Source: Candidatus Moraniibacteriota bacterium
GTDB taxonomy: Bacteria; Patescibacteriota; Minisyncoccia; Moranbacterales; UBA1568
Length of the DNA: 43,209 bases
Direction: 5' to 3'
NCBI GenBank assembly: GCA_049303555.1
Contig: JBAQNF010000025.1
Location: forward strand, 1 to 43,209
Part shown: positions 1 through 43,209 of the stretch, piece after piece
How the letters are laid out: each line of letters opens with the position of its first letter
How positions within the stretch are numbered: the first letter of the stretch is position 1
The notes under the pieces: generated by a model
Databases searched by the model: none
Seen by the model: the letters and a program-made list of their open reading frames with translations, nothing else
What the model was told of the DNA's origin: nothing
Made by a program: the position numbers and the translations under genes

Positions 1-3
1 GCC

Positions 4-708
4 ATGAAACTTTCAGCGATTCAACGCTTTACCATTCTTGATTATCCGGACAAGGTAGCCTGTATCGCTTTCACTCCCGGATGCAACATGCGGTGTGGCT
101 TTTGCCATAACCCGGAGTTTGTCTTGCCAGAAAAAATAGAGGAGCTGCAGGATGACTTTATCGCAGAAGAAACGTTTTTCAATTTCCTCGACAAGCGACG
201 GGGACTACTTGAGGGCGTGGTGGTGTCGGGCGGCGAACCGACCATCTGGCAAGACCTGCCGGAGTTCTTCCGCAGGATTAAAGAAAAAGGATTTGCGACG
301 AAGCTTGATACCAATGGTAATCATCCGAAGATGCTCCAGAAGCTTCTGGATGAGAAACTCGTCGACTATGTGGCCATGGATGTGAAGACCTCGCTTGCTG
401 AATACTCGAAGCTCGTGGGCGGGGGAGCGAAAGCTGAAAACATTGCAGAGAGTATCAATCTTTTGAAGACTTCCGGTATTCCCTATGAATTCCGTACGAC
501 TCTTATCAAAGAAATTCATACAGAGCAAGTCTTGAAAGATATGGAAAAACTGTTGCAAGAATCGGCACGTTATTATCTCCAGGTCTTCCGGCCTGGCCAC
601 ACGCTCAACCCGGTCTTTGCTACGTATCACCCGTTTTCTTCTGACGAGATGCGGGGTCTCGTGAAGCGTTTTTCCAGCGCGGCCAAAGAAGTGGGTATCC
701 GGGGTTGA
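4..708 (+). CDS. nrdG: anaerobic ribonucleoside-triphosphate reductase activating protein (radical SAM activase)
   Basis: 234-aa ORF. The N-terminal CNMRCGFCHN fits the CxxxCxxC radical-SAM cluster motif, and VVVSGGEPT is a SAM-binding-like motif. Size is typical of NrdG/PflA-type activases. Confidence 0.8.
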   Translation: MKLSAIQRFTILDYPDKVACIAFTPGCNMRCGFCHNPEFVLPEKIEELQDDFIAEETFFNFLDKRRGLLEGVVVSGGEPTIWQDLPEFFRRIKEKGFATKLDTNGNHPKMLQKLLDEKLVDYVAMDVKTSLAEYSKLVGGGAKAENIAESINLLKTSGIPYEFRTTLIKEIHTEQVLKDMEKLLQESARYYLQVFRPGHTLNPVFATYHPFSSDEMRGLVKRFSSAAKEVGIRG

Positions 709-733
709 TTTTGGTATTTACTCCTGCTAGTAT
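705..733 (+). promoter_or_regulatory. sigma70-like promoter for the T-box leader (TTGATT-17 nt-TAGTAT)
   Basis: TTGATT at 705-710, a 17-nt spacer, then TAGTAT at 728-733. The predicted TSS near 740 falls just before the GCGAUGA K-turn motif of the leader. Confidence 0.4.
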
Positions 734-863
734 GGCCTTACAAGCGATGAAGAGGCCCCTTCCAAGGTGGACAAGGAATCATCCTCTGAGCTGCGGAAAG
801 AAATTCGCCAATTGGCGAAAGTAGAATCCGCCGGGCAAGCCCGTAATAGCTGTAATTAAGAGC

Positions 864-891
864 TTGTAGCTAGTAGGTTGTAGCTAGTAGG
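864..891 (+). repeat. perfect tandem 14-mer x2 (TTGTAGCTAGTAGG) inside the T-box leader
   Basis: 864-877 and 878-891 are identical. It is followed by the palindrome AGGGAATTCCCT. The region can fold as a Stem III-like hairpin with 897-915. Confidence 0.9.
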
Positions 892-900
892 GAATTCCCT

Positions 901-931
901 AAGAAGCTAAGAACTAAAAAGCTAAAAAGCT
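901..931 (+). repeat. 31-nt AAGAAGCT/AAGAACT/AAAAAGCT/AAAAAGCT module (family A)
   Basis: Near-identical module at 5933-5963 (AAGAAGCT AAAAACT AACCAGCT AAGAAGCT), with the same 7-8-8 nt unit spacing. Confidence 0.85.
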
Positions 932-969
932 AAAGCAAGGTGGTACCACCCTTCGAAGAAATTCAGGGT

Positions 970-1005
970 CCTTAGCACAAGTCGTGTTAAGGATTTTTTG
1001 TTTTT
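970..1005 (+). terminator. intrinsic terminator of the T-box leader
   Basis: 9-bp stem CCTTAGCAC/GTGTTAAGG (one G-U pair), 5-nt loop, then ATTTTTTGTTTTT. Confidence 0.8.
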
Positions 1006-1012
1006 ATGGTCT

Positions 1013-1519
1013 ATGGGAAAGAATATTTTTCGCGGAGAGGCTGAATCTCCCTACCATCTTTCGGTAGGAGCAGTTCTTGTGAATGAAAAGGGTGAAGTGG
1101 CCACCCACTATTTCAAAGAATTTGAAACGTTTGAAAAGGTTAAATTTTTTGATTTCTACCTTCTCATGAGAGAGACGGTTGAACCAGGGGAGTCGATAGA
1201 GGGTGCGGTGTCACGGGGTATCAAAGAAGAATTTGGTGCGACGGGAGAAATAGAAAGGTTTCTCGGAACTTTGGTAACGAAGTTTCTTCGAAGGGGAACA
1301 TGGATTGAAAAGACAACTACATATTTTTTGGTAAGCTTAGAAAGTTTTGATCTTAATTTACAGACAAAAGACGGTGAAACGAGGGTGAGTCAGGTGCAGT
1401 GGCAGTCGATTGATTTTCTCATTGAGAAGATGAAAGAACAGGGGAAAAAATATGAGAGAACAGATTTGGATGAATCGATTATACTCGAGCGAGCCAAGAA
1501 ATTTATTGAATCAAAATAA
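1013..1519 (+). CDS. NUDIX-family hydrolase with a divergent Nudix box
   Basis: RETVEPGESIEGAVSRGIKEEFGA aligns to the Nudix box GX5EX7REUXEEXGU, but the first G is replaced and RE is RG. The first in-frame ATG after the leader terminator is at 1013; the ORF track starts at a TTG at 998 inside the terminator T-run. Confidence 0.6.
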   Translation: MGKNIFRGEAESPYHLSVGAVLVNEKGEVATHYFKEFETFEKVKFFDFYLLMRETVEPGESIEGAVSRGIKEEFGATGEIERFLGTLVTKFLRRGTWIEKTTTYFLVSLESFDLNLQTKDGETRVSQVQWQSIDFLIEKMKEQGKKYERTDLDESIILERAKKFIESK

Positions 1520-1527
1520 TTAACTCT

Positions 1528-4500
1528 ATGTTCAAAAAAGTAGAATCACAGGTAAGTTTTCCGAAGATGGAGGAAGAGGTGCTTAAGTTCTGGAATGAGA
1601 ATAATATTTTCCAGAAGTCTATTGATCAGAGACCGACCGATAAGCTCTATAGCTTCTATGATGGTCCACCGTTTGCCACGGGCACGCCACACTATGGACA
1701 TATTGTGGCGAGCGCTATCAAAGATACCGTGCCTCGTTATTGGACCATGAAGGGTTATCGAGTGGAGCGCAAGTGGGGCTGGGACTGTCATGGGTTGCCG
1801 ATTGAGAACATCGCCGAGAAGGAACTAGGAATCACACACAAGAAGGAAATCGAAGAGCTTGGAGTGGCTAGGTTCAACGAGATTTGTCGTTCGAAAGTTT
1901 TGGAATACGTGGCTGAGTGGAAGAAAGTGATCAATCGTTTTGGTCGCTGGGCTGATATGGAACATCCTTACGCCACCATGGACAAGAGCTTCATGGAGAG
2001 CGTCTGGTGGGTGTTCAAAGAACTCTGGGACAAGGAACTGATTTACGAGAGCTACCGCACCATGCACATCTGTCCGCGTTGTGAGACGACCCTGTCACAG
2101 TCGGAGGTAGCAGAAGGATATAAAGATGTGAAGGATCTGGCGGTGACAGTAAAATTTGAACTGGTGGATGAACCAGGAACGTTTGTGTTGGCCTGGACGA
2201 CCACTCCATGGACACTCCCAGGCAACGTCGCTTTGGCTGTGAACGAGAATGAGAGATATGTATACTTTGAGGCGCTGAATGATTCTGACAACAATCGAAT
2301 AAAGAAGGGGGAAAAGATTGTTATGCTTGATAGTCAAGAGGTGATGATGAGAAGTTTCGAAACATTTGGAGTAAAACTATTTCGAACTTCAGAAGATCAT
2401 GACTTGGCAAAAAAAGCAGATGGAACACCATATCCCTTTGACCGAGATATCAGAAAGAAAGTTAAGCTTCAGTTATTTGTTGCTGATGGTGTTGAATACT
2501 CTTTTGTGAAGTCTGTCGATGGTGCCCAACTGGTTGGAAAATCTTACAAGCCGCTGTTTGATTACTACGCGAAGGATGAAAAATTAGAAAATCATAAAAA
2601 CGGGTGGAAAATCTATCATGCTGATTTCGTCACAATTGATAAAGGGACAGGCATCGCACACGAAGCGCCGGCCTTTGGTGAAGATGACATGCAGCTGGGC
2701 AAGGCCAACAGTCTGCCCTGGGTGCAGCATGTGAACATGGACGGCACCATGAAAGCGGAAGTGACAGCATTTGCAGGAAGAGATTTGAGTCCAAAGGCAA
2801 AAGGAAAAGCGGAAGAGGTCCGTGAGATAGATCTTGATGTCAAAAAGTATTTGAGTGAAAATGGTTTGCTCTTTGCTTCAGAAAAATATCCTCATGCGTA
2901 TCCTCATTGTTGGCGTTGCGATACGCCACTTCTCAACTACGCGACCAGCTCATGGTTCGTGAAGGTAACGGAGATCAAACCCAAGATGCTGGAACTGGCC
3001 GAGAATATTCACTGGTCACCGGAGCATATCAAAGAGGGACGTTTTGGGAAGTGGTTGGAAGGCTCCCGTGATTGGTCTATCAGTCGTCAGCGCTACTGGG
3101 CGAGTGTGATGCCGATTTGGAAGTGCGAGTGCGGTGAGATGAAAGTGTTTGGATCAGTAGTAGATCTTGAGAAAGCGAGTGGCATGAAAGTTGATGATCT
3201 TCACAAACATATCGTAGACGAAGTGACGGTGCCGTGTGAAAAATGTGGACAGACGATGCATCGAGTGCCGGACGTGCTCGATACTTGGTTTGATAGCGGC
3301 TCCATGCCCTATGCTCAGAGTCACTATCCGTTTGAGAATGAGAAGAAATTTGAGCAGACCTTTCCAGCGCACTTCATCGCTGAAGGTATCGACCAAACCC
3401 GTGCCTGGTTCTACTACCAGCACGTCATCGGGACTGCTATCAAGGGGAGTAATGCGTTCCAGAACGTGATCGTGAATGGCATTGTCCTAGCCGAAGATGG
3501 CAAGAAGATGTCCAAGCGTCTGAAGAACTATCCGGACCCGATGGAAATCTTGAATAAGTACGGAGCGGATGCGCTGCGCTACTATCTCCTCTCTTCGCCG
3601 GTGGTGGCAGCCGAGAACCTGAACTTCTCGGAGCGTGATCTGTCCGATATCGTCCGGAACGTCTTCCGTATGCTTTGGAACTCGTACTCATTCTTCACGA
3701 CCTACGCCAGCATCGATAACTGGGAGCCAAAAAAAGATGCCAAGCCGTCAGAGAATCTCTTGGATAAGTGGATTCTCTCTGAGCTGCAGCTCGTCATTAA
3801 AGAAGTAGATGGAGCTATGAGTGCCTACGAGCTGAACCGTGCCACTCGTGCCTTTGCGCCGTTTGTCGATAATCTCTCGAACTGGTACATCCGTCGCAGT
3901 CGTAAGCGTTTCTGGAAGAGCGAAGATGATATCGACAAGGAACAAGCCTATCAGACCCTCTATACTGTACTGGTTTCCCTCTCCAAGTTGATGGCGCCAT
4001 TTACACCGTTCCTCTCGGAAGAAATGTACAAGAACCTGACTGGAGAAGAATCAGTGCACCTGGCGGATTACCCGGTGGCTGATGAAGGCTTGATTGATGA
4101 GAAGTTGAATCAAGAGATGGATGAGATACGAAATATTGTTAAACAGGGATTGCAGTTACGTGCAGAAGCCGGTATCAAGGTCAGGCAACCATTGGGAGAG
4201 CTTTTCATTATGAATAAACAACCCCGCGGTGAGCTTGTTGAGATTCTTCTTGAGGAGCTTAATGTGAAAAAGGTTGTCCCTGGAGCAGATCTTGGAGAAA
4301 AGGACATTGAGTTAAGATTGGAAATTACTCCCGAATTGAAACTCGAAGGGGAGATGAGGGAAGTAGTGCGAGCTATTCAAGAGGGTCGCAAGAAAGCCGG
4401 CTTTAGGGTGGAGGATCGTATTATGCTTGGCTACGTCGGTAAAGAAGAAGTTTTCGCGAAGTTCGAAACCGAAATCGCCAAGGAGGTGCTTGCTCCAGAA

Positions 4501-4593
4501 AAGCCCGTCAAAGGAGAGCTCTCTGACGCTGAATATTCAGAAACCATCACTCTTGATGGTGCAGAATTTTCTTTCACCCTCAAACGAATATGA
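1528..4593 (+). CDS. ileS: isoleucyl-tRNA synthetase
   Basis: 1021 aa. Class I motifs PHYGH (HIGH) and KMSKRLKNYP (KMSKS). The FYDGPPFATGTPHYGH N-terminus is typical of IleRS. Confidence 0.95.
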   Translation: MFKKVESQVSFPKMEEEVLKFWNENNIFQKSIDQRPTDKLYSFYDGPPFATGTPHYGHIVASAIKDTVPRYWTMKGYRVERKWGWDCHGLPIENIAEKELGITHKKEIEELGVARFNEICRSKVLEYVAEWKKVINRFGRWADMEHPYATMDKSFMESVWWVFKELWDKELIYESYRTMHICPRCETTLSQSEVAEGYKDVKDLAVTVKFELVDEPGTFVLAWTTTPWTLPGNVALAVNENERYVYFEALNDSDNNRIKKGEKIVMLDSQEVMMRSFETFGVKLFRTSEDHDLAKKADGTPYPFDRDIRKKVKLQLFVADGVEYSFVKSVDGAQLVGKSYKPLFDYYAKDEKLENHKNGWKIYHADFVTIDKGTGIAHEAPAFGEDDMQLGKANSLPWVQHVNMDGTMKAEVTAFAGRDLSPKAKGKAEEVREIDLDVKKYLSENGLLFASEKYPHAYPHCWRCDTPLLNYATSSWFVKVTEIKPKMLELAENIHWSPEHIKEGRFGKWLEGSRDWSISRQRYWASVMPIWKCECGEMKVFGSVVDLEKASGMKVDDLHKHIVDEVTVPCEKCGQTMHRVPDVLDTWFDSGSMPYAQSHYPFENEKKFEQTFPAHFIAEGIDQTRAWFYYQHVIGTAIKGSNAFQNVIVNGIVLAEDGKKMSKRLKNYPDPMEILNKYGADALRYYLLSSPVVAAENLNFSERDLSDIVRNVFRMLWNSYSFFTTYASIDNWEPKKDAKPSENLLDKWILSELQLVIKEVDGAMSAYELNRATRAFAPFVDNLSNWYIRRSRKRFWKSEDDIDKEQAYQTLYTVLVSLSKLMAPFTPFLSEEMYKNLTGEESVHLADYPVADEGLIDEKLNQEMDEIRNIVKQGLQLRAEAGIKVRQPLGELFIMNKQPRGELVEILLEELNVKKVVPGADLGEKDIELRLEITPELKLEGEMREVVRAIQEGRKKAGFRVEDRIMLGYVGKEEVFAKFETEIAKEVLAPEKPVKGELSDAEYSETITLDGAEFSFTLKRI

Positions 4594-5120
4594 GTAAACT
4601 TATTGTTATCTGTGGGCTTCCGGGAAGTGGGAAGACTACTTTGGCGAGCGAGTTATCACGGAGATTGAATATTTTTTGTCTCCACAAGGATTCGGTTAAA
4701 GAATCACTGTTTGAATCACTGAAGCTTTCTACTTTGGAAGACAGTAAAAAAATAGGCTATCCCGCAGTTAAGGTAGCACTTGATTTAGTGGAGGAGAATA
4801 TTGGTCGCGGCATTGATGTCATTTTGGAATCGCCATTCAACTTTCCAGAGGAAGGGAAGCTTTTCGAAGAGTGGAAGGAAAAATACCACATAGATTTTTT
4901 TGCCGTTATTCTTCAGGTTGGTCCGGAAGAACGAAGACGGAGATTCGTCGAACGCGAAAGGCATCGAGCTCATCACGATACTGATCGTTTGAGAATGACG
5001 GGGAACACCCTGGAAGAGACTTGTTCTTACGATCACATCCCAGAGAAAAAACTTTTTCTCGAAACGAACAAGCCAGTCGAAGCTTTGGTTGAGAAAGTTA
5101 TGGAATTCCTTCGTTCATAA
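4590..5120 (+). CDS. P-loop NTPase / predicted kinase (AAA_33-like)
   Basis: Walker A motif GLPGSGKTT at the N-terminus; 176 aa. The start overlaps the ileS stop (ATGA), suggesting translational coupling. Confidence 0.65.
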   Translation: MSKLIVICGLPGSGKTTLASELSRRLNIFCLHKDSVKESLFESLKLSTLEDSKKIGYPAVKVALDLVEENIGRGIDVILESPFNFPEEGKLFEEWKEKYHIDFFAVILQVGPEERRRRFVERERHRAHHDTDRLRMTGNTLEETCSYDHIPEKKLFLETNKPVEALVEKVMEFLRS

Positions 5121-5147
5121 TTCTTATTTCTTGATTCTGTATTCATC
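5120..5147 (+). repeat. ATTCNNN heptad array x4 upstream of recO
   Basis: ATTCTTA TTTCTTG ATTCTGT ATTCATC, then 6 nt (CCAAAA), then ATG at 5154. Confidence 0.85.
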
Positions 5148-5153
5148 CCAAAA

Positions 5154-5876
5154 ATGGAATTGCGCTATAACGCTATCGTGCTGCGAAAGAAAGAGGTTGG
5201 CGAGACGGATCGGCTCTATACGCTGTATACCGAATCGGCCGGCAAGGTTTCGCTTGTGGCCAAAGGCGTAAGGAAGCCCGAAGCCAAACTGGCGGGGCAA
5301 CTCGAGACCCTGATGCAGGGGCTGGTGATCGTCGTGAAGGGGCGCGGCGCCGGCAAGATTGCTGGGGCGGTGGCTGAACAGAGCTTCATTCATTTGCGAA
5401 ACGACCTCGATATTCTGAAGCGAACACTTGAGGCAGTCAGTATTTTCGAACGGCTGATTGGTTGGGAAGAAAAGGATACAGAGCTTTTTGTATTGCTCGG
5501 GAAGTATTTGGAGATTGTGAATGATCTGGCTAAAGAAAAAAAGAAGGACAAAGTGCTCCTCGTAACCGAAGGTTTTCTCTTTCAGCTCTTCGCACATCTC
5601 GGGTATGAGATTGAAACGGGCGTGTGTGTGGTATCGGGCAAGAAGCTTTCCTCCGGTGAACGACACCTCTTTAGCCCAAGTGCTGGAGGAATAGTGCGGA
5701 GTGAGCATGCTCACGAGACGCATGGCGCGCTGCCGGTGAGCGAGAGTGTTATCAAACTGATTCGACTGTTTCTCCATAACAAGCTCGAGGCTCTGCCTAA
5801 GGTGACGGTTCCTGAAAAGGATCTCCGTGAGGCACGCCAAGCCGCCACCAGATTTTTTCAGTGGATTGAAGGGTAG
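5154..5876 (+). CDS. recO: DNA repair protein RecO
   Basis: 240 aa. The N-terminal OB-fold region (AIVLRKKEVGETDRLYTLYTESAGKVSLVAKGVRK) is typical of RecO. Confidence 0.85.
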   Translation: MELRYNAIVLRKKEVGETDRLYTLYTESAGKVSLVAKGVRKPEAKLAGQLETLMQGLVIVVKGRGAGKIAGAVAEQSFIHLRNDLDILKRTLEAVSIFERLIGWEEKDTELFVLLGKYLEIVNDLAKEKKKDKVLLVTEGFLFQLFAHLGYEIETGVCVVSGKKLSSGERHLFSPSAGGIVRSEHAHETHGALPVSESVIKLIRLFLHNKLEALPKVTVPEKDLREARQAATRFFQWIEG

Positions 5877-5932
5877 TTTTTTGCTATACTACGGGCAATA
5901 AGGCTGTTGGGAATCTTCTTTTTGTTTTTCCT

Positions 5933-5963
5933 AAGAAGCTAAAAACTAACCAGCTAAGAAGCT
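5933..5963 (+). repeat. 31-nt family A module upstream of the 5970 CDS
   Basis: AAGAAGCT AAAAACT AACCAGCT AAGAAGCT, then 6 nt (GCCGGT), then ATG at 5970. Matches 901-931. Confidence 0.85.
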
Positions 5964-5969
5964 GCCGGT

Positions 5970-7916
5970 ATGGGACTTGAAGAGCTGAACGAACAATTGC
6001 ACGGCCGCGACTTTCATGTCGATCGGACACGGAGGAACGATACCTTCACACCTGGCAACCAGCCTGACGGTCAGGGGGCGTCAAAATTTCAGAAAACGGA
6101 GAAGTGGAATGAGTCATCTCTGCCCAAGGAATTCATCCTTGCAGAGCCGGTACGTGCCATCATCTCTCCTGACGATGTGACCAAAAAGCGTCGGAAGCTC
6201 ATCGCTTTGGTTTTGGGAGGAATTGCCTGCGTGCTCCTCATTGGTGGGGTGATTTTGAAAATTCGAGCCGGACTGTTCTCGCCGGAAAACATCGTCTTGA
6301 ATATCGCCGGAGGGGGATCGGCCGGCAGTGCCGAGCTTGTGACGTTTGATTTTGAGTATGCCAACAACAACTGGATGGATCTCGAAAATGCCTCGGTCGT
6401 TTTCGAATATCCGGAATCTTTTCATCCAGAAGCATCCTCGAGACTCGAGATTAAGAAGTCGCGAGCTGAAGGCAAGATAGGCACTATCAAGTCCAAGGGT
6501 CAGGGCACTGTGTCGCTCTCGGGAAAATTCTATGGTTCCAAGGGAGACCAGGCCAAGATATATGCCACGCTCCGGTATAGTCCGAGCGCTTTGTCGAGTA
6601 CGTTTGAGAAGCGAGTAGAACACACGGTGGGCATTTCTTCCTCGACACTCTTTTTTGAAATCAATGCTCCACTTGAGCTGGCGTCCGATCAAGAAGCGCA
6701 GTATGAGGTGCGCTACAGAAATGAAGGTGATACAGCGTTTTCCAATCTCAAGATAAAGCTGGAGTATCCAGCCGGATTTGTTTTTACCGATGCGGATACA
6801 CCATCTTCCGGTGACGGTACTGTCTGGGAAGTGGGTACTCTGGCACCGGGGCAAGAAGGGACGCTCGTGGTGCGGGGGAGATTGTCTGGAGCGCGCGATG
6901 AGCAGAAGACTGTTCATGGTGACATCGGGTTCTTTCAGGGTGATGGGAGTTTCCTCTCCTATGGCGAGGGTCAGCGCAAGACGAAAGTGATTGCTTCCCC
7001 ATTTGTGATTCGTCAGACCGTCGAAGGAGCGACAGCAGCGACTATCGATCCGGGCAGAGATCTGCGCTATGCTCTCGAGTATCGTAACGAAGGGAACGTT
7101 GGTATTCGTGATGCTATTATTACCGTTGAACTTGATACGCCGTACCTTGATTTCAGCACACTCCAGTTTGAGGGTGGTATTTTTGGCGCGTATAATCAGG
7201 CGCGCAAAGCTATCTCGTGGAAAGCATCTGATTTCCCGGCGCTCAACCGAGTCGAGCCTGGGCAGTCAGGCAAGGTAGCCTTTTCTATCAAGTCCTATGC
7301 CGCTCCAACCAAGAAAGTGGCCGCTGCTCGTAACCCACTCATCGTGTCGGTGGCCAAGATCGACAGCCCGGATATTCCGGCCATTGTCGGGGTGACCAAG
7401 GTGGTGGCGAGTAACACTCTTTCTGTCAAACTCAATTCCGTGGTGACGAGTACACTGGAAGTGCAATATCAGGATACGGTGATTCCCAATTCTGGTCCGA
7501 CTCCTCCAGTGGTAGGGCAAGAGACTACCTATACCTTTCATCTCGCTCTCGACAATACATCCAATTCACTTCGGGACGCCCGGATGAATATCTTGTTGCC
7601 GACCGGTATCCGCTATACCGGAAATATTGTCGGTGCTGGAGAGAAGACGTTTTTCAATGAACGCACCAATGAACTCGTGTGGGATATGGGCGTGTTTGCT
7701 CCCGAGACACGGCGTGAGATAGTGTTTCAGGTGGGGGTGACTCCAAGTCCGGGAACCCGTGAGAATGATATTATGCTGGTGAGCCAGGCTCTGTTTACAG
7801 GGAAAGATACGTTTACTGAAACAGAGATCCGAGTGATGGAAGGAAAGAAAACAAACGCCGGGCTGGCTCCTTTGGCTGGTGCACCCGCACCTGATGCAGA
7901 GAGCACAAATCAATAA
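5970..7916 (+). CDS. membrane-anchored repeat protein (DUF11/CARDB-like beta-sandwich repeats, tentative)
   Basis: 648 aa. Single N-proximal TM (LIALVLGGIACVLLIGGVILKI). Recurring segments of the form ..YxxxYRNEG(D/N)..(L/I)xIxLExP... Confidence 0.5.
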   Translation: MGLEELNEQLHGRDFHVDRTRRNDTFTPGNQPDGQGASKFQKTEKWNESSLPKEFILAEPVRAIISPDDVTKKRRKLIALVLGGIACVLLIGGVILKIRAGLFSPENIVLNIAGGGSAGSAELVTFDFEYANNNWMDLENASVVFEYPESFHPEASSRLEIKKSRAEGKIGTIKSKGQGTVSLSGKFYGSKGDQAKIYATLRYSPSALSSTFEKRVEHTVGISSSTLFFEINAPLELASDQEAQYEVRYRNEGDTAFSNLKIKLEYPAGFVFTDADTPSSGDGTVWEVGTLAPGQEGTLVVRGRLSGARDEQKTVHGDIGFFQGDGSFLSYGEGQRKTKVIASPFVIRQTVEGATAATIDPGRDLRYALEYRNEGNVGIRDAIITVELDTPYLDFSTLQFEGGIFGAYNQARKAISWKASDFPALNRVEPGQSGKVAFSIKSYAAPTKKVAAARNPLIVSVAKIDSPDIPAIVGVTKVVASNTLSVKLNSVVTSTLEVQYQDTVIPNSGPTPPVVGQETTYTFHLALDNTSNSLRDARMNILLPTGIRYTGNIVGAGEKTFFNERTNELVWDMGVFAPETRREIVFQVGVTPSPGTRENDIMLVSQALFTGKDTFTETEIRVMEGKKTNAGLAPLAGAPAPDAESTNQ

Positions 7917-7927
7917 GCATACTCTTC

Positions 7928-9082
7928 ATGTCACTTTGGAAAACACGCACACAGACCGATCATGGTCGGATCGGTGAAATGATGACGAGAAAGGGGAGTT
8001 TGCAAACTCCCTTTTTTATGCCGGATGCCACGAGGGCCTCGGTACGTGGTCTGACGAGAGAGGACCTGGAAACAGTCGGCGTCGAAGCGTTGGTGGTCAA
8101 TACCTACCACCTCATGCTTCAGCCGGGCGAAGCACTTATTAAGGAAGCCGGAGACATTCATGCCTTTATGGATTGGCAGCGACCAGTTTTGTCTGATTCG
8201 GGTGGCTATCAGGTCTATTCGCTCATTCACAAAAACCCAGACCTTGGACGGATTACCGAGGAAGGAGCAGAGTTTCGCTCGGTACTTGATGGTTCCAAAT
8301 ATCTTCTCACGCCGGAACGCTCTATTCAGATCCAGTTTGATCTCGGAGTGGATATGATGGTGGTGCTCGATGATCCGCGCCCCAATGATGCTTCCGAAGA
8401 AGAAATTGTGAAGGCGGTTGATCGGACACTGCGATGGGCACGACGGTGTCGAGATGAGTATGACGCTCAGGTAAGCGCCCGCGGACTGACCGATGAAAAC
8501 AGACCACTCCTCTTTGGGGTAGTGCAGGGCGGGATGATGGTGTCTGAACGTCAGCGTTGTGCCGAAGGGCTAGTGGCGATCGGGTTTGATGGCTATGGTC
8601 TGGGCGGACGCCATGTCGATATGGAGGGGAAGTTCTTGGGCGAATTGGTGGCAGCTATTGCCTCATTTATTCCAGAAGACAGTATTCGTTTTGCGCTTGG
8701 TGTCGGCACACCGGAAGATATCGTCCGCTGTCACGCGGTGGGCTGGGATATGTTTGACTGCGTCATTCCGACCCGTGAAGGAAGACACGGACGTCTTTTC
8801 CTTTGGAAAAACGAAAACACAAATTTCAAAACACAAAAGCCAAACGAAAGCACGGCTTTACCGGTGGATTTTTATGAAACGATCAATATTAAAAACGAGC
8901 AGTTTACCAGTGATTTCACAGCAGTGGACCCGACGTGTGACTGCACACTGTGTACCAAATATACTCGGGCATATCTGAAACATCTTTTGAAAGTCGGGGA
9001 GCCACTGGCGCTACGCCTTGCTTCAGAGCACAACCTGCGCTTCTATATGCGCCTCATGGAACAGCTGCGCTTACAGAAGTGA
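7928..9082 (+). CDS. tgt: tRNA-guanine transglycosylase family protein (Tgt-like)
   Basis: Motifs seen: TPFFMP, NTYHL, SDSGGYQV, LFGVVQGG, LGVGTPEDI, DMFDCVIPTR, and the Zn motif CDCTLC..YLKHL. The usual FMPVGT is FMPDAT here. An insertion of about 20 aa (KNENTNFKTQKPNESTALP) lies before the Zn site. Confidence 0.8.
   Translation: MSLWKTRTQTDHGRIGEMMTRKGSLQTPFFMPDATRASVRGLTREDLETVGVEALVVNTYHLMLQPGEALIKEAGDIHAFMDWQRPVLSDSGGYQVYSLIHKNPDLGRITEEGAEFRSVLDGSKYLLTPERSIQIQFDLGVDMMVVLDDPRPNDASEEEIVKAVDRTLRWARRCRDEYDAQVSARGLTDENRPLLFGVVQGGMMVSERQRCAEGLVAIGFDGYGLGGRHVDMEGKFLGELVAAIASFIPEDSIRFALGVGTPEDIVRCHAVGWDMFDCVIPTREGRHGRLFLWKNENTNFKTQKPNESTALPVDFYETINIKNEQFTSDFTAVDPTCDCTLCTKYTRAYLKHLLKVGEPLALRLASEHNLRFYMRLMEQLRLQK
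8807..8855 (+). repeat. CA-rich heptad array (family C) embedded in the tgt CDS
   Basis: AAAAACG AAAACAC AAATTTC AAAACAC AAAAGCC AAACGAA AGCACGG. The 18-mer AAAACACAAAAGCCAAAC (8828-8845) is identical to 33141-33158 in the parA-parB spacer. Confidence 0.85.
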
Positions 9083-9093
9083 TTTTGAGTATG

Positions 9094-9126
9094 AAAAAAG
9101 CGCGCGTAGAGTTCTACGTTCGCGCT
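9094..9126 (-). terminator. intrinsic terminator for the minus-strand small gene
   Basis: On the minus strand: AGCGCGAACGTAGA-AC-TCTACGCGCGCT hairpin (2-nt bulge) followed by TTTTTT. Confidence 0.7.
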
Positions 9127-9150
9127 CGGTGATGGAGGGCACTCCTAGCT

Positions 9151-9417
9151 CTAGGAGGTCTGAGCTGGTTCCGTGGAGCAACCACAGGGTCCGTGATCGG
9201 CCAGGGCTGTCACTTCTCCACCGCAAACACACTTGACGGTAGGCCGCTCGAACGATTTCGCACAAAGCCAGAAACCACCGAGGACGATGGGTCCCAGAAT
9301 GAGTGCGACGAGCTGACCGGGAGTGCCGATGGAGTAGCACAAGTTCAGGAGAACAGCGTATACCAGCGCACCACCAAAGGTGTAACGGTTGGTGTGGCGC
9401 TTGAACATTTCGTACAT
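9151..9417 (-). CDS. small two-TM membrane protein with a Cys-rich C-terminal tail
   Basis: The start MYEMFK is preceded by GGAGG 6 nt upstream. There are two hydrophobic segments. The tail is KCVCGGEVTALADHGPCGC. The gene has its own terminator. Confidence 0.6.
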   Translation of the reverse strand: MYEMFKRHTNRYTFGGALVYAVLLNLCYSIGTPGQLVALILGPIVLGGFWLCAKSFERPTVKCVCGGEVTALADHGPCGCSTEPAQTS

Positions 9418-9578
9418 GAGAAGCCTCCGAAGTTTTGGGGTTATTCTCCCCGTGGGTTGAACAAAAGGACCGGATAAGCCAGGAAAAGCTTGAGCAATGC
9501 TCAATTTGCTTGTACACTGGACTTATTGAAGTAACCTCCTTAATATACACGAAATAAGCCTTTTTGTCAACCTCCATT

Positions 9579-10979
9579 ATGCCAGAAACAAAAAATGATT
9601 TGATGGAAAAAATAGTGTCGCTGTGCAAGCGTCGTGGTTTCGTCTTTCCTTCTTCGGAAATCTACGGTGGCTTTGCTGCGGTCTATGACTTCGGTCCGTA
9701 TGGTGTGGAGCTAGCCAAAAATATCCGAGAAGCCTGGTGGCAGGCTATGGTGCATGATCACGAGAACATTGTCGGTCTCGACAGCGCTATCTTCATGCAT
9801 CCGAAGGTCTGGGAGGCTTCGGGGCACGTCGGGGGATTTTCTGATCCATTGGCTGAGTGCAAAGACTGTCACTCCCGTGTCCGTGTCGACCATCTGCTCG
9901 AAGAGGCCGGCGTTTTCGCCGATGAAAAGATGAGCGAAGCAGAAATCAATGCGTTGTTTACCGAAAACAAAAACAAGATCGTCTGTCCAAAGTGTGGAAA
10001 GAAGAATTTCAGCGAGGCCAAGAGCTTCAATCTTTTGGTACAATCCAACCTTGGAAACTTCACAGGCGATTGGACGAAGGAGCCGACCTATCTGCGCGGT
10101 GAGACGTGTCAGGGTATCTATGTCAATTTCAAAAACGTACTCGATTCCTCTCGGGTGAAAGTGCCGTTTGGTATCGCACAGATCGGCAAAGCGTTTCGCA
10201 ATGAGATCACCGCTCGGCAGTTTATCTTTCGTAAGCGTGAGTTTGAGCAGATGGAGATGCAGTACTTCGTCCATCCGAGCGAGGCAGCAGCAGTATACGA
10301 AGAGTGGCGTGCCAAGCGTTTCCAGTATTATATCGATCTTGGAATCAAACCAGAGAATCTCCGTTGGCACCAGCATGAGAATCTCGTATTTTATGCCAAG
10401 GCCGCGTGGGATATCGAATACAATTTCCCGTTCGGGTTTAAGGAGCTCGAGGGTGTGCACAATCGCAGTGACTACGATCTGACCCAACACACCAAGTTTT
10501 CTGGCACAGATCTCTCCTATCGTGACCCTCAGACCAATGAAAAATACACACCGTGGATTGTGGAAACATCCGTTGGTCTCGACCGGACATTTCTGGCAGT
10601 TATGACTGATGCTTATACCGAAGAAGAAATCGGCAAAGATGGAGAGAGCGATACGCGTATTGTGCTCAAGTTCCCGAAGAAATTGGCGCCGGTGCAGGTG
10701 GCGGTGTTTCCATTGATGAAGAACAAACCGGAGCTGGTAGAAAAAGCGCGGGAAATTTTCGCGGCGCTCAAGAAAGACTTCCGCTGTGAATTTGATGACA
10801 ATGGCAACGTGGGTAAGCGTTACCGCCGCCAGGATGAAATTGGGACACCATATTGCGTGACGGTAGACTTTGATAGTCTGGAAGACGGCGCTGTCACTGT
10901 CCGTGATCGCGACACCATGAAACAAGAACGCGTCGTGGTAAGCGAGTTGCAGAAATATTTCGGAGAGAATCTTAAGTGA
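9579..10979 (+). CDS. glyQS: glycyl-tRNA synthetase (alpha2 dimeric type)
   Basis: The N-terminus MEKIVSLCKRRGFVFPSSEIYGG and class II motifs are typical of GlyQS. The ATG at 9579 is preferred over the TTG at 9564. Confidence 0.93.
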   Translation: MPETKNDLMEKIVSLCKRRGFVFPSSEIYGGFAAVYDFGPYGVELAKNIREAWWQAMVHDHENIVGLDSAIFMHPKVWEASGHVGGFSDPLAECKDCHSRVRVDHLLEEAGVFADEKMSEAEINALFTENKNKIVCPKCGKKNFSEAKSFNLLVQSNLGNFTGDWTKEPTYLRGETCQGIYVNFKNVLDSSRVKVPFGIAQIGKAFRNEITARQFIFRKREFEQMEMQYFVHPSEAAAVYEEWRAKRFQYYIDLGIKPENLRWHQHENLVFYAKAAWDIEYNFPFGFKELEGVHNRSDYDLTQHTKFSGTDLSYRDPQTNEKYTPWIVETSVGLDRTFLAVMTDAYTEEEIGKDGESDTRIVLKFPKKLAPVQVAVFPLMKNKPELVEKAREIFAALKKDFRCEFDDNGNVGKRYRRQDEIGTPYCVTVDFDSLEDGAVTVRDRDTMKQERVVVSELQKYFGENLK

Positions 10980-11007
10980 TTATGTATAAAAATTAAATAT
11001 TTTTTAT

Positions 11008-11727
11008 ATGGAACAAATGGAATATATACAACCTCAAGGAATTTCATCTAGGAAAACATCTATATTGAAATACTTAGGAATTCTTCTGTATGCAATAGCA
11101 GGATCTCTTGTTATTACCATTATTGGGGATGTAATTTTCAGATCAGTGGTGGTCCGTAACCATTTTTTTGCGCTACCATTTCTTTTTGGGATAATTGCAA
11201 CGATTCCAATTCTATTTTATTTCGGTCGACGCAGCTTCTTAATAAAGTGGAAGATACTTTCCTTTATTATATTTTGTACATTTAGTCAGTGGGTGGCTTT
11301 GATTTTCGGGATGATGTTCTATCTTTCTTTGGGGTTGTTGGGTGCGATTTTTCTAGGGACTATTAAGATTATGATGACCATACCATTTATAAAAAGCATG
11401 ATTGATGTCATTCATTTTTTACCAATCCTCCTTATCCCATCTGTTGTTGGGGCAGGAATAATTCTTTTATCTCAAAAGATATTATTTTTTGAAACAGTTG
11501 CTAGAAAGAAATCAGAATTTGTGCTGATATTGGCGTATAGTTTCTTTTTTCCAATTCTATTATCATTTTTTATAGATATTTCATCTTTTTCTAATCTCGC
11601 AGCATTCGGCGGGGAACAGAATGTGGATGTGCAAGCCTTTTTGAGTGTTACATTTTTTTGGCAAGTTGGTATGTTATATTTTCTAACGGAGCGTTTTTCG
11701 CGTTTGACTATACCAGCATCTAATTGA
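11008..11727 (+). CDS. hypothetical multi-pass membrane protein (AT-rich gene)
   Basis: 239 aa with at least 6 hydrophobic segments. The gene is visibly much more AT-rich than its neighbours. No family was recognised. Confidence 0.55.
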   Translation: MEQMEYIQPQGISSRKTSILKYLGILLYAIAGSLVITIIGDVIFRSVVVRNHFFALPFLFGIIATIPILFYFGRRSFLIKWKILSFIIFCTFSQWVALIFGMMFYLSLGLLGAIFLGTIKIMMTIPFIKSMIDVIHFLPILLIPSVVGAGIILLSQKILFFETVARKKSEFVLILAYSFFFPILLSFFIDISSFSNLAAFGGEQNVDVQAFLSVTFFWQVGMLYFLTERFSRLTIPASN

Positions 11728-11765
11728 GCTGTTTGTATAAATCCCTGAGCGTAAGCCCGTGAGAG

Positions 11766-11793
11766 ATTCATTATTCTAAATTCCTGATTCATC
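11766..11793 (+). repeat. ATTCNNN heptad array x4 upstream of the M16 peptidase gene
   Basis: ATTCATT ATTCTAA ATTCCTG ATTCATC, then 7 nt, then ATG at 11801, which is in phase with the array. Confidence 0.85.
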
Positions 11794-11800
11794 TACAACA

Positions 11801-13072
11801 ATGAAATACCAGAAACACACCTTGAAGAATGGACTGCGGATTTTGCTCGCGCCGATGCAGGAGACCGGGACGGCCACGGTGATCGTCATGACCGGAGTGG
11901 GGTCACGCTATGAGACTCGTGCCGAGAATGGTCTCGCTCATTTCCTCGAGCATATGTTCTTCAAGGGGACGACCAAACGCCCGACTGCCATGGATATTTC
12001 CAAGGAGCTCGATGCTATCGGTGCCGAGTACAATGCCTATACCGGCAAAGACCGCACGGCTTACTATGCCAAAGTCGAAGCTCATCACTGGGAGACGGCG
12101 CTTGATGTGGTCAGCGATCTTTTTCTCAATGCCAAGATTGAACAAGAAGAGATTGACCGTGAGCGCGGGCCGGTGCTCCAAGAGCTCAATATGTACGAAG
12201 ACATGCCGATGCGCCATATCGGTGATCTATGGGAACTGCATCTCTATGGTGATCATCCGCTCGGTTGGGAAATTATCGGACCAAAAAAGAACATCCAAAC
12301 ACTGATGCGCAAGGACTTTATCAAGTACTTGAACCGTGGCTATGTGGCCGAGAATGTCGTGATCGGTGTGGCAGGCAAGATCGATCCGAAAGCAGTGAAG
12401 AAAGAAATTGAAAAACACTTCGCCAAGATTCGTACTGGCAAGAAGCCGATGTTCAAAAAGAACACCAAGAAGCAGTCGCAGCCGGAAGTATTCGTCCAGA
12501 ACAAGAAGACTGACCAGACCCAGCTCATCGTGGGTGTGCGTTCCTATGATATGAACCACAAGGACAAATATGTGCTAGCGGTACTCTCGATCATTCTGGG
12601 TGGTGGCATGTCGAGCCGACTCTTTATGGCGGTGCGTGAACGACGCGGACTGGCCTACAGTGTCCATACCATGACGGAATCTTTTCATGATGCCGGTTAT
12701 CTGGCGACGCAGGCCGGAGTAGAGCATGTCAATCTGGAAAAGACGATCAAGGTGATCCTCGATGAGTACCAGAAAATTGCCACTGAGAAAGTGGCGGCGG
12801 ACGAACTGAAGAAGGCCAAGGAATATATCAAGGGCAAGATGGCTATGGGTCTCGAAGGATCAGACGATGTGGTGGAGTATCTGGTCACCCAGGAAACTAT
12901 TCGTGGAGAGATTGTGCTGCCGAAAGAAAAAGCGAAACTGGTAGACAGAGTAACCGCAGAAGATGTGCTCCGGGTAGCCAAAGATATCTTTGTGAACAAG
13001 AAACTGAACCTGGCTGTCATCGGCCCAAAGGCAAGCAAGCAAAAACTCATAAAAATAGTAACTCTTGGATAA
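11801..13072 (+). CDS. M16 family (insulinase/pitrilysin-like) zinc peptidase
   Basis: The HFLEHMFFKGT inverted zinc motif (HxxEH) lies near the N-terminus; 423 aa. Confidence 0.88.
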   Translation: MKYQKHTLKNGLRILLAPMQETGTATVIVMTGVGSRYETRAENGLAHFLEHMFFKGTTKRPTAMDISKELDAIGAEYNAYTGKDRTAYYAKVEAHHWETALDVVSDLFLNAKIEQEEIDRERGPVLQELNMYEDMPMRHIGDLWELHLYGDHPLGWEIIGPKKNIQTLMRKDFIKYLNRGYVAENVVIGVAGKIDPKAVKKEIEKHFAKIRTGKKPMFKKNTKKQSQPEVFVQNKKTDQTQLIVGVRSYDMNHKDKYVLAVLSIILGGGMSSRLFMAVRERRGLAYSVHTMTESFHDAGYLATQAGVEHVNLEKTIKVILDEYQKIATEKVAADELKKAKEYIKGKMAMGLEGSDDVVEYLVTQETIRGEIVLPKEKAKLVDRVTAEDVLRVAKDIFVNKKLNLAVIGPKASKQKLIKIVTLG

Positions 13073-13098
13073 ATAGGGTTTGTGCCGTCTACCACGAA

Positions 13099-13178
13099 GA
13101 ATCAGGAATCATGAAGTAAGAATTATGATTTCAAAAGAATTTCATTCTTGATTCTCTATTCTTGATTCATAATTCATC
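13099..13178. repeat. inverted heptad arrays: GAATNNN x4 then ATTCNNN x5
   Basis: GAATCAG GAATCAT GAAGTAA GAATTAT (13099-13126), a spacer, then ATTCTTG ATTCTCT ATTCTTG ATTCATA ATTCATC (13144-13178), then 6 nt and ATG at 13185. The arms are imperfectly complementary. The 19-mer GGAATCATGAAGTAAGAAT (13105-13123) recurs at 32223-32241. Confidence 0.85.
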
Positions 13179-13184
13179 ACACGT

Positions 13185-14216
13185 ATGACTATCAACGAAC
13201 ACGTCGAAGTAGGGACGAAGGTGTTGTTTCGGACGGCGCTTCTGATCGGGGCGGCGTATGTTGTGTACCTTATCCGGGATGTGGTGCTCTTGGTATTGCT
13301 TGCGGTGCTGACGGCTGCTGCACTGGTGCCTGCCATCGCCAAGCTCCGGAAGTTCGGACTATCTCGTACTGCCTCGGTCATTATTTCTTACACGCTGCTG
13401 CTCTTTGTCGGAGTGGTCTTGCTCTCGGTGCTCCTGCCGCTTTTCTTTTCGGAAATCAAACAGTTCCTCGAGAATTGGCCGGAGTATACCAAGCGCCTGG
13501 ATGCCTTCATGAATGGTATCGAGGCATACTCGCAGAGTATTGGTATCGAGTTTCGCAAGGAGGAGTTCTCGCAGAATATCGAGGGCAATATCTCTCAGTG
13601 GTTCTCGCAGATTTTTTCGACGACCATCAATCTCTTTCAGGGCTTCATCCATTTCATCGGCTATTTCTTCCTCGCCTTGTATCTCTCGCTTGAGGAGAAG
13701 GGTATCGAAAAATTTTTCTTGCTCCTGACACCCAAGCACTACCACGCGCAGGCGCTCTCCATCGCCACCCGCATGCAGGGCAAGGTTAGTCAGTGGCTGT
13801 TTGGGCAGATGCTCCTCATGCTCATCGCGTTTGGTATCTACTATATCGGTCTCTCGCTCCTCGGTGTGCCGTACGCTCTGGCCATCGCCTTTTTCGGGGG
13901 ATTCATGGAGATTTTGCCCTATGTCGGTCCAATCCTGGCTGCTGTCCCAGCAATCATCATTGGGCTGTTGTCTTCGCCAGTGCTCGGCGCCTCCGCTCTC
14001 GCCTTCTATATCATCGCTCATCAGGTAGAGGCGCATATCATCGCTCCCCAGGTGATGAAGCATTCGGCTGGTCTCAACCCAGTGGCGCTCATCGTCGCTA
14101 TCTTGGTCGGGCTCGAGCTCGGCGGAGCACTTGGTATCATCCTGGCCGTGCCGATCACCATGATCCTCTCGGTGTTTGTGGAAGATTTGTTTGAGAAAAA
14201 AAGTAATGAGCTGTGA
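13185..14216 (+). CDS. AI-2E family transporter (PerM/UPF0118)
   Basis: 343 aa. Multi-TM topology with a central soluble insert and a conserved GGFMEILPYVGP-like segment typical of AI-2E/PerM proteins. Confidence 0.8.
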   Translation: MTINEHVEVGTKVLFRTALLIGAAYVVYLIRDVVLLVLLAVLTAAALVPAIAKLRKFGLSRTASVIISYTLLLFVGVVLLSVLLPLFFSEIKQFLENWPEYTKRLDAFMNGIEAYSQSIGIEFRKEEFSQNIEGNISQWFSQIFSTTINLFQGFIHFIGYFFLALYLSLEEKGIEKFFLLLTPKHYHAQALSIATRMQGKVSQWLFGQMLLMLIAFGIYYIGLSLLGVPYALAIAFFGGFMEILPYVGPILAAVPAIIIGLLSSPVLGASALAFYIIAHQVEAHIIAPQVMKHSAGLNPVALIVAILVGLELGGALGIILAVPITMILSVFVEDLFEKKSNEL

Positions 14217-14221
14217 AGAGT

Positions 14222-14896
14222 ATGAATGAATTTGGTATCTTGTATATTGTCGCTACCCCGATCGGTAATCTGGGTGACATGACACTGCGCGCGCTCGAAA
14301 CCCTGAAGAGTGTCGATGTTGTGTTGTCCGAAGATACCCGAGTGACGGGCAATTTACTGCGGCACTTCGAGATCAAGAAATCACTGGTATCATTTCACGA
14401 GCATACTGAAGCGGACAAGGCGCAGAAGCTGATCGATCGTATGAAGGCAGGGGAGAGTATGGCGCTCGTCACCGATGCTGGGACACCGGGCATCTCCGAT
14501 CCGGGCAACGTCTTGGTAGCGCTGGCGGCCGCAGCCGGTATCAGAACTATTCCGATTCCGGGTGCCAATGCTCTTGGGGCTATCGTCTCTGTGGCGGGGA
14601 TTGATATGCGAGAGTTTATATTTCTCGGATTTCCACCACACAAAAAAGGTCGCGAGACATTTTTCAGACGAGTGGCTGTAAGTGAGATGCCTGTCATCTA
14701 CTATGAGTCTCCACATCGGGTGGTGAAAAACCTGGAGCTTCTGCTGGAACTGTCACCAAACAAAAAACTCGTCCTGGGACGAGAATTGACGAAGATATTT
14801 GAGGAAGTGGTGCGGGGCAGTGTCAGCGAAGTGAAAGCATATTTGGAGAGTAAAGCCGGGAAGATGAAAGGGGAGTTTACGATTGTAGTATACTAG
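14222..14896 (+). CDS. rsmI: 16S rRNA (cytidine1402-2'-O)-methyltransferase
   Basis: LYIVATPIGNLGDMTLRALETLKSVDVVLSEDTR is the typical RsmI N-terminus. An alternative GTG start at 14213 overlaps the upstream stop. Confidence 0.88.
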   Translation: MNEFGILYIVATPIGNLGDMTLRALETLKSVDVVLSEDTRVTGNLLRHFEIKKSLVSFHEHTEADKAQKLIDRMKAGESMALVTDAGTPGISDPGNVLVALAAAAGIRTIPIPGANALGAIVSVAGIDMREFIFLGFPPHKKGRETFFRRVAVSEMPVIYYESPHRVVKNLELLLELSPNKKLVLGRELTKIFEEVVRGSVSEVKAYLESKAGKMKGEFTIVVY

Positions 14897-14967
14897 GGAT
14901 GAGCCATGAAGTATGACGCAGGAAGCATGAGAAAAAAGAAACTGACGTAGAGCCTTGAAAATGTTTT

Positions 14968-14995
14968 GGACCCGATACGCATTGCGTACGGGTCC
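14968..14995. terminator. strong perfect hairpin between convergent genes (possible terminator)
   Basis: GGACCCG-A-TACGC-ATT-GCGTA-CGGGTCC. The flanking U-tracts are weak (AAAACAUUUU on the minus strand). Confidence 0.4.
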
Positions 14996-15010
14996 GGGGT
15001 GGCGGGTCGG

Positions 15011-15307
15011 CTATTTTGGGAAGAACAGCCAGTTGGCAAATGCTGCGCTGGCGAAGGTGCATTCGCCACCGAACACGCCACCAATCTTGCAGCCAAATGA
15101 GGCTGCAAAGTAGAGGAAAAAGAACAGGGCTATTGCCGCTGCTAGCGTAAGGAACACGATACCTAGCCGGAGGTACTTCTCGGCAGCGTCGCCCCAGGGA
15201 CTGGGGCTCTCTGTTGCCCAGAGTAATTCCCAGGCCGCCATGGCCACGAGGGCGACCAGAAAGATGGTTTCCTGTAAAGGTGAAAAACGTTTCCGTGGCA
15301 TGTCCAT
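15011..15307 (-). CDS. small membrane protein (98 aa)
   Basis: AGGAG lies 6 nt upstream of the ATG. Hydrophobic segments: IFLVALVAMAAW and LGIVFLTLAAAIALFFFLYFAASF. A consensus promoter lies upstream. Confidence 0.6.
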   Translation of the reverse strand: MDMPRKRFSPLQETIFLVALVAMAAWELLWATESPSPWGDAAEKYLRLGIVFLTLAAAIALFFFLYFAASFGCKIGGVFGGECTFASAAFANWLFFPK

Positions 15308-15364
15308 TTCTGACTCCTATAGGTTGTTTGGGAACTGAAACAGCACGGTTGTACTGTTCAATAC

Positions 15365-15393
15365 ATTATATACCATAAATAACACTTTGTCAA
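15365..15393 (-). promoter_or_regulatory. consensus sigma70 promoter (TTGACA-17-TATAAT) on the minus strand
   Basis: The reverse complement of 15365-15393 reads TTGACA aagtgttatttatggta TATAAT. Confidence 0.7.
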
Positions 15394-15422
15394 TCTCGCT
15401 CTGGTGGGATAGAAGCACAATT

Positions 15423-16868
15423 ATGTCAGAAAACACTGAGAATAAGCCATTTTTTATCACTACCGCCATCGATTATGTGAACGCCGCTCCACACGTAGGG
15501 CATGCAGTGGAAAAGGTGTTGACGGACGTGGTGACGCGTTATCACCGGCTCTCTGGCGGGGAGACATATTTTCTCACTGGTTCAGATGAGAATAGCTTGA
15601 AAAACGTGCAGGCAGCGGAAAAGGCCAACCGACCGACCGCGGAGTTTGTGGCAGAAAACGCGGAGGCCTTCAAGGCGCTCGCTTCGTCACTCGATCTTTC
15701 GTTTGATCAGTTCATCCGCACGACAGAAGCGCGGCATTTTTCGGGTGCTCAGAAGATGTGGGCAGCTTTCAAAAAAGAAGATCTCTACAAGAAGAGTTAC
15801 CGTGGTCTCTACTGTGTGGGTTGCGAGGAATTTAAGAACGAGAAAGACTTGGTAGACGGAAAGTGTCCGGATCATCAGAAAGAGCCGGAGCTGGTAGAGG
15901 AAGAAAACTGGTTTTTCAAACTGTCCAACTATCAGGACAGACTACTGCGACTCATCGAAGACGATACGCTCAAGGTCTCTCCTGACTATCGCAAGAATGA
16001 AGTGGTGTCGTTTATCAAAATGGGGCTGGAAGATTTCTCCATCTCGCGATCAGTCGAGCGGGCGCGCAATTGGGGTGTCCCCGTGCCAGGAGACGAGGGG
16101 CAGATTATGTATGTCTGGGTAGACGCGCTTTCAAACTATATCACCGCTTTGGATTATGCTACCGATGGTGAGCTGTATAAGAAATTCTGGGCGAGTGAAG
16201 GTGAACGAGTGCACGTAATCGGCAAAGGCATTCTCCGTTTCCATGCCATCTATTGGCCGGCCATGTTGCTTTCTGCAAACTTGCCATTGCCAACGACTGT
16301 CTACGCACACGAGTATCTGACTATCAACGGTCAGAAGATGTCGAAGTCTCTGGGAAATGTAATCTATCCGGATGAACTGGTGGCCAAGTTCGGTGTGGAT
16401 GGCACTCGTTATCTTCTCCTCACCGCACTGCCTTACAGCAAGGACGGTGATTTGTCATGGGAAAAGATGACCGAGAAGTATAATGCTGATCTCGCCAATG
16501 GTCTGGGCAATTTGGTGTCACGCATCATCAAGCTGAGTGAAAAACTCAAAGAAGAAGACAAGACAGAAACTGTTTCTGAAGCGGGTGTTCTGGGAGCGCT
16601 TGAGCCATTTTTCACGAGGTTCGATCTCTCTGGCGCTCTTGTCCATATCTGGACTGGTGTGCAGACACTCAATGAGTATCTCGGGAAAGAGGAGCCCTGG
16701 AAGCTTGAGGCGGGATCTCCGAAATTTGTTGAAGTGATGAAATATGCCCGTCACCAGCTGACGCTCCTTGGCGCTGAAGTGGAACCGTTTCTTCCAAGCA
16801 CCGCTGAGAAAATTGAAACTGCCCTCAAAACGGGGAAAGTTGAACCACTCTTTCAACGGATCAAATGA
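15423..16868 (+). CDS. metG: methionyl-tRNA synthetase
   Basis: FFITTAIDYVNAAPHVGH (HIGH-type motif) and KMSKSLGN (KMSKS). The ATG at 15423 is preferred over the TTG at 15387, which overlaps the divergent promoter. Confidence 0.93.
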   Translation: MSENTENKPFFITTAIDYVNAAPHVGHAVEKVLTDVVTRYHRLSGGETYFLTGSDENSLKNVQAAEKANRPTAEFVAENAEAFKALASSLDLSFDQFIRTTEARHFSGAQKMWAAFKKEDLYKKSYRGLYCVGCEEFKNEKDLVDGKCPDHQKEPELVEEENWFFKLSNYQDRLLRLIEDDTLKVSPDYRKNEVVSFIKMGLEDFSISRSVERARNWGVPVPGDEGQIMYVWVDALSNYITALDYATDGELYKKFWASEGERVHVIGKGILRFHAIYWPAMLLSANLPLPTTVYAHEYLTINGQKMSKSLGNVIYPDELVAKFGVDGTRYLLLTALPYSKDGDLSWEKMTEKYNADLANGLGNLVSRIIKLSEKLKEEDKTETVSEAGVLGALEPFFTRFDLSGALVHIWTGVQTLNEYLGKEEPWKLEAGSPKFVEVMKYARHQLTLLGAEVEPFLPSTAEKIETALKTGKVEPLFQRIK

Positions 16869-17410
16869 GTATGCTCGCTAAGAATTTTGCGATAGGTGTG
16901 CAGATGGTTATCAAGGATGGTAGCCGTGTATTGCTTACCAAGCGGGAAGACTACGAAGTCTGGTGCCTGCCCGGTGGAGGGATTGACTCTGGGGAAAGTT
17001 TTGCGGAAGCAGCTATTCGAGAAGCCAAAGAGGAAACAGGGCTGGAGGTTCGCATCAAGAGACTGATAGGCGTATACTCTCGTCCTACTGAGAATTGCTA
17101 TAACCTGGTCTATGAGGGTGAGATTGTTGGTGGTGAAATTATGCAGGTTTCGAGAGAAGTGATTGAGATTGGTTGGTTTGATTATCGTGAGCTCCCGGAT
17201 CACACGATGATTTTTTATGAATACCTGATCAAGGATGCCTTTGAGTTTACTGAGCCAGTGGGTTGGAAGATTACCACCCCGAATCCTTTTGGGGATAAAA
17301 ACTACAAAGAGATGTATGCTCTGCGTGATGCCTCAGGACTTTCGAGGAAAGATTTCTATATGAAGTATTTTGGAAATCGAGCCGACTATGCAGAGATACG
17401 AGAGTGGTAG
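16865..17410 (+). CDS. NUDIX hydrolase (canonical Nudix box)
   Basis: GGGIDSGESFAEAAIREAKEETGLEV matches GX5EX7REUXEEXGU. The start overlaps the metG stop (ATGA). Confidence 0.85.
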   Translation: MSMLAKNFAIGVQMVIKDGSRVLLTKREDYEVWCLPGGGIDSGESFAEAAIREAKEETGLEVRIKRLIGVYSRPTENCYNLVYEGEIVGGEIMQVSREVIEIGWFDYRELPDHTMIFYEYLIKDAFEFTEPVGWKITTPNPFGDKNYKEMYALRDASGLSRKDFYMKYFGNRADYAEIREW

Positions 17411-17438
17411 TCTGATAAAAGGAAAAAGCGCAAGAATT

Positions 17439-18296
17439 ATGCAGGATATTCATACTCATCTCTACTGGAAAAGTTACGATGCGGATCGCGATGCGGTGGT
17501 GGCACGGGCGCGGGCAGCCGGCGTGAAGGAAATGCTGGTGATCGGTTGCACGGTAGAGGAGAGTCGCCAGGCTATTGCAGTCGCTGAGCAGTATCCGAAT
17601 ACGTATGCGTCCATCGGACTTCACCCTCAGGAATTCTTTGATGAATCCGGTCCACCAGCTGGCGGATTGAACTTGGAATCTTGGATCGCGGAGCTACGTG
17701 TTTTGGCGAAACATGAAAAAGTCATTGCCATAGGGGAATGTGGTCTTGAATATTATTCTCACAACCCGGAAAAAACGGTTACTGATGAGCAGAAAGAGGC
17801 TCAGAAGCAAGGGTTTTTGGCGCAGATTGAATTGGCGCGAGAACTGAATCTCCCACTCATTCTCCACTGCCGCACCGAGCAGGGGAAGAGTGACGCCTAT
17901 GAGGATGTGTTTGAAATTTTACAAGCTACCAACTACAAACTACCAGCTATTTTGCACTGCTATATGGGTGATACCGAAGTGACACGGAAATTTCTCACTT
18001 TGCCCAATGTGTACTTTTCCTTTACGGGCAACATCACCTATCCGATAAAGAAGCCGGTAGCGGGAACCAAGGATGATCTGACCGAGACCGTGAAGCTTAT
18101 CCCGCTCGAGCGGATATTTACTGAGACCGATTGCCCGTTCCTGACGCCCCAGTCACACCGAGGGGAACGCAATGAGCCGGCCTATGTGATGGAAGTCGCG
18201 GCCAAGATTGCCGAGCTTCAGGGTGTTGATGTGGCGACTGTCGAGCGGGCGACCGAAGCAAATTTCAGAAAAGTTTTTACGAAAATATTAGCTTAA
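17439..18296 (+). CDS. tatD: TatD family metal-dependent hydrolase
   Basis: The N-terminus is MQDIHTHL, with GECGLEYY and LHC motifs typical of TatD. The ATG at 17439 was chosen because the TatD homology begins at the HTH motif. Confidence 0.85.
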   Translation: MQDIHTHLYWKSYDADRDAVVARARAAGVKEMLVIGCTVEESRQAIAVAEQYPNTYASIGLHPQEFFDESGPPAGGLNLESWIAELRVLAKHEKVIAIGECGLEYYSHNPEKTVTDEQKEAQKQGFLAQIELARELNLPLILHCRTEQGKSDAYEDVFEILQATNYKLPAILHCYMGDTEVTRKFLTLPNVYFSFTGNITYPIKKPVAGTKDDLTETVKLIPLERIFTETDCPFLTPQSHRGERNEPAYVMEVAAKIAELQGVDVATVERATEANFRKVFTKILA

Positions 18297-18300
18297 ATAT

Positions 18301-18540
18301 ATGACAGAAAAACTTCCTACCACGAAGTCTCCTGAGAAGAAACTGGAAGATATGACACTTGCTGAACTGGAACAAAAAATTGCGGTGCTGACTGAAGAGT
18401 TGAGGGTTTTGCTTGCAACACCAGATAAGGATGTTTTGGCGCGGTTGAGGATAATAGAAATACCGAGGAAAATCAATGAAATCGCCCCGTACGAAATGCA
18501 GAGACAAAGACTGCTTTTTCCTGACCCGGAGCAGGAGTAA
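18301..18540 (+). CDS. hypothetical small protein (79 aa, predicted helical)
   Basis: ORF only; no family was recognised. It lies 4 nt after the tatD stop. Confidence 0.4.
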   Translation: MTEKLPTTKSPEKKLEDMTLAELEQKIAVLTEELRVLLATPDKDVLARLRIIEIPRKINEIAPYEMQRQRLLFPDPEQE

Positions 18541-18674
18541 GAAGAAGTGCTCTGGTGGGTTTGAATTCGGGGACGGTTTACTCCTCTTGACAGTACGATA
18601 TGGGTGTGACAGAGTGCAGGGTAATCAACAGGAGCGTTTCTGTTGGTGCACCACTGTTCTTTGGGAGAATTGTT

Positions 18675-19037
18675 ATGCCCAATGATAAAAAATCCCTTGA
18701 GGAAGCTCGAAGATGCGCTTTTTCTTGGATGATACAGCTGCGTGCCATTGGGGCGCCAGAGATTCTGAATCACGAGTTGTTTCAATACATCGCCATCTTT
18801 GATGATCCGGGCTTTGAAAAGACTTTCCTCAAGCATTTTGGACCGCCATCCGGCCAGGTTGTTGCTGACTCGGAGGAGGCAATGGTCTACGCATATAAAC
18901 AATATGCTCATGCCTTTGAAATGGTGCATGCAACCCTTCTGAATACGGGTGCCCGAACTGAGGAGATTGGGAAGTTATTACCCAAGAGCCCAAAGAGCAT
19001 TCTGTATCAGGGGCAATCTCCGCGGTACACACAGTAA
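18675..19037 (+). CDS. hypothetical protein (120 aa; start uncertain, alternative ATG at 18600)
   Basis: GGGAGA lies 7 nt upstream of the ATG at 18675, and a terminator follows the stop. No family was recognised. Confidence 0.45.
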   Translation: MPNDKKSLEEARRCAFSWMIQLRAIGAPEILNHELFQYIAIFDDPGFEKTFLKHFGPPSGQVVADSEEAMVYAYKQYAHAFEMVHATLLNTGARTEEIGKLLPKSPKSILYQGQSPRYTQ

Positions 19038-19043
19038 TTGAAA

Positions 19044-19076
19044 GTCCTGGTAGTAATGCTGCCCGGACATTTTTTT
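19044..19076 (+). terminator. intrinsic terminator
   Basis: GTCCTGG/CCCGGAC stem (one mismatch), 11-nt loop, then ATTTTTTT. Confidence 0.6.
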
Positions 19077-19099
19077 ACCCTTAAGTAAGCCATGATCTA

Positions 19100-19128
19100 T
19101 TGACTTTCATCTCAAAAAGGTGTATAAT
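19100..19128 (+). promoter_or_regulatory. consensus sigma70 promoter (TTGACT-17-TATAAT, with TG-extended -10)
   Basis: TTGACT at 19100-19105, a 17-nt spacer ending in TG, then TATAAT at 19123-19128. Confidence 0.7.
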
Positions 19129-19167
19129 GGCGAAAGGAACAGTAAATTATTTTTTATACTTTATCCT

Positions 19168-19602
19168 ATGGGCAGTGGATTTGAACACATCAAGAGAGCC
19201 AAAGAAGTACCAGATGACAACCACAACTTAAGGACTGTCAGCGCTGCTGAGGGAAAGGGTGATGTGGCTGCCTGGACTGCTCATGTTGAAGGAAGCTCGG
19301 CCCCAGAGAAAATGATGGGAGTTTTGAAGACGGAAAGTGGATCTAAGATGGCGCCTCAGTTGCGAGTAGAGCTTGCTCAGGTGAGTGAAGAGATTGCCGC
19401 GACGACAGAAAGTGTTGTGGCGCTGCAGAAGGCCTTTGAAGAAGGTCAGATAAAGATGGCGGAAAATACCAACAAAGAATTAGAAGGTATTAACGAGAAG
19501 ATAAAAGCACAGGCAACACAAGAAATTAAAGCTCTCGAGGTCAAGGTTGATCTTTTGAAAGCCAGACAGGCTTCTTTGGAACGTGACTTGCAAAATCTCT
19601 AA
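19168..19602 (+). CDS. hypothetical protein with a C-terminal coiled-coil-like half (144 aa)
   Basis: The first ATG downstream of the predicted TSS. The C-terminal half is rich in E/K/Q/A/L. No family was recognised. Confidence 0.5.
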   Translation: MGSGFEHIKRAKEVPDDNHNLRTVSAAEGKGDVAAWTAHVEGSSAPEKMMGVLKTESGSKMAPQLRVELAQVSEEIAATTESVVALQKAFEEGQIKMAENTNKELEGINEKIKAQATQEIKALEVKVDLLKARQASLERDLQNL

Positions 19603-19613
19603 AGGGATTTTGT

Positions 19614-19642
19614 TTGACCTTTTTCAATTTGATTGATACAAT
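19614..19642 (+). promoter_or_regulatory. promoter-like element (TTGACC-17-TACAAT) upstream of the atp operon
   Basis: TTGACC at 19614-19619, a 17-nt spacer, then TACAAT at 19637-19642. It lies immediately before a terminator hairpin, so its role is ambiguous. Confidence 0.4.
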
Positions 19643-19668
19643 AGAGGCGCTTTATAAGCGCCTTTTTT
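19643..19668 (+). terminator. intrinsic terminator (AGGCGCTT-TAT-AAGCGCCT + T6)
   Basis: 8-bp perfect stem, 3-nt loop and a T6 tract ending at 19668. Confidence 0.7.
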
Positions 19669-20434
19669 GTATATCGGAGTGGAAATATCAATTGCTGCGG
19701 AAAAACTGTTTAGCCTGGGATTGTTGCCCGTCACCAATGCTTTATTCATTGGTGTGCTTGTCAGTGCTCTCCTTATATTCTTCATCACTCGGGTGACCAA
19801 GAATCCGACCCTGGTACCACGCGGTTTGCAAAATATCATCGAGATTATCTTCGAAGCGCTGCTTGAGCTGGTGGAGAGCGTCACCCAGGACAAGAAACAG
19901 GCGCGCCAATTTTTCCCTCTCATCGCGACAATCTTTCTCTTCATCCTGATTGCCAACTGGGCCGGACTGTTGCCGGGGCTCGGCACGGTGGGACTGAATC
20001 ATGTGAGCGAGACGGGGCATGCCACTATCATCCCGTTTCTTCGCAGTACTTCAGCTGACCTCAACTTCACCTTGGCCCTGTCCCTCATCACCGTCATCAC
20101 GGTACAGTTTACCGGTATTGCGGCGCTCGGGATCGTGAAGTATGGCAAGAAGTTTCTCATCAGCCCATTTCATAAGCCCTACGGTATCGGCATGGTGGTC
20201 GGTATCCTCGAGCTGGTCTCTGAGCTGGGCAAGATTATTTCCTTTACCTTTCGTCTCTTCGGGAATGTGTTTGCAGGAGAAGTGCTCCTCACTGTCATGC
20301 TTCACCTGGTGCCATATTTTCTGCCATTGCCGTTTATGTTCCTCGAAGTGTTCGTCGGGTTTATCCAGGCGGTGGTGTTTGCTATGTTGACCCTGGTGTT
20401 TCTCAAGATGGCCACATTGGCACCAGAACACTAG
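19667..20434 (+). CDS. atpB: F0F1 ATP synthase subunit a
   Basis: Multi-TM protein with the conserved R in the FRLFGNVFAGE motif. The start is uncertain: either TTG at 19667 or GTG at 19679. Confidence 0.88.
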   Translation: MYIGVEISIAAEKLFSLGLLPVTNALFIGVLVSALLIFFITRVTKNPTLVPRGLQNIIEIIFEALLELVESVTQDKKQARQFFPLIATIFLFILIANWAGLLPGLGTVGLNHVSETGHATIIPFLRSTSADLNFTLALSLITVITVQFTGIAALGIVKYGKKFLISPFHKPYGIGMVVGILELVSELGKIISFTFRLFGNVFAGEVLLTVMLHLVPYFLPLPFMFLEVFVGFIQAVVFAMLTLVFLKMATLAPEH

Positions 20435-20492
20435 AAGTGGACAGAAATGGAAAATGGCTCTATAATAGGTCAGTCTCATAAGTGAAATTTAA

Positions 20493-20741
<249 letters not shown>

Positions 20742-20751
20742 TTTTCTTGTC

Positions 20752-21234
20752 ATGGAAGTCCTCGCAAAACTTGGTATTGATTGGAAACTCCTCCTCGCGC
20801 AGGCAGTAAACTTCGCAGTGCTCTTTTGGGTACTGCGTCGTTTTGCCTATCAGCCGATGCTTGACTTTCTCGAGAAGCGCACGGTGCGTATCGAGCAGGG
20901 TCTGAAAGACGCCGAAGCAGCGACGGCCAAACTGAGTGAACTCGAAGTGAAGGAAAAAGCTGTTTTGGGTGAAGCTCGTACCGAAGCCAAGGCCATCATC
21001 GCGGCCGCTGAAGAGTCGGCCAAGAAGCGTGATGCGGAACACACGCTTGCGACCGAGGCCAAAGTGAAGCGTCTGCTCGAAGAAGCAGAAGTAAAAATCC
21101 GCGAAGAGAAGGATAGGGCGATGGCCGGAGCCAAAGAAGAGATTGGGGAGCTGGTCATGCTCTCGGTTGAAAAGATTCTTCGGGAAAAAATAGATGCCAC
21201 GAAGGATAAAGAGCTCTTGGAGAAAGCGAAGTAA
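20752..21234 (+). CDS. atpF: F0F1 ATP synthase subunit b
   Basis: An N-terminal TM followed by a long charged helix; position in the operon supports the call. Confidence 0.85.
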   Translation: MEVLAKLGIDWKLLLAQAVNFAVLFWVLRRFAYQPMLDFLEKRTVRIEQGLKDAEAATAKLSELEVKEKAVLGEARTEAKAIIAAAEESAKKRDAEHTLATEAKVKRLLEEAEVKIREEKDRAMAGAKEEIGELVMLSVEKILREKIDATKDKELLEKAK

Positions 21235-21249
21235 TTTTTCTTCTGTTGT

Positions 21250-21645
21250 ATGCATCCTACTGTCTCACAATATGCCGAGGCGCTTGAAGCACTCTCTGAG
21301 GAGGGTGTTTCGACAAAAGATCTTACCAGGAATTTCTTGGGTTTTTTGAAACGTCGGGGTGAGTCGGACAAGGTAGGAGCAGTGGTAGTACAACTGGAAA
21401 AGAGGGCCGAGGCCCAGTCGGGGAAAATATCTGTGACCGTTGTGACAGCTCACGAGCTAGAGGGGGAAATGAAGGCGTTGCTCCTGAAAAAGGCAGAGAG
21501 TATTTTTCCTGGGAAATCGGTCGTCCTCACGTATCGGGTAGACGGTGCGGTCATCGGAGGGGCGCGTTTTGAAACCAGTGAGATGCTCTACGATGCCACG
21601 GTTGGAGCGGAGTTCCGAGCACTCAAAAAAGTAATCTGTAAGTAA
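21250..21645 (+). CDS. atpH: F0F1 ATP synthase subunit delta (short, 131 aa)
   Basis: Operon position, plus a C-terminal VIGGARFETSEMLYDATV segment resembling the OSCP/delta C-terminus. Confidence 0.7.
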   Translation: MHPTVSQYAEALEALSEEGVSTKDLTRNFLGFLKRRGESDKVGAVVVQLEKRAEAQSGKISVTVVTAHELEGEMKALLLKKAESIFPGKSVVLTYRVDGAVIGGARFETSEMLYDATVGAEFRALKKVICK

Positions 21646-21682
21646 TAGTGGAGTTTTGAATTTCGAATTTTGTTTCATCAAT

Positions 21683-21710
21683 ATTCTGAATTCTAAATTC
21701 TACATTCTGA
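21683..21710 (+). repeat. ATTCNNN heptad array x4 upstream of atpA
   Basis: ATTCTGA ATTCTAA ATTCTAC ATTCTGA, then 6 nt (AAAAAT), then ATG at 21717. It lies inside a 71-nt intra-operon spacer. Confidence 0.9.
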
Positions 21711-21716
21711 AAAAAT

Positions 21717-23216
21717 ATGTCCAATCCACTGATTCAAGAATTGAAGTCGCGTATCTCCGAGTTTCATCATGAGCCGAAAGCGGAAGCTATCGGTACGGTG
21801 CTTGAGATTGGTGACGGTGTGGCTCGTGTGGCTGGACTGTCCGATGTCATGGCCGGAGAAATGGTGGAGTTTGAAAATGGCGCCATTGGCGTAGCGCTCA
21901 ACCTCGAAGAGGGCGAAGCGGGTGTCATGCTGCTCGATGAAACGGGAACCCTCGGTGAGGGAGCGACCGCCAAGAGTACTGGGAAGATTTTGTCGGTGCC
22001 GGTTGGTGAGGGCATTATCGGACGCGTTTTGTCGCCACTGGGGTTGCCGATTGATGGCAAGGGTGATATCGAAGCGAAAGCATACTATCCAGTGGAAAAA
22101 ATTGCCCCAGGCGTGATTACTCGGCAGTCGGTCAATCAGCCGCTTCAGACGGGTATCAAGGCTATCGATGCGCTCATCCCGATTGGACGCGGTCAGCGCG
22201 AGCTGATCATCGGTGATCGTCAGACCGGCAAGACCGCTATCGCTATCGATACTATCATCAACCAGAAAGGCCAGGGTGTTATTTGTATCTATGTGGCCAT
22301 CGGCCAGAAGGAATCTAAGGTGGCGCGTATCGTGGCAGAGCTGACCAAGAGCGGCGCTATGGAGTACACCACCGTGGTGGTGGCCGGTGCTTCCGATCCT
22401 TCGGCACTGTCATTTATCGCTCCGTATGCCGGGTGTGCGCTCGGTGAATACTTTATGGATCAGGGCAAGGACGTACTCGTCATCTACGATGATTTGTCCA
22501 AGCACGCTGTCGCCTATCGGCAGATTTCGCTCATTCTCCGTCGTCCGCCAGGTCGCGAAGCCTACCCGGGAGATGTGTTCTATGTCCACTCGCGTCTGCT
22601 CGAGCGTAGCGCCAAGCTCAACAAAGAGAATGGCGGCGGATCACTGACCGCGCTCCCGATTATCGAGACTCAGGCAGGTGATGTATCGGCCTATATTCCG
22701 ACCAACGTCATTTCGATCACTGATGGTCAGATCTATCTGGAATCGGATCTTTTCTACAAGGGTATTCGTCCGGCCTTGAACGTCGGTCTCTCGGTCTCGC
22801 GTGTGGGGTCGGCGGCTCAGATCAAGGCCATCAAGCAGGTGTCGGGGACACTCCGTCTTGACCTGGCCCAGTTCCGAGAGCTTGAGGCTTTCTCACAGTT
22901 CGGTTCTGATCTGGATGAAAAGACTCGGACCATGATCGAGCGTGGTCGTCGTGCCGTGGAAATGTTGAAGCAGCCACAGTACGCTCCGCTGCCGGTAGAA
23001 AAAGAAGTAGTGGTACTCTATGCGCTGACTCGTGGCCATGTCGATGATATCGCAGTGGCAGAGATCAGTCGTTTCGAGCGAGAGCTGGTCACGTATCTGG
23101 ATAACGAAGGAAAAGAAGTGGGCGTTGCAATCCTCAAGGAAAAAGCGCTGACTCCTGAAGTGGAAGAGCTTTTGAAGAAACACATTGTTGAATTTAAGAA
23201 GAGCTTTGCAGTTTAA
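21717..23216 (+). CDS. atpA: F0F1 ATP synthase subunit alpha
   Basis: Walker A motif GDRQTGKT and extensive alpha-subunit motifs. Confidence 0.97.
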
Positions 23217-23219
23217 GGT

Positions 23220-25585
<2,366 letters not shown>

Positions 25586-25587
25586 CT

Positions 25588-26052
25588 ATGATTCAATTAA
25601 AAGTCGTTACTCCCGAAAAAACAGTGGTGGAGCAGGAAGTCTATCAGGCAACTCTGCCAGTTTTGGGTGGGGAAGTGACTCTGCTCCCGCATCATGTGCC
25701 ATATATTGGAGCGTTGCGCGCGGGAGAAATTATTTTGCGTACCGAGCAGAATGGCGAGGAAAGCAGTCTTGCTACTTCCGGCGGGTTTGTGGAATTTCAT
25801 GATGATGTCCTCTCTATTCTGGCTGATACGGCGGAACGGGCAGAGGAGATTGATCTGGCACGGGCGGAAGAAGCGCGGGCACGGGCCGAGGAACTGAAAA
25901 AAGAGCGGGTCACCATGGATGATGAGGAATATGCTCGTACCGCTGCTTTGATTGATAAAGAAATGGCGCGAGTGAAAGTGGCTCGTCGCCACGCCACGCG
26001 TCATGGCCTGAGTATCGGCCATCCGGGAGATCGTCCAACTCTTGGGCAGTAA
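25588..26052 (+). CDS. atpC: F0F1 ATP synthase subunit epsilon (with C-terminal extension)
   Basis: N-terminal beta-sandwich, helical hairpin, then an extra basic tail (RRHATRHGLSIGHPGDRPTLGQ). Confidence 0.88.
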   Translation: MIQLKVVTPEKTVVEQEVYQATLPVLGGEVTLLPHHVPYIGALRAGEIILRTEQNGEESSLATSGGFVEFHDDVLSILADTAERAEEIDLARAEEARARAEELKKERVTMDDEEYARTAALIDKEMARVKVARRHATRHGLSIGHPGDRPTLGQ

Positions 26053-26062
26053 GGAACTTCAC

Positions 26063-26089
26063 AAAAATCCGCTTCGGCGGATTTTTTTA
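26063..26089 (+). terminator. intrinsic terminator of the atp operon
   Basis: AAAAATCCGC-TTCG-GCGGATTTTT with a T7 tract. Confidence 0.85.
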
Positions 26090-26117
26090 TCTACGCCGCT
26101 CTTTCAAGTGAGCGGGG

Positions 26118-26146
26118 TTGAAAAAATCGCTTATTTACAGTACAGT
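26118..26146 (+). promoter_or_regulatory. promoter-like element TTGAAA-17-TACAGT upstream of leuS
   Basis: Hexamers at 26118-26123 and 26141-26146 with a 17-nt spacer. Confidence 0.45.
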
Positions 26147-26172
26147 AGGGAAGTAATGCTGAAGAAAACACC

Positions 26173-28614
26173 ATGAAAAAAGGCTACGATCCGCAGAAAA
26201 TTGAAGGCAAATGGCAGAAGGTCTGGGCCAAACAAGGCCTACCGAAAAAAGCTGGAAAAAAAGGAAAATACTATATCCTGGACATGTTCCCATATCCGTC
26301 GGGGGATGGGCTGCACGTCGGTCACGTGGAGAACTTCACGGCCACTGATATCCTGGCTCGCTTCAAGCGCTTCCAAGGGGCGGATGTACTCCGGCCGATG
26401 GGCTGGGATGCTTTTGGGTTGCCGGCTGAAAATTTTGCGATCAAAACAGGGATTCATCCGAGCAAAAAGACACTGGAATCAATCAAAAATTTCAAGCGCC
26501 AGATGCAGTCGATCGGCCTCTCGTATGACTGGAGTCGTGAGATCAATACCTCGAGTCCGGAGTACTACCGATGGACCCAGTGGATGTTTCTCTTTCTTTA
26601 CAAAAATGGTCTGGCCTACAAGAAAAAAGCCAAGGTCAACTGGTGTGACAAGGATGCGACAGTGCTGGCCAATGAACAGGTGATTGATGGTAAATGTGAT
26701 CGTTGTGGTAGCGTAGTGGTACAAAAGGATCTGGAGCAGTGGTTTTTCAAGATTACTGATTTTGTCGAACCAACCAAAAGTAAAGACGGGAAGAAAGTTT
26801 CCGGACTGCTCTCTGGTCTCGACAAGATCGATTGGCCGGAGTCTACCAAGGCCGCCCAGAAGCACTGGATTGGCCGCTCTGAGGGTGCCGAGGTGGTGTT
26901 CTATGTGGCTGATACCGAAGAGGAGATACGGGTGTTTACGACCCGTTTGGACACGATCTATGGGTGTACGTATGTGGTAGTAGCGCCAGAGCACGAACTC
27001 GTGAAGAAGCTCGAATCACACATCTCGAATCTGGCTGAAGTCAAAAAATATCTGACTGTCACCAAAAAGAAAACGGATCTCGAACGCACGGAGCTGAACA
27101 AGGAAAAGACGGGCGTGTGTCTGCAGGGGATCGAAGTGGTACATCCGTTCACAGGCGAGCGCCTGCCGGTCTATGCGGCTGATTACGTACTGGCCACCTA
27201 TGGTACTGGTGCGGTCATGGGCGTGCCCGCCCACGACGAACGCGATTTTGCTTTTGCGAAGAAATATCAACTCGAGATACTCGAAGTCATACAAGGTGCT
27301 GAAACAAACAATGGAGAAAATCCATATACGGATGACGGCAGACTAATCTCATCGAAAGAATTTTCTGGACTGACGTCAGAAGAAGCGCGGGAGAAAATGG
27401 TGGCTTGGCTACGGAAAGAAAAACTAGGGAAGAAAGTGGTGAACTACCGCCTGCGTGACTGGCTCATTTCTCGCCAGCGCTACTGGGGGGCACCCATTCC
27501 GATTATCTACTGTGACGACTGTGGGGCAGTTCCAGTACCGGACAAAGATCTGCCGGTGAAACTTCCAACCGATGTAGACTTCCGCCCGACCGGGGAATCA
27601 CCACTGGTGCGTTCCAAGAGTTTCCATAAAGTGAAGTGTCCGCAGTGTGGGGCAAAAGCCAGACGAGAGAGCGACACCATGGATACGTTCGTCTGTTCGA
27701 GCTGGTACTACTTACGCTTTGCTGATCCGCAAAATACCAAACAGTTTGCTTCGAAAAAAGCTCTGGCTAAATATCTGCCTGTAGATTTCTATATGGGCGG
27801 AGCCGAGCACACGGTGCTGCATCTTCTCTATGCTCGTTTTTTCACCAAGGCACTCATGAAGCATGGGTATCTTGGCTTTGATGAGCCGTTTCAGAAGCTC
27901 CGTCACCAGGGGATGATTTTGGCGCAGGATGGTCAGAAGATGTCTAAGTCCAAGGGCAATGTGGTCAACCCGGACCAGGTAGTGGCTGAGTTTGGGGCGG
28001 ATAGCCTGCGCCTCTATGAGATGTTTATGGGCCCGCTCGAAGACATGAAGGCCTGGAATACCGGGAGCATCATCGGGGTCCGTCGGTTTCTCGAAAAAGT
28101 ATGGAAACTTTCCGAGCGAAGCATGAATTCTGAAACAGGAAGCAAGAATAAGAACATCGAAGGTCTCTTACACCAGACCATCAAAAAAGTTACTGAAGAC
28201 TTGGAGGGGTTGAAATTCAATACCGCTATCAGTGCTTTGATGATTTTGGTAAATGCAATGGAGCGGGAGTCCATACTTCATGCGTCATACATCAAGATTC
28301 TGCTTGTCTTGCTCAGCCCGTTCGCTCCACATATCACGGAAGAGCTGTGGGTAAACTTAGGTGAAAAGAAATCTATTTTTCTCGCGCCGTGGCCACAGTA
28401 TGACAAGAAAAAAATCGTAGCAGAGACGGTCAATGTGGCGGTGCAGGTCAATGGCAAAGTACGCGCCGTACTCCCTATCGCTACTGGTACTAGTGAGGAT
28501 GATGTGAAGGCAGAGGCGCTGGCTGATGTCAATGTGCAAACACACCTCGCTGGCAAGACCGTCCGAAAAGTTATCTACGTCCCAGGAAAAATCGTCAGCA
28601 TCGTCGCTGCCTAG
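26173..28614 (+). CDS. leuS: leucyl-tRNA synthetase
   Basis: FPYPSGDGLHVGH (HIGH) and KMSKSKGN (KMSKS); 813 aa. Confidence 0.96.
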   Translation: MKKGYDPQKIEGKWQKVWAKQGLPKKAGKKGKYYILDMFPYPSGDGLHVGHVENFTATDILARFKRFQGADVLRPMGWDAFGLPAENFAIKTGIHPSKKTLESIKNFKRQMQSIGLSYDWSREINTSSPEYYRWTQWMFLFLYKNGLAYKKKAKVNWCDKDATVLANEQVIDGKCDRCGSVVVQKDLEQWFFKITDFVEPTKSKDGKKVSGLLSGLDKIDWPESTKAAQKHWIGRSEGAEVVFYVADTEEEIRVFTTRLDTIYGCTYVVVAPEHELVKKLESHISNLAEVKKYLTVTKKKTDLERTELNKEKTGVCLQGIEVVHPFTGERLPVYAADYVLATYGTGAVMGVPAHDERDFAFAKKYQLEILEVIQGAETNNGENPYTDDGRLISSKEFSGLTSEEAREKMVAWLRKEKLGKKVVNYRLRDWLISRQRYWGAPIPIIYCDDCGAVPVPDKDLPVKLPTDVDFRPTGESPLVRSKSFHKVKCPQCGAKARRESDTMDTFVCSSWYYLRFADPQNTKQFASKKALAKYLPVDFYMGGAEHTVLHLLYARFFTKALMKHGYLGFDEPFQKLRHQGMILAQDGQKMSKSKGNVVNPDQVVAEFGADSLRLYEMFMGPLEDMKAWNTGSIIGVRRFLEKVWKLSERSMNSETGSKNKNIEGLLHQTIKKVTEDLEGLKFNTAISALMILVNAMERESILHASYIKILLVLLSPFAPHITEELWVNLGEKKSIFLAPWPQYDKKKIVAETVNVAVQVNGKVRAVLPIATGTSEDDVKAEALADVNVQTHLAGKTVRKVIYVPGKIVSIVAA

Positions 28615-28626
28615 TTTCTTTATTGT

Positions 28627-28654
28627 GTCATCCCGGGCTTGACCCGGGATCCAG
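28627..28654 (+). repeat. left hairpin repeat of the GIY-YIG cassette
   Basis: 8-bp perfect stem ATCCCGGG/CCCGGGAT with loop CTTGA. Confidence 0.9.
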
Positions 28655-28657
28655 AAA

Positions 28658-28948
28658 ATGAAAACGTATTACGTGTATATTTTGGCGAGTCAAAGAAACG
28701 GCACGCTCTATGTCGGTGTAACATCCGACTTACTCAAACGTATCTGGGAGCATAAGAATAAAAAAGTAAAAGGCTTTACTGAAAAGTATGGAGTCGATAT
28801 GTTGGTATATTTCGAAGAAACGAATGACGTGCGATCGGCTCTCGAGAGAGAAAAGATTTTAAAAAAATGGAGAAGGGCTTGGAAACTTGAGTTGATTGAA
28901 AAAGAAAATCCAGAGTGGAAAGATCTGTATGAGAAGATGATTACTTAA
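28658..28948 (+). CDS. GIY-YIG (URI-domain) nuclease family protein
   Basis: YYVYILASQRNGTLYVGVTSDLLKRIWEH...EREKILKKW matches the small stand-alone GIY-YIG (YhbQ/COG2827-like) pattern. Confidence 0.85.
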   Translation: MKTYYVYILASQRNGTLYVGVTSDLLKRIWEHKNKKVKGFTEKYGVDMLVYFEETNDVRSALEREKILKKWRRAWKLELIEKENPEWKDLYEKMIT

Positions 28949-28949
28949 C

Positions 28950-28978
28950 CTGGATCCCGGCTCAGAGGCCGGGATGAC
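28950..28978 (+). repeat. right hairpin repeat of the GIY-YIG cassette
   Basis: 8-bp perfect stem ATCCCGGC/GCCGGGAT with loop TCAGAG. Relative to the left copy, the innermost stem pair is changed on both strands, so pairing is preserved. Confidence 0.9.
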
Positions 28979-29048
28979 AGAGGTGGTCGAGCAAGAAAAA
29001 AGCCCCGGCGCGGTGCGCAGGGGCGGGTGGTGGTTGGGCGGCGGTTCG

Positions 29049-29294
29049 CTAGCGCTTGAGCGCCGCGAGGATCCGCAGAACGACCGTCCCAGTCAGCCAG
29101 CCGGAGATGGTCAGCATCACCAAGGAAATCAGAATGGGAGCCTTGTAGGCATCAGGCGTTTGAACCAGGGTGGCGGTCCAGGTCATGATAGACATGCCGA
29201 AGCTGATCACAGCGCCCATAGTGAGGAGCGCTACTGTAGAGGTATCCATCTGATCCTCTGCTTGGTCGGGGATGTCCGTTGATTGGTTGGTCAT
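29049..29294 (-). CDS. small two-TM membrane protein (81 aa)
   Basis: Hydrophobic segments VALLTMGAVISFGMSIM and ILISLVMLTISGWLTGTVVL. The leader is homologous to that of the upstream small gene. A terminator-like GC hairpin plus T-tract follows the stop, near 28995-29025 on the minus strand. Confidence 0.55.
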   Translation of the reverse strand: MTNQSTDIPDQAEDQMDTSTVALLTMGAVISFGMSIMTWTATLVQTPDAYKAPILISLVMLTISGWLTGTVVLRILAALKR

Positions 29295-29348
29295 GGGTAA
29301 CCCTTTCAGGGTGGTTGGGGATGAGGGCGTGCCGAAGCACGGTGGGGG

Positions 29349-29519
29349 TTAGGACGTTTTCTTGGGGAAGGCGTAGGCGATGTGGCCACTACCAACAAAC
29401 ATCACGATGAAGCCAATCAGTGGACCCCAGCTTCCTGGCTTGGAGATGCCAGTTACGATGGCGGTAGTTATGCCAGATGAAAGCAGCAGAATCCCAAGGG
29501 CAAGTCGGAAGCGACTCAT
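29349..29519 (-). CDS. small two-TM membrane protein (56 aa from the second Met)
   Basis: MSRFRLALGILLLSSGITTAIV...LIGFIVMFVGSGHIAYAF. AAGGA lies about 7 nt upstream of the ATG at 29519. The ORF track extends the ORF to 29552. Confidence 0.55.
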   Translation of the reverse strand: MSRFRLALGILLLSSGITTAIVTGISKPGSWGPLIGFIVMFVGSGHIAYAFPKKTS

Positions 29520-29580
29520 GATGAATCCTTTCGTGGTTGTGTGCCGAGGCACGGGGTTGTTAAGGCACTGGTAACGTTCT

Positions 29581-29609
29581 ATTGTAGCATAAAACTAAGA
29601 AAAAGTCAA
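29581..29609 (-). promoter_or_regulatory. near-consensus promoter (TTGACT-17-TACAAT) on the minus strand
   Basis: The reverse complement of 29581-29609 reads TTGACT ttttcttagttttatgc TACAAT, upstream of the tandem small membrane genes. Confidence 0.65.
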
Positions 29610-29690
29610 TAGCACGTAAAAAAGGTGTGGAATGAAATGAAGGAATAGGTTAGAATGGGTAATATCCTCAAGAAATAATGCTTTTTTACT

Positions 29691-30362
29691 ATGCGTTCTA
29701 CCATTGCTGACTATCTGCCGCTTGATCGACCGCTGATTATTTTCGATCTCGAAACGACTGGGCTGGCGCATGGTGAAGACAAGATCGTCGAGCTGGCTTA
29801 TGAAAAAATCATGCCCAATGGTGAGGTGATCTCGTATTGTCAGCGGATTGATCCTGGGATGCCGATGCCGGCTGATGCCAGTAGTATCAATGGCATTTAT
29901 GACAAAGATCTGGTCGGTTGTCCGAGCTTTGCCAAACTCTCCTACGAGCTGTGGAATATGTTTGACGGATCGGATGTCGGCGGATTCAACATCACGGGGT
30001 TTGATCTGCCGTTTTTGCGGGGTGAATTTTCAAGCGTTGGGAAAAATTTTGATTTTACCAAAAAGAAAGTACTGGATGCCAAGATTCTCTATCACAAGAT
30101 GACGGCCAAGAATATGTTTGCTCCGCGCAATCTCTCGGCCGCTTACAAATTGTATTTTGGCAAAGAACACACGACAGCGCATACCGGTGCGGGTGACGTG
30201 CGGGTGACGGTAGAGATTCTCGAGAAGCAGTTGGAGCAGTATCCGGAGTTTCGGAATTGGGAATATCTAGCCGAGCTTCATGGGAACAAAAAACTGCTTG
30301 AATCAGCCAAAACAGAGCATGCACCGCTGGTAGAATCTAAGCCAGTCGGAACATTATTTTAG
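29691..30362 (+). CDS. DEDDh 3'-5' exonuclease (DnaQ/epsilon-like domain)
   Basis: ExoI motif IIFDLETTGL, ExoII-like NITGFDLPFL, and ExoIII HTAHTGAGDV. Confidence 0.8.
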   Translation: MRSTIADYLPLDRPLIIFDLETTGLAHGEDKIVELAYEKIMPNGEVISYCQRIDPGMPMPADASSINGIYDKDLVGCPSFAKLSYELWNMFDGSDVGGFNITGFDLPFLRGEFSSVGKNFDFTKKKVLDAKILYHKMTAKNMFAPRNLSAAYKLYFGKEHTTAHTGAGDVRVTVEILEKQLEQYPEFRNWEYLAELHGNKKLLESAKTEHAPLVESKPVGTLF

Positions 30363-30365
30363 ACT

Positions 30366-31133
30366 ATGAATTTTACAGATGCTCTCATTTTAGGTGTTGT
30401 GGAGGGATTGACGGAATTTTTTCCGATATCTTCAACCGGCCATTTGATATTGGCGGCGGAACTTTTGAAGTTGCCAGAGACAGAATTTCTCAAGACATTT
30501 CAGATCGCTATCCAGCTTGGCGCCATCCTGGCTATTGTCGCCATATATTGGCACCGGCTTTTGTTTGATCGAGAAATGATCAAGCGTCTCATCGTGGCGC
30601 TCATCCCAGCTCTCGGTATCGGCTTTCTTTTTTATAAGGCCATCAAGGGACTCTTTGAATCGAGCTTGGTCGTGGTGGTGGCTCTGTTTGTGGGTGGTGT
30701 TATCCTTATTGTCTTTGAGTGGTGGTATCAGAAAACCGAACGGGTGACGACTGAACTTGATGCGATGGATTACAAAACAGCCTTCTTCATCGGACTTTTT
30801 CAGACGCTCTCGGTTATTCCCGGTGTTTCGCGAGCAGGGGCGACGCTTCTTGGCGGACTATTTCTGGGGATGAGTCGTACCGCGATTGTAGAGTTTTCAT
30901 TTTTGCTTGCCGTACCGACCATGGTAGCGGCCACGACGCTCGATATCTGGAAAAATGCCGGAGCCTTTTCTTCCAATGATTTTTCATTGCTTTTGGTTGG
31001 CTTTGTGACAGCTTTTTTCGTGGCTTTGGCAGCGGTGAAGTTTCTCCTGCGTTTTGTGGAAACGCATACATTTATCGCTTTTGGCGTGTATCGGATGATT
31101 CTGGCAGCACTCTTTTTTCTCTTTATACTCTAG
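30366..31133 (+). CDS. uppP: undecaprenyl-diphosphate phosphatase
   Basis: GVVEGLTEFFPISSTGHL and the PGVSRAGAT motif are typical of UppP/BacA. Confidence 0.92.
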   Translation: MNFTDALILGVVEGLTEFFPISSTGHLILAAELLKLPETEFLKTFQIAIQLGAILAIVAIYWHRLLFDREMIKRLIVALIPALGIGFLFYKAIKGLFESSLVVVVALFVGGVILIVFEWWYQKTERVTTELDAMDYKTAFFIGLFQTLSVIPGVSRAGATLLGGLFLGMSRTAIVEFSFLLAVPTMVAATTLDIWKNAGAFSSNDFSLLLVGFVTAFFVALAAVKFLLRFVETHTFIAFGVYRMILAALFFLFIL

Positions 31134-31137
31134 TTTT

Positions 31138-31971
31138 ATGGCGCTTTTGTACGGCAAACCAATTGCAGAGAGAATCCTTTCAGACGTGAAGGATCGTATT
31201 GAAGGTATGGATACCGCGCCAGGACTGGCGGTGGTGCTGGTCGGTGACTCTGTCGAGTCACACAAGTATGTCGGGTTGAAAGAAGAACGCGCGGGGGAAG
31301 TAGGGATTCATTTTGAGAAGTATCTTTTTCCCAAGGAGGTAGACTGCCAAGAAATATTCCGATGCATCGAGATGCTCAATACCAAGAGTGATATCCATGG
31401 CATCATCGTGCAGCTGCCGCTTCCGGAGGGTTTTCCGACGGATGAGATTATCGCTCACATTGATCCGAAGAAAGATACAGATGGATTTCACGCGGATACG
31501 ATTCGGAAGTTTCTGGCGGGGGATTTTTCCTGTTGTCCGGTGTTTCCCCGTGCTATTGTGGACCTCATCCGGGAAACGAAAGAGACTTTTCATGGTGAAA
31601 AAGCGGTGGTGGTCGCAAATTCAGACTTGATGGGGAAGGTGATGGCGTTTACACTGTCACTGGAGGGATTGGAGAGCGGTTATATCCTCAGTTCGGAAGG
31701 TCGTGAAGCGATTGCTCGAAAAACACAAGAGGCCAGAGTAGTCGTGACCGCCTGTGGTATTCTGGACCTTCTGACGGCTGATATGCTCTCGTCAGAGGCT
31801 ATCGTTATCGATGGTGGTACTGTCCGGGTGAACGGCAAGGTACAGGGAGATGTGAAACAGGAAGAGGTGGAAAAGAAAGTGGCGTTTCTGTCGCCAGTAC
31901 CGGGCGGTGTCGGACCGGTGACGGTAGCGACGCTGCTGGCTCGAGTGACGGATGCTGCTCTGAAAAATTAA
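31138..31971 (+). CDS. folD: bifunctional methylenetetrahydrofolate dehydrogenase/cyclohydrolase
   Basis: LAVVLVGDSVESHKYV, HGIIVQLPLP, KDTDGFH and PVPGGVGPVT motifs. Confidence 0.92.
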   Translation: MALLYGKPIAERILSDVKDRIEGMDTAPGLAVVLVGDSVESHKYVGLKEERAGEVGIHFEKYLFPKEVDCQEIFRCIEMLNTKSDIHGIIVQLPLPEGFPTDEIIAHIDPKKDTDGFHADTIRKFLAGDFSCCPVFPRAIVDLIRETKETFHGEKAVVVANSDLMGKVMAFTLSLEGLESGYILSSEGREAIARKTQEARVVVTACGILDLLTADMLSSEAIVIDGGTVRVNGKVQGDVKQEEVEKKVAFLSPVPGGVGPVTVATLLARVTDAALKN

Positions 31972-32000
31972 AAATATCAAGGTCTGACCTTGATATTTTT
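31972..32000. terminator. bidirectional intrinsic terminator between folD and tRNA-Leu
   Basis: AAATATCAAGG-TCTGA-CCTTGATATTT hairpin, flanked by an A-run on the 5' side and a T-run on the 3' side. Confidence 0.8.
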
Positions 32001-32042
32001 GCTGAGAATAGGAAAGAGATGGCGCGTGAGAGAGCTCTATGT

Positions 32043-32128
32043 TGGTGCCGAGGGAGGGACTTGAACCCTCATGATATTGCTATCGCGGGATTTTGAGTCC
32101 CGTGTGTCTACCATTCCACCACCTCGGC
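32043..32128 (-). tRNA. tRNA-Leu (anticodon CAA), type II with long variable arm, CCA encoded
   Basis: The reverse complement folds as follows: acceptor GCCGAGG/CCTCGGC; D-arm GTGG-AATGGTAGA-CAC; anticodon stem CGGGA/TCCCG with loop CTCAAAA; a 16-nt variable arm; T-arm GAGGG-TTCAAGT-CCCTC; then ACCA. Confidence 0.93.
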
Positions 32129-32174
32129 AATTTTCCTTTATTGTAGCCAATTGTCTGAAAGAGGCATAGAGACA

Positions 32175-32203
32175 GGATAGAAAATTGATAATCATTTGTC
32201 AAT
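32175..32203 (+). promoter_or_regulatory. near-consensus promoter (TTGATA-17-TATAAT) for parA
   Basis: Hexamers at 32175-32180 and 32198-32203 with a 17-nt spacer. Confidence 0.65.
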
Positions 32204-32223
32204 GGACTATAATGGTTGAAGAG

Positions 32224-32328
32224 GAATCATGAAGTAAGAATCAGGAATCATGGTCAGAGACTATGACTATATTCTGGTGCTTCTTTCGTCTTGATTCATA
32301 AGTCTTGATTCTGTATTCACGCAAGAAA
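32224..32328. repeat. 15 phased heptads (105 nt) forming the parA 5' leader
   Basis: GAATCAT GAAGTAA GAATCAG GAATCAT GGTCAGA GACTATG ACTATAT TCTGGTG CTTCTTT CGTCTTG ATTCATA AGTCTTG ATTCTGT ATTCACG CAAGAAA, then ATG at 32329. The two halves are imperfectly complementary. Confidence 0.85.
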
Positions 32329-33120
32329 ATGGCCAAGGTTATTGGGTTCGTCAATCAAAAAGGCGGAGTAGGAAAAACTACTTCGACGATTAACGTTGCC
32401 ACGTATTTGGCCCAGGCCGGCAAAAAGGTGCTTCTGGTTGATCTCGACCCACAGGGCAATGCTTCGTCGGGACTTGGAATTGATGCCAAACGTCTGGAAA
32501 AAAACCTCTACCATGCCATGATTCTCGGCCAGCCGGTACAGGAAATTGTATTGCGGACGGAAACGGAAGGACTGCATATTATTCCGGCAGCGCAGGACTT
32601 GGCGGGAGCAGAGATCGAGATGGTTCATATTGAAAATCGTGAATTCCGGTTGCACAATGCGCTCCGATCGGTGCGCCCGTACTATGACTATATCTTGATC
32701 GATAGCCCTCCATCACTTGGGCTCTTGACGATCAATGGCTTGGTAGCTTCTGATGAGGTGATTATTCCGGTGCAGACAGAATACTATGCATTGGAAGGAC
32801 TCTCTCAACTTTTGGGTACGATAGAGCTCGTTCGTGAGCATTTGCAGCCGAATCTGAAAATCTGCGGAGCACTTCTCACGTTGTACGATCGTCGCAACCG
32901 GTTGGCGCGTCAGGTAGTATCGGAAGTGCGTTCGCATTTTCCTGGGCCAGTTTTTGAAAATGTCATTCCACGATCAGTACGTCTCGCAGAAGCGCCCAGT
33001 TTTGGTAAATCTATTCTCGATTTTGATGCTTTTTCCAAGGGGGCTCGTGCCTACAAGGGCGTGGTACGAGAATTGATTGCCCGCGAGGAAGAGGAGAAGA
33101 AAAAACTGAAAGTCCTTTAG
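32329..33120 (+). CDS. parA: ParA/Soj chromosome partitioning ATPase
   Basis: Deviant Walker A motif NQKGGVGKTT plus typical Soj motifs. The ATG at 32329 (MAKVIGF) is preferred. Confidence 0.93.
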   Translation: MAKVIGFVNQKGGVGKTTSTINVATYLAQAGKKVLLVDLDPQGNASSGLGIDAKRLEKNLYHAMILGQPVQEIVLRTETEGLHIIPAAQDLAGAEIEMVHIENREFRLHNALRSVRPYYDYILIDSPPSLGLLTINGLVASDEVIIPVQTEYYALEGLSQLLGTIELVREHLQPNLKICGALLTLYDRRNRLARQVVSEVRSHFPGPVFENVIPRSVRLAEAPSFGKSILDFDAFSKGARAYKGVVRELIAREEEEKKKLKVL

Positions 33121-33126
33121 TATGAA

Positions 33127-33250
33127 AAAGCACAAAACAGAAAACACAAAAGCCAAACAAAGCATAAAGCACGGACTTCAAACGAACTTGTGTTTTTGGT
33201 TTTGAAAAATGGATTTTATTTGGTATTTGTAATTTGAGCTTTGAAATTTG
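33127..33250. repeat. CA-rich then TG-rich heptad arrays filling the parA-parB spacer
   Basis: AAAGCAC AAAACAG AAAACAC AAAAGCC AAACAAA (33127-33161), then CTTGTGTTTTTGGTTTTG, then TTTATTG GTATTTG TAATTTG AGCTTTG AAATTTG (33216-33250), then 6 nt and ATG at 33257. Confidence 0.8.
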
Positions 33251-33256
33251 ATACAT

Positions 33257-34219
33257 ATGGCATCGCAACAATATGGATTGGGCAGAGGGTTGGCGTCACT
33301 TATCCCACCGCGTAAGCAAGCGGATGGCGGCGGGTCGCCTTTTGTCATCACCCCTGTCACACAGGCTTTCCCGCAGGAGGCGACAACAGATGTCGCTCCA
33401 AGCAAAGCAGGGGCAGTTGTACCGACTACAATACCGACACCACCAGCAGATGGACTTATGGAAATCCCGATTCAGAAAATTGTTCCGAATCCTCATCAGC
33501 CGAGACTTCATTTTGATGAGGCAAAACTGCAAGAATTGGCTGATTCTATCAAAGAGCACGGGATTTTGCAGCCGCTCGTGGTGACCAAAAACGGAGAGAC
33601 ATATGAAATTATTGCCGGAGAGCGTCGGTTTCAGGCTGCCAAACGAGCGGGACTCGAGACGGTGCCTGTGATGGTGCGTGATGTCACCGAGCAGCAGAAA
33701 CTTGAGCTGGCCATTATCGAAAATATCCAGCGTCATGATCTCAATCCTATCGAAGAGGCCAAGGCCTATTTGCGTTTGGTAGATGAATTTAGTTTGCCGC
33801 AGGAGCAGGTAGCGCAGAAGATGGGCAAGAGTCGGAGCGCGGTGGCCAATACATTGCGGTTGCTCCACCTTCCTATCGAGATTCAGCGCGCGGTCGCTTC
33901 GGGTAAGATTACCGAAGGTCACGCCAAGGCACTCCTCGCTATTGAAAATCCAGAAAAACAACGGGCGGTATTCGATCTCATCATCAAAGAAGAATTGACG
34001 GTACGCGAAACCGAATTGAAAGTACGAAGTATCGCCGTCAACCCACACATGCGAAGCTCGGTCGTGCTCAATCCGGAACTGCTGGAACGAACAGAACATC
34101 TGACAGAAATACTTGGTACCAAAGTGAAGATTGCACCATCTGGAAAAGGTGGCAAGGTAGTGATTGAATATTATTCTCCAGAAGATTTGGATGGACTGTT
34201 GAAACGATTGGAAGAATAG
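33257..34219 (+). CDS. parB: ParB/Spo0J partition protein
   Basis: GLGRGLASLIP, ILQPLVV, GERRFQAAKRAGL and an HTH region (QEQVAQKMGKSRSAVANTLRLL). Confidence 0.93.
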   Translation: MASQQYGLGRGLASLIPPRKQADGGGSPFVITPVTQAFPQEATTDVAPSKAGAVVPTTIPTPPADGLMEIPIQKIVPNPHQPRLHFDEAKLQELADSIKEHGILQPLVVTKNGETYEIIAGERRFQAAKRAGLETVPVMVRDVTEQQKLELAIIENIQRHDLNPIEEAKAYLRLVDEFSLPQEQVAQKMGKSRSAVANTLRLLHLPIEIQRAVASGKITEGHAKALLAIENPEKQRAVFDLIIKEELTVRETELKVRSIAVNPHMRSSVVLNPELLERTEHLTEILGTKVKIAPSGKGGKVVIEYYSPEDLDGLLKRLEE

Positions 34220-34270
34220 TTTGGAAATAGCAAAATCCAAATTTTAAATGCCAAATAACCCTGTAGTTTT

Positions 34271-34326
34271 GTGTGTTTTGACTCCCGTGTTTTGTCTGGA
34301 TTTTGTGCTTTGAAACTTGTGTCTTG
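34271..34326 (+). repeat. TG-rich heptads upstream of the LamG gene
   Basis: GTGTTTT recurs at a 14-nt spacing, followed by GATTTTG TGCTTTG AAACTTG TGTCTTG (TTG ends at 34305, 34312, 34319 and 34326), then 8 nt and ATG at 34335. The reverse complement resembles the array at 33127-33150. Confidence 0.7.
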
Positions 34327-34334
34327 AAGAGAGT

Positions 34335-37300
34335 ATGTCTTACGACGTTACCAAATCGAGAATCTTCCAGTGGCTTGGTATCATCCTGATACTGGCTGTT
34401 TTTGCTGGTGCCTACTGGTACTTCAAAGTGTACGGGAGCACGCTCAACGCTCCGCAGAATGACCTCAACACCAATGGCCTGGTCGGCCTCTGGTCGTTCA
34501 ATGGGGATGATATCAGTGGTGTCACCGCCTACGACCGGAGTGGCCAGGGGAACAATGGTACCCTCACGAGTGGCCCGACTGCGACGCAGGGCAAAGTAGG
34601 TCAGGCGCTGTCATTTGATGGAGCAGACGACAGCGTTTCGATCACGGGAGATATTATTGGGACGGGGGCCGATTCAGTCTGTGCCTGGGTGTACCCTCGT
34701 TCCGTAGGAGAAAACAGTTACGGACGTATTTTGTCAGGGGCTATTGAGAAATTTATTTTCATTATAGATTTTTCTTCTAAATTTGCTCTTCTCTCAGATG
34801 GAAGTACTGCTATTTATAGCCCTACCATTTCGTTGAATCGTTGGACTTTTGCCTGTGCCACGAGGGACGCAGCGGGAGCGGGAGTGATTTATATGGATGG
34901 TGTGGCAGTTTCTTCGGGGAGTACTGGTACGCCAGCTTCTAATGGCGCGACAACCTATATTGGGAATCGATCTACAGGAGACCGTACTTTTGATGGTTCT
35001 ATCGACGAAGTGCGTATTTATAATCGTGCTTTATCAGCTGGCGAAATCCAGTCCCTCTATACCCAGGGCAGCGGCACCAAAGTCGACTCGGCTGTTTCGC
35101 AACCTCAGGGCACCGGCCGGCTCGACAGTGGCCTGGCTGGCTACTGGAAGCTCGATGATGGCAGTGGCACCAGTATTACCAATAGCGCTACGATTGGCGG
35201 AACGACGTCTCTGACGGGAACTCCGAGCTGGACTACGGGCCAAATTGGCAGTGCCGTGGATTTTGATGGAGTGGACGATACGGCAGCTGTCACCTACAAT
35301 ACGGCGTTTACTTCATCCAATGCTCTTACCTATTCATTTTGGGCCAAACCAGATTTAAATGAAGGGAATGGAATTTTAGGATCGCTCAATGGTGAAAATG
35401 GATCAGCTTACAATTTTATTATCATAGACAATAATGGAGCGCAGTTGGGAACCCCACTCATTTCACTTCTAAGAAATATTGGGGGTACGGCTACCCGATC
35501 AGTCCAATTTACGTACCCTGTCAGCACCTGGTTTCACTATACTTATACATATGATGGTGCCAATGAACGAGTGTATATCAATGGGGCACAGGCTGGAGAG
35601 TGGGCCCAGACAGGCAGTTTCGCTTCTAATACGGAATATGGTTTAGTTTTTGGAAGAGCCCACACGACAGCAATACAGTACTATGATGGAGCTTTGGATG
35701 AGGTACGGATGTACAATCGCCCTCTTTCGTCTGACGAAGTTTCACAGCTTTACCGTCTCACTGCTCCCACATCGGTCGACACCGGTCTCAAAGGCTACTG
35801 GAGCTTCAATGGCAAAGATGTTTCCGGAACCACTGCTTACGACCGCTCTGGCGCCGGCAATACTGGCACTCTGACCAACGGCCCAACGGTGACGGATGGC
35901 AAGGTGGGGCAGGCGCTCAGTTTCGACGGGGCGGATGATTATGTAAATATACCTGATTCAACCGCACTCGATATCGGCGACACAGACGACCTGACTCTCA
36001 CCGGGTGGTTTTATCGGGATACCTCTACTACCGAGGATACTATCGTTGCCAAGCGCAATGGTCTGACATCGCCTTATGTCGGCTACATCGCCTATCTTGA
36101 CGCTGCTAACGACGAACTGACTTTTGAAGTTTCCGATGGCGTCGACGAATATTCCCTTACTTCGGTCTCAACCTTCACGACTACTGGCTGGCATCAGTAT
36201 GCCATCGTGTGGGATCAGGCCTCGGCAACCAATTCCGACATATACATTGACGGAGTAGCGAATGGCGCCACTGATACCGGCACGATCGGGAATATCGGTG
36301 ACCTCTCGAATGCCCTTGTCTTGGCCCAAGGAGCAGAATCAGACGCTAACAACCCGTTCGATGGTAGGCTGGATGAATTTCGCTTCTACAATCGCGCTCT
36401 TACTGCCACGGAAATCCAGTCCCTCTACGCCTTAGGAGGTGGCACCAAGGTAAACAGCAGCATCTCCCAAAATCAGGGCACGGGCCGGATCGACTCGGGC
36501 CTCGCTGGATACTGGGCGATGGATGAGGGGAGCGGCACCAGTGCCACTGATGCTTCAACAAACGGCAACACCGGCACCCTCACCAATGGACCGACATGGA
36601 CGACGGGACAGGTAGGCGGCGCAGTGACATTTGACGGGACAGACGATTACATTGACGTTGGAACAGCCGGGCTTACCAGTCCTACGAAATTAAGTGGAGC
36701 AGCTTGGATTAAAATTGATGATGTAGTTTTCGCAGAGTCTTATAACTTTTTTTCCAACCGTTCGGCCAGTAATCATGGCTGGACATTTGGAACGAGCGGT
36801 GGGGCTGCTAATTGTAGTGGAGTAGATTGTGATATGTTGAGGTTTACCATTCAGGGTGTGGCATCATACTCCACGACAGATAGGTTGATCATCGAAGGGC
36901 AATGGACTCATGTGGCCTTTACATGGAATGGCTCTTCCGTTTCGCTTTATGTTAATGGCAGGGTAGTGCAAACATTCAGTACGGGTTCTATGATCACTGG
37001 TTCTAACCTTCTTTTGGGTGTTCAGGGTCCATCACCCGGAGTAGCGGGGATGTTCATGGATGGGCTCATTGATGAAGCGCGGATCTATGATCGCGCTCTC
37101 TCGGCGGATGAAGTAGAACAACTCTACCTCCTCACCGCTCCCACCGGGGTAGATACCGGGCTCAAAGGCTACTGGAGCTTCAATGGTAAAGATGTCAGTG
37201 GTACGACCGCCTATGACCGCTCTGGCGTCGGCAACACTGGCACTCTGACCAACGGCCCCGCCATCACCGAAGGCCAGCTCGGCCAGGCGCTTAACTTTGA

Positions 37301-37832
37301 TGGGACGGATGACTATGTCGATGCTGGGGATATCGCTTCCGCTGACGGTGGCACGGCACTGACCTATGCCGCGTGGGTCTATCAGGATAGTCTTGCCGTG
37401 AATAAAGCTATAACTGCCAAGTGGACATACCAGACTCAGGGTAGTTGGGCTATTCAAACTGATTTTACAACCAATACCAAGCTTCAGGTTTTCATACCAA
37501 CCAGTCTCACGGATAGTGGCAGTGGAGCCAGCGCCACCACGCCAACCAGTTCCTGGTCAGCTGGCGTATGGCATCACGTGGTTTTTATTTATGATGGCAG
37601 TCAGGGAACTGATACGAATCGACTGCAAGTATATATCGATGGGATTTCACAGACGCTCACATTCGTTGGAACTATGCCTACGTCTATGCAGGCATCTACA
37701 GCTGCAGTGAAAATTGGACAGTTTGGGGGTACGTTGAATCGTCCTTGGAATGGCAAGATTGACGAAGTTCGCATCTACAACCGAGCCCTCACCGCCGCCG
37801 AAATCGCCGCCCTCTATAACTCCTCCCGCTAA
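34335..37832 (+). CDS. membrane-anchored protein with five LamG (concanavalin A-like lectin, Laminin_G_3-type) domains
   Basis: N-terminal TM WLGIILILAVFAGAYWYF. There are five modules. Each opens with GL(V/A/K)G(L/Y)W.(F/L/M).(G/E).. and ..G(Q/S/G)A(L/V).FDG.DD. Each closes with (I/L)DE(V/F/A)R(I/M/F)Y(N/D)R(A/P)L(S/T)..E(I/V)..LY. Confidence 0.85.
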   Translation: MSYDVTKSRIFQWLGIILILAVFAGAYWYFKVYGSTLNAPQNDLNTNGLVGLWSFNGDDISGVTAYDRSGQGNNGTLTSGPTATQGKVGQALSFDGADDSVSITGDIIGTGADSVCAWVYPRSVGENSYGRILSGAIEKFIFIIDFSSKFALLSDGSTAIYSPTISLNRWTFACATRDAAGAGVIYMDGVAVSSGSTGTPASNGATTYIGNRSTGDRTFDGSIDEVRIYNRALSAGEIQSLYTQGSGTKVDSAVSQPQGTGRLDSGLAGYWKLDDGSGTSITNSATIGGTTSLTGTPSWTTGQIGSAVDFDGVDDTAAVTYNTAFTSSNALTYSFWAKPDLNEGNGILGSLNGENGSAYNFIIIDNNGAQLGTPLISLLRNIGGTATRSVQFTYPVSTWFHYTYTYDGANERVYINGAQAGEWAQTGSFASNTEYGLVFGRAHTTAIQYYDGALDEVRMYNRPLSSDEVSQLYRLTAPTSVDTGLKGYWSFNGKDVSGTTAYDRSGAGNTGTLTNGPTVTDGKVGQALSFDGADDYVNIPDSTALDIGDTDDLTLTGWFYRDTSTTEDTIVAKRNGLTSPYVGYIAYLDAANDELTFEVSDGVDEYSLTSVSTFTTTGWHQYAIVWDQASATNSDIYIDGVANGATDTGTIGNIGDLSNALVLAQGAESDANNPFDGRLDEFRFYNRALTATEIQSLYALGGGTKVNSSISQNQGTGRIDSGLAGYWAMDEGSGTSATDASTNGNTGTLTNGPTWTTGQVGGAVTFDGTDDYIDVGTAGLTSPTKLSGAAWIKIDDVVFAESYNFFSNRSASNHGWTFGTSGGAANCSGVDCDMLRFTIQGVASYSTTDRLIIEGQWTHVAFTWNGSSVSLYVNGRVVQTFSTGSMITGSNLLLGVQGPSPGVAGMFMDGLIDEARIYDRALSADEVEQLYLLTAPTGVDTGLKGYWSFNGKDVSGTTAYDRSGVGNTGTLTNGPAITEGQLGQALNFDGTDDYVDAGDIASADGGTALTYAAWVYQDSLAVNKAITAKWTYQTQGSWAIQTDFTTNTKLQVFIPTSLTDSGSGASATTPTSSWSAGVWHHVVFIYDGSQGTDTNRLQVYIDGISQTLTFVGTMPTSMQASTAAVKIGQFGGTLNRPWNGKIDEVRIYNRALTAAEIAALYNSSR

Positions 37833-37844
37833 ATATCTCTCCAA

Positions 37845-37875
37845 CAAGCCAATATACAGCGGTTCAACCCCTGTA
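37845..37875 (+). repeat. REP-like hairpin, left copy
   Basis: The core TACAGCGG-TTCAA-CCCCTGTA forms an 8-position stem with one C-C mismatch. Confidence 0.9.
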
Positions 37876-37885
37876 AGATACTCAT

Positions 37886-38533
37886 ATGTCAACGAGAAAA
37901 ACACCACTGGTGACAGGGGAAATCTATCACGTTTACAATCGTGGCGTAGACAAAAGAAGTATCGTTGGAGATGAATTCGACAGCGAAAGGTTTTTGAAGA
38001 GTATGGTTGCTTTTAATACCGGGTGTCCGGTATTGAGTCTACGTAACGCTGAACTCATCTACAGCGGTTCAACCCCTGTAGATCCTTTGGTGGAAGTTAT
38101 CGCTTATTGCTTAAATCCCAATCATTTTCATCTGATTCTACGGCAGACAGTGGACGGCGGTGTGAGTGAATTTATGAAGCGATTGTCGGGAGGATACACG
38201 TGGTATTTCAATAACAAATATGAACGAAGTGGAAGTTTGTTTCAAGGAAGATATAAATCGGTGCATGTTGATACTAATGAGTATCTTCTTCAGCTGAGTG
38301 TTTATGTTACGCTGAATTTTCGTGCGCATGACTATGAGAGTTCGATTGATATGAATTTGATTCGTTCGAGTTGGGATGAGTATTCCCGAAAAATCAAACG
38401 ACCTTTTTGTAAAAAAGATGAGATACTTGGGCAATTTCGAAATAAAAAAGAGTATGTTAGATTTGCTGAACAAACAATTATAGGAATTCGAGGAAGAAAA
38501 GTATTGGGTCAAGAGCTTGGTTCAATCGAATAG
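37886..38533 (+). CDS. REP-associated tyrosine transposase / IS200-like Y1 (HUH) transposase family protein
   Basis: YHVYNRG, the AYCLNPNHFHLIL HUH motif, and YFNNKYERSGSLFQGRYKS are typical of COG1943/PF01797 RayT-like proteins. Confidence 0.85.
   Translation: MSTRKTPLVTGEIYHVYNRGVDKRSIVGDEFDSERFLKSMVAFNTGCPVLSLRNAELIYSGSTPVDPLVEVIAYCLNPNHFHLILRQTVDGGVSEFMKRLSGGYTWYFNNKYERSGSLFQGRYKSVHVDTNEYLLQLSVYVTLNFRAHDYESSIDMNLIRSSWDEYSRKIKRPFCKKDEILGQFRNKKEYVRFAEQTIIGIRGRKVLGQELGSIE
38060..38080 (+). repeat. REP-like hairpin, internal copy inside the RAYT CDS
   Basis: TACAGCGGTTCAACCCCTGTA is identical to the core of the left copy, is in the same orientation, and encodes YSGSTPV in frame. Confidence 0.9.
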
Positions 38534-38536
38534 TTC

Positions 38537-38567
38537 TACAGGGGTTGAACCGCTGTATATTGGCTTG
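38537..38567 (-). repeat. REP-like hairpin, right (inverted) copy
   Basis: Exact reverse complement of 37845-37875. It ends 11 nt before the convergent manC stop. Confidence 0.9.
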
Positions 38568-38578
38568 GAACAGCCACT

Positions 38579-39679
38579 CTAGAGGAGGTCTTGGCGGCCG
38601 GTTTCTTTCAGTGTTTCCACGAGTTTTTTGATATCTCCTGAGACGCGGTCACGGCGCGCAACGAGCAGCGCATCTGGTGTGTCGATGATAATCAGATCTT
38701 CGACACCGATCGTAGCGATGAGACGTTTTTCGCCATGAACCAAGAGGTGACTGCTCCCGATATCGATATGTGTACCCGAAACAACGGAATCCGTTTCAGA
38801 TTTTTCGTGGAGAAATTCATAGAGTGTTTCCCAGTTGCCGACATCACTCCAACGAAGTGCGCTGGGAACGACCAGGCGCTTGTCGGATGAAAGCTTTTCG
38901 ACGATGAGCGGCTCGATCGGTACACTCTCTGTTTTTTCATAGAGTGCGGTGAGCGTGTCCATATCGAACGCATCTCCATTTTTTGCTGCGGCGATTTCAT
39001 CCATCACTTCATGAAGCGCTGGTGCAAATTCTTGTGTCCATTCAGAAAAAGTTTGGACAGAAAAAATAAAGTAACCGGCATTCCAGAGATAGTCAAAGCT
39101 GCGGAGGTAGACCTCGGCTGTTGCTCGGTCCGGTTTTTCTTTGAAGGTATCGACAGTGAAAACACGCTTCTCTTCAATAGTGGCAAATTCTTGTCCCATC
39201 TTGATATACCCCAGTCCGGTATCGGGCTTGGTGGGGTTGATGCCGATGGTGACCAGCTTGTCCGGATAGGTGGCTACCACGGAGAGCGCGGCATGGATGG
39301 TGGCACTAAATTCATCGGGATTTTCGATAGCGTGATCTGATGCGATGGTGGCGACGATGGCCTCTGGATCGAGCATCCGGATGGTCGTAGACACGAGTGC
39401 GATAGCGGGAGCGGTATTTCTCGCCTGTGGCTCAACGATGATGTTTTCTGGCTTTATTTGAGGGATTTTTTCGAGAACAAGGTCTCGGTATTGTTCGGTG
39501 GTTGAGACAAAAATATGGTCTTCGGAGACGATATTTTTCACCCGGTCGTAGGTCTCTTCAATCATGGTTTTCGAAGAGACAAATGACTGAAATTGTTTGG
39601 GTTTTTCTTGTCGGGAAAGTGGCCACAAACGGGTGCCGGAACCGCCCGCCATGATGACGATGTACGCGTGTGATGACAT
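38579..39679 (-). CDS. manC: mannose-1-phosphate guanylyltransferase (nucleotidyltransferase domain only)
   Basis: IVIMAGGSGTRLWPLSRQEKPKQF signature; 366 aa with no C-terminal isomerase/cupin extension. Confidence 0.85.
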   Translation of the reverse strand: MSSHAYIVIMAGGSGTRLWPLSRQEKPKQFQSFVSSKTMIEETYDRVKNIVSEDHIFVSTTEQYRDLVLEKIPQIKPENIIVEPQARNTAPAIALVSTTIRMLDPEAIVATIASDHAIENPDEFSATIHAALSVVATYPDKLVTIGINPTKPDTGLGYIKMGQEFATIEEKRVFTVDTFKEKPDRATAEVYLRSFDYLWNAGYFIFSVQTFSEWTQEFAPALHEVMDEIAAAKNGDAFDMDTLTALYEKTESVPIEPLIVEKLSSDKRLVVPSALRWSDVGNWETLYEFLHEKSETDSVVSGTHIDIGSSHLLVHGEKRLIATIGVEDLIIIDTPDALLVARRDRVSGDIKKLVETLKETGRQDLL

Positions 39680-39733
39680 AAAGTTTTACTCACTTTTTAA
39701 TGTTCGATTTTTCAAGAATCGAAGACATTTTGT

Positions 39734-39762
39734 AGTATAGATACTGAAACGTAAAAGAGCAA
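39734..39762 (-). promoter_or_regulatory. promoter-like element TTGCTC-17-TATACT on the minus strand (manC)
   Basis: The reverse complement of 39734-39762 gives the two hexamers with a 17-nt spacer. Confidence 0.45.
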
Positions 39763-39921
39763 TTTTTAACCGTGAGAATTGTCGGAGTTTTAGAAGGAGA
39801 AAGAGCGGTGGATAACTCTCTTTTTTGGCTTCCTTGCATGGTAATTTTATGGTATATTTTATATAAGTAAAACAAAGAAAAAAACTCGCGTTTACAACGT
39901 GCGTACGACATAAAAGTATTT

Positions 39922-40635
39922 ATGGCTGAAGGGGAAACTTCTGAAATATTCGCCCCCGTTCCGCGGAAGAATTTTTTCCAAAAAATCGGGTGGAAAAATA
40001 TCGTGATTTTCATCATCATCTTACTTCTCTTGGGGGTAGGGGGGTATGTTTTTTTTGGGAGAAATTCTTCTTCGCAGGACACAGTGGTTTCCGGCGAGAG
40101 TGATACTGCCCAGATCGAAAAATCTACCGTGCTCAAAGAGAGTACGCCTGATACGGCTTCTGTGCAGACACCCCTTTTTGGCGATGCTAACTACCAGAGC
40201 GAAAACTATCGAGTAGGAGATATTTCTATTGGCGGTGAGGCTGAGTTTTTGTTGAGCGAGGATAATCCAGAGCCCCTGGAAGTGAGCTCGATTCGAGGTG
40301 AGGCCTTTACTGAAAAGAACAAGCAGGAGGTCAAGCTCGTAGTGAACTGGCGCACCAACAAATTGGCTCAATCGACTATTTCGTATTCCAAGGGTGTCGG
40401 ACAAGCCAAAAAAAGCATCGAAGAAGAGGACTACAGTCTGAACCACAGCGTGATTATTCCGGGGCTAGACCAGGCTTCTACCTACGTGTATGAGATTACC
40501 TCGAGCGACCGTTTTGGAAATGAAATCACGAGTGAATCGCATGCGGTATACACTGGTTCGAGGACGGTCTCACTGTTCGATCTGATTGCCAATGCCGTAG
40601 GAGAGGTTTTTGGCTGGGCAGTCACGAAAAAATGA
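39922..40635 (+). CDS. membrane-anchored protein with a C-terminal Fn3-like beta-sandwich (tentative)
   Basis: TM IVIFIIILLLLGVGGYVFF. The C-terminal segment STISYSKG...HSVIIPGLDQASTYVYEITSSDRFGN resembles Fn3 / purple acid phosphatase N-terminal-like domains. Confidence 0.5.
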   Translation: MAEGETSEIFAPVPRKNFFQKIGWKNIVIFIIILLLLGVGGYVFFGRNSSSQDTVVSGESDTAQIEKSTVLKESTPDTASVQTPLFGDANYQSENYRVGDISIGGEAEFLLSEDNPEPLEVSSIRGEAFTEKNKQEVKLVVNWRTNKLAQSTISYSKGVGQAKKSIEEEDYSLNHSVIIPGLDQASTYVYEITSSDRFGNEITSESHAVYTGSRTVSLFDLIANAVGEVFGWAVTKK

Positions 40636-40692
40636 CTTTTGAAATATGAAAGAATATGGTAAAATTAACAGAGTGTTCAGTGTAAGAAGTAC

Positions 40693-43209
40693 ATGTCGTT
40701 ATATGTAAAAAATAAAAATAAAACAGCATTATATTCCCTGATTTCCGCGATAGCGGTAGGGACTCTCGTACTAGGGTGGTTTGATCTACGACCTAGTTTT
40801 GCGCAGTCTACCGTCAATGAAATCGAGCAAATTAACCTCTCGGCGTCGCTTTTCAACAACGAAAACCACATCATCACCAATGGTACCTATCCAGTACGTT
40901 TTGCGATTTATTCGACCAACCGTACTACGGCTGATGCATATCCGTCGAATGCTGACGCCGGAACAAGGCTGTGGGAGGAAACACAGGATGTGACGGTCAA
41001 GGGCGGAATGTTCCGCGTGTTCCTTGGGGCGATCACTCCGCTCCCAGCCAGTCTGGATTTTGAAACCGGTGGGTACTATGTCGGTATCCGTATCGGCAAT
41101 GATTCGGAAATGATCCCGCGCAAGAAACTCGGGTCAGTGCCGCGGGCTATCAATTCTCAGTACTTGCGTGGCAAAACTATCGGCACCAAGCAAGGTGAGA
41201 TTCCTGTGCTCGGGAAGAGCGGCAAGATTGATATCAAGAATCTGCCAACGGGTACCAGCGGTAAGAAGCTTTTTCTCGCGAATGATTCTCGACTGGGTGA
41301 TATTCATCAGCAAAATACCGATCTCGGCACTGACTCGGAAATTTTCAACATCGGATCAGGGACAGCGATCTCTGGAACAAACTTTGATTTGACGGTATCG
41401 AGTTCTGCGACGCCACCGGCACTCCGTTTCAATGGGACGACTCAGGCGTGGCAGTTTTCAAACAATGGCACGACCTTTTCGGATATTTCAAGTGGGAGTG
41501 GGGGTATCACTGGAACAGGCACCAATGGCTATGTGGCTTACTGGACTGGGACGAGCACGCTCGGTGCTGAAGCGACGCTCTCGGTCAGCCGCGGAGGGAC
41601 TGGGGCAAGCTCGCTTGCTGACCTGATCACGCTCGGGACACACACGACAGGAAACTATGTCGCCGATATCACAGCAGGGAATGGACTGTCTGGCACTGTG
41701 GCAAGTGAGGGAGGAAGCGCTTCTTTGGCTGTTGATCTTTTGACGGCGGCTGATGGGACAGGAGCCACTTCATCAAATTCAGGGTTGGAATTTGCTGGTG
41801 CATCATCGGATCAACTGGGGCTCTTGCAAGGGTGTGCCAACGGTCAGGCATTGGCCTGGAATGACACGACCAATGTCTGGGAATGCACCAGTTTTTCAGC
41901 TGGTTTGAGCGGTACGGGTACGACTGGATACGCCACTTTCTGGAGCGGGGTATCATCACTCGGATCAGAGCAGTACCTCGATGAAGTGCGTGGTGGTACT
42001 GGTGTTGATGGCTCCCTCGCCGCCAACGGCTCCCTCTTGATCGGTAATGGTTCGGGTTATACGCTCGCTACACTTTCATCGAGTACCAACGGTTTGACAG
42101 TCACCAATGGTGCCGGTTCGATTACTCTGGCTCTTGATGTGACGACGAGTGGAACGACGGTGAATACCTCTTCCAACTCTGGTTTGGAAATTGCTTCTGA
42201 TGGTTTGCGTCTCATCGGCGGTTGTAGTAACGACCAGGTGTTGGCCTGGAGCACGGGGACAAGTACCTGGGTGTGTTCCAACAAAAGCGGTGGGACCAGT
42301 GACTGGACCAGCACGGGCGCGTTGACGTATCTGACCGATGTGACTGATGACTTGATCATTGGCGGTTCTGCTGTGGATGAAGGATTTTCTTTTGATGTTT
42401 CTGCAAGTACGCTTGCTTTTGAGGGAGTAACTGCTAATGGTTTTGAAACCTTTCTCGCTGTCACTGATCCAACAGCTGATCGGACAATTACGTTTCCGAA
42501 TAGTACGGGTACCGTCGCCCTTACCTCTGACCTCCACAGTGCGGTCACTCTCTCTGGTACTCCTGATTACATCACGCTGGTTGGACAAGACATCGTCAGA
42601 GGTTTGATTGATCTGACGACCGATGTCACCGGTATATTGCCAGCTACCAATGGTGGTACGGGAGTCAATGGTTCCGCTGCTGCCAACGGCACCCTCCTCA
42701 TCGGCAACGGCACGGGCTATACACTGACTACCATCACCGATGGTGCGGGGATCACTGTCACGGAAGGGGTTGGTACGATTACCATTGCCTCTACTCTTGG
42801 AACAAGTGTGGATCTAGCCTCTGAAGTCACTGGCACCCTCCCAGTAGGCAACGGTGGTACCGGTGCGACTACCTTCACTACCAACGGTGTCCTGTATGGC
42901 AATACTGCTAGCGCTCTCCAGGTCACTGCTGCCGGTACCTCTGCCCAGTTCTTGGTGGCCAATGGTACTGGTATCCCGACGTTTGTTTCGATGAGTAGCG
43001 ACGCGACACTGGCCAATACCGGAGCCATCACCATTGCCGCTGATGCGGTCGCTCTCACCACTGATACCACTGGCAACTACGTCGCTACCATCACCGCTGG
43101 TTCTGGTATCTCTGGATCATCCAGTAGCGAAGGGGGAACGCCGACCATTGCCCTTGGTGCTCTGACCGCTGACTGGAATCAGACCGGTGCCTTTGATATT
43201 GCCCTCAAC
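40693..43209 (+). CDS. giant secreted/anchored fibrous repeat protein, 5' partial (runs off the window)
   Basis: My manual frame-1 translation from the ATG at 40693 found no stop before the window end (839 codons). It is absent from the ORF track because it has no stop. The N-terminus is MSLYVKNKNKTALYSLISAIAVGTLVLGWF...AQS (signal/anchor). Recurrent motifs are (R/N)GGTG(A/V) and G(N/S)G(T/S)GYTL. Two GC.N.Q.LAW...T..W.C modules are present. The long minus-strand ORFs here are shadow ORFs. Confidence 0.8.
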   Translation, partial: MSLYVKNKNKTALYSLISAIAVGTLVLGWFDLRPSFAQSTVNEIEQINLSASLFNNENHIITNGTYPVRFAIYSTNRTTADAYPSNADAGTRLWEETQDVTVKGGMFRVFLGAITPLPASLDFETGGYYVGIRIGNDSEMIPRKKLGSVPRAINSQYLRGKTIGTKQGEIPVLGKSGKIDIKNLPTGTSGKKLFLANDSRLGDIHQQNTDLGTDSEIFNIGSGTAISGTNFDLTVSSSATPPALRFNGTTQAWQFSNNGTTFSDISSGSGGITGTGTNGYVAYWTGTSTLGAEATLSVSRGGTGASSLADLITLGTHTTGNYVADITAGNGLSGTVASEGGSASLAVDLLTAADGTGATSSNSGLEFAGASSDQLGLLQGCANGQALAWNDTTNVWECTSFSAGLSGTGTTGYATFWSGVSSLGSEQYLDEVRGGTGVDGSLAANGSLLIGNGSGYTLATLSSSTNGLTVTNGAGSITLALDVTTSGTTVNTSSNSGLEIASDGLRLIGGCSNDQVLAWSTGTSTWVCSNKSGGTSDWTSTGALTYLTDVTDDLIIGGSAVDEGFSFDVSASTLAFEGVTANGFETFLAVTDPTADRTITFPNSTGTVALTSDLHSAVTLSGTPDYITLVGQDIVRGLIDLTTDVTGILPATNGGTGVNGSAAANGTLLIGNGTGYTLTTITDGAGITVTEGVGTITIASTLGTSVDLASEVTGTLPVGNGGTGATTFTTNGVLYGNTASALQVTAAGTSAQFLVANGTGIPTFVSMSSDATLANTGAITIAADAVALTTDTTGNYVATITAGSGISGSSSSEGGTPTIALGALTADWNQTGAFDIALN

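Follow-up and report, generated by a model that had tools for sequence, protein, structure and literature searches.

The classical transcriptional T-boxes of Firmicutes (Rfam family RF00230) are exemplified by the tyrS, ileS, and glyQS leaders of Bacillus subtilis. T-boxes that act on transcription generally need a Stem I platform of interdigitated T-loops onto which the tRNA elbow docks (PMC7583486, section 6.2; PMC11297988, introduction), and the reason given for the platform is that tRNA capture must precede the arrival of the polymerase at the terminator (PMC7583486; PMC11297988). In Actinobacteria, a short Stem I has been associated with control that is slow and acts on translation (PMC7583486; PMC11297988). 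For this group, Sherwood et al. 2015 (cited in PMC7583486) described ileS T-boxes with an ultrashort or intermediate Stem I from Mycobacterium and Nocardia, and structures of actinobacterial ileS T-boxes have been solved (6UFG and 6UFM; PMC7583486). For TBDB, searches with the short-Stem-I model were confined to Actinobacteria and to class I model hits whose Stem I was truncated (PMC7778990). Our search of a literature library found no paper on T-boxes in bacteria of the candidate phyla radiation (CPR), which is absence of evidence only.

Here, we analyzed a stretch of 43,209 nt (hereafter, the window) from the genome of a Candidatus Moraniibacteriota bacterium (GCA_049303555.1, contig JBAQNF010000025.1). 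At 705-1005, a 300-nt spacer between a radical-SAM (NrdG-like) gene ending at position 708 and a NUDIX hydrolase gene contains T-box elements in canonical order. The leader resembles the classical T-boxes of Firmicutes in its predicted specifier-anticodon and UGGN-NCCA pairs, in targeting an aminoacyl-tRNA synthetase operon, in an antiterminator that competes with a more stable intrinsic terminator, and in the order of K-turn, Stem II, Stem IIA/B pseudoknot, F-box, and T-box sequence. Unlike them, it has no distal Stem I, with its AG bulge, distal loop, and platform of interdigitated T-loops. With the actinobacterial ileS T-boxes, it shares a K-turn, a Stem I of a few base pairs presenting AUC-A with no elbow platform, a Stem II S-turn (AAGAA and AGUAGA), the IIA/B pseudoknot, a UGGUACC bulge, and ileS as the target. 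However, the actinobacterial leaders sequester the Shine-Dalgarno sequence and carry no U-tract, and in the window copy, Stem I bears an additional small hairpin and Stem III is a repeat-built hairpin of 70 nt. The leader combines the transcriptional logic of the classical class with the short-Stem-I decoding half of the actinobacterial class and misses one defining feature of each, namely the elbow platform of the former and the Shine-Dalgarno sequestrator of the latter.

Identification of the leader

A sequence-only reading of the window had proposed that this spacer is a T-box leader preceding a NUDIX-ileS-kinase operon, and all motifs named in it were recovered where it had placed them (Table 1). 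The RF00230 search that it had named as a check gave a match that is significant by E-value but not by the curated score. In the Rfam search of the whole window at the gathering score, tRNA-Leu was the sole match. When the spacer was searched by E-value, all 219 positions (1-219) of RF00230 were aligned with a significant E-value of 9.3e-8 (5e-8 at genome scale); the score of 40.7 bits fell short of the curated gathering cut-off of 93 because the distal part of Stem I is missing. RF00230 matches in the control genomes of Corynebacterium, Thermus, and Deinococcus were likewise under the cut-off. Weak matches of the spacer to the Rfam families rhtB, TCV_H4, and sR7 (E 1-4) were dismissed as chance. 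A covariance model, R1, built from 12 ultrashort relatives with the window left out, scored the leader at 100 bits (E 4e-26). The leader is the single T-box in the 919-kb genome.

The full-length RF00230 alignment, the R1 score, and the covariation described below agree with the proposal, and what is observed directly comprises the sequence elements and their covariation, two folds that exclude each other, and a specifier that fits both the tRNA and the gene. Judging from these sequence data, the spacer is probably a tRNA-Ile-specific T-box riboswitch that governs the NUDIX-ileS-kinase operon by transcription attenuation. The sequencing runs found to contain the stretch were DNA metagenomes only (soil and groundwater), with no RNA runs among them.

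Table 1. Positions of the leader elements and downstream genes in the window
Feature	Position	Strand	Sequence or pairs	Basis
Promoter	705-733	+	-35 TTGATT 705-710; 17-nt spacer; -10 TAGTAT 728-733	
Stem I	743-792	+		RF00230 and R1 alignments
K-turn	743-750 with 788-792	+	AGCGAUGA with GAGCU	Sequence, alignments
Stem I lower helix	751-755/783-787	+		Alignments
Stem I small upper hairpin	756-777	+		Alignments
Specifier AUC (Ile)	778-780	+	AUC, then purine A781; 3' side of internal loop	Alignment, tRNA, gene
Stem II	793-831	+		Fold, covariation
Stem II lower helix	793-797/827-831	+		Five pairs 98.6% paired, all changed on both sides
Stem II S-turn internal loop	798-803 opposite 820-826	+	AAGAAA opposite AGUAGAA	AAGAA and AGUAGA conserved
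Stem II upper helix	804-809/814-819	+		Fold
Stem IIA/B pseudoknot	832-852	+		Covariation
Stem IIA	832-843	+	CGGGCAAGCCCG; pairs 832-834/841-843, then UAAUA	Sequence
Stem IIB		+	C840-G849, G839-C850, A838-U851	Covariation
F-box-like stretch	841-848	+	CCGUAAUA	Sequence
Stem III	861-930	+	70-nt hairpin; arms are 7-8 nt tandem repeats	
T-box antiterminator	937-973	+	AAGG[UGGUACC]ACCCU...AGGGUCCUU	RF00230 alignment, fold, covariation
Conserved T-box sequence	937-949	+	AAGGUGGUACCAC	Sequence
Helix A1	937-940/970-973	+		Alignment, fold
Seven-nt bulge	941-947	+	UGGUACC; UGGU complements tRNA 3' end ACCA	Sequence
Helix A2	948-952/965-969	+		Covariation
Intrinsic terminator	965-1005	+		Terminator scan, fold
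Terminator hairpin	965-997	+	Core pairs 969-978/984-993; loop 979-983	Fold
U-tract	994-1005	+	U6GU5	Sequence
Operon	1013-5120	+		ORFs and Pfam
NUDIX hydrolase gene	1013-1519, or from TTG 998	+		ORF, Pfam
ileS	1528-4593	+	1021 aa	ORF, Pfam
AAA_33-type kinase gene	4590-5120	+	ATG 4590 overlaps ileS stop codon	ORF, Pfam

A candidate promoter lies at the upstream end of the spacer. Its -35 hexamer overlaps the stop codon (TGA, 706-708) of the nrdG-like gene, and the last three bases of its spacer (TGC, 725-727) form an extended -10 element. The arrangement TTGATT-N17-TAnnnT, with TGn just before the -10 element, recurs at an equal distance to the K-turn in seven relatives (L009, L012, L015, L019, L022, L023, and L041), although the spacers between the -35 and -10 elements differ among them. 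Since the promoter is conserved at a fixed distance from the K-turn, the transcript would start ~3 nt before Stem I, near position 740. A generic promoter scan of positions 600-1700 did not pick up the leader promoter because it scores 8/12.

A decoding module without an elbow platform

The base of Stem I forms the K-turn that the earlier reading had suspected. Pairs A743-U792, G744-C791, and C745-G790 are followed by a GAU bulge (746-748) and the sheared pairs G749-A789 and A750-G788, and the C-stem pairs covary, for example from GC to AU. In 59 leaders, the K-turn pairs were formed in 95.5% and the lower-helix pairs in 99.5% of cases, and all of them had changed on both sides. The small upper helix can be drawn in two alternative registers, CCUU/AAGG or UUCC/GGAA. 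Between the strands of the lower helix lie 27 nt, compared with 76 in the RF00230 model, and Stem I has, judged by its sequence, no distal platform (AG bulge plus distal loop) for docking the tRNA elbow, just as had been claimed. In 60 related leaders, the same region spans 5-51 nt and is mostly a 5-8 nt loop; the Stem I of most relatives is ultrashort, a 6-7 nt loop (NNAUCA) on a helix of four base pairs. In the window and in five other leaders (L004, L018, L020, L023, and L028), a small additional hairpin sits immediately 5' of AUCA.

The AUC triplet proposed as the isoleucine specifier is kept at this position in the ileS leaders whose Stem I was aligned. A second, overlapping AUC at 781-783 offers an alternative register with the same Ile reading. 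The genome encodes tRNA-Ile(GAU) with discriminator A, as the UGGU of the bulge would demand; the CCA end is not encoded.

Stem II, with its AGUAGAA flank, and the hairpin followed by an F-box-like stretch were also found as predicted. Stem II together with Stem IIA folds at -21.3 kcal/mol (z -3.3). Four IIB pseudoknot pairs covary even though they are absent from the model, and the third of these occurs as AU (15), GC (12), CG (5), GU (5), and UA (4). Stem III folds at -25.1 kcal/mol (z -3.1), and Tandem Repeats Finder reported repeats of period 7 at 861-890 and period 8 at 899-934. In relatives, Stem III is ~20 nt long, or other repeat hairpins occupy the equivalent place; the smallest leaders among the relatives are ~160 nt.

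Conservation of the leader and agreement of specifier, bulge base, and gene

Of 61 genomes from the genus and order, 47 gave comparable sub-threshold RF00230 matches, and none had a match above the cut-off. When the 1.5 kb downstream of each leader fetched from the 60 related genomes was searched by tblastn with the IleRS of the window, ileS was found after 28 of 29 leaders. It follows the leader directly in most relatives, and a small gene comes first in some.

Covariation was counted in an alignment of 60 leaders (59 distinct) fitted to the model. Standard pairs occupied 95.0% of cells, compared with 73.8% after shuffling and 31-48% with slid partners, and 26 of 28 pairs showed changes on both sides. 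These counts leave out Stem III and the upper part of Stem II because they have no single alignment register. The helices counted and the IIB pseudoknot thus covary in the orthologous leaders.

Next, the phylum was surveyed with R1. Of the 401 genomes sampled, 153 carry the class (121 of 319 genera), and these often have 2-5 copies; 153/401 is a lower bound owing to the strict filters. The sequence-only reading had considered a T-box in a CPR-like genome noteworthy. Given that 153 of the 401 genomes carry the type, a single copy is no rarity, and the notable point is the class.

The loop triplet, read as the three bases before the 3' purine of the loop, was compared with the downstream gene in 19 further leaders of the phylum (nine valS, nine aspS, and one thrS). 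AUC precedes ileS, GUC precedes valS (nine leaders), both GAC and AAC precede aspS, and ACC precedes thrS. Of the nine aspS genes, five encode a non-discriminating aspartate--tRNA(Asn) ligase; the triplet is GAC in three of these cases and AAC in two. Every aligned ileS leader has the bulge UGGUACC. The variable base of the bulge follows the specificity, with UGGU for Ile and Val, UGGC in seven of the nine Asp/Asn leaders, and UGGA for Thr; exceptions to the UGGN rule occur elsewhere in the phylum (L010 and L056). No other evidence speaks as strongly as this agreement of triplet, gene, and bulge base for a loop triplet that is read by an anticodon.

Alternative folds and comparison with actinomycete leaders

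The antiterminator had been described as overlapping a strong intrinsic terminator, and the two folds indeed share positions 969-973, in the 3' strand of the antiterminator, and are mutually exclusive. The antiterminator folds at -9.6 kcal/mol. Its helix A2 covaries, for example with ACGUU/AACGU in place of the ACCCU/AGGGU of the window. At -16.3 kcal/mol, the terminator is 6.7 kcal/mol more stable than the antiterminator, and its fold stands out from those of shuffled sequences (z -5.9). With a hairpin of -6 kcal/mol or better required, a terminator (hairpin plus U-rich tail, starting in the 3' strand of the antiterminator) was found in 53 of 59 distinct related CPR leaders, and most of the remaining six have a short GC hairpin with a U-tract.

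Further leaders were collected with a pattern scan (K-turn, 4-bp stem, AUCA loop, AAGAA, and AGUAGA; one genome per species), which gave at least 120 matches. Among the matches listed, most are in Actinomycetota, including Micromonospora, Rhodococcus, Corynebacterium, Bifidobacterium, and others, and ten are in CPR (Saccharibacteria, Paceibacterota, Moraniibacteriota/Moranbacteria, and an unassigned Patescibacteria bin). R1 matched 74 of the 80 pattern loci listed at the site of the pattern, with one further weak match elsewhere in its locus (L104), and ileS is nearby in 70 of the 80. The likeness to the shortened Stem I of actinobacterial ileS T-boxes noted earlier is therefore real in that the motifs are common to both, and one pattern and R1 catch both.

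The expression platforms of the two groups differ. Among the loci listed, a hairpin with a U-tract follows in eight of nine CPR loci compared with ~1 of 63 others; the ninth CPR locus has a longer hairpin, beyond the size limit of the terminator search. The actinomycete loci carry UCCUCG...CGAGGAG sequestrators adjoining the AUG, in line with published accounts of actinobacterial ileS T-boxes. The short-stemmed CPR leaders with their terminators contrast with the generalization that T-boxes acting on transcription need a long Stem I (PMC7583486, section 6.2; PMC11297988, introduction). Comparison with these ~60 actinomycete leaders of common decoding module favored the earlier assignment of the window leader to a terminator over Shine-Dalgarno sequestration. 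The specifier range also differs, since the actinobacterial design is described for ileS (PMC7583486), whereas the CPR design also serves Val, Asp, Asn, and Thr.

Alternative explanations

A leader that senses tRNA-Ile as proposed could still act mainly in translation, its 3' hairpin sequestering the ribosome-binding site in the actinobacterial manner, or could act at both levels. The decoding module is of a type known only from translational T-boxes (PMC7583486), and AAGGA (989-993) lies within the 3' arm of the hairpin. Yet U6GU5 follows directly 3' of the hairpin, and U-tracts come after the hairpin in 53 of 59 CPR leaders but in only ~1 of 63 non-CPR leaders of the class. The AAGGA merely complements a conserved UCCUU, and the in-frame ATG 1013 sits 19 nt beyond it, which argues against Shine-Dalgarno sequestration; ATG 1006, which would give AAGGA a plausible Shine-Dalgarno spacing, is out of frame and drops out as the NUDIX start. 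The distance from the hairpin to the start codon also varies in relatives. Mainly translational or dual control is accordingly improbable for the window leader.

That the leader is a decayed or constitutive remnant, which lost its response to tRNA along with the elbow platform and now works as a leaky terminator or plain leader, is less probable again. The loss of a platform generally required in transcriptional T-boxes (PMC7583486) and the sequence inserted into Stem I and Stem III, in one case as tandem repeats, would fit such decay. A dead element would not be expected from the covariation of specifier, UGGN base, and downstream gene across the phylum, from helices, including the pseudoknot, maintained by compensatory changes, or from the retention of the element before ileS in most genomes of the genus. 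Least probable of all, and hardly credible, is that the spacer holds no T-box and that an nrdG terminator, a promoter, and repeat hairpins mimic T-box motifs by chance. Although the score lies under the Rfam gathering threshold and the spacer contains tandem repeats, the full-length RF00230 alignment (E 9e-8), the 100 bits from an R1 model built without the window sequence, the identical order of elements before ileS in dozens of relatives, and covariation that stands clear of both the shuffled and the slid-partner controls all speak against coincidence. The preferred reading of the spacer is thus a tRNA-Ile T-box acting by transcription attenuation.

Proposed mechanism and significance

From these elements, we infer tRNA binding, a response to charging, termination, and the site of transcription start. 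Transcription would begin near 740 from the conserved promoter, and the 5' module (K-turn, short Stem I, Stem II S-turn, and IIA/B pseudoknot) would offer AUC to the GAU anticodon. Since the tRNA elbow has no distal platform to dock onto, the latch formed by Stem II and the pseudoknot would have to secure the anticodon, as it does in the actinobacterial ileS T-boxes of known structure. When the bound tRNA is uncharged, its ACCA end would pair with UGGU and stabilize the weak antiterminator, so that RNA polymerase reads through into the operon. If tRNA is absent or charged, the stronger terminator would form instead, and transcription would stop at ~1000. Because the elbow-docking platform is absent, co-transcriptional sensing may be inefficient or may depend on something not seen here.

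The window leader and many of its CPR relatives join a short decoding module to a strong intrinsic terminator. On balance, we lean slightly toward the view that Patescibacteria (CPR) possess a class of T-boxes, spread across the phylum, that terminate transcription and can dispense with the elbow platform. In this view, the codon is presented either by a hairpin loop of 5-8 nt or by a very small internal loop, nothing but the Stem II/pseudoknot latch and the contact at the 3' end would hold the tRNA, and the amino acids served include Ile, Val, Asp, Asn, and Thr. If this is true, the rule that a short Stem I means translational control and a long Stem I transcriptional control, together with its kinetic rationale, is not general, and an expanded Stem III or inserts in A2, such as the 70-nt repeat hairpin, might widen the time window for tRNA capture. 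By joining these two features, the CPR leaders offer natural test cases for the kinetic argument as well as compact tRNA-sensing parts. CPR bacteria are ultra-small, reduced, amino-acid-dependent organisms. The class is invisible at the Rfam cut-off, as the related genomes illustrate, and one of the few recognizable regulatory RNAs in these organisms is therefore missed by annotation.

Downstream genes

As the sequence-only reading had pointed out, the first regulated gene is a NUDIX hydrolase and not the synthetase itself. ileS begins after a gap of 8 nt and overlaps the kinase gene by 4 nt, and owing to this spacing, the three genes are probably co-transcribed. Within 600-1700, no terminator on the + strand was found besides that of the leader, and a promoter-like site inside the NUDIX gene (1422-1451) was at chance level. 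ATG 1013 is a more likely start of the NUDIX gene than TTG 998; no Shine-Dalgarno sequence lies within reach of ATG 1013 in the window.

The gene that separates the leader from ileS in relatives encodes an NYN, TrpR-like, PD-(D/E)XK, 23S IVP, histidine phosphatase, or NUDIX protein. A functional link between NUDIX and the T-box was rejected because the intervening gene varies, and from this variation the NUDIX gene is most simply read as a passenger. The closest named IleRS found is that of a Candidatus Moraniibacteriota bin, with 59.6% identity.

Specifier and gene context

Leaders with an AAC (Asn) specifier preceded aspartyl-tRNA synthetase genes in L045, L053, L054, and perhaps L056 (L-numbers denote leader loci fetched from other genomes). 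The UGGC bulge was found in three of these leaders, and two of the downstream genes encode enzymes of the type classed as aspartate--tRNA(Asn) ligase. In organisms that rely on transamidation, uncharged tRNA-Asn is thus predicted to induce its own charging enzyme. Two leaders preceding aspS broke the rule that the variable bulge base (UGGN) matches the tRNA discriminator: L010, with a GAC specifier, and L056, with AAC, each carried UGGU rather than UGGC.

The T-box was separated from the synthetase gene by small unrelated genes at L005, L008, L012, L016, L025, L028, L029, and L050. Their products were NYN-domain, Trp-repressor-like, NUDIX, PD-(D/E)XK, 23S rRNA IVP, and histidine phosphatase proteins, with two lacking a Pfam match, and these genes would come under tRNA control. 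At the other end of the window operon, the kinase start codon lies inside the ileS stop region, an arrangement that would couple translation of the kinase to that of ileS and place the kinase, too, under T-box control.

Coordinates of features in the window
Feature	Position	Strand	Description
Promoter	705-733		TTGATT-N17-TAnnnT, with TGn immediately 5' of the -10 element; conserved in relatives
Stem III tandem repeats	861-934		period 7, AGCTAGT, at 861-890; period 8, CTAAAAAG, at 899-934
AAA_33/zeta-toxin-like kinase gene	ATG at 4590	+	4-nt overlap (4590-4593) with the ileS stop region

Promoter and leader structure

The radical-SAM gene that precedes the leader has its stop codon within the -35 element of the window promoter, and the distance from promoter to K-turn was constant in the window, L009, L012, L015, L019, L022, L023, and L041. 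Within Stem III of the window, the period-7 and period-8 repeat arrays pair with each other. Repeat hairpins unrelated to those of the window occupied the Stem III position in L014, L016, L017, L020, and L025, and Stem III seems to tolerate, or even favor, fast-evolving repeat hairpins. In L031 (G030:C37) and L041, an additional hairpin separates the ultrashort Stem I from Stem II; Stem I is therefore mis-assigned there by our covariance model, which was built from 12 relatives, and these two leaders may represent a further structural subtype.

Distribution and annotation

A leader of the same class (L072, 67 bits), truncated by the contig end, was detected on a 3-kb contig of a metagenome-assembled genome labelled Pseudobdellovibrionaceae, a bin outside both the CPR and the actinomycetes. 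This may reflect either a mis-binned contig or transfer. The Rfam T-box model RF00230 passed its 93-bit cut-off (Rfam 15) in only 2 of 14 control genomes; in the Corynebacterium, Thermus, and Deinococcus controls, its matches fell below that cut-off, and short-Stem-I T-boxes are thus systematically unannotated.

What the first reader, a model, noticed from the sequence alone, without database searches (positions are those of the whole stretch)
5120..32328. ATTCNNN heptad arrays ending 6-7 nt before five unrelated start codons
Five genes each carry 4-5 tandem 7-nt units with an ATTC core directly upstream of the ATG:
- recO: 5120-5147
- M16 peptidase: 11766-11793
- AI-2E permease: 13144-13178
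- atpA: 21683-21710
- parA: 32294-32321

The last unit is ATTCATC in three cases, and the gap to the ATG is always 6 or 7 nt, the position normally taken by a Shine-Dalgarno sequence. None of these five genes has a recognisable GGAGG-type SD. A 7-nt period fits neither codon phase nor the DNA helical repeat. I do not recognise this as a described leader element.

Candidate roles:
- (a) a binding platform on the mRNA for an oligomeric RNA-binding protein or a translation enhancer;
- (b) DNA operator arrays of the kind bound cooperatively by ribbon-helix-helix proteins (established precedent: the pSM19035 omega repressor binds arrays of WATCACW heptads);
- (c) scars of a small mobile repeat that prefers gene-proximal sites.
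Basis: seen in the sequence. Interest (0 to 1): 0.78.

Follow-up and report, generated by a model that had tools for sequence, protein, structure and literature searches.

The report
Heptad-repeat spacers before start codons
The five ATTC arrays are real: they belong to a fast-changing class of 7-base tandem repeats, often folded into hairpins, that fills the short gaps between genes in this uncultured Moranbacteria lineage and resembles the poorly understood heptamer repeats of cyanobacteria.

Summary
Five + strand ATTCNNN arrays of 4-5 units end 6-7 nt before ATG (7 pattern hits against 0.02 expected).

The arrays are not a special leader for these five genes. The window comes from a Candidatus Moranbacteria (Patescibacteria) genome that lacks Shine-Dalgarno sequences everywhere. 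Its intergenic DNA, and that of close relatives, carries a lag-7/14/21 periodicity that coding DNA lacks. ATTC is one of at least eight unit families.

Three of the five arrays (AI-2E, atpA, parA) are the 3' arm of an imperfect stem-loop whose 5' arm is a GAATNNN array. In all families the periodicity stops sharply at -7.

Orthologous spacers in relatives carry another family or none. Strains 96-98% identical have swapped whole spacers.

The closest known things are cyanobacterial STRR heptamer hairpins and the TAACTGA repeats of Beggiatoaceae; neither has a known function.

My best reading is that these are transcribed, rapidly replaced repeat modules: a stem-loop followed by an unpaired AU-rich landing pad for SD-independent initiation. 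A sequence-specific DNA operator is unlikely. An oligomeric RNA-binding platform is not excluded.

The parts
5113..5147 (+). recO leader array: GTTCATA ATTCTTA TTTCTTG ATTCTGT ATTCATC. It has no 5' arm. The first unit overlaps the stop codon of the upstream kinase-like gene (4590-5120).
   Evidence: fold z = +0.8, no hairpin; last core 13 nt before ATG 5154
11766..11793 (+). M16 peptidase leader array of four exact ATTC cores, with no 5' arm.
   Evidence: z = +1.3; last core 14 nt before ATG 11801
13096..13130 (+). 5' arm of the AI-2E spacer hairpin. It reads as GAATNNN-type units (GAAGAAT CAGGAAT CATGAAG TAAGAAT TATGATT) and is the reverse complement of an ATTC array.
   Evidence: (I2, I14); shares a 19-mer with the parA 5' arm
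13144..13178 (+). 3' arm and unpaired tail of the AI-2E spacer: five exact ATTC units ending 6 nt before ATG 13185.
   Evidence: z = -1.7; 3' tail of 16 nt unpaired
21648..21668 (+). 5' arm of the atpH-atpA hairpin (GTGGAGT TTTGAAT TTCGAAT). It starts 2 nt after the atpH stop codon.
   Evidence: z = -3.9; 0 of 200 shuffles fold as well; sense -19.3 vs antisense -9.2 kcal/mol
21683..21710 (+). 3' arm and unpaired tail of the atpH-atpA hairpin: four exact ATTCT units ending 6 nt before ATG 21717.
   Evidence: (structure kept in L003 and L004 with 1 compensatory and 6 wobble changes)
32185..32213 (+). Sigma-70-like promoter TTGATA-17-TATAAT (11 of 12 matches) directly upstream of the parA hairpin. 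It implies that the hairpin is the 5' UTR.
   Evidence: a consensus match only, not proof of function
32221..32248 (+). 5' arm of the parA leader hairpin (GAGGAAT CATGAAG TAAGAAT CAGGAAT).
   Evidence: z = -2.0; sense -30.9 vs antisense -22.0
32294..32321 (+). 3' arm and tail of the parA leader, ending 7 nt before ATG 32329. It shares the exact 17-mer TCTTGATTCTGTATTCA with the recO array.
861..934 (+). Hairpin spacer of another family: AGCTAGT units on the 5' side and CTAAAAAG/CTAAGAAG units on the 3' side.
   Evidence: A related copy lies at 5927-5963 (D19, 16), but that spacer does not fold better than chance (z = -0.3)
33124..33250 (+). parA-parB spacer hairpin of another family. The AAAACAC-type 5' arm starts 3 nt after the parA stop. 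The GTGTTTT/ATTTGAA-type 3' arm ends about 7 nt before ATG 33257.
   Evidence: (z = -2.1)
34220..34316 (+). Spacer of the same AAAAC/GTTTTG family, with a weaker hairpin.
   Evidence: (z = -2.5)

Best explanation
The five arrays are one sub-family (ATTC/GAAT) of a lineage-wide class of heptanucleotide short tandem repeats. These repeats build much of the intergenic spacer DNA in this Candidatus Moranbacteria genome and its relatives.

Shown:
- The repeats are intergenic and 7-periodic, and they come in at least eight unit families.
- They often occur as an inverted pair. The resulting imperfect stem-loop starts a few nt after the upstream stop codon, or after a promoter for parA. It leaves roughly 13-17 nt unpaired before the ATG.
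- In every family the periodicity stops at -7.
- The lineage has no SD but has its own start context in the last six bases (A at -6/-5, T at -1).
- The modules are replaced or lost between relatives, even between strains 96-98% identical.

Inferred:
- The units arise by slippage in 7-nt steps and are copied between spacers.
- They are transcribed.
- On the mRNA they act as sequence-tolerant structured spacers. The stem-loop stabilises or insulates the transcript and brings the stop and the next start close together. The non-self-complementary AU-rich repeat tail gives a structure-free landing pad for SD-independent initiation.
- The constant 6-7 nt gap mainly marks the edge of the constrained start context. 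It is probably not the spacing of a dedicated recognition element.
For: Lineage-wide periodicity:
- Intergenic DNA peaks at lags 7, 14 and 21 (0.318, 0.304 and 0.292 against a baseline of about 0.275). Coding DNA shows no such peaks.
- The signal is present in the window, L001-L006, L010-L011 and L201-L202. It is absent from other Patescibacteria and from Campylobacterota.
- There are 53 period-7 arrays in 24.4 kb of spacer against 23 in 250 kb of coding DNA, about 24-fold. Spacers hold only 2-10 arrays for periods 5, 6, 8 and 9.
- Many unit families occur.

Hairpins:
- Folds of the three ATTC hairpin spacers give z from -1.7 to -3.9; the heptad-rich spacers as a whole give z mostly -1.2 to -4.4, with one at +0.6.
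- The atpA hairpin is kept in three species with 1 compensatory and 6 wobble changes.
- Its sense strand folds much better than its antisense strand.

Boundary and start context:
- The match s[i]=s[i-7] is 0.6-0.8 from -31 to -7, then falls to 0.48 and 0.14 at -6 and -5. This covers 21 genes in 6 genomes.
- T at -1 occurs in 73% of starts, A at -6 in 51%, and an SD-like motif in 8 of 166.

Transcription:
- A promoter-like site lies upstream of the parA hairpin.
- In L201 and L202 a TAGAAT -10-like box that I read by eye in the spacer sequences lies upstream of the arrays in the glmS leader (no promoter scan was run on these loci).

Turnover:
- Orthologous M16, AI-2E, atpA and atpG spacers differ in family or lack arrays.
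- L201 and L202-L204 have identical flanks but different modules at five spacers.

Copying between loci:
- Arrays at different loci share exact 17-19-mers: 90 shared 12-mers against 0.9 expected.

Literature:
- Seven-bp STRR repeats form hairpins between cyanobacterial cistrons. Proposed roles are transcript stability or translational coupling (PMC2670836).
Against: - No expression data exist, so transcription, folding in vivo and any effect on stability or translation are all inferred.
- Two of the five arrays (recO, M16) have no partner arm and fold no better than shuffles.
- Sense versus antisense folding is mixed over 14 spacers. Nine clearly favour the sense strand and five are equal or reversed.
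- ATTC arrays next to a start have their last core 12-14 nt before ATG in 8 of 8 cases. This is tighter than a simple boundary model predicts and hints at a real spacing requirement.
- Why the unit length is 7, and how whole spacers are replaced, remain unexplained.
- A stem-loop this close to a start codon could inhibit initiation rather than help it.
Confidence: 0.5

Rival explanations
1. RNA platform for an oligomeric RNA-binding protein or for ribosomal protein S1. Each subunit or domain reads one short core at 7-nt spacing, as HutP reads XAG plus a 4-nt spacer. The protein delivers or withholds the 30S subunit at a fixed distance from the ATG. The upstream GAAT arm would act as an anti-platform.
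For: - The units have a conserved 4-nt core and 3 free positions.
- The last core is 12-14 nt before ATG in 8 of 8 start-proximal ATTC arrays, in four genomes and eight genes.
- The arrays lie in transcribed leaders.
- HutP is a precedent for a 7-nt RNA period with sequence-independent spacers (PMC2425495).
- S1, Csp and CsrA have been proposed for TAACTGA repeats (PMC4679880).
Against: - At least eight different cores occupy the same position with the same -7 boundary.
- The same leader carries ATTC in one strain and CTAA in a strain 97% identical.
- Arrays are absent from many orthologous leaders.
- No candidate RNA-binding protein was found among the 31 window products examined.
- In the wider metagenome set, ATTC arrays show no orientation bias towards ORF starts.
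Confidence: 0.15
2. A selfish, MITE- or REPIN-like palindromic element family that inserts into spacers. It is tolerated only where it leaves the start context intact and has no host function.
For: - The AI-2E and parA elements share both arms (a 19-mer and a 13-mer), and recO and parA share a 17-mer.
- A near-identical arm lies at a non-orthologous spacer in L001.
- Spacers show presence/absence and replacement between close strains.
- An AAAACAC-type array sits in frame inside tgt.
- The inverted pairs have a fixed arm order, 26 to 1.
- An IS200-like Y1 transposase lies in the window.
Against: - Copies within one genome are only 63-70% alike over 57 nt (D4).
- No target-site duplication or conserved termini were seen.
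- Filled and empty spacers share no flanking remnant, so the whole spacer is replaced rather than interrupted.
- The transposase-like gene is flanked by a different palindrome.
- Two of the five arrays are not palindromic.
- The atpA hairpin has persisted, with structure-preserving changes, across three species.
Confidence: 0.25
3. DNA operator arrays bound cooperatively by a ribbon-helix-helix or similar repressor, as omega binds WATCACW heptads.
For: - Heptad units occur in direct and convergent orientation.
- Divergent pairs are nearly absent (26 to 1). From my own knowledge, this recalls the orientation preference of omega.
- In some metagenome pairs only the 4-bp cores are complementary.
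Against: - There are no WATCACW units.
- No RHH gene was found among the 31 window products examined.
- The arrays lie inside operons or downstream of the promoter rather than over it.
- There are many unrelated unit families.
- The targets are housekeeping genes with no common theme.
- G-U wobble changes keep the atpA hairpin, which makes sense only for RNA.
Confidence: 0.04
4. The arrays are sigma-70 promoters for leaderless or short-leader transcripts, with TTGATT as -35 and TATTCA or TAATTC as -10.
For: The arrays contain TTGATT and TA-rich hexamers close to the ATG.
Against: - No promoter-like match overlaps any array, whereas good TTGAC-17-TATAAT sites exist elsewhere.
- The start-aligned profile shows no -10 box at -12 to -7.
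- Three arrays lie inside operons.
Confidence: 0.03

Closest known systems
STRR (short tandemly repeated repetitive) heptamer sequences of filamentous cyanobacteria
   Same: - Tandem 7-bp units in intergenic regions, with several unit families.
- They can form hairpins between cistrons, for example hupS-hupL.
- Their function is unknown, with transcript stability or translational coupling proposed (PMC2670836).
   Different: - This lineage is Patescibacteria, not cyanobacteria.
- The units here are degenerate (a 4-nt core plus 3 free positions), not near-exact.
- The sharp -7 boundary was shown here; I do not know it to have been reported for STRR.
TAACTGA heptamer direct repeats of marine Beggiatoaceae, some cyanobacteria and Bacteroidetes (MacGregor 2015, PMC4679880)
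   Same: - Two to six forward-oriented heptamers lie directly upstream of start codons that mostly lack an RBS.
- The downstream genes are unrelated and include housekeeping genes.
- A translational role has been proposed but not tested.
   Different: - The unit there is a single exact heptamer. TAACTGA is absent here.
- Those arrays most often end 1 nt before the start, not 6-7 nt.
- Inverted pairs are almost absent there (1 of 170 sets).
Heptanucleotide long simple sequence repeats (Mrazek et al. 2007, as summarised in PMC4679880) and Nostoc TTTTGAA/TTCAAAA repeats near start codons (bioRxiv 10.1101/2022.06.06.494920)
   Same: - Heptamers are the most abundant class of 5-11 nt repeat in many prokaryotes.
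- Polymerase slippage has been proposed as their origin.
- In Nostoc they cluster near start codons and promoters.
   Different: In the strains compared here, variation is by replacement of the whole module rather than by changes in unit number.
REP/BIME/REPIN and other small intergenic palindromic repeats
   Same: - Dispersed imperfect palindromes lie between co-directional genes.
- They show presence/absence between strains.
- A role in mRNA stabilisation is known for REP (from my own knowledge).
   Different: - The heptad substructure.
- Low identity between copies.
- The RAYT-like gene in the window is flanked by a different palindrome.
HutP- and TRAP-type RNA arrays
   Same: A short core plus a sequence-independent spacer. 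For HutP the period is exactly 7 nt (XAG plus 4 nt, three times per site; PMC2425495).
   Different: - No cognate protein has been identified.
- Many different cores occur.
- There is no conservation at orthologous leaders.
Omega (pSM19035) WATCACW operator heptads and ToxR/H-NS TTTTGAT heptads at ctxAB
   Same: DNA heptads in tandem upstream of genes.
   Different: - The unit sequences differ.
- The arrays here lie within transcribed leaders or operons, not at promoters.
- No repressor gene was found among the 31 window products examined.

Membership tests
Heptanucleotide intergenic tandem repeats (STRR / LSSR kind) | Head-to-tail units of 7 nt, three or more copies | tested here: met
   TRF period 7, 3.6-4.1 copies, 68-89% matches.
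Heptanucleotide intergenic tandem repeats (STRR / LSSR kind) | Concentrated in non-coding DNA | tested here: met
   2.17 arrays per kb in spacers against 0.092 per kb in coding DNA; the lag-7 peak appears only in intergenic DNA.
Heptanucleotide intergenic tandem repeats (STRR / LSSR kind) | Several unit families in one genome or lineage | tested here: met
   ATTC, CTAA, AAAACAC, AATTTCT, CAATTTA, AAACCCT, GTATAnn, CTAAGAAG and others.
Heptanucleotide intergenic tandem repeats (STRR / LSSR kind) | Hairpin-forming inverted arrays between cistrons | tested here: met
   Three of the five ATTC sites, plus spacers of other families. recO and M16 have no partner arm.
Heptanucleotide intergenic tandem repeats (STRR / LSSR kind) | Near-exact repetition of one heptamer (classical STRR1-3) | tested here: not met
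   Only a 4-nt core is constant and the 3 other positions vary.
STRR in the narrow sense | Found in heterocystous cyanobacteria | tested here: not met
   The nearest atpA relatives are Candidatus Moranbacteria MAGs.
TAACTGA repeats | Unit TAACTGA | tested here: not met
   0 matches, even with 2 mismatches allowed.
TAACTGA repeats | Forward orientation just upstream of starts that lack an RBS | tested here: met
   The offset differs: -7 here, mostly -1 there.
Omega-type RHH operator arrays | WATCACW heptads | tested here: not met
   0 matches against 3.2 expected.
Omega-type RHH operator arrays | Cognate ribbon-helix-helix repressor | tested here: not met
   None among the 31 window products examined (30 scanned against Pfam, plus atpA). 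The rest of the genome was not available.
Omega-type RHH operator arrays | Arrays overlap promoters | tested here: not met
   No promoter-like site overlaps an array. The parA array lies downstream of the best promoter match.
HutP/TRAP-type RNA platform | Short conserved core, free spacer, fixed period | tested here: met
   ATTC plus NNN.
HutP/TRAP-type RNA platform | Cognate oligomeric RNA-binding protein | not testable with these tools
   None in the window. Testing needs the whole genome and biochemistry.
HutP/TRAP-type RNA platform | Site conserved with the regulated gene | tested here: not met
   Orthologous leaders carry other families or no array.
REP/REPIN or MITE | Dispersed copies with shared sequence | tested here: inconclusive
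   Exact 17-19-mers are shared, but overall identity is only 63-70%.
REP/REPIN or MITE | Flanks a RAYT gene (REP), or has terminal inverted repeats plus a target-site duplication (MITE) | tested here: not met
   The Y1-transposase-like ORF is flanked by a different palindrome. No target-site duplication was seen at filled versus empty sites.
Shine-Dalgarno-like element | Complementarity to the 16S rRNA 3' tail | not testable with these tools
   There is no rRNA gene in the window or in the fetched loci.

The most novel reading that the evidence does not exclude
In this SD-less Patescibacteria lineage the 7-nt periodic arrays are a true substitute for the Shine-Dalgarno sequence. A periodic, largely sequence-degenerate platform ending at -7 would be read by a multi-domain or oligomeric RNA-binding factor (S1-like, Csp-like or unknown), which places the 30S subunit on the start codon. 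The complementary upstream arm would act as an anti-platform, opened by the ribosome terminating on the preceding cistron. That would couple translation along operons.
Probability: 0.12. Interest if true: 0.8.

Novelty: new variant of a known kind. Interest (0 to 1): 0.55.

Why it matters
Heptamer tandem repeats next to bacterial start codons and between cistrons have been known since about 1990 (STRR) and were rediscovered in 2015 (TAACTGA). They still have no demonstrated function.

This case extends them to the Candidate Phyla Radiation, where genomes are small and spacers short, so non-coding DNA is unlikely to be idle. It adds three handles that make the question more testable:
- a sharp boundary at -7 shared by all unit families in a lineage without SD sequences;
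- a stop-to-start hairpin layout;
- replacement of whole spacers between strains 96-98% identical.

Together these point either to an unusual mutational process or to a structural role in SD-independent translation that does not depend on sequence.

A practical point for annotation: these arrays should not be mistaken for operators, promoters or CRISPR-like arrays in MAGs.

Tried and rejected
- **Promoter or leaderless reading.** No sigma-70-like match overlaps an array, and the start-aligned profile has no -10 box at -12 to -7.
- **Known RNA families.** Rfam at gathering thresholds finds only tRNA-Leu.
- **Omega and TAACTGA units.** Both are absent.
- **Source genome.** An exact look-up of the window's atpA found nothing.
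- **Literature search by repeat strings.** Only irrelevant hits. A search on candidate phyla radiation with palindromic and intergenic repeats returned TIGR-Tas papers. I did not pursue these because, from my recollection, their array units are much longer than 7 nt.
- **Orientation of ATTC arrays towards ORF starts in the broad metagenome set.** No bias, 53 against 61. Start-proximity is therefore a property of the compact Moranbacteria spacers, not of ATTC arrays in general.
- **Link to the RAYT-like gene in the window.** Its flanking palindrome is unrelated to the heptads, and a strict pattern for it matched none of the fetched loci.
- **Canonical terminators.** The lineage has ordinary GC-stem plus T-run terminators elsewhere, and the heptad hairpins lack them.
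- **G-poor composition as the common property.** Rejected, because purine-rich and G/T-rich arrays also abut starts.

Full report
**1. The observation**

- recO: 5120-5147, with a degenerate extra unit from 5113 that overlaps the upstream stop codon.
- M16 peptidase: 11766-11793.
- AI-2E permease: 13144-13178.
- atpA: 21683-21710.
- parA: 32294-32321.

The gaps to ATG are 6, 7, 6, 6 and 7 nt. The parA ATG is at 32329. Three arrays end in ATTCATC. Pfam confirms the gene names.

ATTCN3ATTCN3ATTC occurs 7 times, against 0.02 expected from dinucleotide shuffles.

**2.

Reverse-complement arrays (GAATNNN on the + strand) lie 15-45 nt upstream of three of the five arrays. They are at 13096-13130, 21648-21668 and 32221-32248.

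As RNA, these three spacers fold into long imperfect stem-loops.
- atpA: z = -3.9, and 0 of 200 shuffles fold as well.
- parA: z = -2.0.
- AI-2E: z = -1.7.
- recO and M16 have no partner arm and fold no better than chance.

Other spacers carry period-7 or period-8 arrays of quite different sequence, again often as inverted pairs:
- 861-934 (AGCTAGT / CTAAAAAG);
- 5927-5963, which has CTAAGAAG units but no significant fold (z = -0.3);
- 33124-33250 (AAAACAC / GTGTTTT, ATTTGAA);
- 34220-34316.

None of the 39 starts I listed in the window has a GGAGG-type SD.

**3. Organism and relatives**

The atpA product is 93-96% identical to proteins from uncultured Candidatus Moranbacteria (Patescibacteria/CPR).
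- A genome scan returned nine close relatives (L001-L009, 82-94% atpA identity) that are syntenic with window positions 11.7-33 kb, plus more distant Patescibacteria.
- Two look-ups added L201-L204. These contigs are 96-98% identical to each other at the DNA level and about 80% identical to the window.

**4. Heptad periodicity is a property of the lineage's spacers**

In 19 kb of intergenic DNA from the window and relatives, the self-match at lags 7, 14 and 21 is 0.318, 0.304 and 0.292. The baseline is about 0.275. Coding DNA shows only the period of 3.
- In the window alone z = 7.2. With the five ATTC spacers removed it is still z = 4.0.
- The signal is present in the window, L001-L006, L010-L011 and L201-L202. 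It is absent from the other Patescibacteria (L012-L019) and from Campylobacterota.
- Period-7 arrays number 53 in 24.4 kb of spacer against 23 in 250 kb of coding DNA, about 24-fold. Spacers hold only 2-10 arrays for periods 5, 6, 8 and 9.
- Unit families include ATTC/GAAT, CTAA, AAAACAC/GTGTTTT, AATTTCT/GAAAATT, CAATTTA/AAATTG, AAACCCT, GTATAnn, TCTAATT and others.

**5. The start context and the -7 boundary**

SD-like motifs occur in only 8 of 166 starts. Instead, T at -1 occurs in 73% and A at -6 in 51%. Lack of SD is therefore lineage-wide.

Twenty-one starts in six genomes have a period-7 array of any family upstream. For these, the match s[i]=s[i-7] stays at 0.6-0.8 from -31 to -7. It then collapses to 0.48 and 0.14 at -6 and -5.

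For the ATTC family, the last core lies 12-14 nt before ATG in 8 of 8 start-proximal arrays: five in the window, one in L010, one in L201 and one in L202.

I read it mainly as the edge of the constrained start context. The ATTC spacing is tighter than that alone predicts.

**6. Layout of the hairpin spacers**

In heptad-rich spacers the outermost helix usually begins 0-6 nt after the upstream stop codon and most often leaves about 13-17 nt unpaired before the ATG (range 8-28). Fold z-scores are mostly -1.2 to -4.4, with one spacer at +0.6.

The atpH-atpA hairpin is retained in the window, L003 and L004, which share about 80% DNA identity.
- It shows one compensatory change and six one-sided G-U/A-U changes.
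- Two pairs each break in one of the three sequences.
- Its sense strand folds at -19.3 kcal/mol and its antisense strand at -9.2.

Over 14 spacers the sense strand is clearly better in 9 and equal or worse in 5. RNA-level selection is therefore suggested, not proven.

The best promoter match in the second half of the window is TTGATA-17-TATAAT at 32185-32213, which ends 7 nt before the parA hairpin. The hairpin is therefore probably the 5' UTR. No promoter-like site overlaps any array.

**7. Turnover**

Orthologous spacers are not conserved.
- The M16 leader is ATTC in the window, AAACCCT in L005 and an ACAATTT hairpin in L011. L007-L009 have no array.
- The atpA leader is an ATTC hairpin in the window, L003 and L004. 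It is a CTAA array in L001 and L201-L203, and AAACCCT in L006 and L009. L002, L005 and L008 have none.
- The atpA-atpG spacer is 3 nt long in the window. It holds hairpins of three different families in L002, L005 and L201/L202.

L201 and L202-L204 are 96-98% identical, yet they differ at five spacers.
- Their atpA-atpG, atpF-atpH, glmS-leader and RNase T-leader spacers carry different modules.
- The atpE-atpF spacer is 109 nt in L201 and 12 nt in L203.
- The flanks are identical, and there is no unit-number variation among L202-L204.

Within the window, arrays at different loci share exact 17-19-mers. That amounts to 90 shared 12-mers against 0.9 expected. Some copying between spacers therefore occurs.

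**8. The wider distribution**

The pattern ATTCTNN x3 + ATTC hits at least 120 metagenome contigs with GC from 0.30 to 0.71. It also hits at least 120 viral contigs.
- In that broad set there is no orientation bias towards ORF starts.
- Inverted pairs are almost always GAAT arm first and ATTC arm second, 26 to 1.
- Some pairs have arms complementary only at the core, and many have a GC-rich hairpin between the arms.
- I cannot explain this asymmetry. Derivation from A-tract / hairpin / T-tract terminators is one untested idea.

**9. Comparison with what is known**

Seven-bp STRR repeats form hairpins between cyanobacterial cistrons. Their function is unknown, with transcript stability or translational coupling suggested (PMC2670836).

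TAACTGA heptamers lie in forward orientation just upstream of RBS-less starts in Beggiatoaceae. S1, Csp and CsrA have been proposed as readers (PMC4679880). The same paper summarises the finding of Mrazek and colleagues that heptamers are the commonest long simple repeats, and their polymerase-slippage idea.

Nostoc has heptamers near start codons (bioRxiv 10.1101/2022.06.06.494920). HutP reads XAG plus a 4-nt spacer, an established 7-nt RNA period (PMC2425495).

The present case shares the kind. It differs in four ways:
- the lineage (CPR);
- the degenerate core-plus-spacer units;
- the many families sharing one -7 boundary;
- whole-module replacement between near-identical strains.

I found no description of this in Patescibacteria.

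**10. Verdict**

The arrays are real, non-random and biologically structured. They are not a dedicated leader for five genes and are very unlikely to be a sequence-specific DNA operator.

I commit to the reading that they are transcribed, rapidly replaced heptad-repeat modules. Each is a stem-loop plus an unpaired AU-rich tail that stops at the start context of an SD-less lineage (confidence 0.5).

The main rivals are a selfish palindromic repeat (0.25) and an oligomeric RNA-binding platform (0.15).

The classification is a new variant of a known but functionally unexplained kind. Interest is moderate, 0.55.

Noticed in passing
window 37845-38567: ORF 37886-38533 has an IS200-like Y1 transposase domain (PF01797, E = 2.9e-8). 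It is bracketed by perfect 31-nt inverted repeats, each holding the imperfect palindrome TACAGCGGTTCAACCCCTGTA. A third copy lies inside the ORF at 38057-38082. A similar palindrome sits in a spacer of L202. The layout looks like a RAYT/REP system and is unrelated in sequence to the heptads.
   Followed up: partly
window 8806-8875 (inside tgt, 7928-9082): An AAAACAC-type heptad array lies in frame inside the queuine tRNA-ribosyltransferase gene. It corresponds to an insertion of about 22 residues (295-318) relative to solved TGT structures. This resembles palindromic-element insertions into genes.
   Followed up: partly
all starts in the window and in L001-L009: The lineage-wide start context is T at -1 in 73% of starts, A at -6 in 51% and C at -2 in 33%. 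An SD-like motif occurs in only 8 of 166 starts.
   Followed up: partly
L201 versus L202-L204 (atpA-atpG, atpF-atpH, atpE-atpF, glmS leader, RNase T leader): Contigs 96-98% identical carry entirely different heptad modules at the same spacers, or none, with identical flanks. Whole spacers are replaced; units are not gained or lost.
   Followed up: yes
metagenome loci L081-L200 and viral loci L205 onward (highest id seen L313): Inverted ATTC/GAAT heptad pairs are almost always GAAT arm first and ATTC arm second (26 to 1). Some match only at the 4-nt core, and many have a GC-rich hairpin between the arms. This is unexplained.
   Followed up: partly
window 19614-19665: A promoter-like site TTGACC-17-TACAAT is followed immediately by a GC hairpin and a T run, just upstream of the atp operon. 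The same arrangement is conserved in L201 and L203. It may be an attenuator or a very short transcript.
   Followed up: no
L003 about 7105-7124; L201 about 9959-9974 (also L202, L203): Short GC-rich perfect palindromes (CCTGCCTGCCGGCAGGCAGG; TCCGCCAACTGGCGGA) are inserted inside heptad arrays of relatives. In L201 the insertion lies between two identical CTAATCC units.
   Followed up: no
window 28630-28975: A small GIY-YIG nuclease-domain ORF (28658-28948) lies between short GC-rich palindromes (cccgggcttgacccggg and similar). It may be a mobile or homing-type element.
   Followed up: no
window 34335-37832 and 41990-43170: A long ORF contains five internal repeats of about 690 nt. Related repeated Gly/Thr-rich coding segments lie on the minus strand near the window end.
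   Followed up: no

Follow-up and report, generated by a model that had tools for sequence, protein, structure and literature searches.

The parA leader in the window, by which we mean the whole 43,209-nt stretch of DNA analyzed here, is one copy of a widespread and apparently undescribed feature of Candidatus Moranbacteria: arrays of degenerate 7-nt units placed at a constant spacing upstream of start codons. In about half of cases these arrays are mirrored by an inverted upstream array of the same family. Our preferred reading, to which we give a probability of about 0.45, is that the parA leader is a clade-wide translation-initiation element that acts at the level of the mRNA in the Shine-Dalgarno-less Candidatus Moranbacteria, by a mechanism that we infer below. 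The fixed distance to the ATG, the absolute strand bias, the sites within an operon and over a gene end, the independence from promoters, and the lack of Shine-Dalgarno motifs together point to a role in the mRNA at initiation. No specific description of heptad repeats in CPR/Patescibacteria was found in the literature searched.

The window is part of a Candidatus Moranbacteria chromosome. For comparison we used 80 related parA loci (474 kb) from genome bins of Candidatus Moranbacteria and related Patescibacteria, whose ParA proteins are 69-95% identical to that of the window. The arrays are of moderate to high interest because they make Shine-Dalgarno-independent initiation in CPR bacteria accessible to testing. 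For start-codon choice in CPR/Patescibacteria, the window presents recurrent, strand-specific and precisely placed repeats, with no Shine-Dalgarno sequence, at many housekeeping genes, and the heptad design supplies concrete sequences that can be tested as ribosome- or protein-recruiting elements.

Anatomy of the parA leader

The putative parA promoter, a TTGATA-17-TATAAT arrangement, matched 11 of 12 consensus positions in a consensus scan (Table 1). The preliminary description of this locus had recognized the promoter but placed it 10 nt off, at 32175-32203 instead of 32185-32213, and had set it wholly before a leader spanning 32204-32328; the -10 box (32208-32213) in fact falls inside that span. 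Transcription is predicted to start at about 32219-32221, where the left arm of the leader begins. This strong promoter, conserved as TTG-N9-11-GTCAAT plus a -10 box at 63 of the 80 related parA loci, precedes the array, which is therefore very probably part of a transcribed leader, as had been proposed.

Re-reading the sequence, we recovered the heptads as originally described from 32224 to the parA ATG at 32329, a distance of 105 nt or 15 x 7. They do not form the one continuous register of 15 heptads that had been claimed, since only the two arms are periodic. Successive heptads were identical at 4, 4, and 6 of 7 positions in the left arm and at 5, 3, 4, 4, and 4 of 7 in the right arm, versus 1, 2, 0, 2, and 2 of 7 across the five central heptads. 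The left arm also includes a mini-ORF (ATG AAG TAA, 32229-32237), and a small stem-loop is found at 32248-32266. In the right arm, the final ATTC begins 14 nt upstream of the A of the ATG, and no Shine-Dalgarno motif precedes the parA start codon.

The left arm holds a 19-mer, GGAATCATGAAGTAAGAAT, at 32223-32241. An identical copy at 13105-13123, set in the same two-arm organization, is found before the AI-2E gene, so that the recurrence reported earlier holds for both the sequence and the layout. Chance would be expected to supply a second copy only 0.03 times even with 3 mismatches allowed, and the order of units is permuted between the two copies. A wider count of the 19-mer had been suggested: the window contains it at these two loci only, and a metagenome collection that did not include the source genome gave 8 matches (5 distinct), most of them without heptad context. 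These matches are mostly attributable to chance, and we rejected the exact 19-mer as a dispersed element.

Table 1. Positions of the parA leader components and of the other heptad tracts in the window
Feature	Position	Strand	Details
TAGCTAG / AAGCTAA heptad tracts	860-931	+	Upstream of NUDIX gene
Related TAGCTAG / AAGCTAA tract	5927-5963		Before gene starting at 5970
recO array	5113-5147	+	Five units, single arm; ATG 5154; last ATTC at -13
M16 peptidase array	11766-11793	+	(ATTCNNN)4, single arm; ATG 11801; last ATTC at -14
AI-2E transporter two-arm copy	13096-13178	+	Left 13096-13130; right (ATTCNNN)5 13144-13178; ATG 13185; last ATTC at -13
atpH-atpA spacer two-arm copy	21648-21710	+	Inside atp operon; left 21648-21668; right (ATTCNNN)4 21683-21710; ATG 21717; last ATTC at -13
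parA promoter (putative)	32185-32213	+	TTGATA 32185-32190; 17-nt spacer; TATAAT 32208-32213
parA leader, left (5') arm	32221-32250	+	GAATCAT GAAGTAA GAATCAG GAATCAT; four heptads, inverted ATTC units, (GAATCAN)4
parA leader, central segment	32252-32286	+	Without heptad periodicity
parA leader, right (start-proximal) arm	32287-32321	+	CGTCTTG ATTCATA AGTCTTG ATTCTGT ATTCACG; (NNNATTC)5
A-rich spacer and parA start	32322-32331	+	7-nt spacer CAAGAAA; ATG 32329-32331
parA/soj	32329-33120	+	263 aa, ParA-type P-loop ATPase; Pfam AAA_31 7e-67, CbiA
parA-parB spacer	33122-33253	+	(AAAACAN)n 33122-33159; (NNNTTTG)5 33216-33253
Leader of large LamG-domain gene	34220-34316	+	AAATNNN units then GTTTTGT-type units, read by eye; gene by Pfam

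Heptad arrays before other start codons

The ATTC array is not specific to par genes. Arrays with four or more ATTC/GAAT units numbered seven in the window and 0 in 300 second-order Markov simulations, and (ATTCNNN)4-5 stands on the + strand directly before five starts: recO, the M16 peptidase gene, the AI-2E transporter gene, atpA, and parA. The unit of these arrays is T-T-K-A-T-T-C; the array ends 9-10 nt before the start codon and is followed by an A-rich stretch and then the AUG, with the final ATTC beginning at -13 or -14 relative to the ATG in all five genes. When the five genes of the window were aligned with five relatives, the right arm and the ATG stayed in register. Upstream at the AI-2E gene, atpA, and parA lies an inverted (GAATNNN)n arm, while at recO and the M16 peptidase gene the start-proximal arm stands alone. 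The position of the arrays is independent of promoters: one array is inside the atp operon, and the array of recO runs over the last codons of the preceding kinase-like gene, which ends at 5120.

Other heptad families were also present in the window, including those of the parA-parB spacer and the tracts near the NUDIX gene (Table 1). Overall, 8 tracts were detected at lag 7 and no more than 2 at other lags. The leader of the LamG-domain gene resembles a heptad tract near 8814 (an inverted repeat pair); its own tract fell below the threshold of the heptad scan and is thus missing from the scan's list.

The same periodicity was evident across the 80 related loci: lag 7 gave 47 tracts and lag 14 gave 15, no other lag between 4 and 15 gave more than 7, and shuffled sequence yielded 0-1. 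The period-7 tracts were concentrated outside genes: 83% lay in the 17.6% of the DNA that is outside long ORFs. Even among intergenic sequences, they were placed next to starts, with 45% of intergenic period-7 tracts adjoining an ORF-opening ATG versus 13.7% of random intergenic segments, a 3.3-fold enrichment. With the ATTC core on the sense strand, 19 of 36 arrays were located directly before a start, 13 of these 19 at a distance of 13-14 nt; in the GAAT orientation, 0 of 36 arrays were so placed. Other cores showed a similar strand preference, as a start directly followed the array 9 times for ATAC versus once for GTAT and 8 times for TTTG versus once for CAAA. A few core families recurred at many loci and in many genomes, TTGAAAA-type heptads were also found in the Moranbacteria relatives, and some spacers had a period of 8 or 9 rather than 7.

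At parA itself, the leader varied considerably among relatives. In 16 loci only 6-11 nt separate the -10 box from the ATG, implying that the parA mRNA has no leader, and since these include close relatives, the heptad element is dispensable at parA. In another 41 loci the leader exceeded 40 nt, mostly measuring 80-120 nt, and lag 7 was the best period in 26 of these 41. No more than 14 nt lie between the predicted transcript start and the beginning of the periodic tract in 17 of the 26 heptad-type leaders. The cores differed even among genomes with 90-95% identical ParA (ATTC, ATAC, GTTG, TTTCAAA, and others), and the two arms of each leader belonged to one heptad family, in inverted orientation, with the family changing from genome to genome. 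The parA-parB spacer behaved in the same way. The preliminary description had held that unrelated, non-periodic parA leaders in related genomes would speak against its proposal; the leaders we found were periodic, often with unrelated sequence, or absent.

Translation initiation and competing explanations

None of the 26 window starts was predicted to pair with the anti-Shine-Dalgarno sequence at -6 kcal/mol or below, compared with 11% of random 17-mers, with the 16S tail being assumed (no 16S gene was found in the window or the related loci). G made up only 14% of positions -20 to -1 at these starts. In the mechanism we propose, the array next to the start, which is poor in G, would take the place of a Shine-Dalgarno site as a platform for landing or recognition. 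One way this might work is that the platform is bound by an OB-fold protein specific for single strands, each domain covering about 7 nt, for example ribosomal protein S1 or a cold-shock-type protein. Since a single genome uses ATTC, TTTG, and AAGCTAA cores side by side, this would call for more than one binder or for a binder of loose specificity. Where an inverted upstream array is present, it would pair with the start-proximal array; the resulting long hairpin, with mismatches at regular intervals, would mask the platform and might shield the 5' end of the transcript as well. The whole parA 5' UTR would then consist of arm, loop, arm, about 7 nt, and AUG, with the left arm at the predicted transcript start. 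As a counterpoint to the initiation model, the orientation rule could arise from a general avoidance of G near starts. Folding of 26 leaders predicted a mean unpaired probability of 0.50 for positions -9 to +6 versus 0.34 for the arm, an only moderate accessibility of the start region that does not discriminate between the models. Non-canonical Shine-Dalgarno pairing of AUUC/UGAUUC with the 16S tail is disfavored because several cores coexist; we rejected pairing of UGAUUC with a GGAUCA stretch of 16S, as the distance between core and AUG is too great for the geometry and other cores coexist with this one.

The main rival is slippage filtered by G-avoidance, in which the arrays are a functionless mutational by-product: tracts would arise through replication slippage, with its preference for 7-nt units in many bacteria, decay by point mutation, and be kept wherever they are harmless, in AT-rich leaders and with G facing away from the start. 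Heptanucleotides are the commonest long simple repeats in most prokaryotes, and polymerase slippage has been proposed for their predominance (Mrazek 2007, as summarised in PMC4679880). The very fast turnover of the arrays, with different cores or no leader at all in genomes whose ParA is 90-95% identical, fits this explanation, as do the spacers with a period of 8 or 9, the permuted unit order in the two 19-mer copies, and the lack of fine covariation between arms. We nevertheless consider slippage unlikely, though a serious contender. It does not account for the tight spacing between final core and start codon, which measures 13-14 nt for 13 of 19 arrays and for all five window genes, for the 3.3-fold enrichment next to start codons within intergenic DNA itself, for the use of the same few core families at many loci and genomes, or for the fact that both arms are always of one family. 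Moreover, the units are poor substrates for continuing slippage because they are degenerate and not identical.

A further possibility is that the hairpin itself is functional and that heptads are merely a mode of building a stem. Such a 5' or intercistronic stem could protect against 5'-end-dependent decay, provide a site for a double-strand-specific RNase, or bring the 5' end or an upstream stop close to the AUG. The location of the parA left arm at the predicted transcript start is consistent with this idea, and so is the proximity of the tract to that start in 17 of 26 leaders. In addition, a significantly complementary upstream partner was found for 29 of 62 start-adjacent arrays, the family of the two arms co-varies between genomes, and the atpH-atpA spacer folded with a z-score of -4.4. 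The corresponding values were weak at the AI-2E gene (-1.5) and at parA (-1.3), where the fold suggested as a check could be computed but proved unremarkable and the covariation sought with it was not found at fine scale between the arms. Similarly, the imperfect palindrome described for parA is real insofar as inverted arms are present, but it is weak when taken alone, the best ungapped register giving 22 of 42 matches.

The pairing data did not favor a selected RNA stem. In 27 arm alignments, the sense-strand mismatches comprised 35 GT, 47 AC, and 118 others, such that G-U pairs were not in excess over A-C. Arms also paired no better with their own partners than with foreign ones: the parA left arm was predicted to pair with the right arms of recO (-23.0 kcal/mol), the M16 peptidase gene (-21.2 kcal/mol), and the AI-2E gene (-24.5 kcal/mol) as compared with -21.2 kcal/mol for its own right arm, and the AI-2E left arm paired best with the recO arm (-33.2 versus -21.2 kcal/mol for its own). 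When the arms of ten ATTC-type parA leaders were compared, the partner from the same leader ranked anywhere from 2nd to 10th of 10. The palindrome is therefore better described as a shared motif than as a co-evolved stem, and we rejected the latter, although a transcript holding both arms would still be expected to fold. The two arms shared a heptad register (offset 0 mod 7) in 5 of the 10 ATTC-type leaders, some of which are close relatives, and did not share it in the AI-2E copy (offset 3 mod 7); a meaning for the common register is suggestive only. About half of start-adjacent arrays, recO and the M16 peptidase gene among them, have no partner arm, and a functional hairpin would leave both the period of 7 and the fixed ATG distance unexplained. 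We thus regard it as distinctly unlikely that the hairpin is what is selected. The arrays share with 5' stabilizer hairpins and REP/BIME elements the form of imperfect palindromes in transcribed non-coding DNA and a possible effect on mRNA stability; neither explains single-arm arrays at -13/-14. REP elements are conserved sequences found mostly 3' of genes, and stabilizer hairpins have no internal periodicity.

More speculatively, the arrays might be a start-site selection signal in which each family (ATTC, ATAC, TTTG, TAGAAAT, and others) works as an address code with a reader of its own, either a protein that binds single-stranded RNA or an antisense RNA. The families would then define post-transcriptional regulons, with the inverted cis arm acting as a built-in competitor. 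We hold this to be improbable; if true, a major branch of uncultivated bacteria would initiate and control translation by a logic that is new.

The location beside parA had led to a comparison with the centromere/operator arrays of the omega/delta system. Omega arrays, known from pSM19035 and inc18 plasmids, serve as both operator and centromere, lie over the promoters of par and copy-control genes, and are accompanied by an RHH omega gene. Under this explanation, the heptads would be double-stranded DNA sites for an omega-like repressor or centromere protein, or for a nucleoid-associated protein, that reads direct and inverted heptads. The likeness is real in several respects: the omega protein of pSM19035 recognizes adjoining heptads whichever way they are oriented, contiguous 7-bp direct and inverted units are found here too, GAATCAN has AATCA in common with WATCACW, one copy adjoins a gene for a ParA-type ATPase, and the arms share a motif without fine complementarity, as expected of a protein site. 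However, GAATCAN/TTKATTC lacks the C at position 6 of WATCACW, and many unrelated cores (ATAC, TTTG, and others) are used elsewhere. The arrays precede five unrelated chromosomal housekeeping genes, at sites past the -10 box, within an operon, or across the end of a coding sequence; their phase follows the ATG and not the promoter, and their strand bias is absolute. As the preliminary description had noted, ParB is of the classical HTH type by Pfam and an RHH gene is lacking, with no RHH domain detected by Pfam in the window genes and several small ORFs scanned. A search of the window for parS gave 0 matches to the 16-bp palindrome TGTTNCACGTGAAACA with up to 3 mismatches. We therefore set aside the centromere/operator comparison and see only a slim chance for double-stranded DNA-binding arrays of any kind; the result is a caution against reading heptad arrays beside parA as centromeres.

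It is very improbable that the arrays are a dispersed mobile palindromic element (MITE/REP-like) spread by a transposase: two-arm palindromic copies do occur at several loci, two of them with the identical 19-mer, and the window encodes a RAYT-like Y1 transposase (37886-38533), but conserved ends and target duplications were lacking in copies of varying length and loop, many copies are single-armed, the same site carries different cores in different genomes, and the 19-mer is not dispersed in metagenomes. The Y1 gene is flanked by its own 31-nt repeats, which are unrelated to the heptad arrays. REP/BIME elements that go with a RAYT are conserved palindromes of 20-40 nt with fixed ends and kinship to the repeats beside the transposase gene, and we rejected this identity for the heptad arrays, which show neither. 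In Rfam searches, a tRNA-Leu was the one match at the gathering threshold, and no match with an E-value of 1 or less was found in 32100-34400.

Several smaller candidates were also considered and rejected. A stop-containing heptad closes all three frames in 48% of arrays, while the figure is 31% for the antisense strand and 23% for shuffled sequence; this effect is real, but we did not adopt a three-frame stop barrier as the function because the effect is partial and follows from the period alone. GATTC/GAATC is found in many units and would form GANTC methylation sites, but is absent from the atpA array and from other families, suggesting that it is incidental. TTGATT and CATAAT are present within arrays; as internal promoters, their spacing, read by eye, is wrong (14-15 nt).

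Relation to known heptamer repeats

The closest known counterparts are the TAACTGA heptamers of Beggiatoaceae, followed by the heptamers of Nostoc. TAACTGA heptamers stand directly before starts in marine Beggiatoaceae, some Cyanobacteria, and Bacteroidetes, where they appear to replace the Shine-Dalgarno sequence (MacGregor 2015, PMC4679880). They form forward arrays of 2-6 units, a few nucleotides from the start, at genes of unrelated function that include operon-internal genes; S1, Csp, and CsrA have been proposed as binders, with CspB binding one protein per heptamer, and the function is unproven (PMC4679880). The Moranbacteria arrays are alike in being tandem 7-nt units (4-5 here) that are intergenic, forward, start-proximal, and without a Shine-Dalgarno sequence. 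They differ in that the units are degenerate, with a 4-6-nt core and variable positions, and are not the exact heptamer TAACTGA; in that several families are used per genome and change between close relatives; in that about half of the arrays have an inverted partner, giving a leader capable of forming a hairpin; and in their CPR host and fixed ATG register of -13/-14. With degenerate units drawn from other families, the Moranbacteria arrays are a variant and not the same repeat.

In Nostoc and Anabaena, the STRR sequences are heptamer repeats. Contiguous TTTTGAA/TTCAAAA heptamers occur genome-wide near starts and promoters in these genera, including before recO, and in Nostoc deletion of the heptamers changes reporter output, with the partner not identified (Pradhan et al. 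2022, bioRxiv 10.1101/2022.06.06.494920). Unlike the Moranbacteria arrays, those of cyanobacteria are mostly exact and sometimes long, and a two-arm design or fixed register is unreported there. The long simple sequence repeats surveyed by Mrazek, as far as their summary in PMC4679880 describes them, have in common with our arrays the unit length of 7, the non-coding sites, and the sporadic distribution among taxa; they are exact and were found by their length, whereas the arrays described here are short, degenerate, strand-specific, and tied to starts. The Moranbacteria arrays add a third lineage, a distant one, to those of the Beggiatoaceae and cyanobacterial heptamers, suggesting that initiation signals of this class are general but unrecognized.

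For annotation, the -13/-14 register can help place start codons. In the parA-parB spacer, the likely parB start is the ATG at 33257, directly after the NNNTTTG array, and this assignment is supported by the register. TTTG heptads were found at the same place between parA and parB in three related loci (L009, L036, and L038).

Translation starts and leaders

Inspection of all 26 start codons in the window revealed no Shine-Dalgarno motif upstream of any of them; such motifs were depleted relative to random sequence, and G made up only 14% of the 20 nt preceding these starts. Among the relatives (80 related parA loci from Moranbacteria and related genome bins), 16 place the parA ATG 6–11 nt past the -10 box, and judging from this sequence arrangement parA looks leaderless in those cases. 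The parB ORF opens at TTG 33248. Since a heptad array, (NNNTTTG)5, passes through that TTG and an in-frame ATG at 33257 occupies the usual post-array position, we consider ATG 33257 the more likely parB start.

The 19-mer shared by the parA and AI-2E leaders contains a minimal ORF, ATG AAG TAA (32229-32237 and 13111-13119, respectively), which in the parA leader is separated by about 10 nt from the site where the transcript is predicted to begin. This leader has another upstream ATG, at 32250, opening a 14-codon ORF whose TGA falls in the right arm, the start-proximal array.

Pairing, period and placement of the arrays

The left arm (inverted upstream array) of the AI-2E leader (13096-13130) is less complementary to its own partner arm (-21.2 kcal/mol) than to the start-proximal array of recO (5113-5147), which is 8 kb distant and with which it reaches -33.2 kcal/mol (82% over 33 nt). 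It is conceivable that leaders pair with one another in trans, or that a leader pairs with an unseen antisense RNA. Start-proximal arrays alike in kind, with a period of 8 or 9 rather than 7, were present in the parA-parB spacers of L069, L070, L073 and L074, some of the more distant relatives; period-8 examples are CGTTAATC and CAATTTAA. The TatD-family ORF carries one of the few heptad tracts inside coding sequence (AAGCTAC CAACTAC AAACTAC CAGCTAT, 17916-17951).

The parA promoter region and neighboring loci

The conserved "dyad" TTGATAatcatTTGTCAA, within the region 32174-32213, consists of two overlapping, divergent -35 boxes: the plus-strand TTGATA serves parA, and the minus-strand TTGACA, paired with TATCCT, is oriented toward tRNA-Leu(CAA) (32128-32043). 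This motif is kept in 63 of the 80 relatives, some of which have no adjoining tRNA gene. In the gap between folD and tRNA-Leu, an AT-rich stem of 14 bp, AAAAATATCAAGGTCAGACCTTGATATTTTT, is bordered by runs of T on each strand and resembles a bidirectional terminator.

Features of the promoter region and of other genes in the window
Feature	Position	Strand	Locus
parA -35 box, TTGATA	within 32174-32213	+	
Divergent -35 box, TTGACA	32202-32197	-	
TATCCT paired with TTGACA	32179-32174	-	
AT-rich stem	31970-32000		folD/tRNA-Leu gap
TatD-family ORF	17370-18296		
GIY-YIG gene	28658-28948		spacer after leuS
LamG gene	34317-37832		immediately after parB
Y1 transposase gene (IS200-like, RAYT-like)	37886-38533		37845-38567

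The GIY-YIG gene encodes a stand-alone nuclease domain of 96 aa. The 1171-aa product of the LamG gene has five LamG/concanavalin-like domains, and its DNA contains internal repeats about 690 nt apart (e.g., 35697-35944 and 37071-37318, 78% identical). Perfectly complementary 31-nt repeats (37845-37875 and 38537-38567), which have no relation to the heptad arrays, lie on both sides of the Y1 transposase gene, and their core, ACAGCGGTTCAACCCCTGTA, recurs as a third copy within the gene (38057-38082).

Follow-up and report, generated by a model that had tools for sequence, protein, structure and literature searches.

Why does the gene of a Y1 HUH enzyme carry, within its own reading frame, the same short palindrome that brackets it on both sides? 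The question is raised by a locus in a contig of Candidatus Moraniibacteriota bacterium, analyzed here as a 43,209-nt stretch (the window), for which an earlier note had described a RAYT-like gene between exact inverted 31-mers with a third copy of their core inside the coding sequence.

The Locus and Its Neighbors

The two arms of the repeat, at 37845–37875 (+) and 38537–38567 (–), are 31 nt long, 100% complementary and 661 nt apart, exactly as described. They enclose a gene for a 215-aa Y1 HUH protein, RAYT-like or TnpAY1 class-2-like (37886–38533, +), with the right arm beginning 3 nt past its stop codon. The left arm holds the hairpin of station 1 (“up”), with the core at 37855–37875 (+; TACAG-CGGTT-C-AACCC-CTGTA, a single C.C mismatch), and the right arm that of station 4 (“down”), with the core at 38537–38557 (–). 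The third copy of the core (38060–38080, +) has the same sequence as the upstream one and is in frame, encoding YSGSTPV, so that this claim was exact as well; it is the center of the intragenic hairpin of station 2 (“s1”), ATCTACAGCGGTTCAACCCCTGTAGAT (38057–38083, +), whose 12-bp stem has one mismatch, also C.C, and which encodes I-Y-S-G-S-T-P-V-D. Station 3 (“s2”; 38327–38365, +) is a decayed remnant encoding HDYESSIDMNLIR.

The 21-nt core, TACAGCGGTTCAACCCCTGTA, has exactly these three copies in the window; the remaining ~42.5 kb contain no match even with up to 3 mismatches allowed, and none of 100 dinucleotide-preserving shuffles contained any core match. Folded as single-stranded DNA, the three copies yield –3.8, –6.8, and –6.2 kcal/mol (z = –2.3, –4.3, and –3.5). 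On the left, the unit is preceded by a LamG-domain gene (product with Laminin_G_3 ×5; stop codon at 37830–37832), and on the right it is followed by a manC-like gene (NTP_transferase/ManC product; stop codon at 38579–38581). The gap to the latter is 11 nt, as had been reported, and the gap to the former is 12 nt, not 13. No Rfam family matched in 37600–38800.

The Y1 HUH Protein

Pfam Y1_Tnp (PF01797), the model named in the earlier note, matches the protein with E = 2.9e-8, the match beginning only at aa 69. H80, H82, Y140, and N144 are invariant among 28 homologs, and hence the catalytic Tyr is present. The landmarks are YHVYNRG (aa 14–20), the HuH motif NHFH (aa 79–82; 38120–38131), LFQG (38237–38248), the catalytic Tyr motif YVTLN with Y140 and N144 (38303–38317), and SSWDEY (38366–38383), followed by a C-terminal helical tail, where no HTH or DnaA_C-like domain is found by Pfam. 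The internal hairpin (region of aa 59–66) does lie, as had been claimed, between YHVYNRG and the HuH motif. The family Tyr motif is YV[TN]LN followed by F, D, N, W, Y, or E and never by P; Y[IV]HLNP together with YRWSS is seen in more distant search matches.

The best structural match of the AlphaFold2 model (pLDDT 78.7) is 4ER8, the E. coli RAYT with a REP hairpin (E = 1e-4), with ISDra2 and IS608 TnpA structures coming next and HUH/Y1 TnpA structures occupying ranks 2–30. A PDB sequence search with the family profile yielded nothing at E ≤ 0.01, so the link to 4ER8 comes from the fold comparison only. The curated RAYT model NCBIfam NF047646 (REP_Tyr_transpos) reaches 21.8 bits (E = 1.4e-4; aa 69–149 only), far below its cut-off of 80 bits. 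The initial description as a RayT-like Y1/HUH gene was therefore correct for the Y1 HUH part, given Pfam, the invariant residues and 4ER8, and failed on the curated RAYT model. Both intragenic stations are located in non-regular, lower-confidence segments of the model, s1 in a predicted loop between helix 52–58 and strand 69–77, and s2 in a predicted loop at aa 148–156.

Four Stations in the Family

Eighty-five homologous loci were collected, every one from CPR/Patescibacteria MAGs. The palindrome is ~21–25 nt long, locus-specific and near-perfect, and is found at as many as four fixed stations, namely the promoter, codons ~59–66 (s1), codons ~150–160 (s2), and the stop codon. The upstream station is filled in 65/80 loci, s1 in 55/80, and s2 in 46/80, and 78 downstream hairpins were counted; all four stations are filled in 23/80 loci, while 18/80 have the pattern of the window (upstream, s1, and downstream). 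All 79 of 79 intragenic hairpins are centered on codon position 2, that is, use one reading frame, with peptides of the L-G-G-x-T-A-K type. In most of 57 loci, 11–14 nt separate the end of the upstream hairpin from the ATG; the start of the downstream hairpin is at –5 to +9 nt relative to the stop codon in most loci. The internal copy is thus no insertion specific to this lineage, as the earlier note had considered, since the same station is filled in the same frame in 55 of the 80 loci.

The homolog L084 (80% identical) has four copies of the exact core of the window, including the C.C mismatch. Its s2 peptide, HSYSGSTPVDLIR, is colinear with the peptide of the window and has the same length, and it still carries the exact 21-nt core there; s2 has decayed in the window, and s1 in L082 and L085–87. 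Loops with a hairpin are ~4 aa longer than loops without at s1 and 0 aa longer at s2, in the subset where the anchors were found (a motif regular-expression count over 150 representative proteins found the anchors in too few sequences). Simple insertion, for which ~8 aa were expected, was rejected, and the near-equal loop lengths favor in-place decay or conversion.

No orientation rule for the flanking copies emerged: asymmetric flanking hairpins form 21 direct and 21 inverted pairs, and hence the inverted layout of the window, taken initially as the expected organization of the unit, is no family feature. No conserved gene neighborhood is seen among the 85 loci, save for an upstream LamG-domain gene in 10/85. 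The window and L082/L085–87 have the LamG/manC context in common at 80% protein identity, and homologs that are 75–85% identical have different downstream neighbors. Some genomes contain two gene copies, and such paralogs are 50–76% identical with different hairpins.

Stems reach 15–21 bp within the coding sequence in L015, L003, L035, and L026, and L034 and L061 have inverted doublets within it. Module shuffling at the hairpins, suggested by alignment breaks at aa ~65 and ~145, was considered and rejected: on inspection, distant relatives have loops that vary and another C-terminal domain, which ordinary domain boundaries can explain.

Maintenance at the Nucleotide Level and Concerted Evolution

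What is maintained is the nucleic-acid palindrome rather than a peptide, and it is codon choice that creates it. Eleven of the 12 stem pairs vary on both sides. As hairpin detection demanded Watson–Crick stems, which biases pair counts upward and G–U counts downward, the following values should be read accordingly: 168 compensatory cells against 48.9 in shuffles, with only 7 G–U-type cells; 5 G–U among 26 inner stem mismatches, no more common than expected; and on average 10.6 of 12 Watson–Crick pairs, compared to 5.6 ± 0.15 after re-encoding of these peptides by family codon usage. The peptides follow from reverse-complementary codons, being LGGRTPK, LRSLASK, NGHPVSI, CGGPTAT, and others, so that it is the palindrome and not the peptide that homologs retain. 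The hairpins of L005 and L017 differ by a single compensatory pair.

Moreover, the copies of a locus show concerted evolution. Between the stations of a locus the difference is 0.96/17 nt, compared to 3.25/17 nt between nearest relatives at the same station; within-locus likeness is greater in 45 loci, with the opposite in 6 (p = 6e-8). Imperfect palindromes shared by the copies recur in either orientation.

Promoter, Terminator and GTAG Signals

A –10 box ending 5–8 nt (mostly 6) 5′ of the ATG is present in 59/82 loci; TG is found at –15/–14 in 40 of these 59, and 28 of them carry, within the hairpin, a TTG spaced by exactly 17 nt. The conserved outer bases of the hairpin, CTTGG ... CCAAGTG, coincide with these promoter elements. 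The signal is specific to one side of the upstream copy, and at the other copies antisense or outward promoters do not exceed background. The upstream copy is thus the one with a likely regulatory position, where it probably forms the promoter, and the distance of 6 nt between the –10-like box and the ATG suggests a leaderless or near-leaderless transcript. In the window the –10-like hexamer TAAGAT (37874–37879, +) shares two bases with the 3′ end of the upstream hairpin and is followed by ACTCAT and the ATG. It is weak (4/6 match, no TG, no TTG), and a generic promoter scan made no call; the clade of the window is devoid of the TTG and TG elements and keeps the palindrome.

A role as intrinsic terminators, proposed in the earlier note, finds no backing: the window yielded no terminator-like site, meaning a stem with a T-run behind it, and across the family loci T-runs are missing after the downstream hairpin. 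The same holds for GTAG as a link to TnpA-REP cleavage. It occurs at two of the three window copies, on the 3′ side and partly within the stem, and relatives have CTGTAA, CTGTGG, CTGTTG, or AAGTG(G) in this position; the resemblance is coincidental.

Dispersed Copies

In 1.13 Mb of flanking sequence from relatives, 20 cognate-like hairpins were found beyond the gene and 80 nt on either side, only seven of them at > 1 kb. Two of the dispersed copies are in frame within LigA and YchF, at positions that are gapped in solved homologs, and further copies are in intergenic DNA. Given these occasional copies elsewhere, the hairpins behave like a copyable or mobile element of very low copy number. The palindrome is therefore not confined to a single locus in the relatives, while the window itself offers no copy beyond the three; an abundant dispersed REP population was not seen in the window plus the 1.13 Mb of flanks. 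A metagenome scan with ACAGCGGTTSAACCSCTGT returned 28 contigs, a homolog of the gene being present in only three, and did not recover the contig of the window; many remaining contigs are high-GC with the match inside unrelated ORFs, as chance may produce for a 17-base pattern in such a collection.

Comparison With Known Systems

REPtrons are RAYT (TnpA-REP) genes with flanking REPs (PMC2817692; PMC3333891; PDB 4ER8; PMC8266576), and TnpA-REP cuts and recombines the single-stranded form of its cognate REPs, with which it co-evolves (PMC8266576). The family studied here resembles them in the Y1 HUH fold with a single catalytic Tyr, for which 4ER8 is the top structural match, in a cognate palindromic hairpin on both sides of the gene, in few gene copies with divergent paralogs, each with its own hairpin, and in the co-evolution of enzyme and hairpin. 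It differs in the lack of abundant dispersed REPs in the region surveyed, in having no conserved 5′ GT[AG]G guide at the hairpin foot, in falling short of the REP_Tyr_transpos cut-off, and in hairpins at fixed stations, the promoter and two coding loops among them. The REP/RAYT organization initially proposed thus stands as far as the cognate flanking hairpins are concerned, but not for the dispersed population and the guide. Compared to the class-2 motif Y---NP (PMC6006769), the family has YV.LN[FDN], with the proline missing.

The internal copy had been regarded as unusual; in-frame REPs within tnpA-REP genes have, however, been published for TnpAY1 subclass 2.4 (Bertels group 4; Cyanobacteria, Bacteroidetes) (PMC6006769, Fig. 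S10). Shared features are a cognate REP in the gene itself that leaves the frame unbroken and falls in a peripheral loop, additional flanking REPs, and a HuH motif of the NH[IFV]H type. The position is different, here before the HuH motif (aa 59–66) and after the Y helix (aa ~150–160); the subclass 2.4 motifs WQ and YIxNNP are replaced by LFQG and YVxLN; subclass 2.4 REPs are long or have a “double foot” GT[AG]G; and the host phyla differ.

By motif signature, subclass 2.1/TIRYT is the closest, a resemblance to published motif tables rather than a phylogenetic placement. Subclass 2.1 is reported to have no REP-like hairpins and to have TIRs with GGGGWSAS (PMC3733652; PMC6006769, Table 1), and its proteins carry HTH-like C-terminal domains (PMC6006769). 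Features in common are NH[YF]H, FQ replacing the W motif (LFQG), a Tyr motif of the Y[IV]xLN type, an “SS” tail motif (here SSW) with a longer C-terminal tail, and, in the window, flanking repeats that are true 31-nt terminal inverted repeats. On the contrary, the flanks here are palindromic hairpins, the TIR of the window, CAAGCCAATATACAGCGGTTCAACCCCTGTA, has no GGGGWSAS, the Tyr motif has no P, and by Pfam the tail has no HTH or DnaA_C-like domain.

IS200/IS605 elements (TnpA of IS608 and ISDra2) share with the family the HUH/Y1 fold and a small unit with hairpins near both gene ends. The upstream hairpin of IS200 overlaps expression signals, as does the upstream hairpin here. Differences include Y---N (N144 at the Q position) instead of Y---Q (PMC6006769). 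Moreover, near-identical multicopy spread and tnpB are absent, and the palindromes are near-perfect and present inside the gene too.

Rickettsia RPEs are in-frame palindromic elements in protein-coding genes. Among the targets of intragenic GTAG/CGTC REPs are DNA ligase and further genes of replication and repair (PMC3733652). The likeness to both is in short palindromes tolerated in frame in surface loops; the targets here include LigA and YchF. Unlike these elements, the hairpins of the family have as main stable targets two loops of the putative mobilizing enzyme, in one frame and at very low copy number.

Discussion

The observations are best explained, with a probability of about 0.6, by a REPtron-like, almost self-contained module of a Y1 HUH (RAYT-like) family specific to CPR/Patescibacteria, with its palindrome at four stations. 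What is new is the nearly self-contained RAYT-like hairpin module; in-frame REPs within RAYT genes are already known from subclass 2.4. At station 1, the TTG of the –35 element would come from the 5′ arm of the hairpin and the TG of an extended –10 from its 3′ foot, with the –10 box and, 6 nt further, the ATG of a presumably leaderless mRNA. Station 2 would fall, in frame, in a surface loop N-terminal to the HuH motif, station 3, lost in the window, in a loop past the catalytic-Tyr helix, and station 4 would abut the stop codon.

From the fold and the arrangement, by analogy with REPs for TnpA-REP and end hairpins for IS200/IS605 TnpA, we infer that the enzyme acts on the hairpin, which would be its single-stranded-DNA substrate and binding site. 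It may prefer acting in cis, its cleave-and-rejoin activity may copy or replace hairpins among the stations, possibly assisted by hairpin-templated strand switching during replication, and binding at the promoter copy may provide negative autoregulation. That the intragenic copies are retained might be due to the one frame in use, which yields small, flexible residues in both loops. What speaks against this explanation is that HUH cleave-and-join chemistry alone predicts hairpin-to-hairpin deletions or inversions, not clean replacement of copies, and leaves the homogenizing step unexplained; this step could be enzyme-independent, via replication template switching or short-tract gene conversion. 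Also unfavorable are the low score with the curated RAYT model, the Tyr motif devoid of proline, the missing GT[AG]G guide, and the weakness of the promoter signals in the window.

A stronger version, which we regard as tentative and rather doubtful, makes the locus itself the principal or only natural substrate of the enzyme. The four stations would then form a closed circuit and the intragenic hairpins would be functional, with the leaderless promoter autoregulated and the hairpins rewritten or the segments between them excised or inverted.

It is unlikely, albeit worth weighing, that the intragenic hairpins are selected for a function of their own, the enzyme, or the replication or transcription machinery, acting on its own gene. 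Programmed excision or inversion of the N-terminal module, the catalytic core or the C-terminal tail, a roadblock or self-limiting “fuse,” and backup templates restoring the promoter and terminal copies are examples of such functions. The same two stations and frame are kept across proteins only 45–55% identical, the catalytic core is bracketed exactly by hairpins, coding stems reach 15–21 bp and inverted doublets exist, and alignments with distant relatives break at aa ~65 and ~145–150. Yet these breaks coincide with ordinary loop and domain boundaries too, each intragenic hairpin has decayed in place in about one third of the loci, which keep an intact gene, no truncated or rearranged hairpin-to-hairpin variants were identified, and the in-frame copies in LigA and YchF, unrelated essential genes, indicate that such hairpins can be mere passengers.

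Operators are normally not symmetric at every one of 10–20 positions, and their inner positions do not drift freely by compensatory change. This speaks against another improbable reading, in which the palindrome would be first of all a promoter and operator element, bound as duplex DNA by a dimeric protein, possibly via the helical tail of the enzyme, and the other copies would be gene-conversion by-products of the promoter copy. This possibility agrees with the upstream copy spanning –35 to the extended –10, with outer bases conserved as promoter elements, with strict Watson–Crick symmetry almost free of G–U, which points to a DNA-level rather than RNA-level element, and with the HTH-like C-terminal domains of related subclass 2.1 proteins (PMC6006769). 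No HTH domain was detected in the tail, however; the clade of the window keeps the palindrome with TTG and TG missing; and the stop-codon copy and the in-frame copies in other genes would be left unexplained.

Action of the hairpins in RNA, via mRNA stability, RNase III processing or translation, seems more improbable still. The s1, s2, and stop-proximal copies would all be transcribed, and REPs 3′ of genes are known to stabilize mRNA (background in PMC3733652). The upstream copy, however, would be outside the transcript if the promoter is read correctly, and it nevertheless co-evolves with the others; a role in RNA would not need sequence identity among copies; G–U pairs are no more frequent among inner stem mismatches than expected; and neither an Rfam match nor a T-run terminator was found.

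We consider it very improbable that the hairpin–gene–hairpin unit of ~720 bp is an autonomous IS200-like insertion sequence with the flanking hairpins as its ends. It is tightly bracketed (~13 nt before the ATG, 0–5 nt after the stop), is found in varied genomic contexts without conserved synteny save for LamG, has different downstream neighbors in homologs 75–85% identical, and is present in two copies in some genomes. But paralogs of one genome are divergent and have different hairpins, with no sign of recent transposition; the shared LamG/manC context of the window and L082/L085–87 indicates that the unit stayed put; the Tyr motif is Y---N and not the Y---Q of IS200 (PMC6006769); and tnpB is absent and the flanking hairpins have no fixed relative orientation.

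Finally, the idea that YSGSTPV/LGGxTAK is a conserved functional peptide with incidental palindromy, or a recent one-off REP insertion in this genome, is almost certainly wrong: the motif does recur in the protein alignment, the Pfam match starts only at aa 69, and the segment between YHVYNRG and the HuH motif is presumably, as the earlier note stated, roughly 10 aa longer than in other RAYTs, but the peptides change just as their reverse-complementary codons require, pairing drops by half once the codons are replaced synonymously, the same sequence is present in non-coding flanks, and the station is widely filled with a segment length that barely depends on the hairpin.

The module of a REPtron-like Y1 HUH family, our preferred reading, bears on two open questions, the role of RAYTs for their hosts and the way REPs get copied. 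In classical RAYT systems, analysis is hampered by the hundreds of REPs spread over the genome, whereas this family is a minimal version, with one small enzyme, one palindrome and four positions in ~720 bp, and natural variation over hundreds of lineages pairs each enzyme with its own hairpin sequence. It would thus allow tests of recognition specificity via co-varying pairs, of cis-action, of autoregulation by a hairpin promoter, and of the mechanism that keeps short palindromes identical. Moreover, here a nucleic-acid structure dictates protein sequence, amino-acid pairs covarying because their codons are reverse-complementary, and annotation or evolutionary-rate analyses would otherwise misread the palindrome as a conserved peptide motif. 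REP-like biology is extended to the reduced genomes of CPR bacteria, where a layout common to dozens of related genes offers a compact test case for the role of domesticated transposases. If the enzyme’s own locus is indeed its substrate, this would be a self-referential HUH system not described for RAYTs, in which the intragenic hairpins would not be passengers.

Hairpin copies at the RAYT-like locus

The gene of the Y1 HUH enzyme (37886–38533, plus strand, 215 aa) is flanked by the arms of a perfect 31-nt inverted repeat (37845–37875 and 38537–38567, spacing 661 nt), and the 21-nt core TACAGCGGTTCAACCCCTGTA is present in three copies in the 43-kb window, the third one (38060–38080) lying in frame within the gene and encoding YSGSTPV, exactly as the earlier note had it. 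No further copies were found elsewhere in the window allowing up to three mismatches, and none of 100 shuffled sequences contained a match. Together with its flanks, the internal copy ATCTACAGCGGTTCAACCCCTGTAGAT forms a 12-bp stem with one C·C mismatch and encodes I-Y-S-G-S-T-P-V-D. The unit begins 12 nt past the stop codon of a gene encoding a five-fold Laminin_G_3 (LamG) protein (34317–37832, plus strand, protein end ...DEVRIYNRALSAAEI.ALYN.GR), and the stop codon of the convergent ManC-like gene is 11 nt from it. The earlier observation is confirmed, and its scope turned out to be much wider than the earlier note could see.

Two more hairpins are present in the window. One, TTAATACCGGGTGTCCGGTATTGA (38013–38036; 9-bp stem, 4-nt loop, one mismatch), lies within the gene just 5' of the internal copy, encodes FNTGCPVL, and has no sequence relation to the REP-like core. 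The other, AAAAATATCAAGGTCTGACCTTGATATTTTT (31970–32000), a perfect palindrome with a 15-bp stem and A and T runs on either side, looks like a bidirectional terminator unrelated to the RAYT-like unit.

The protein and its family

The assignment of the protein to RAYTs stood in part: it matches Pfam Y1_Tnp (E = 2.9e-8, covering aa 69–141 only), and its NCBIfam REP_Tyr_transpos score, 21.8 bits, falls well short of the curated cut-off of 80. An indexed search yielded 2,885 homologs, and an exhaustive one, 207 clusters at 50% identity (E ≤ 1e-30); all record titles naming a group point to Patescibacteria/CPR lineages, save a few automatically titled MAGs. The alignment of 28 members shows complete or almost complete conservation of H80 and H82 (NHFH), Y140 and N144 (YVxLN), LFQG, and SSW, and the AlphaFold2 model (pLDDT 78.7, pTM 0.82) is most similar to 4ER8, the E. 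coli RAYT–REP complex (E = 1e-4), followed by the ISDra2 and IS608 transposases. Given these residues and structural matches, the protein has the catalytic apparatus expected of a Y1 HUH nuclease/transferase. Seven proteins alignable only to aa ~145–150 (P0233, P0241, P0249, P0251, P0253, P0216, P0223) retain the canonical RAYT class-2 Y[IV]HLNP and have a different C-terminal domain (..YRWSS..), hence the tail and the missing proline of the CPR family look derived.

Four fixed stations

We analyzed 79 homologous loci from species-representative genomes and eight loci from six close relatives (75–85% identical). At the position of YSGSTPV, the family alignment contains a recurrent x-S/G-G-x-T-A/P-x segment, which is a translated palindrome with codons 5–7 being the reverse complement of codons 1–3, e.g., CTT GGC GGT nnn ACC GCC AAG for L-G-G-x-T-A-K. 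Nearly all loci have a locus-specific palindrome of ~23 nt at up to four stations: 5' of the ATG (up, occupied in 65/80 loci), at gene nt ~175–200 (s1, the internal copy of the window, 55/80), at nt ~440–500 (s2, 46/80), and at the stop codon (down, 78 hairpins in 80 loci). All four are filled in 23 of the 80 loci, and the pattern of the window (up, s1, down) is seen in 18. Thus, the internal copy, considered unusual in the earlier note, is a family-wide feature.

In L084, a homolog with 80% identity, the window core recurs unchanged in four copies, the C·C mismatch included. Its s2 copy HSYSGSTPVDLIR is intact and the window counterpart HDYESSIDMNLIR, colinear and of the same length, is decayed; therefore, of the two intragenic hairpins of the ancestor, the window has kept only s1. 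In four relatives sharing the manC context of the window (L082, L085–L087), s1 is lost (HDDVAPED / HDDSVPED), a rearranged remnant ..CCGCTGTATATAGGCTCGAACAAGGCTATATACCG.. replaces the intact upstream hairpin (L082 locus ~1050–1111), and the downstream one, TACAGCGGTTTAACCGCTGTA, is intact and perfect. REPIN-like inverted doublets with 19–27-bp stems occur in L034 (VSGSTAKALAVEPLT, gene offset 184–231, wholly within the coding sequence), L061 (620–659, near the C-terminus, and –89 to –48), L002 (–44 to –11 and 660–699), and L062 (671–728). At the protein level, the distant member P0170 has one s1 and two s2 copies of the palindrome-type peptide CKGPTFA (TGCAAAGGTCCGACCTTTGCA-type), and P0148 has GVPTAK at s2, repeated at the C-terminal end.

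Maintenance as nucleic acid

In 79 intragenic hairpins the 12-bp stem is 89% paired, with changes on both sides at 11 of 12 pairs and 168 compensatory cells, compared to 48.9 ± 5.4 in shuffles, keeping in mind that hairpins were detected by Watson–Crick pairing. Pairing falls to 23–46% in slid registers. Only seven G-U-type cells are observed, inner-stem G-U being no commoner among mismatches than expected by chance, a pattern more in keeping with a DNA palindrome than with an RNA helix. The same peptides re-encoded with the family codon usage yield 5.57 ± 0.15 of 12 pairs vs. 10.59 observed, so the palindrome is not explained by the peptide and, as judged from these comparisons, is kept at the nucleic-acid level. 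The center falls on codon position 2 in all 79 hairpins, in s1 and s2 alike; as the other two frames also lack stop codons, this bias reflects either tolerance for the small residues of this frame or common descent. Both stations lie in non-regular, lower-confidence segments of the AlphaFold2 model. The family is a clear case of covarying amino acids imposed by DNA structure.

Concerted evolution and hairpin loss

Copies at different stations of one locus differ on average at 0.96 of 17 nt (median 0), and copies at the same station of nearest relatives (mean protein identity 69%), at 3.25 of 17; within-locus copies are closer in 45 loci, and the opposite holds in six (p = 6e-8). By this measure, copies of one locus evolve in concert. 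In four loci (the window, L084, L029, L079) imperfect palindromes are shared whole by several stations in either orientation, and flanking copies show no preferred relative orientation in the family (21 direct, 21 inverted).

Loops with and without the hairpin are about equally long (~4 aa difference at s1, none at s2), which speaks against a one-off REP insertion and indicates hairpin loss by in-place decay and upkeep by replacement or conversion rather than repeated simple insertion.

Promoter and gene ends

The upstream hairpin typically ends 11–14 nt before the ATG and is immediately followed by a TAnAAT box. A –10 hexamer ending 5–8 nt (mostly 6) before the ATG is present in 59 of 82 loci; of these, 40 have TG at –15/–14, supplied by the hairpin foot ...AAGTG, and 28 have TTG, supplied by the 5' arm ...CTTGG, at a spacing of exactly 17 nt. 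Of 57 upstream hairpins, 32 are followed by a –10 box matching at five or more of six positions, vs. only 2–6 of 45–60 hairpins at five control positions (two at the downstream copy, following it and reading antisense from it; one reading outward from the upstream copy; and two beside s1, one on each side). Hence, the predicted promoter of the RAYT-like gene is embedded in the upstream hairpin copy, and the predicted transcript is leaderless. The window has a weaker signal, TAAGAT (37874–37879) 6 nt before the ATG, with neither TG nor TTG, and a generic promoter scan gave no call there.

In most loci the start of the downstream hairpin is at –5 to +9 nt relative to the stop codon; the sequence after it is G-rich, with no T-run, so the terminator role proposed earlier is unsupported.

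Dispersal and mobility

A dispersed REP population was not observed: the core being confined to the unit in the window, only 20 cognate-like hairpins were found outside the gene ±80 nt in 1.13 Mb of flanking DNA of relatives, seven of these at a distance above 1 kb, a density of about one per 150 kb. They are mostly intergenic, with the CAC...GTG foot of the flanking copies. A metagenome scan with the window-type core gave 28 contigs, three of which contain a homolog of the gene; in many others, of high GC content, the match falls within unrelated ORFs, compatible with chance for a 17-base pattern. Two local cognate hairpins are in frame in essential genes, one in the NAD-dependent DNA ligase LigA (L068, 1598–1618; ...KELGSSTPKRE..., just before the KxDG adenylation motif), the other in the YchF ATPase (L066, 18613–18635; ...LQLGNETSKL...), both in the L-G-x-x-T-x-K frame used in the RAYT-like gene; solved homologs of both proteins have gaps at these places. 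Judging from these in-frame and intergenic copies, the hairpin can be copied to new places, REP-like, but at very low copy number.

Within-genome paralogs are 50–76% identical and have different hairpins. Pairs in which each member has its own hairpin are L005/L017, L049/L050, L025/L048, L038/L039, and L019/L064, the hairpins of L005 (GGCGGT/ACCGCC) and L017 (GGGGGT/ACCCCC) being one compensatory pair apart; such pairs lend themselves to studies of recognition specificity.

The LamG/manC context is common to the window and relatives of 80% identity, and among 85 loci no other conserved neighborhood was seen than a LamG-domain gene directly upstream, in ten. This gene lies 39–305 nt upstream of the RAYT-like gene (window, L004, L021, L022, L048, L074, L080, L081, L082, L084), and is found in all window-clade relatives whose contig reaches there, with differing downstream genes. 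The adjacency could reflect conserved linkage, target preference, or simply how common LamG genes are in CPR genomes. Divergent paralogs, the shared context, and the otherwise variable neighborhood are the marks of a resident, domesticated-type gene rather than of an active insertion sequence.

Comparison with known systems and possible mechanism

TnpAY1 proteins comprise 12 subclasses (Quentin et al., 2018; PMC6006769), of which subclass 2.1/TIRYT is the closest to the CPR family by motif (NHFH, LFQG, YVxLN, SSW); however, it is reported without REP-like hairpins, and the CPR family has palindromic ones. The family is probably RAYT-like in its mode of action. It departs from canonical RAYTs/REPtrons in several defining features: it falls below the cut-off of the curated HMM, has neither Y---NP nor a conserved GT[AG]G guide, and shows no abundant dispersed REPs in the flanks covered; therefore, we do not file it as a RAYT member. 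In-frame REPs have been described within tnpA-REP genes of subclass 2.4 (PMC6006769), and intragenic REPs in many genes, DNA ligase among them (Di Nocera et al., 2013; PMC3733652), so the in-frame copy has precedent. Neither the CPR family nor its arrangement of four stations is described in the papers found by our literature searches.

Beside the directly supported features (fixed stations, nucleotide-level maintenance, concerted evolution, promoter embedding, and rare extra copies), we propose, with a probability of about 0.6, a mechanism where the encoded HUH enzyme would use the palindrome, as an ssDNA hairpin, for its substrate and would act mainly in cis; the copying of hairpins among stations would result from this enzyme, from replicative strand switching templated by the hairpin, or from both; in-frame copies would be passengers tolerated in two loops; and the promoter copy may provide for autoregulation. 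The homogenizing mechanism is the weakest step, since HUH chemistry alone predicts rearrangements, not clean conversions. A doubtful alternative is that the principal or only substrate of the enzyme is its own locus, where it would rewrite the hairpins, or excise or invert the gene segments between them, while regulating its own promoter; this is broader than the main rival, in which intragenic copies have a function of their own, e.g., self-targeting or programmed rearrangement. The latter seems quite unlikely, as intragenic hairpins are often lost by in-place decay and the LigA and YchF copies are passenger-like. The family is a minimal, naturally replicated system for RAYT–hairpin recognition and homogenization of short palindromes.
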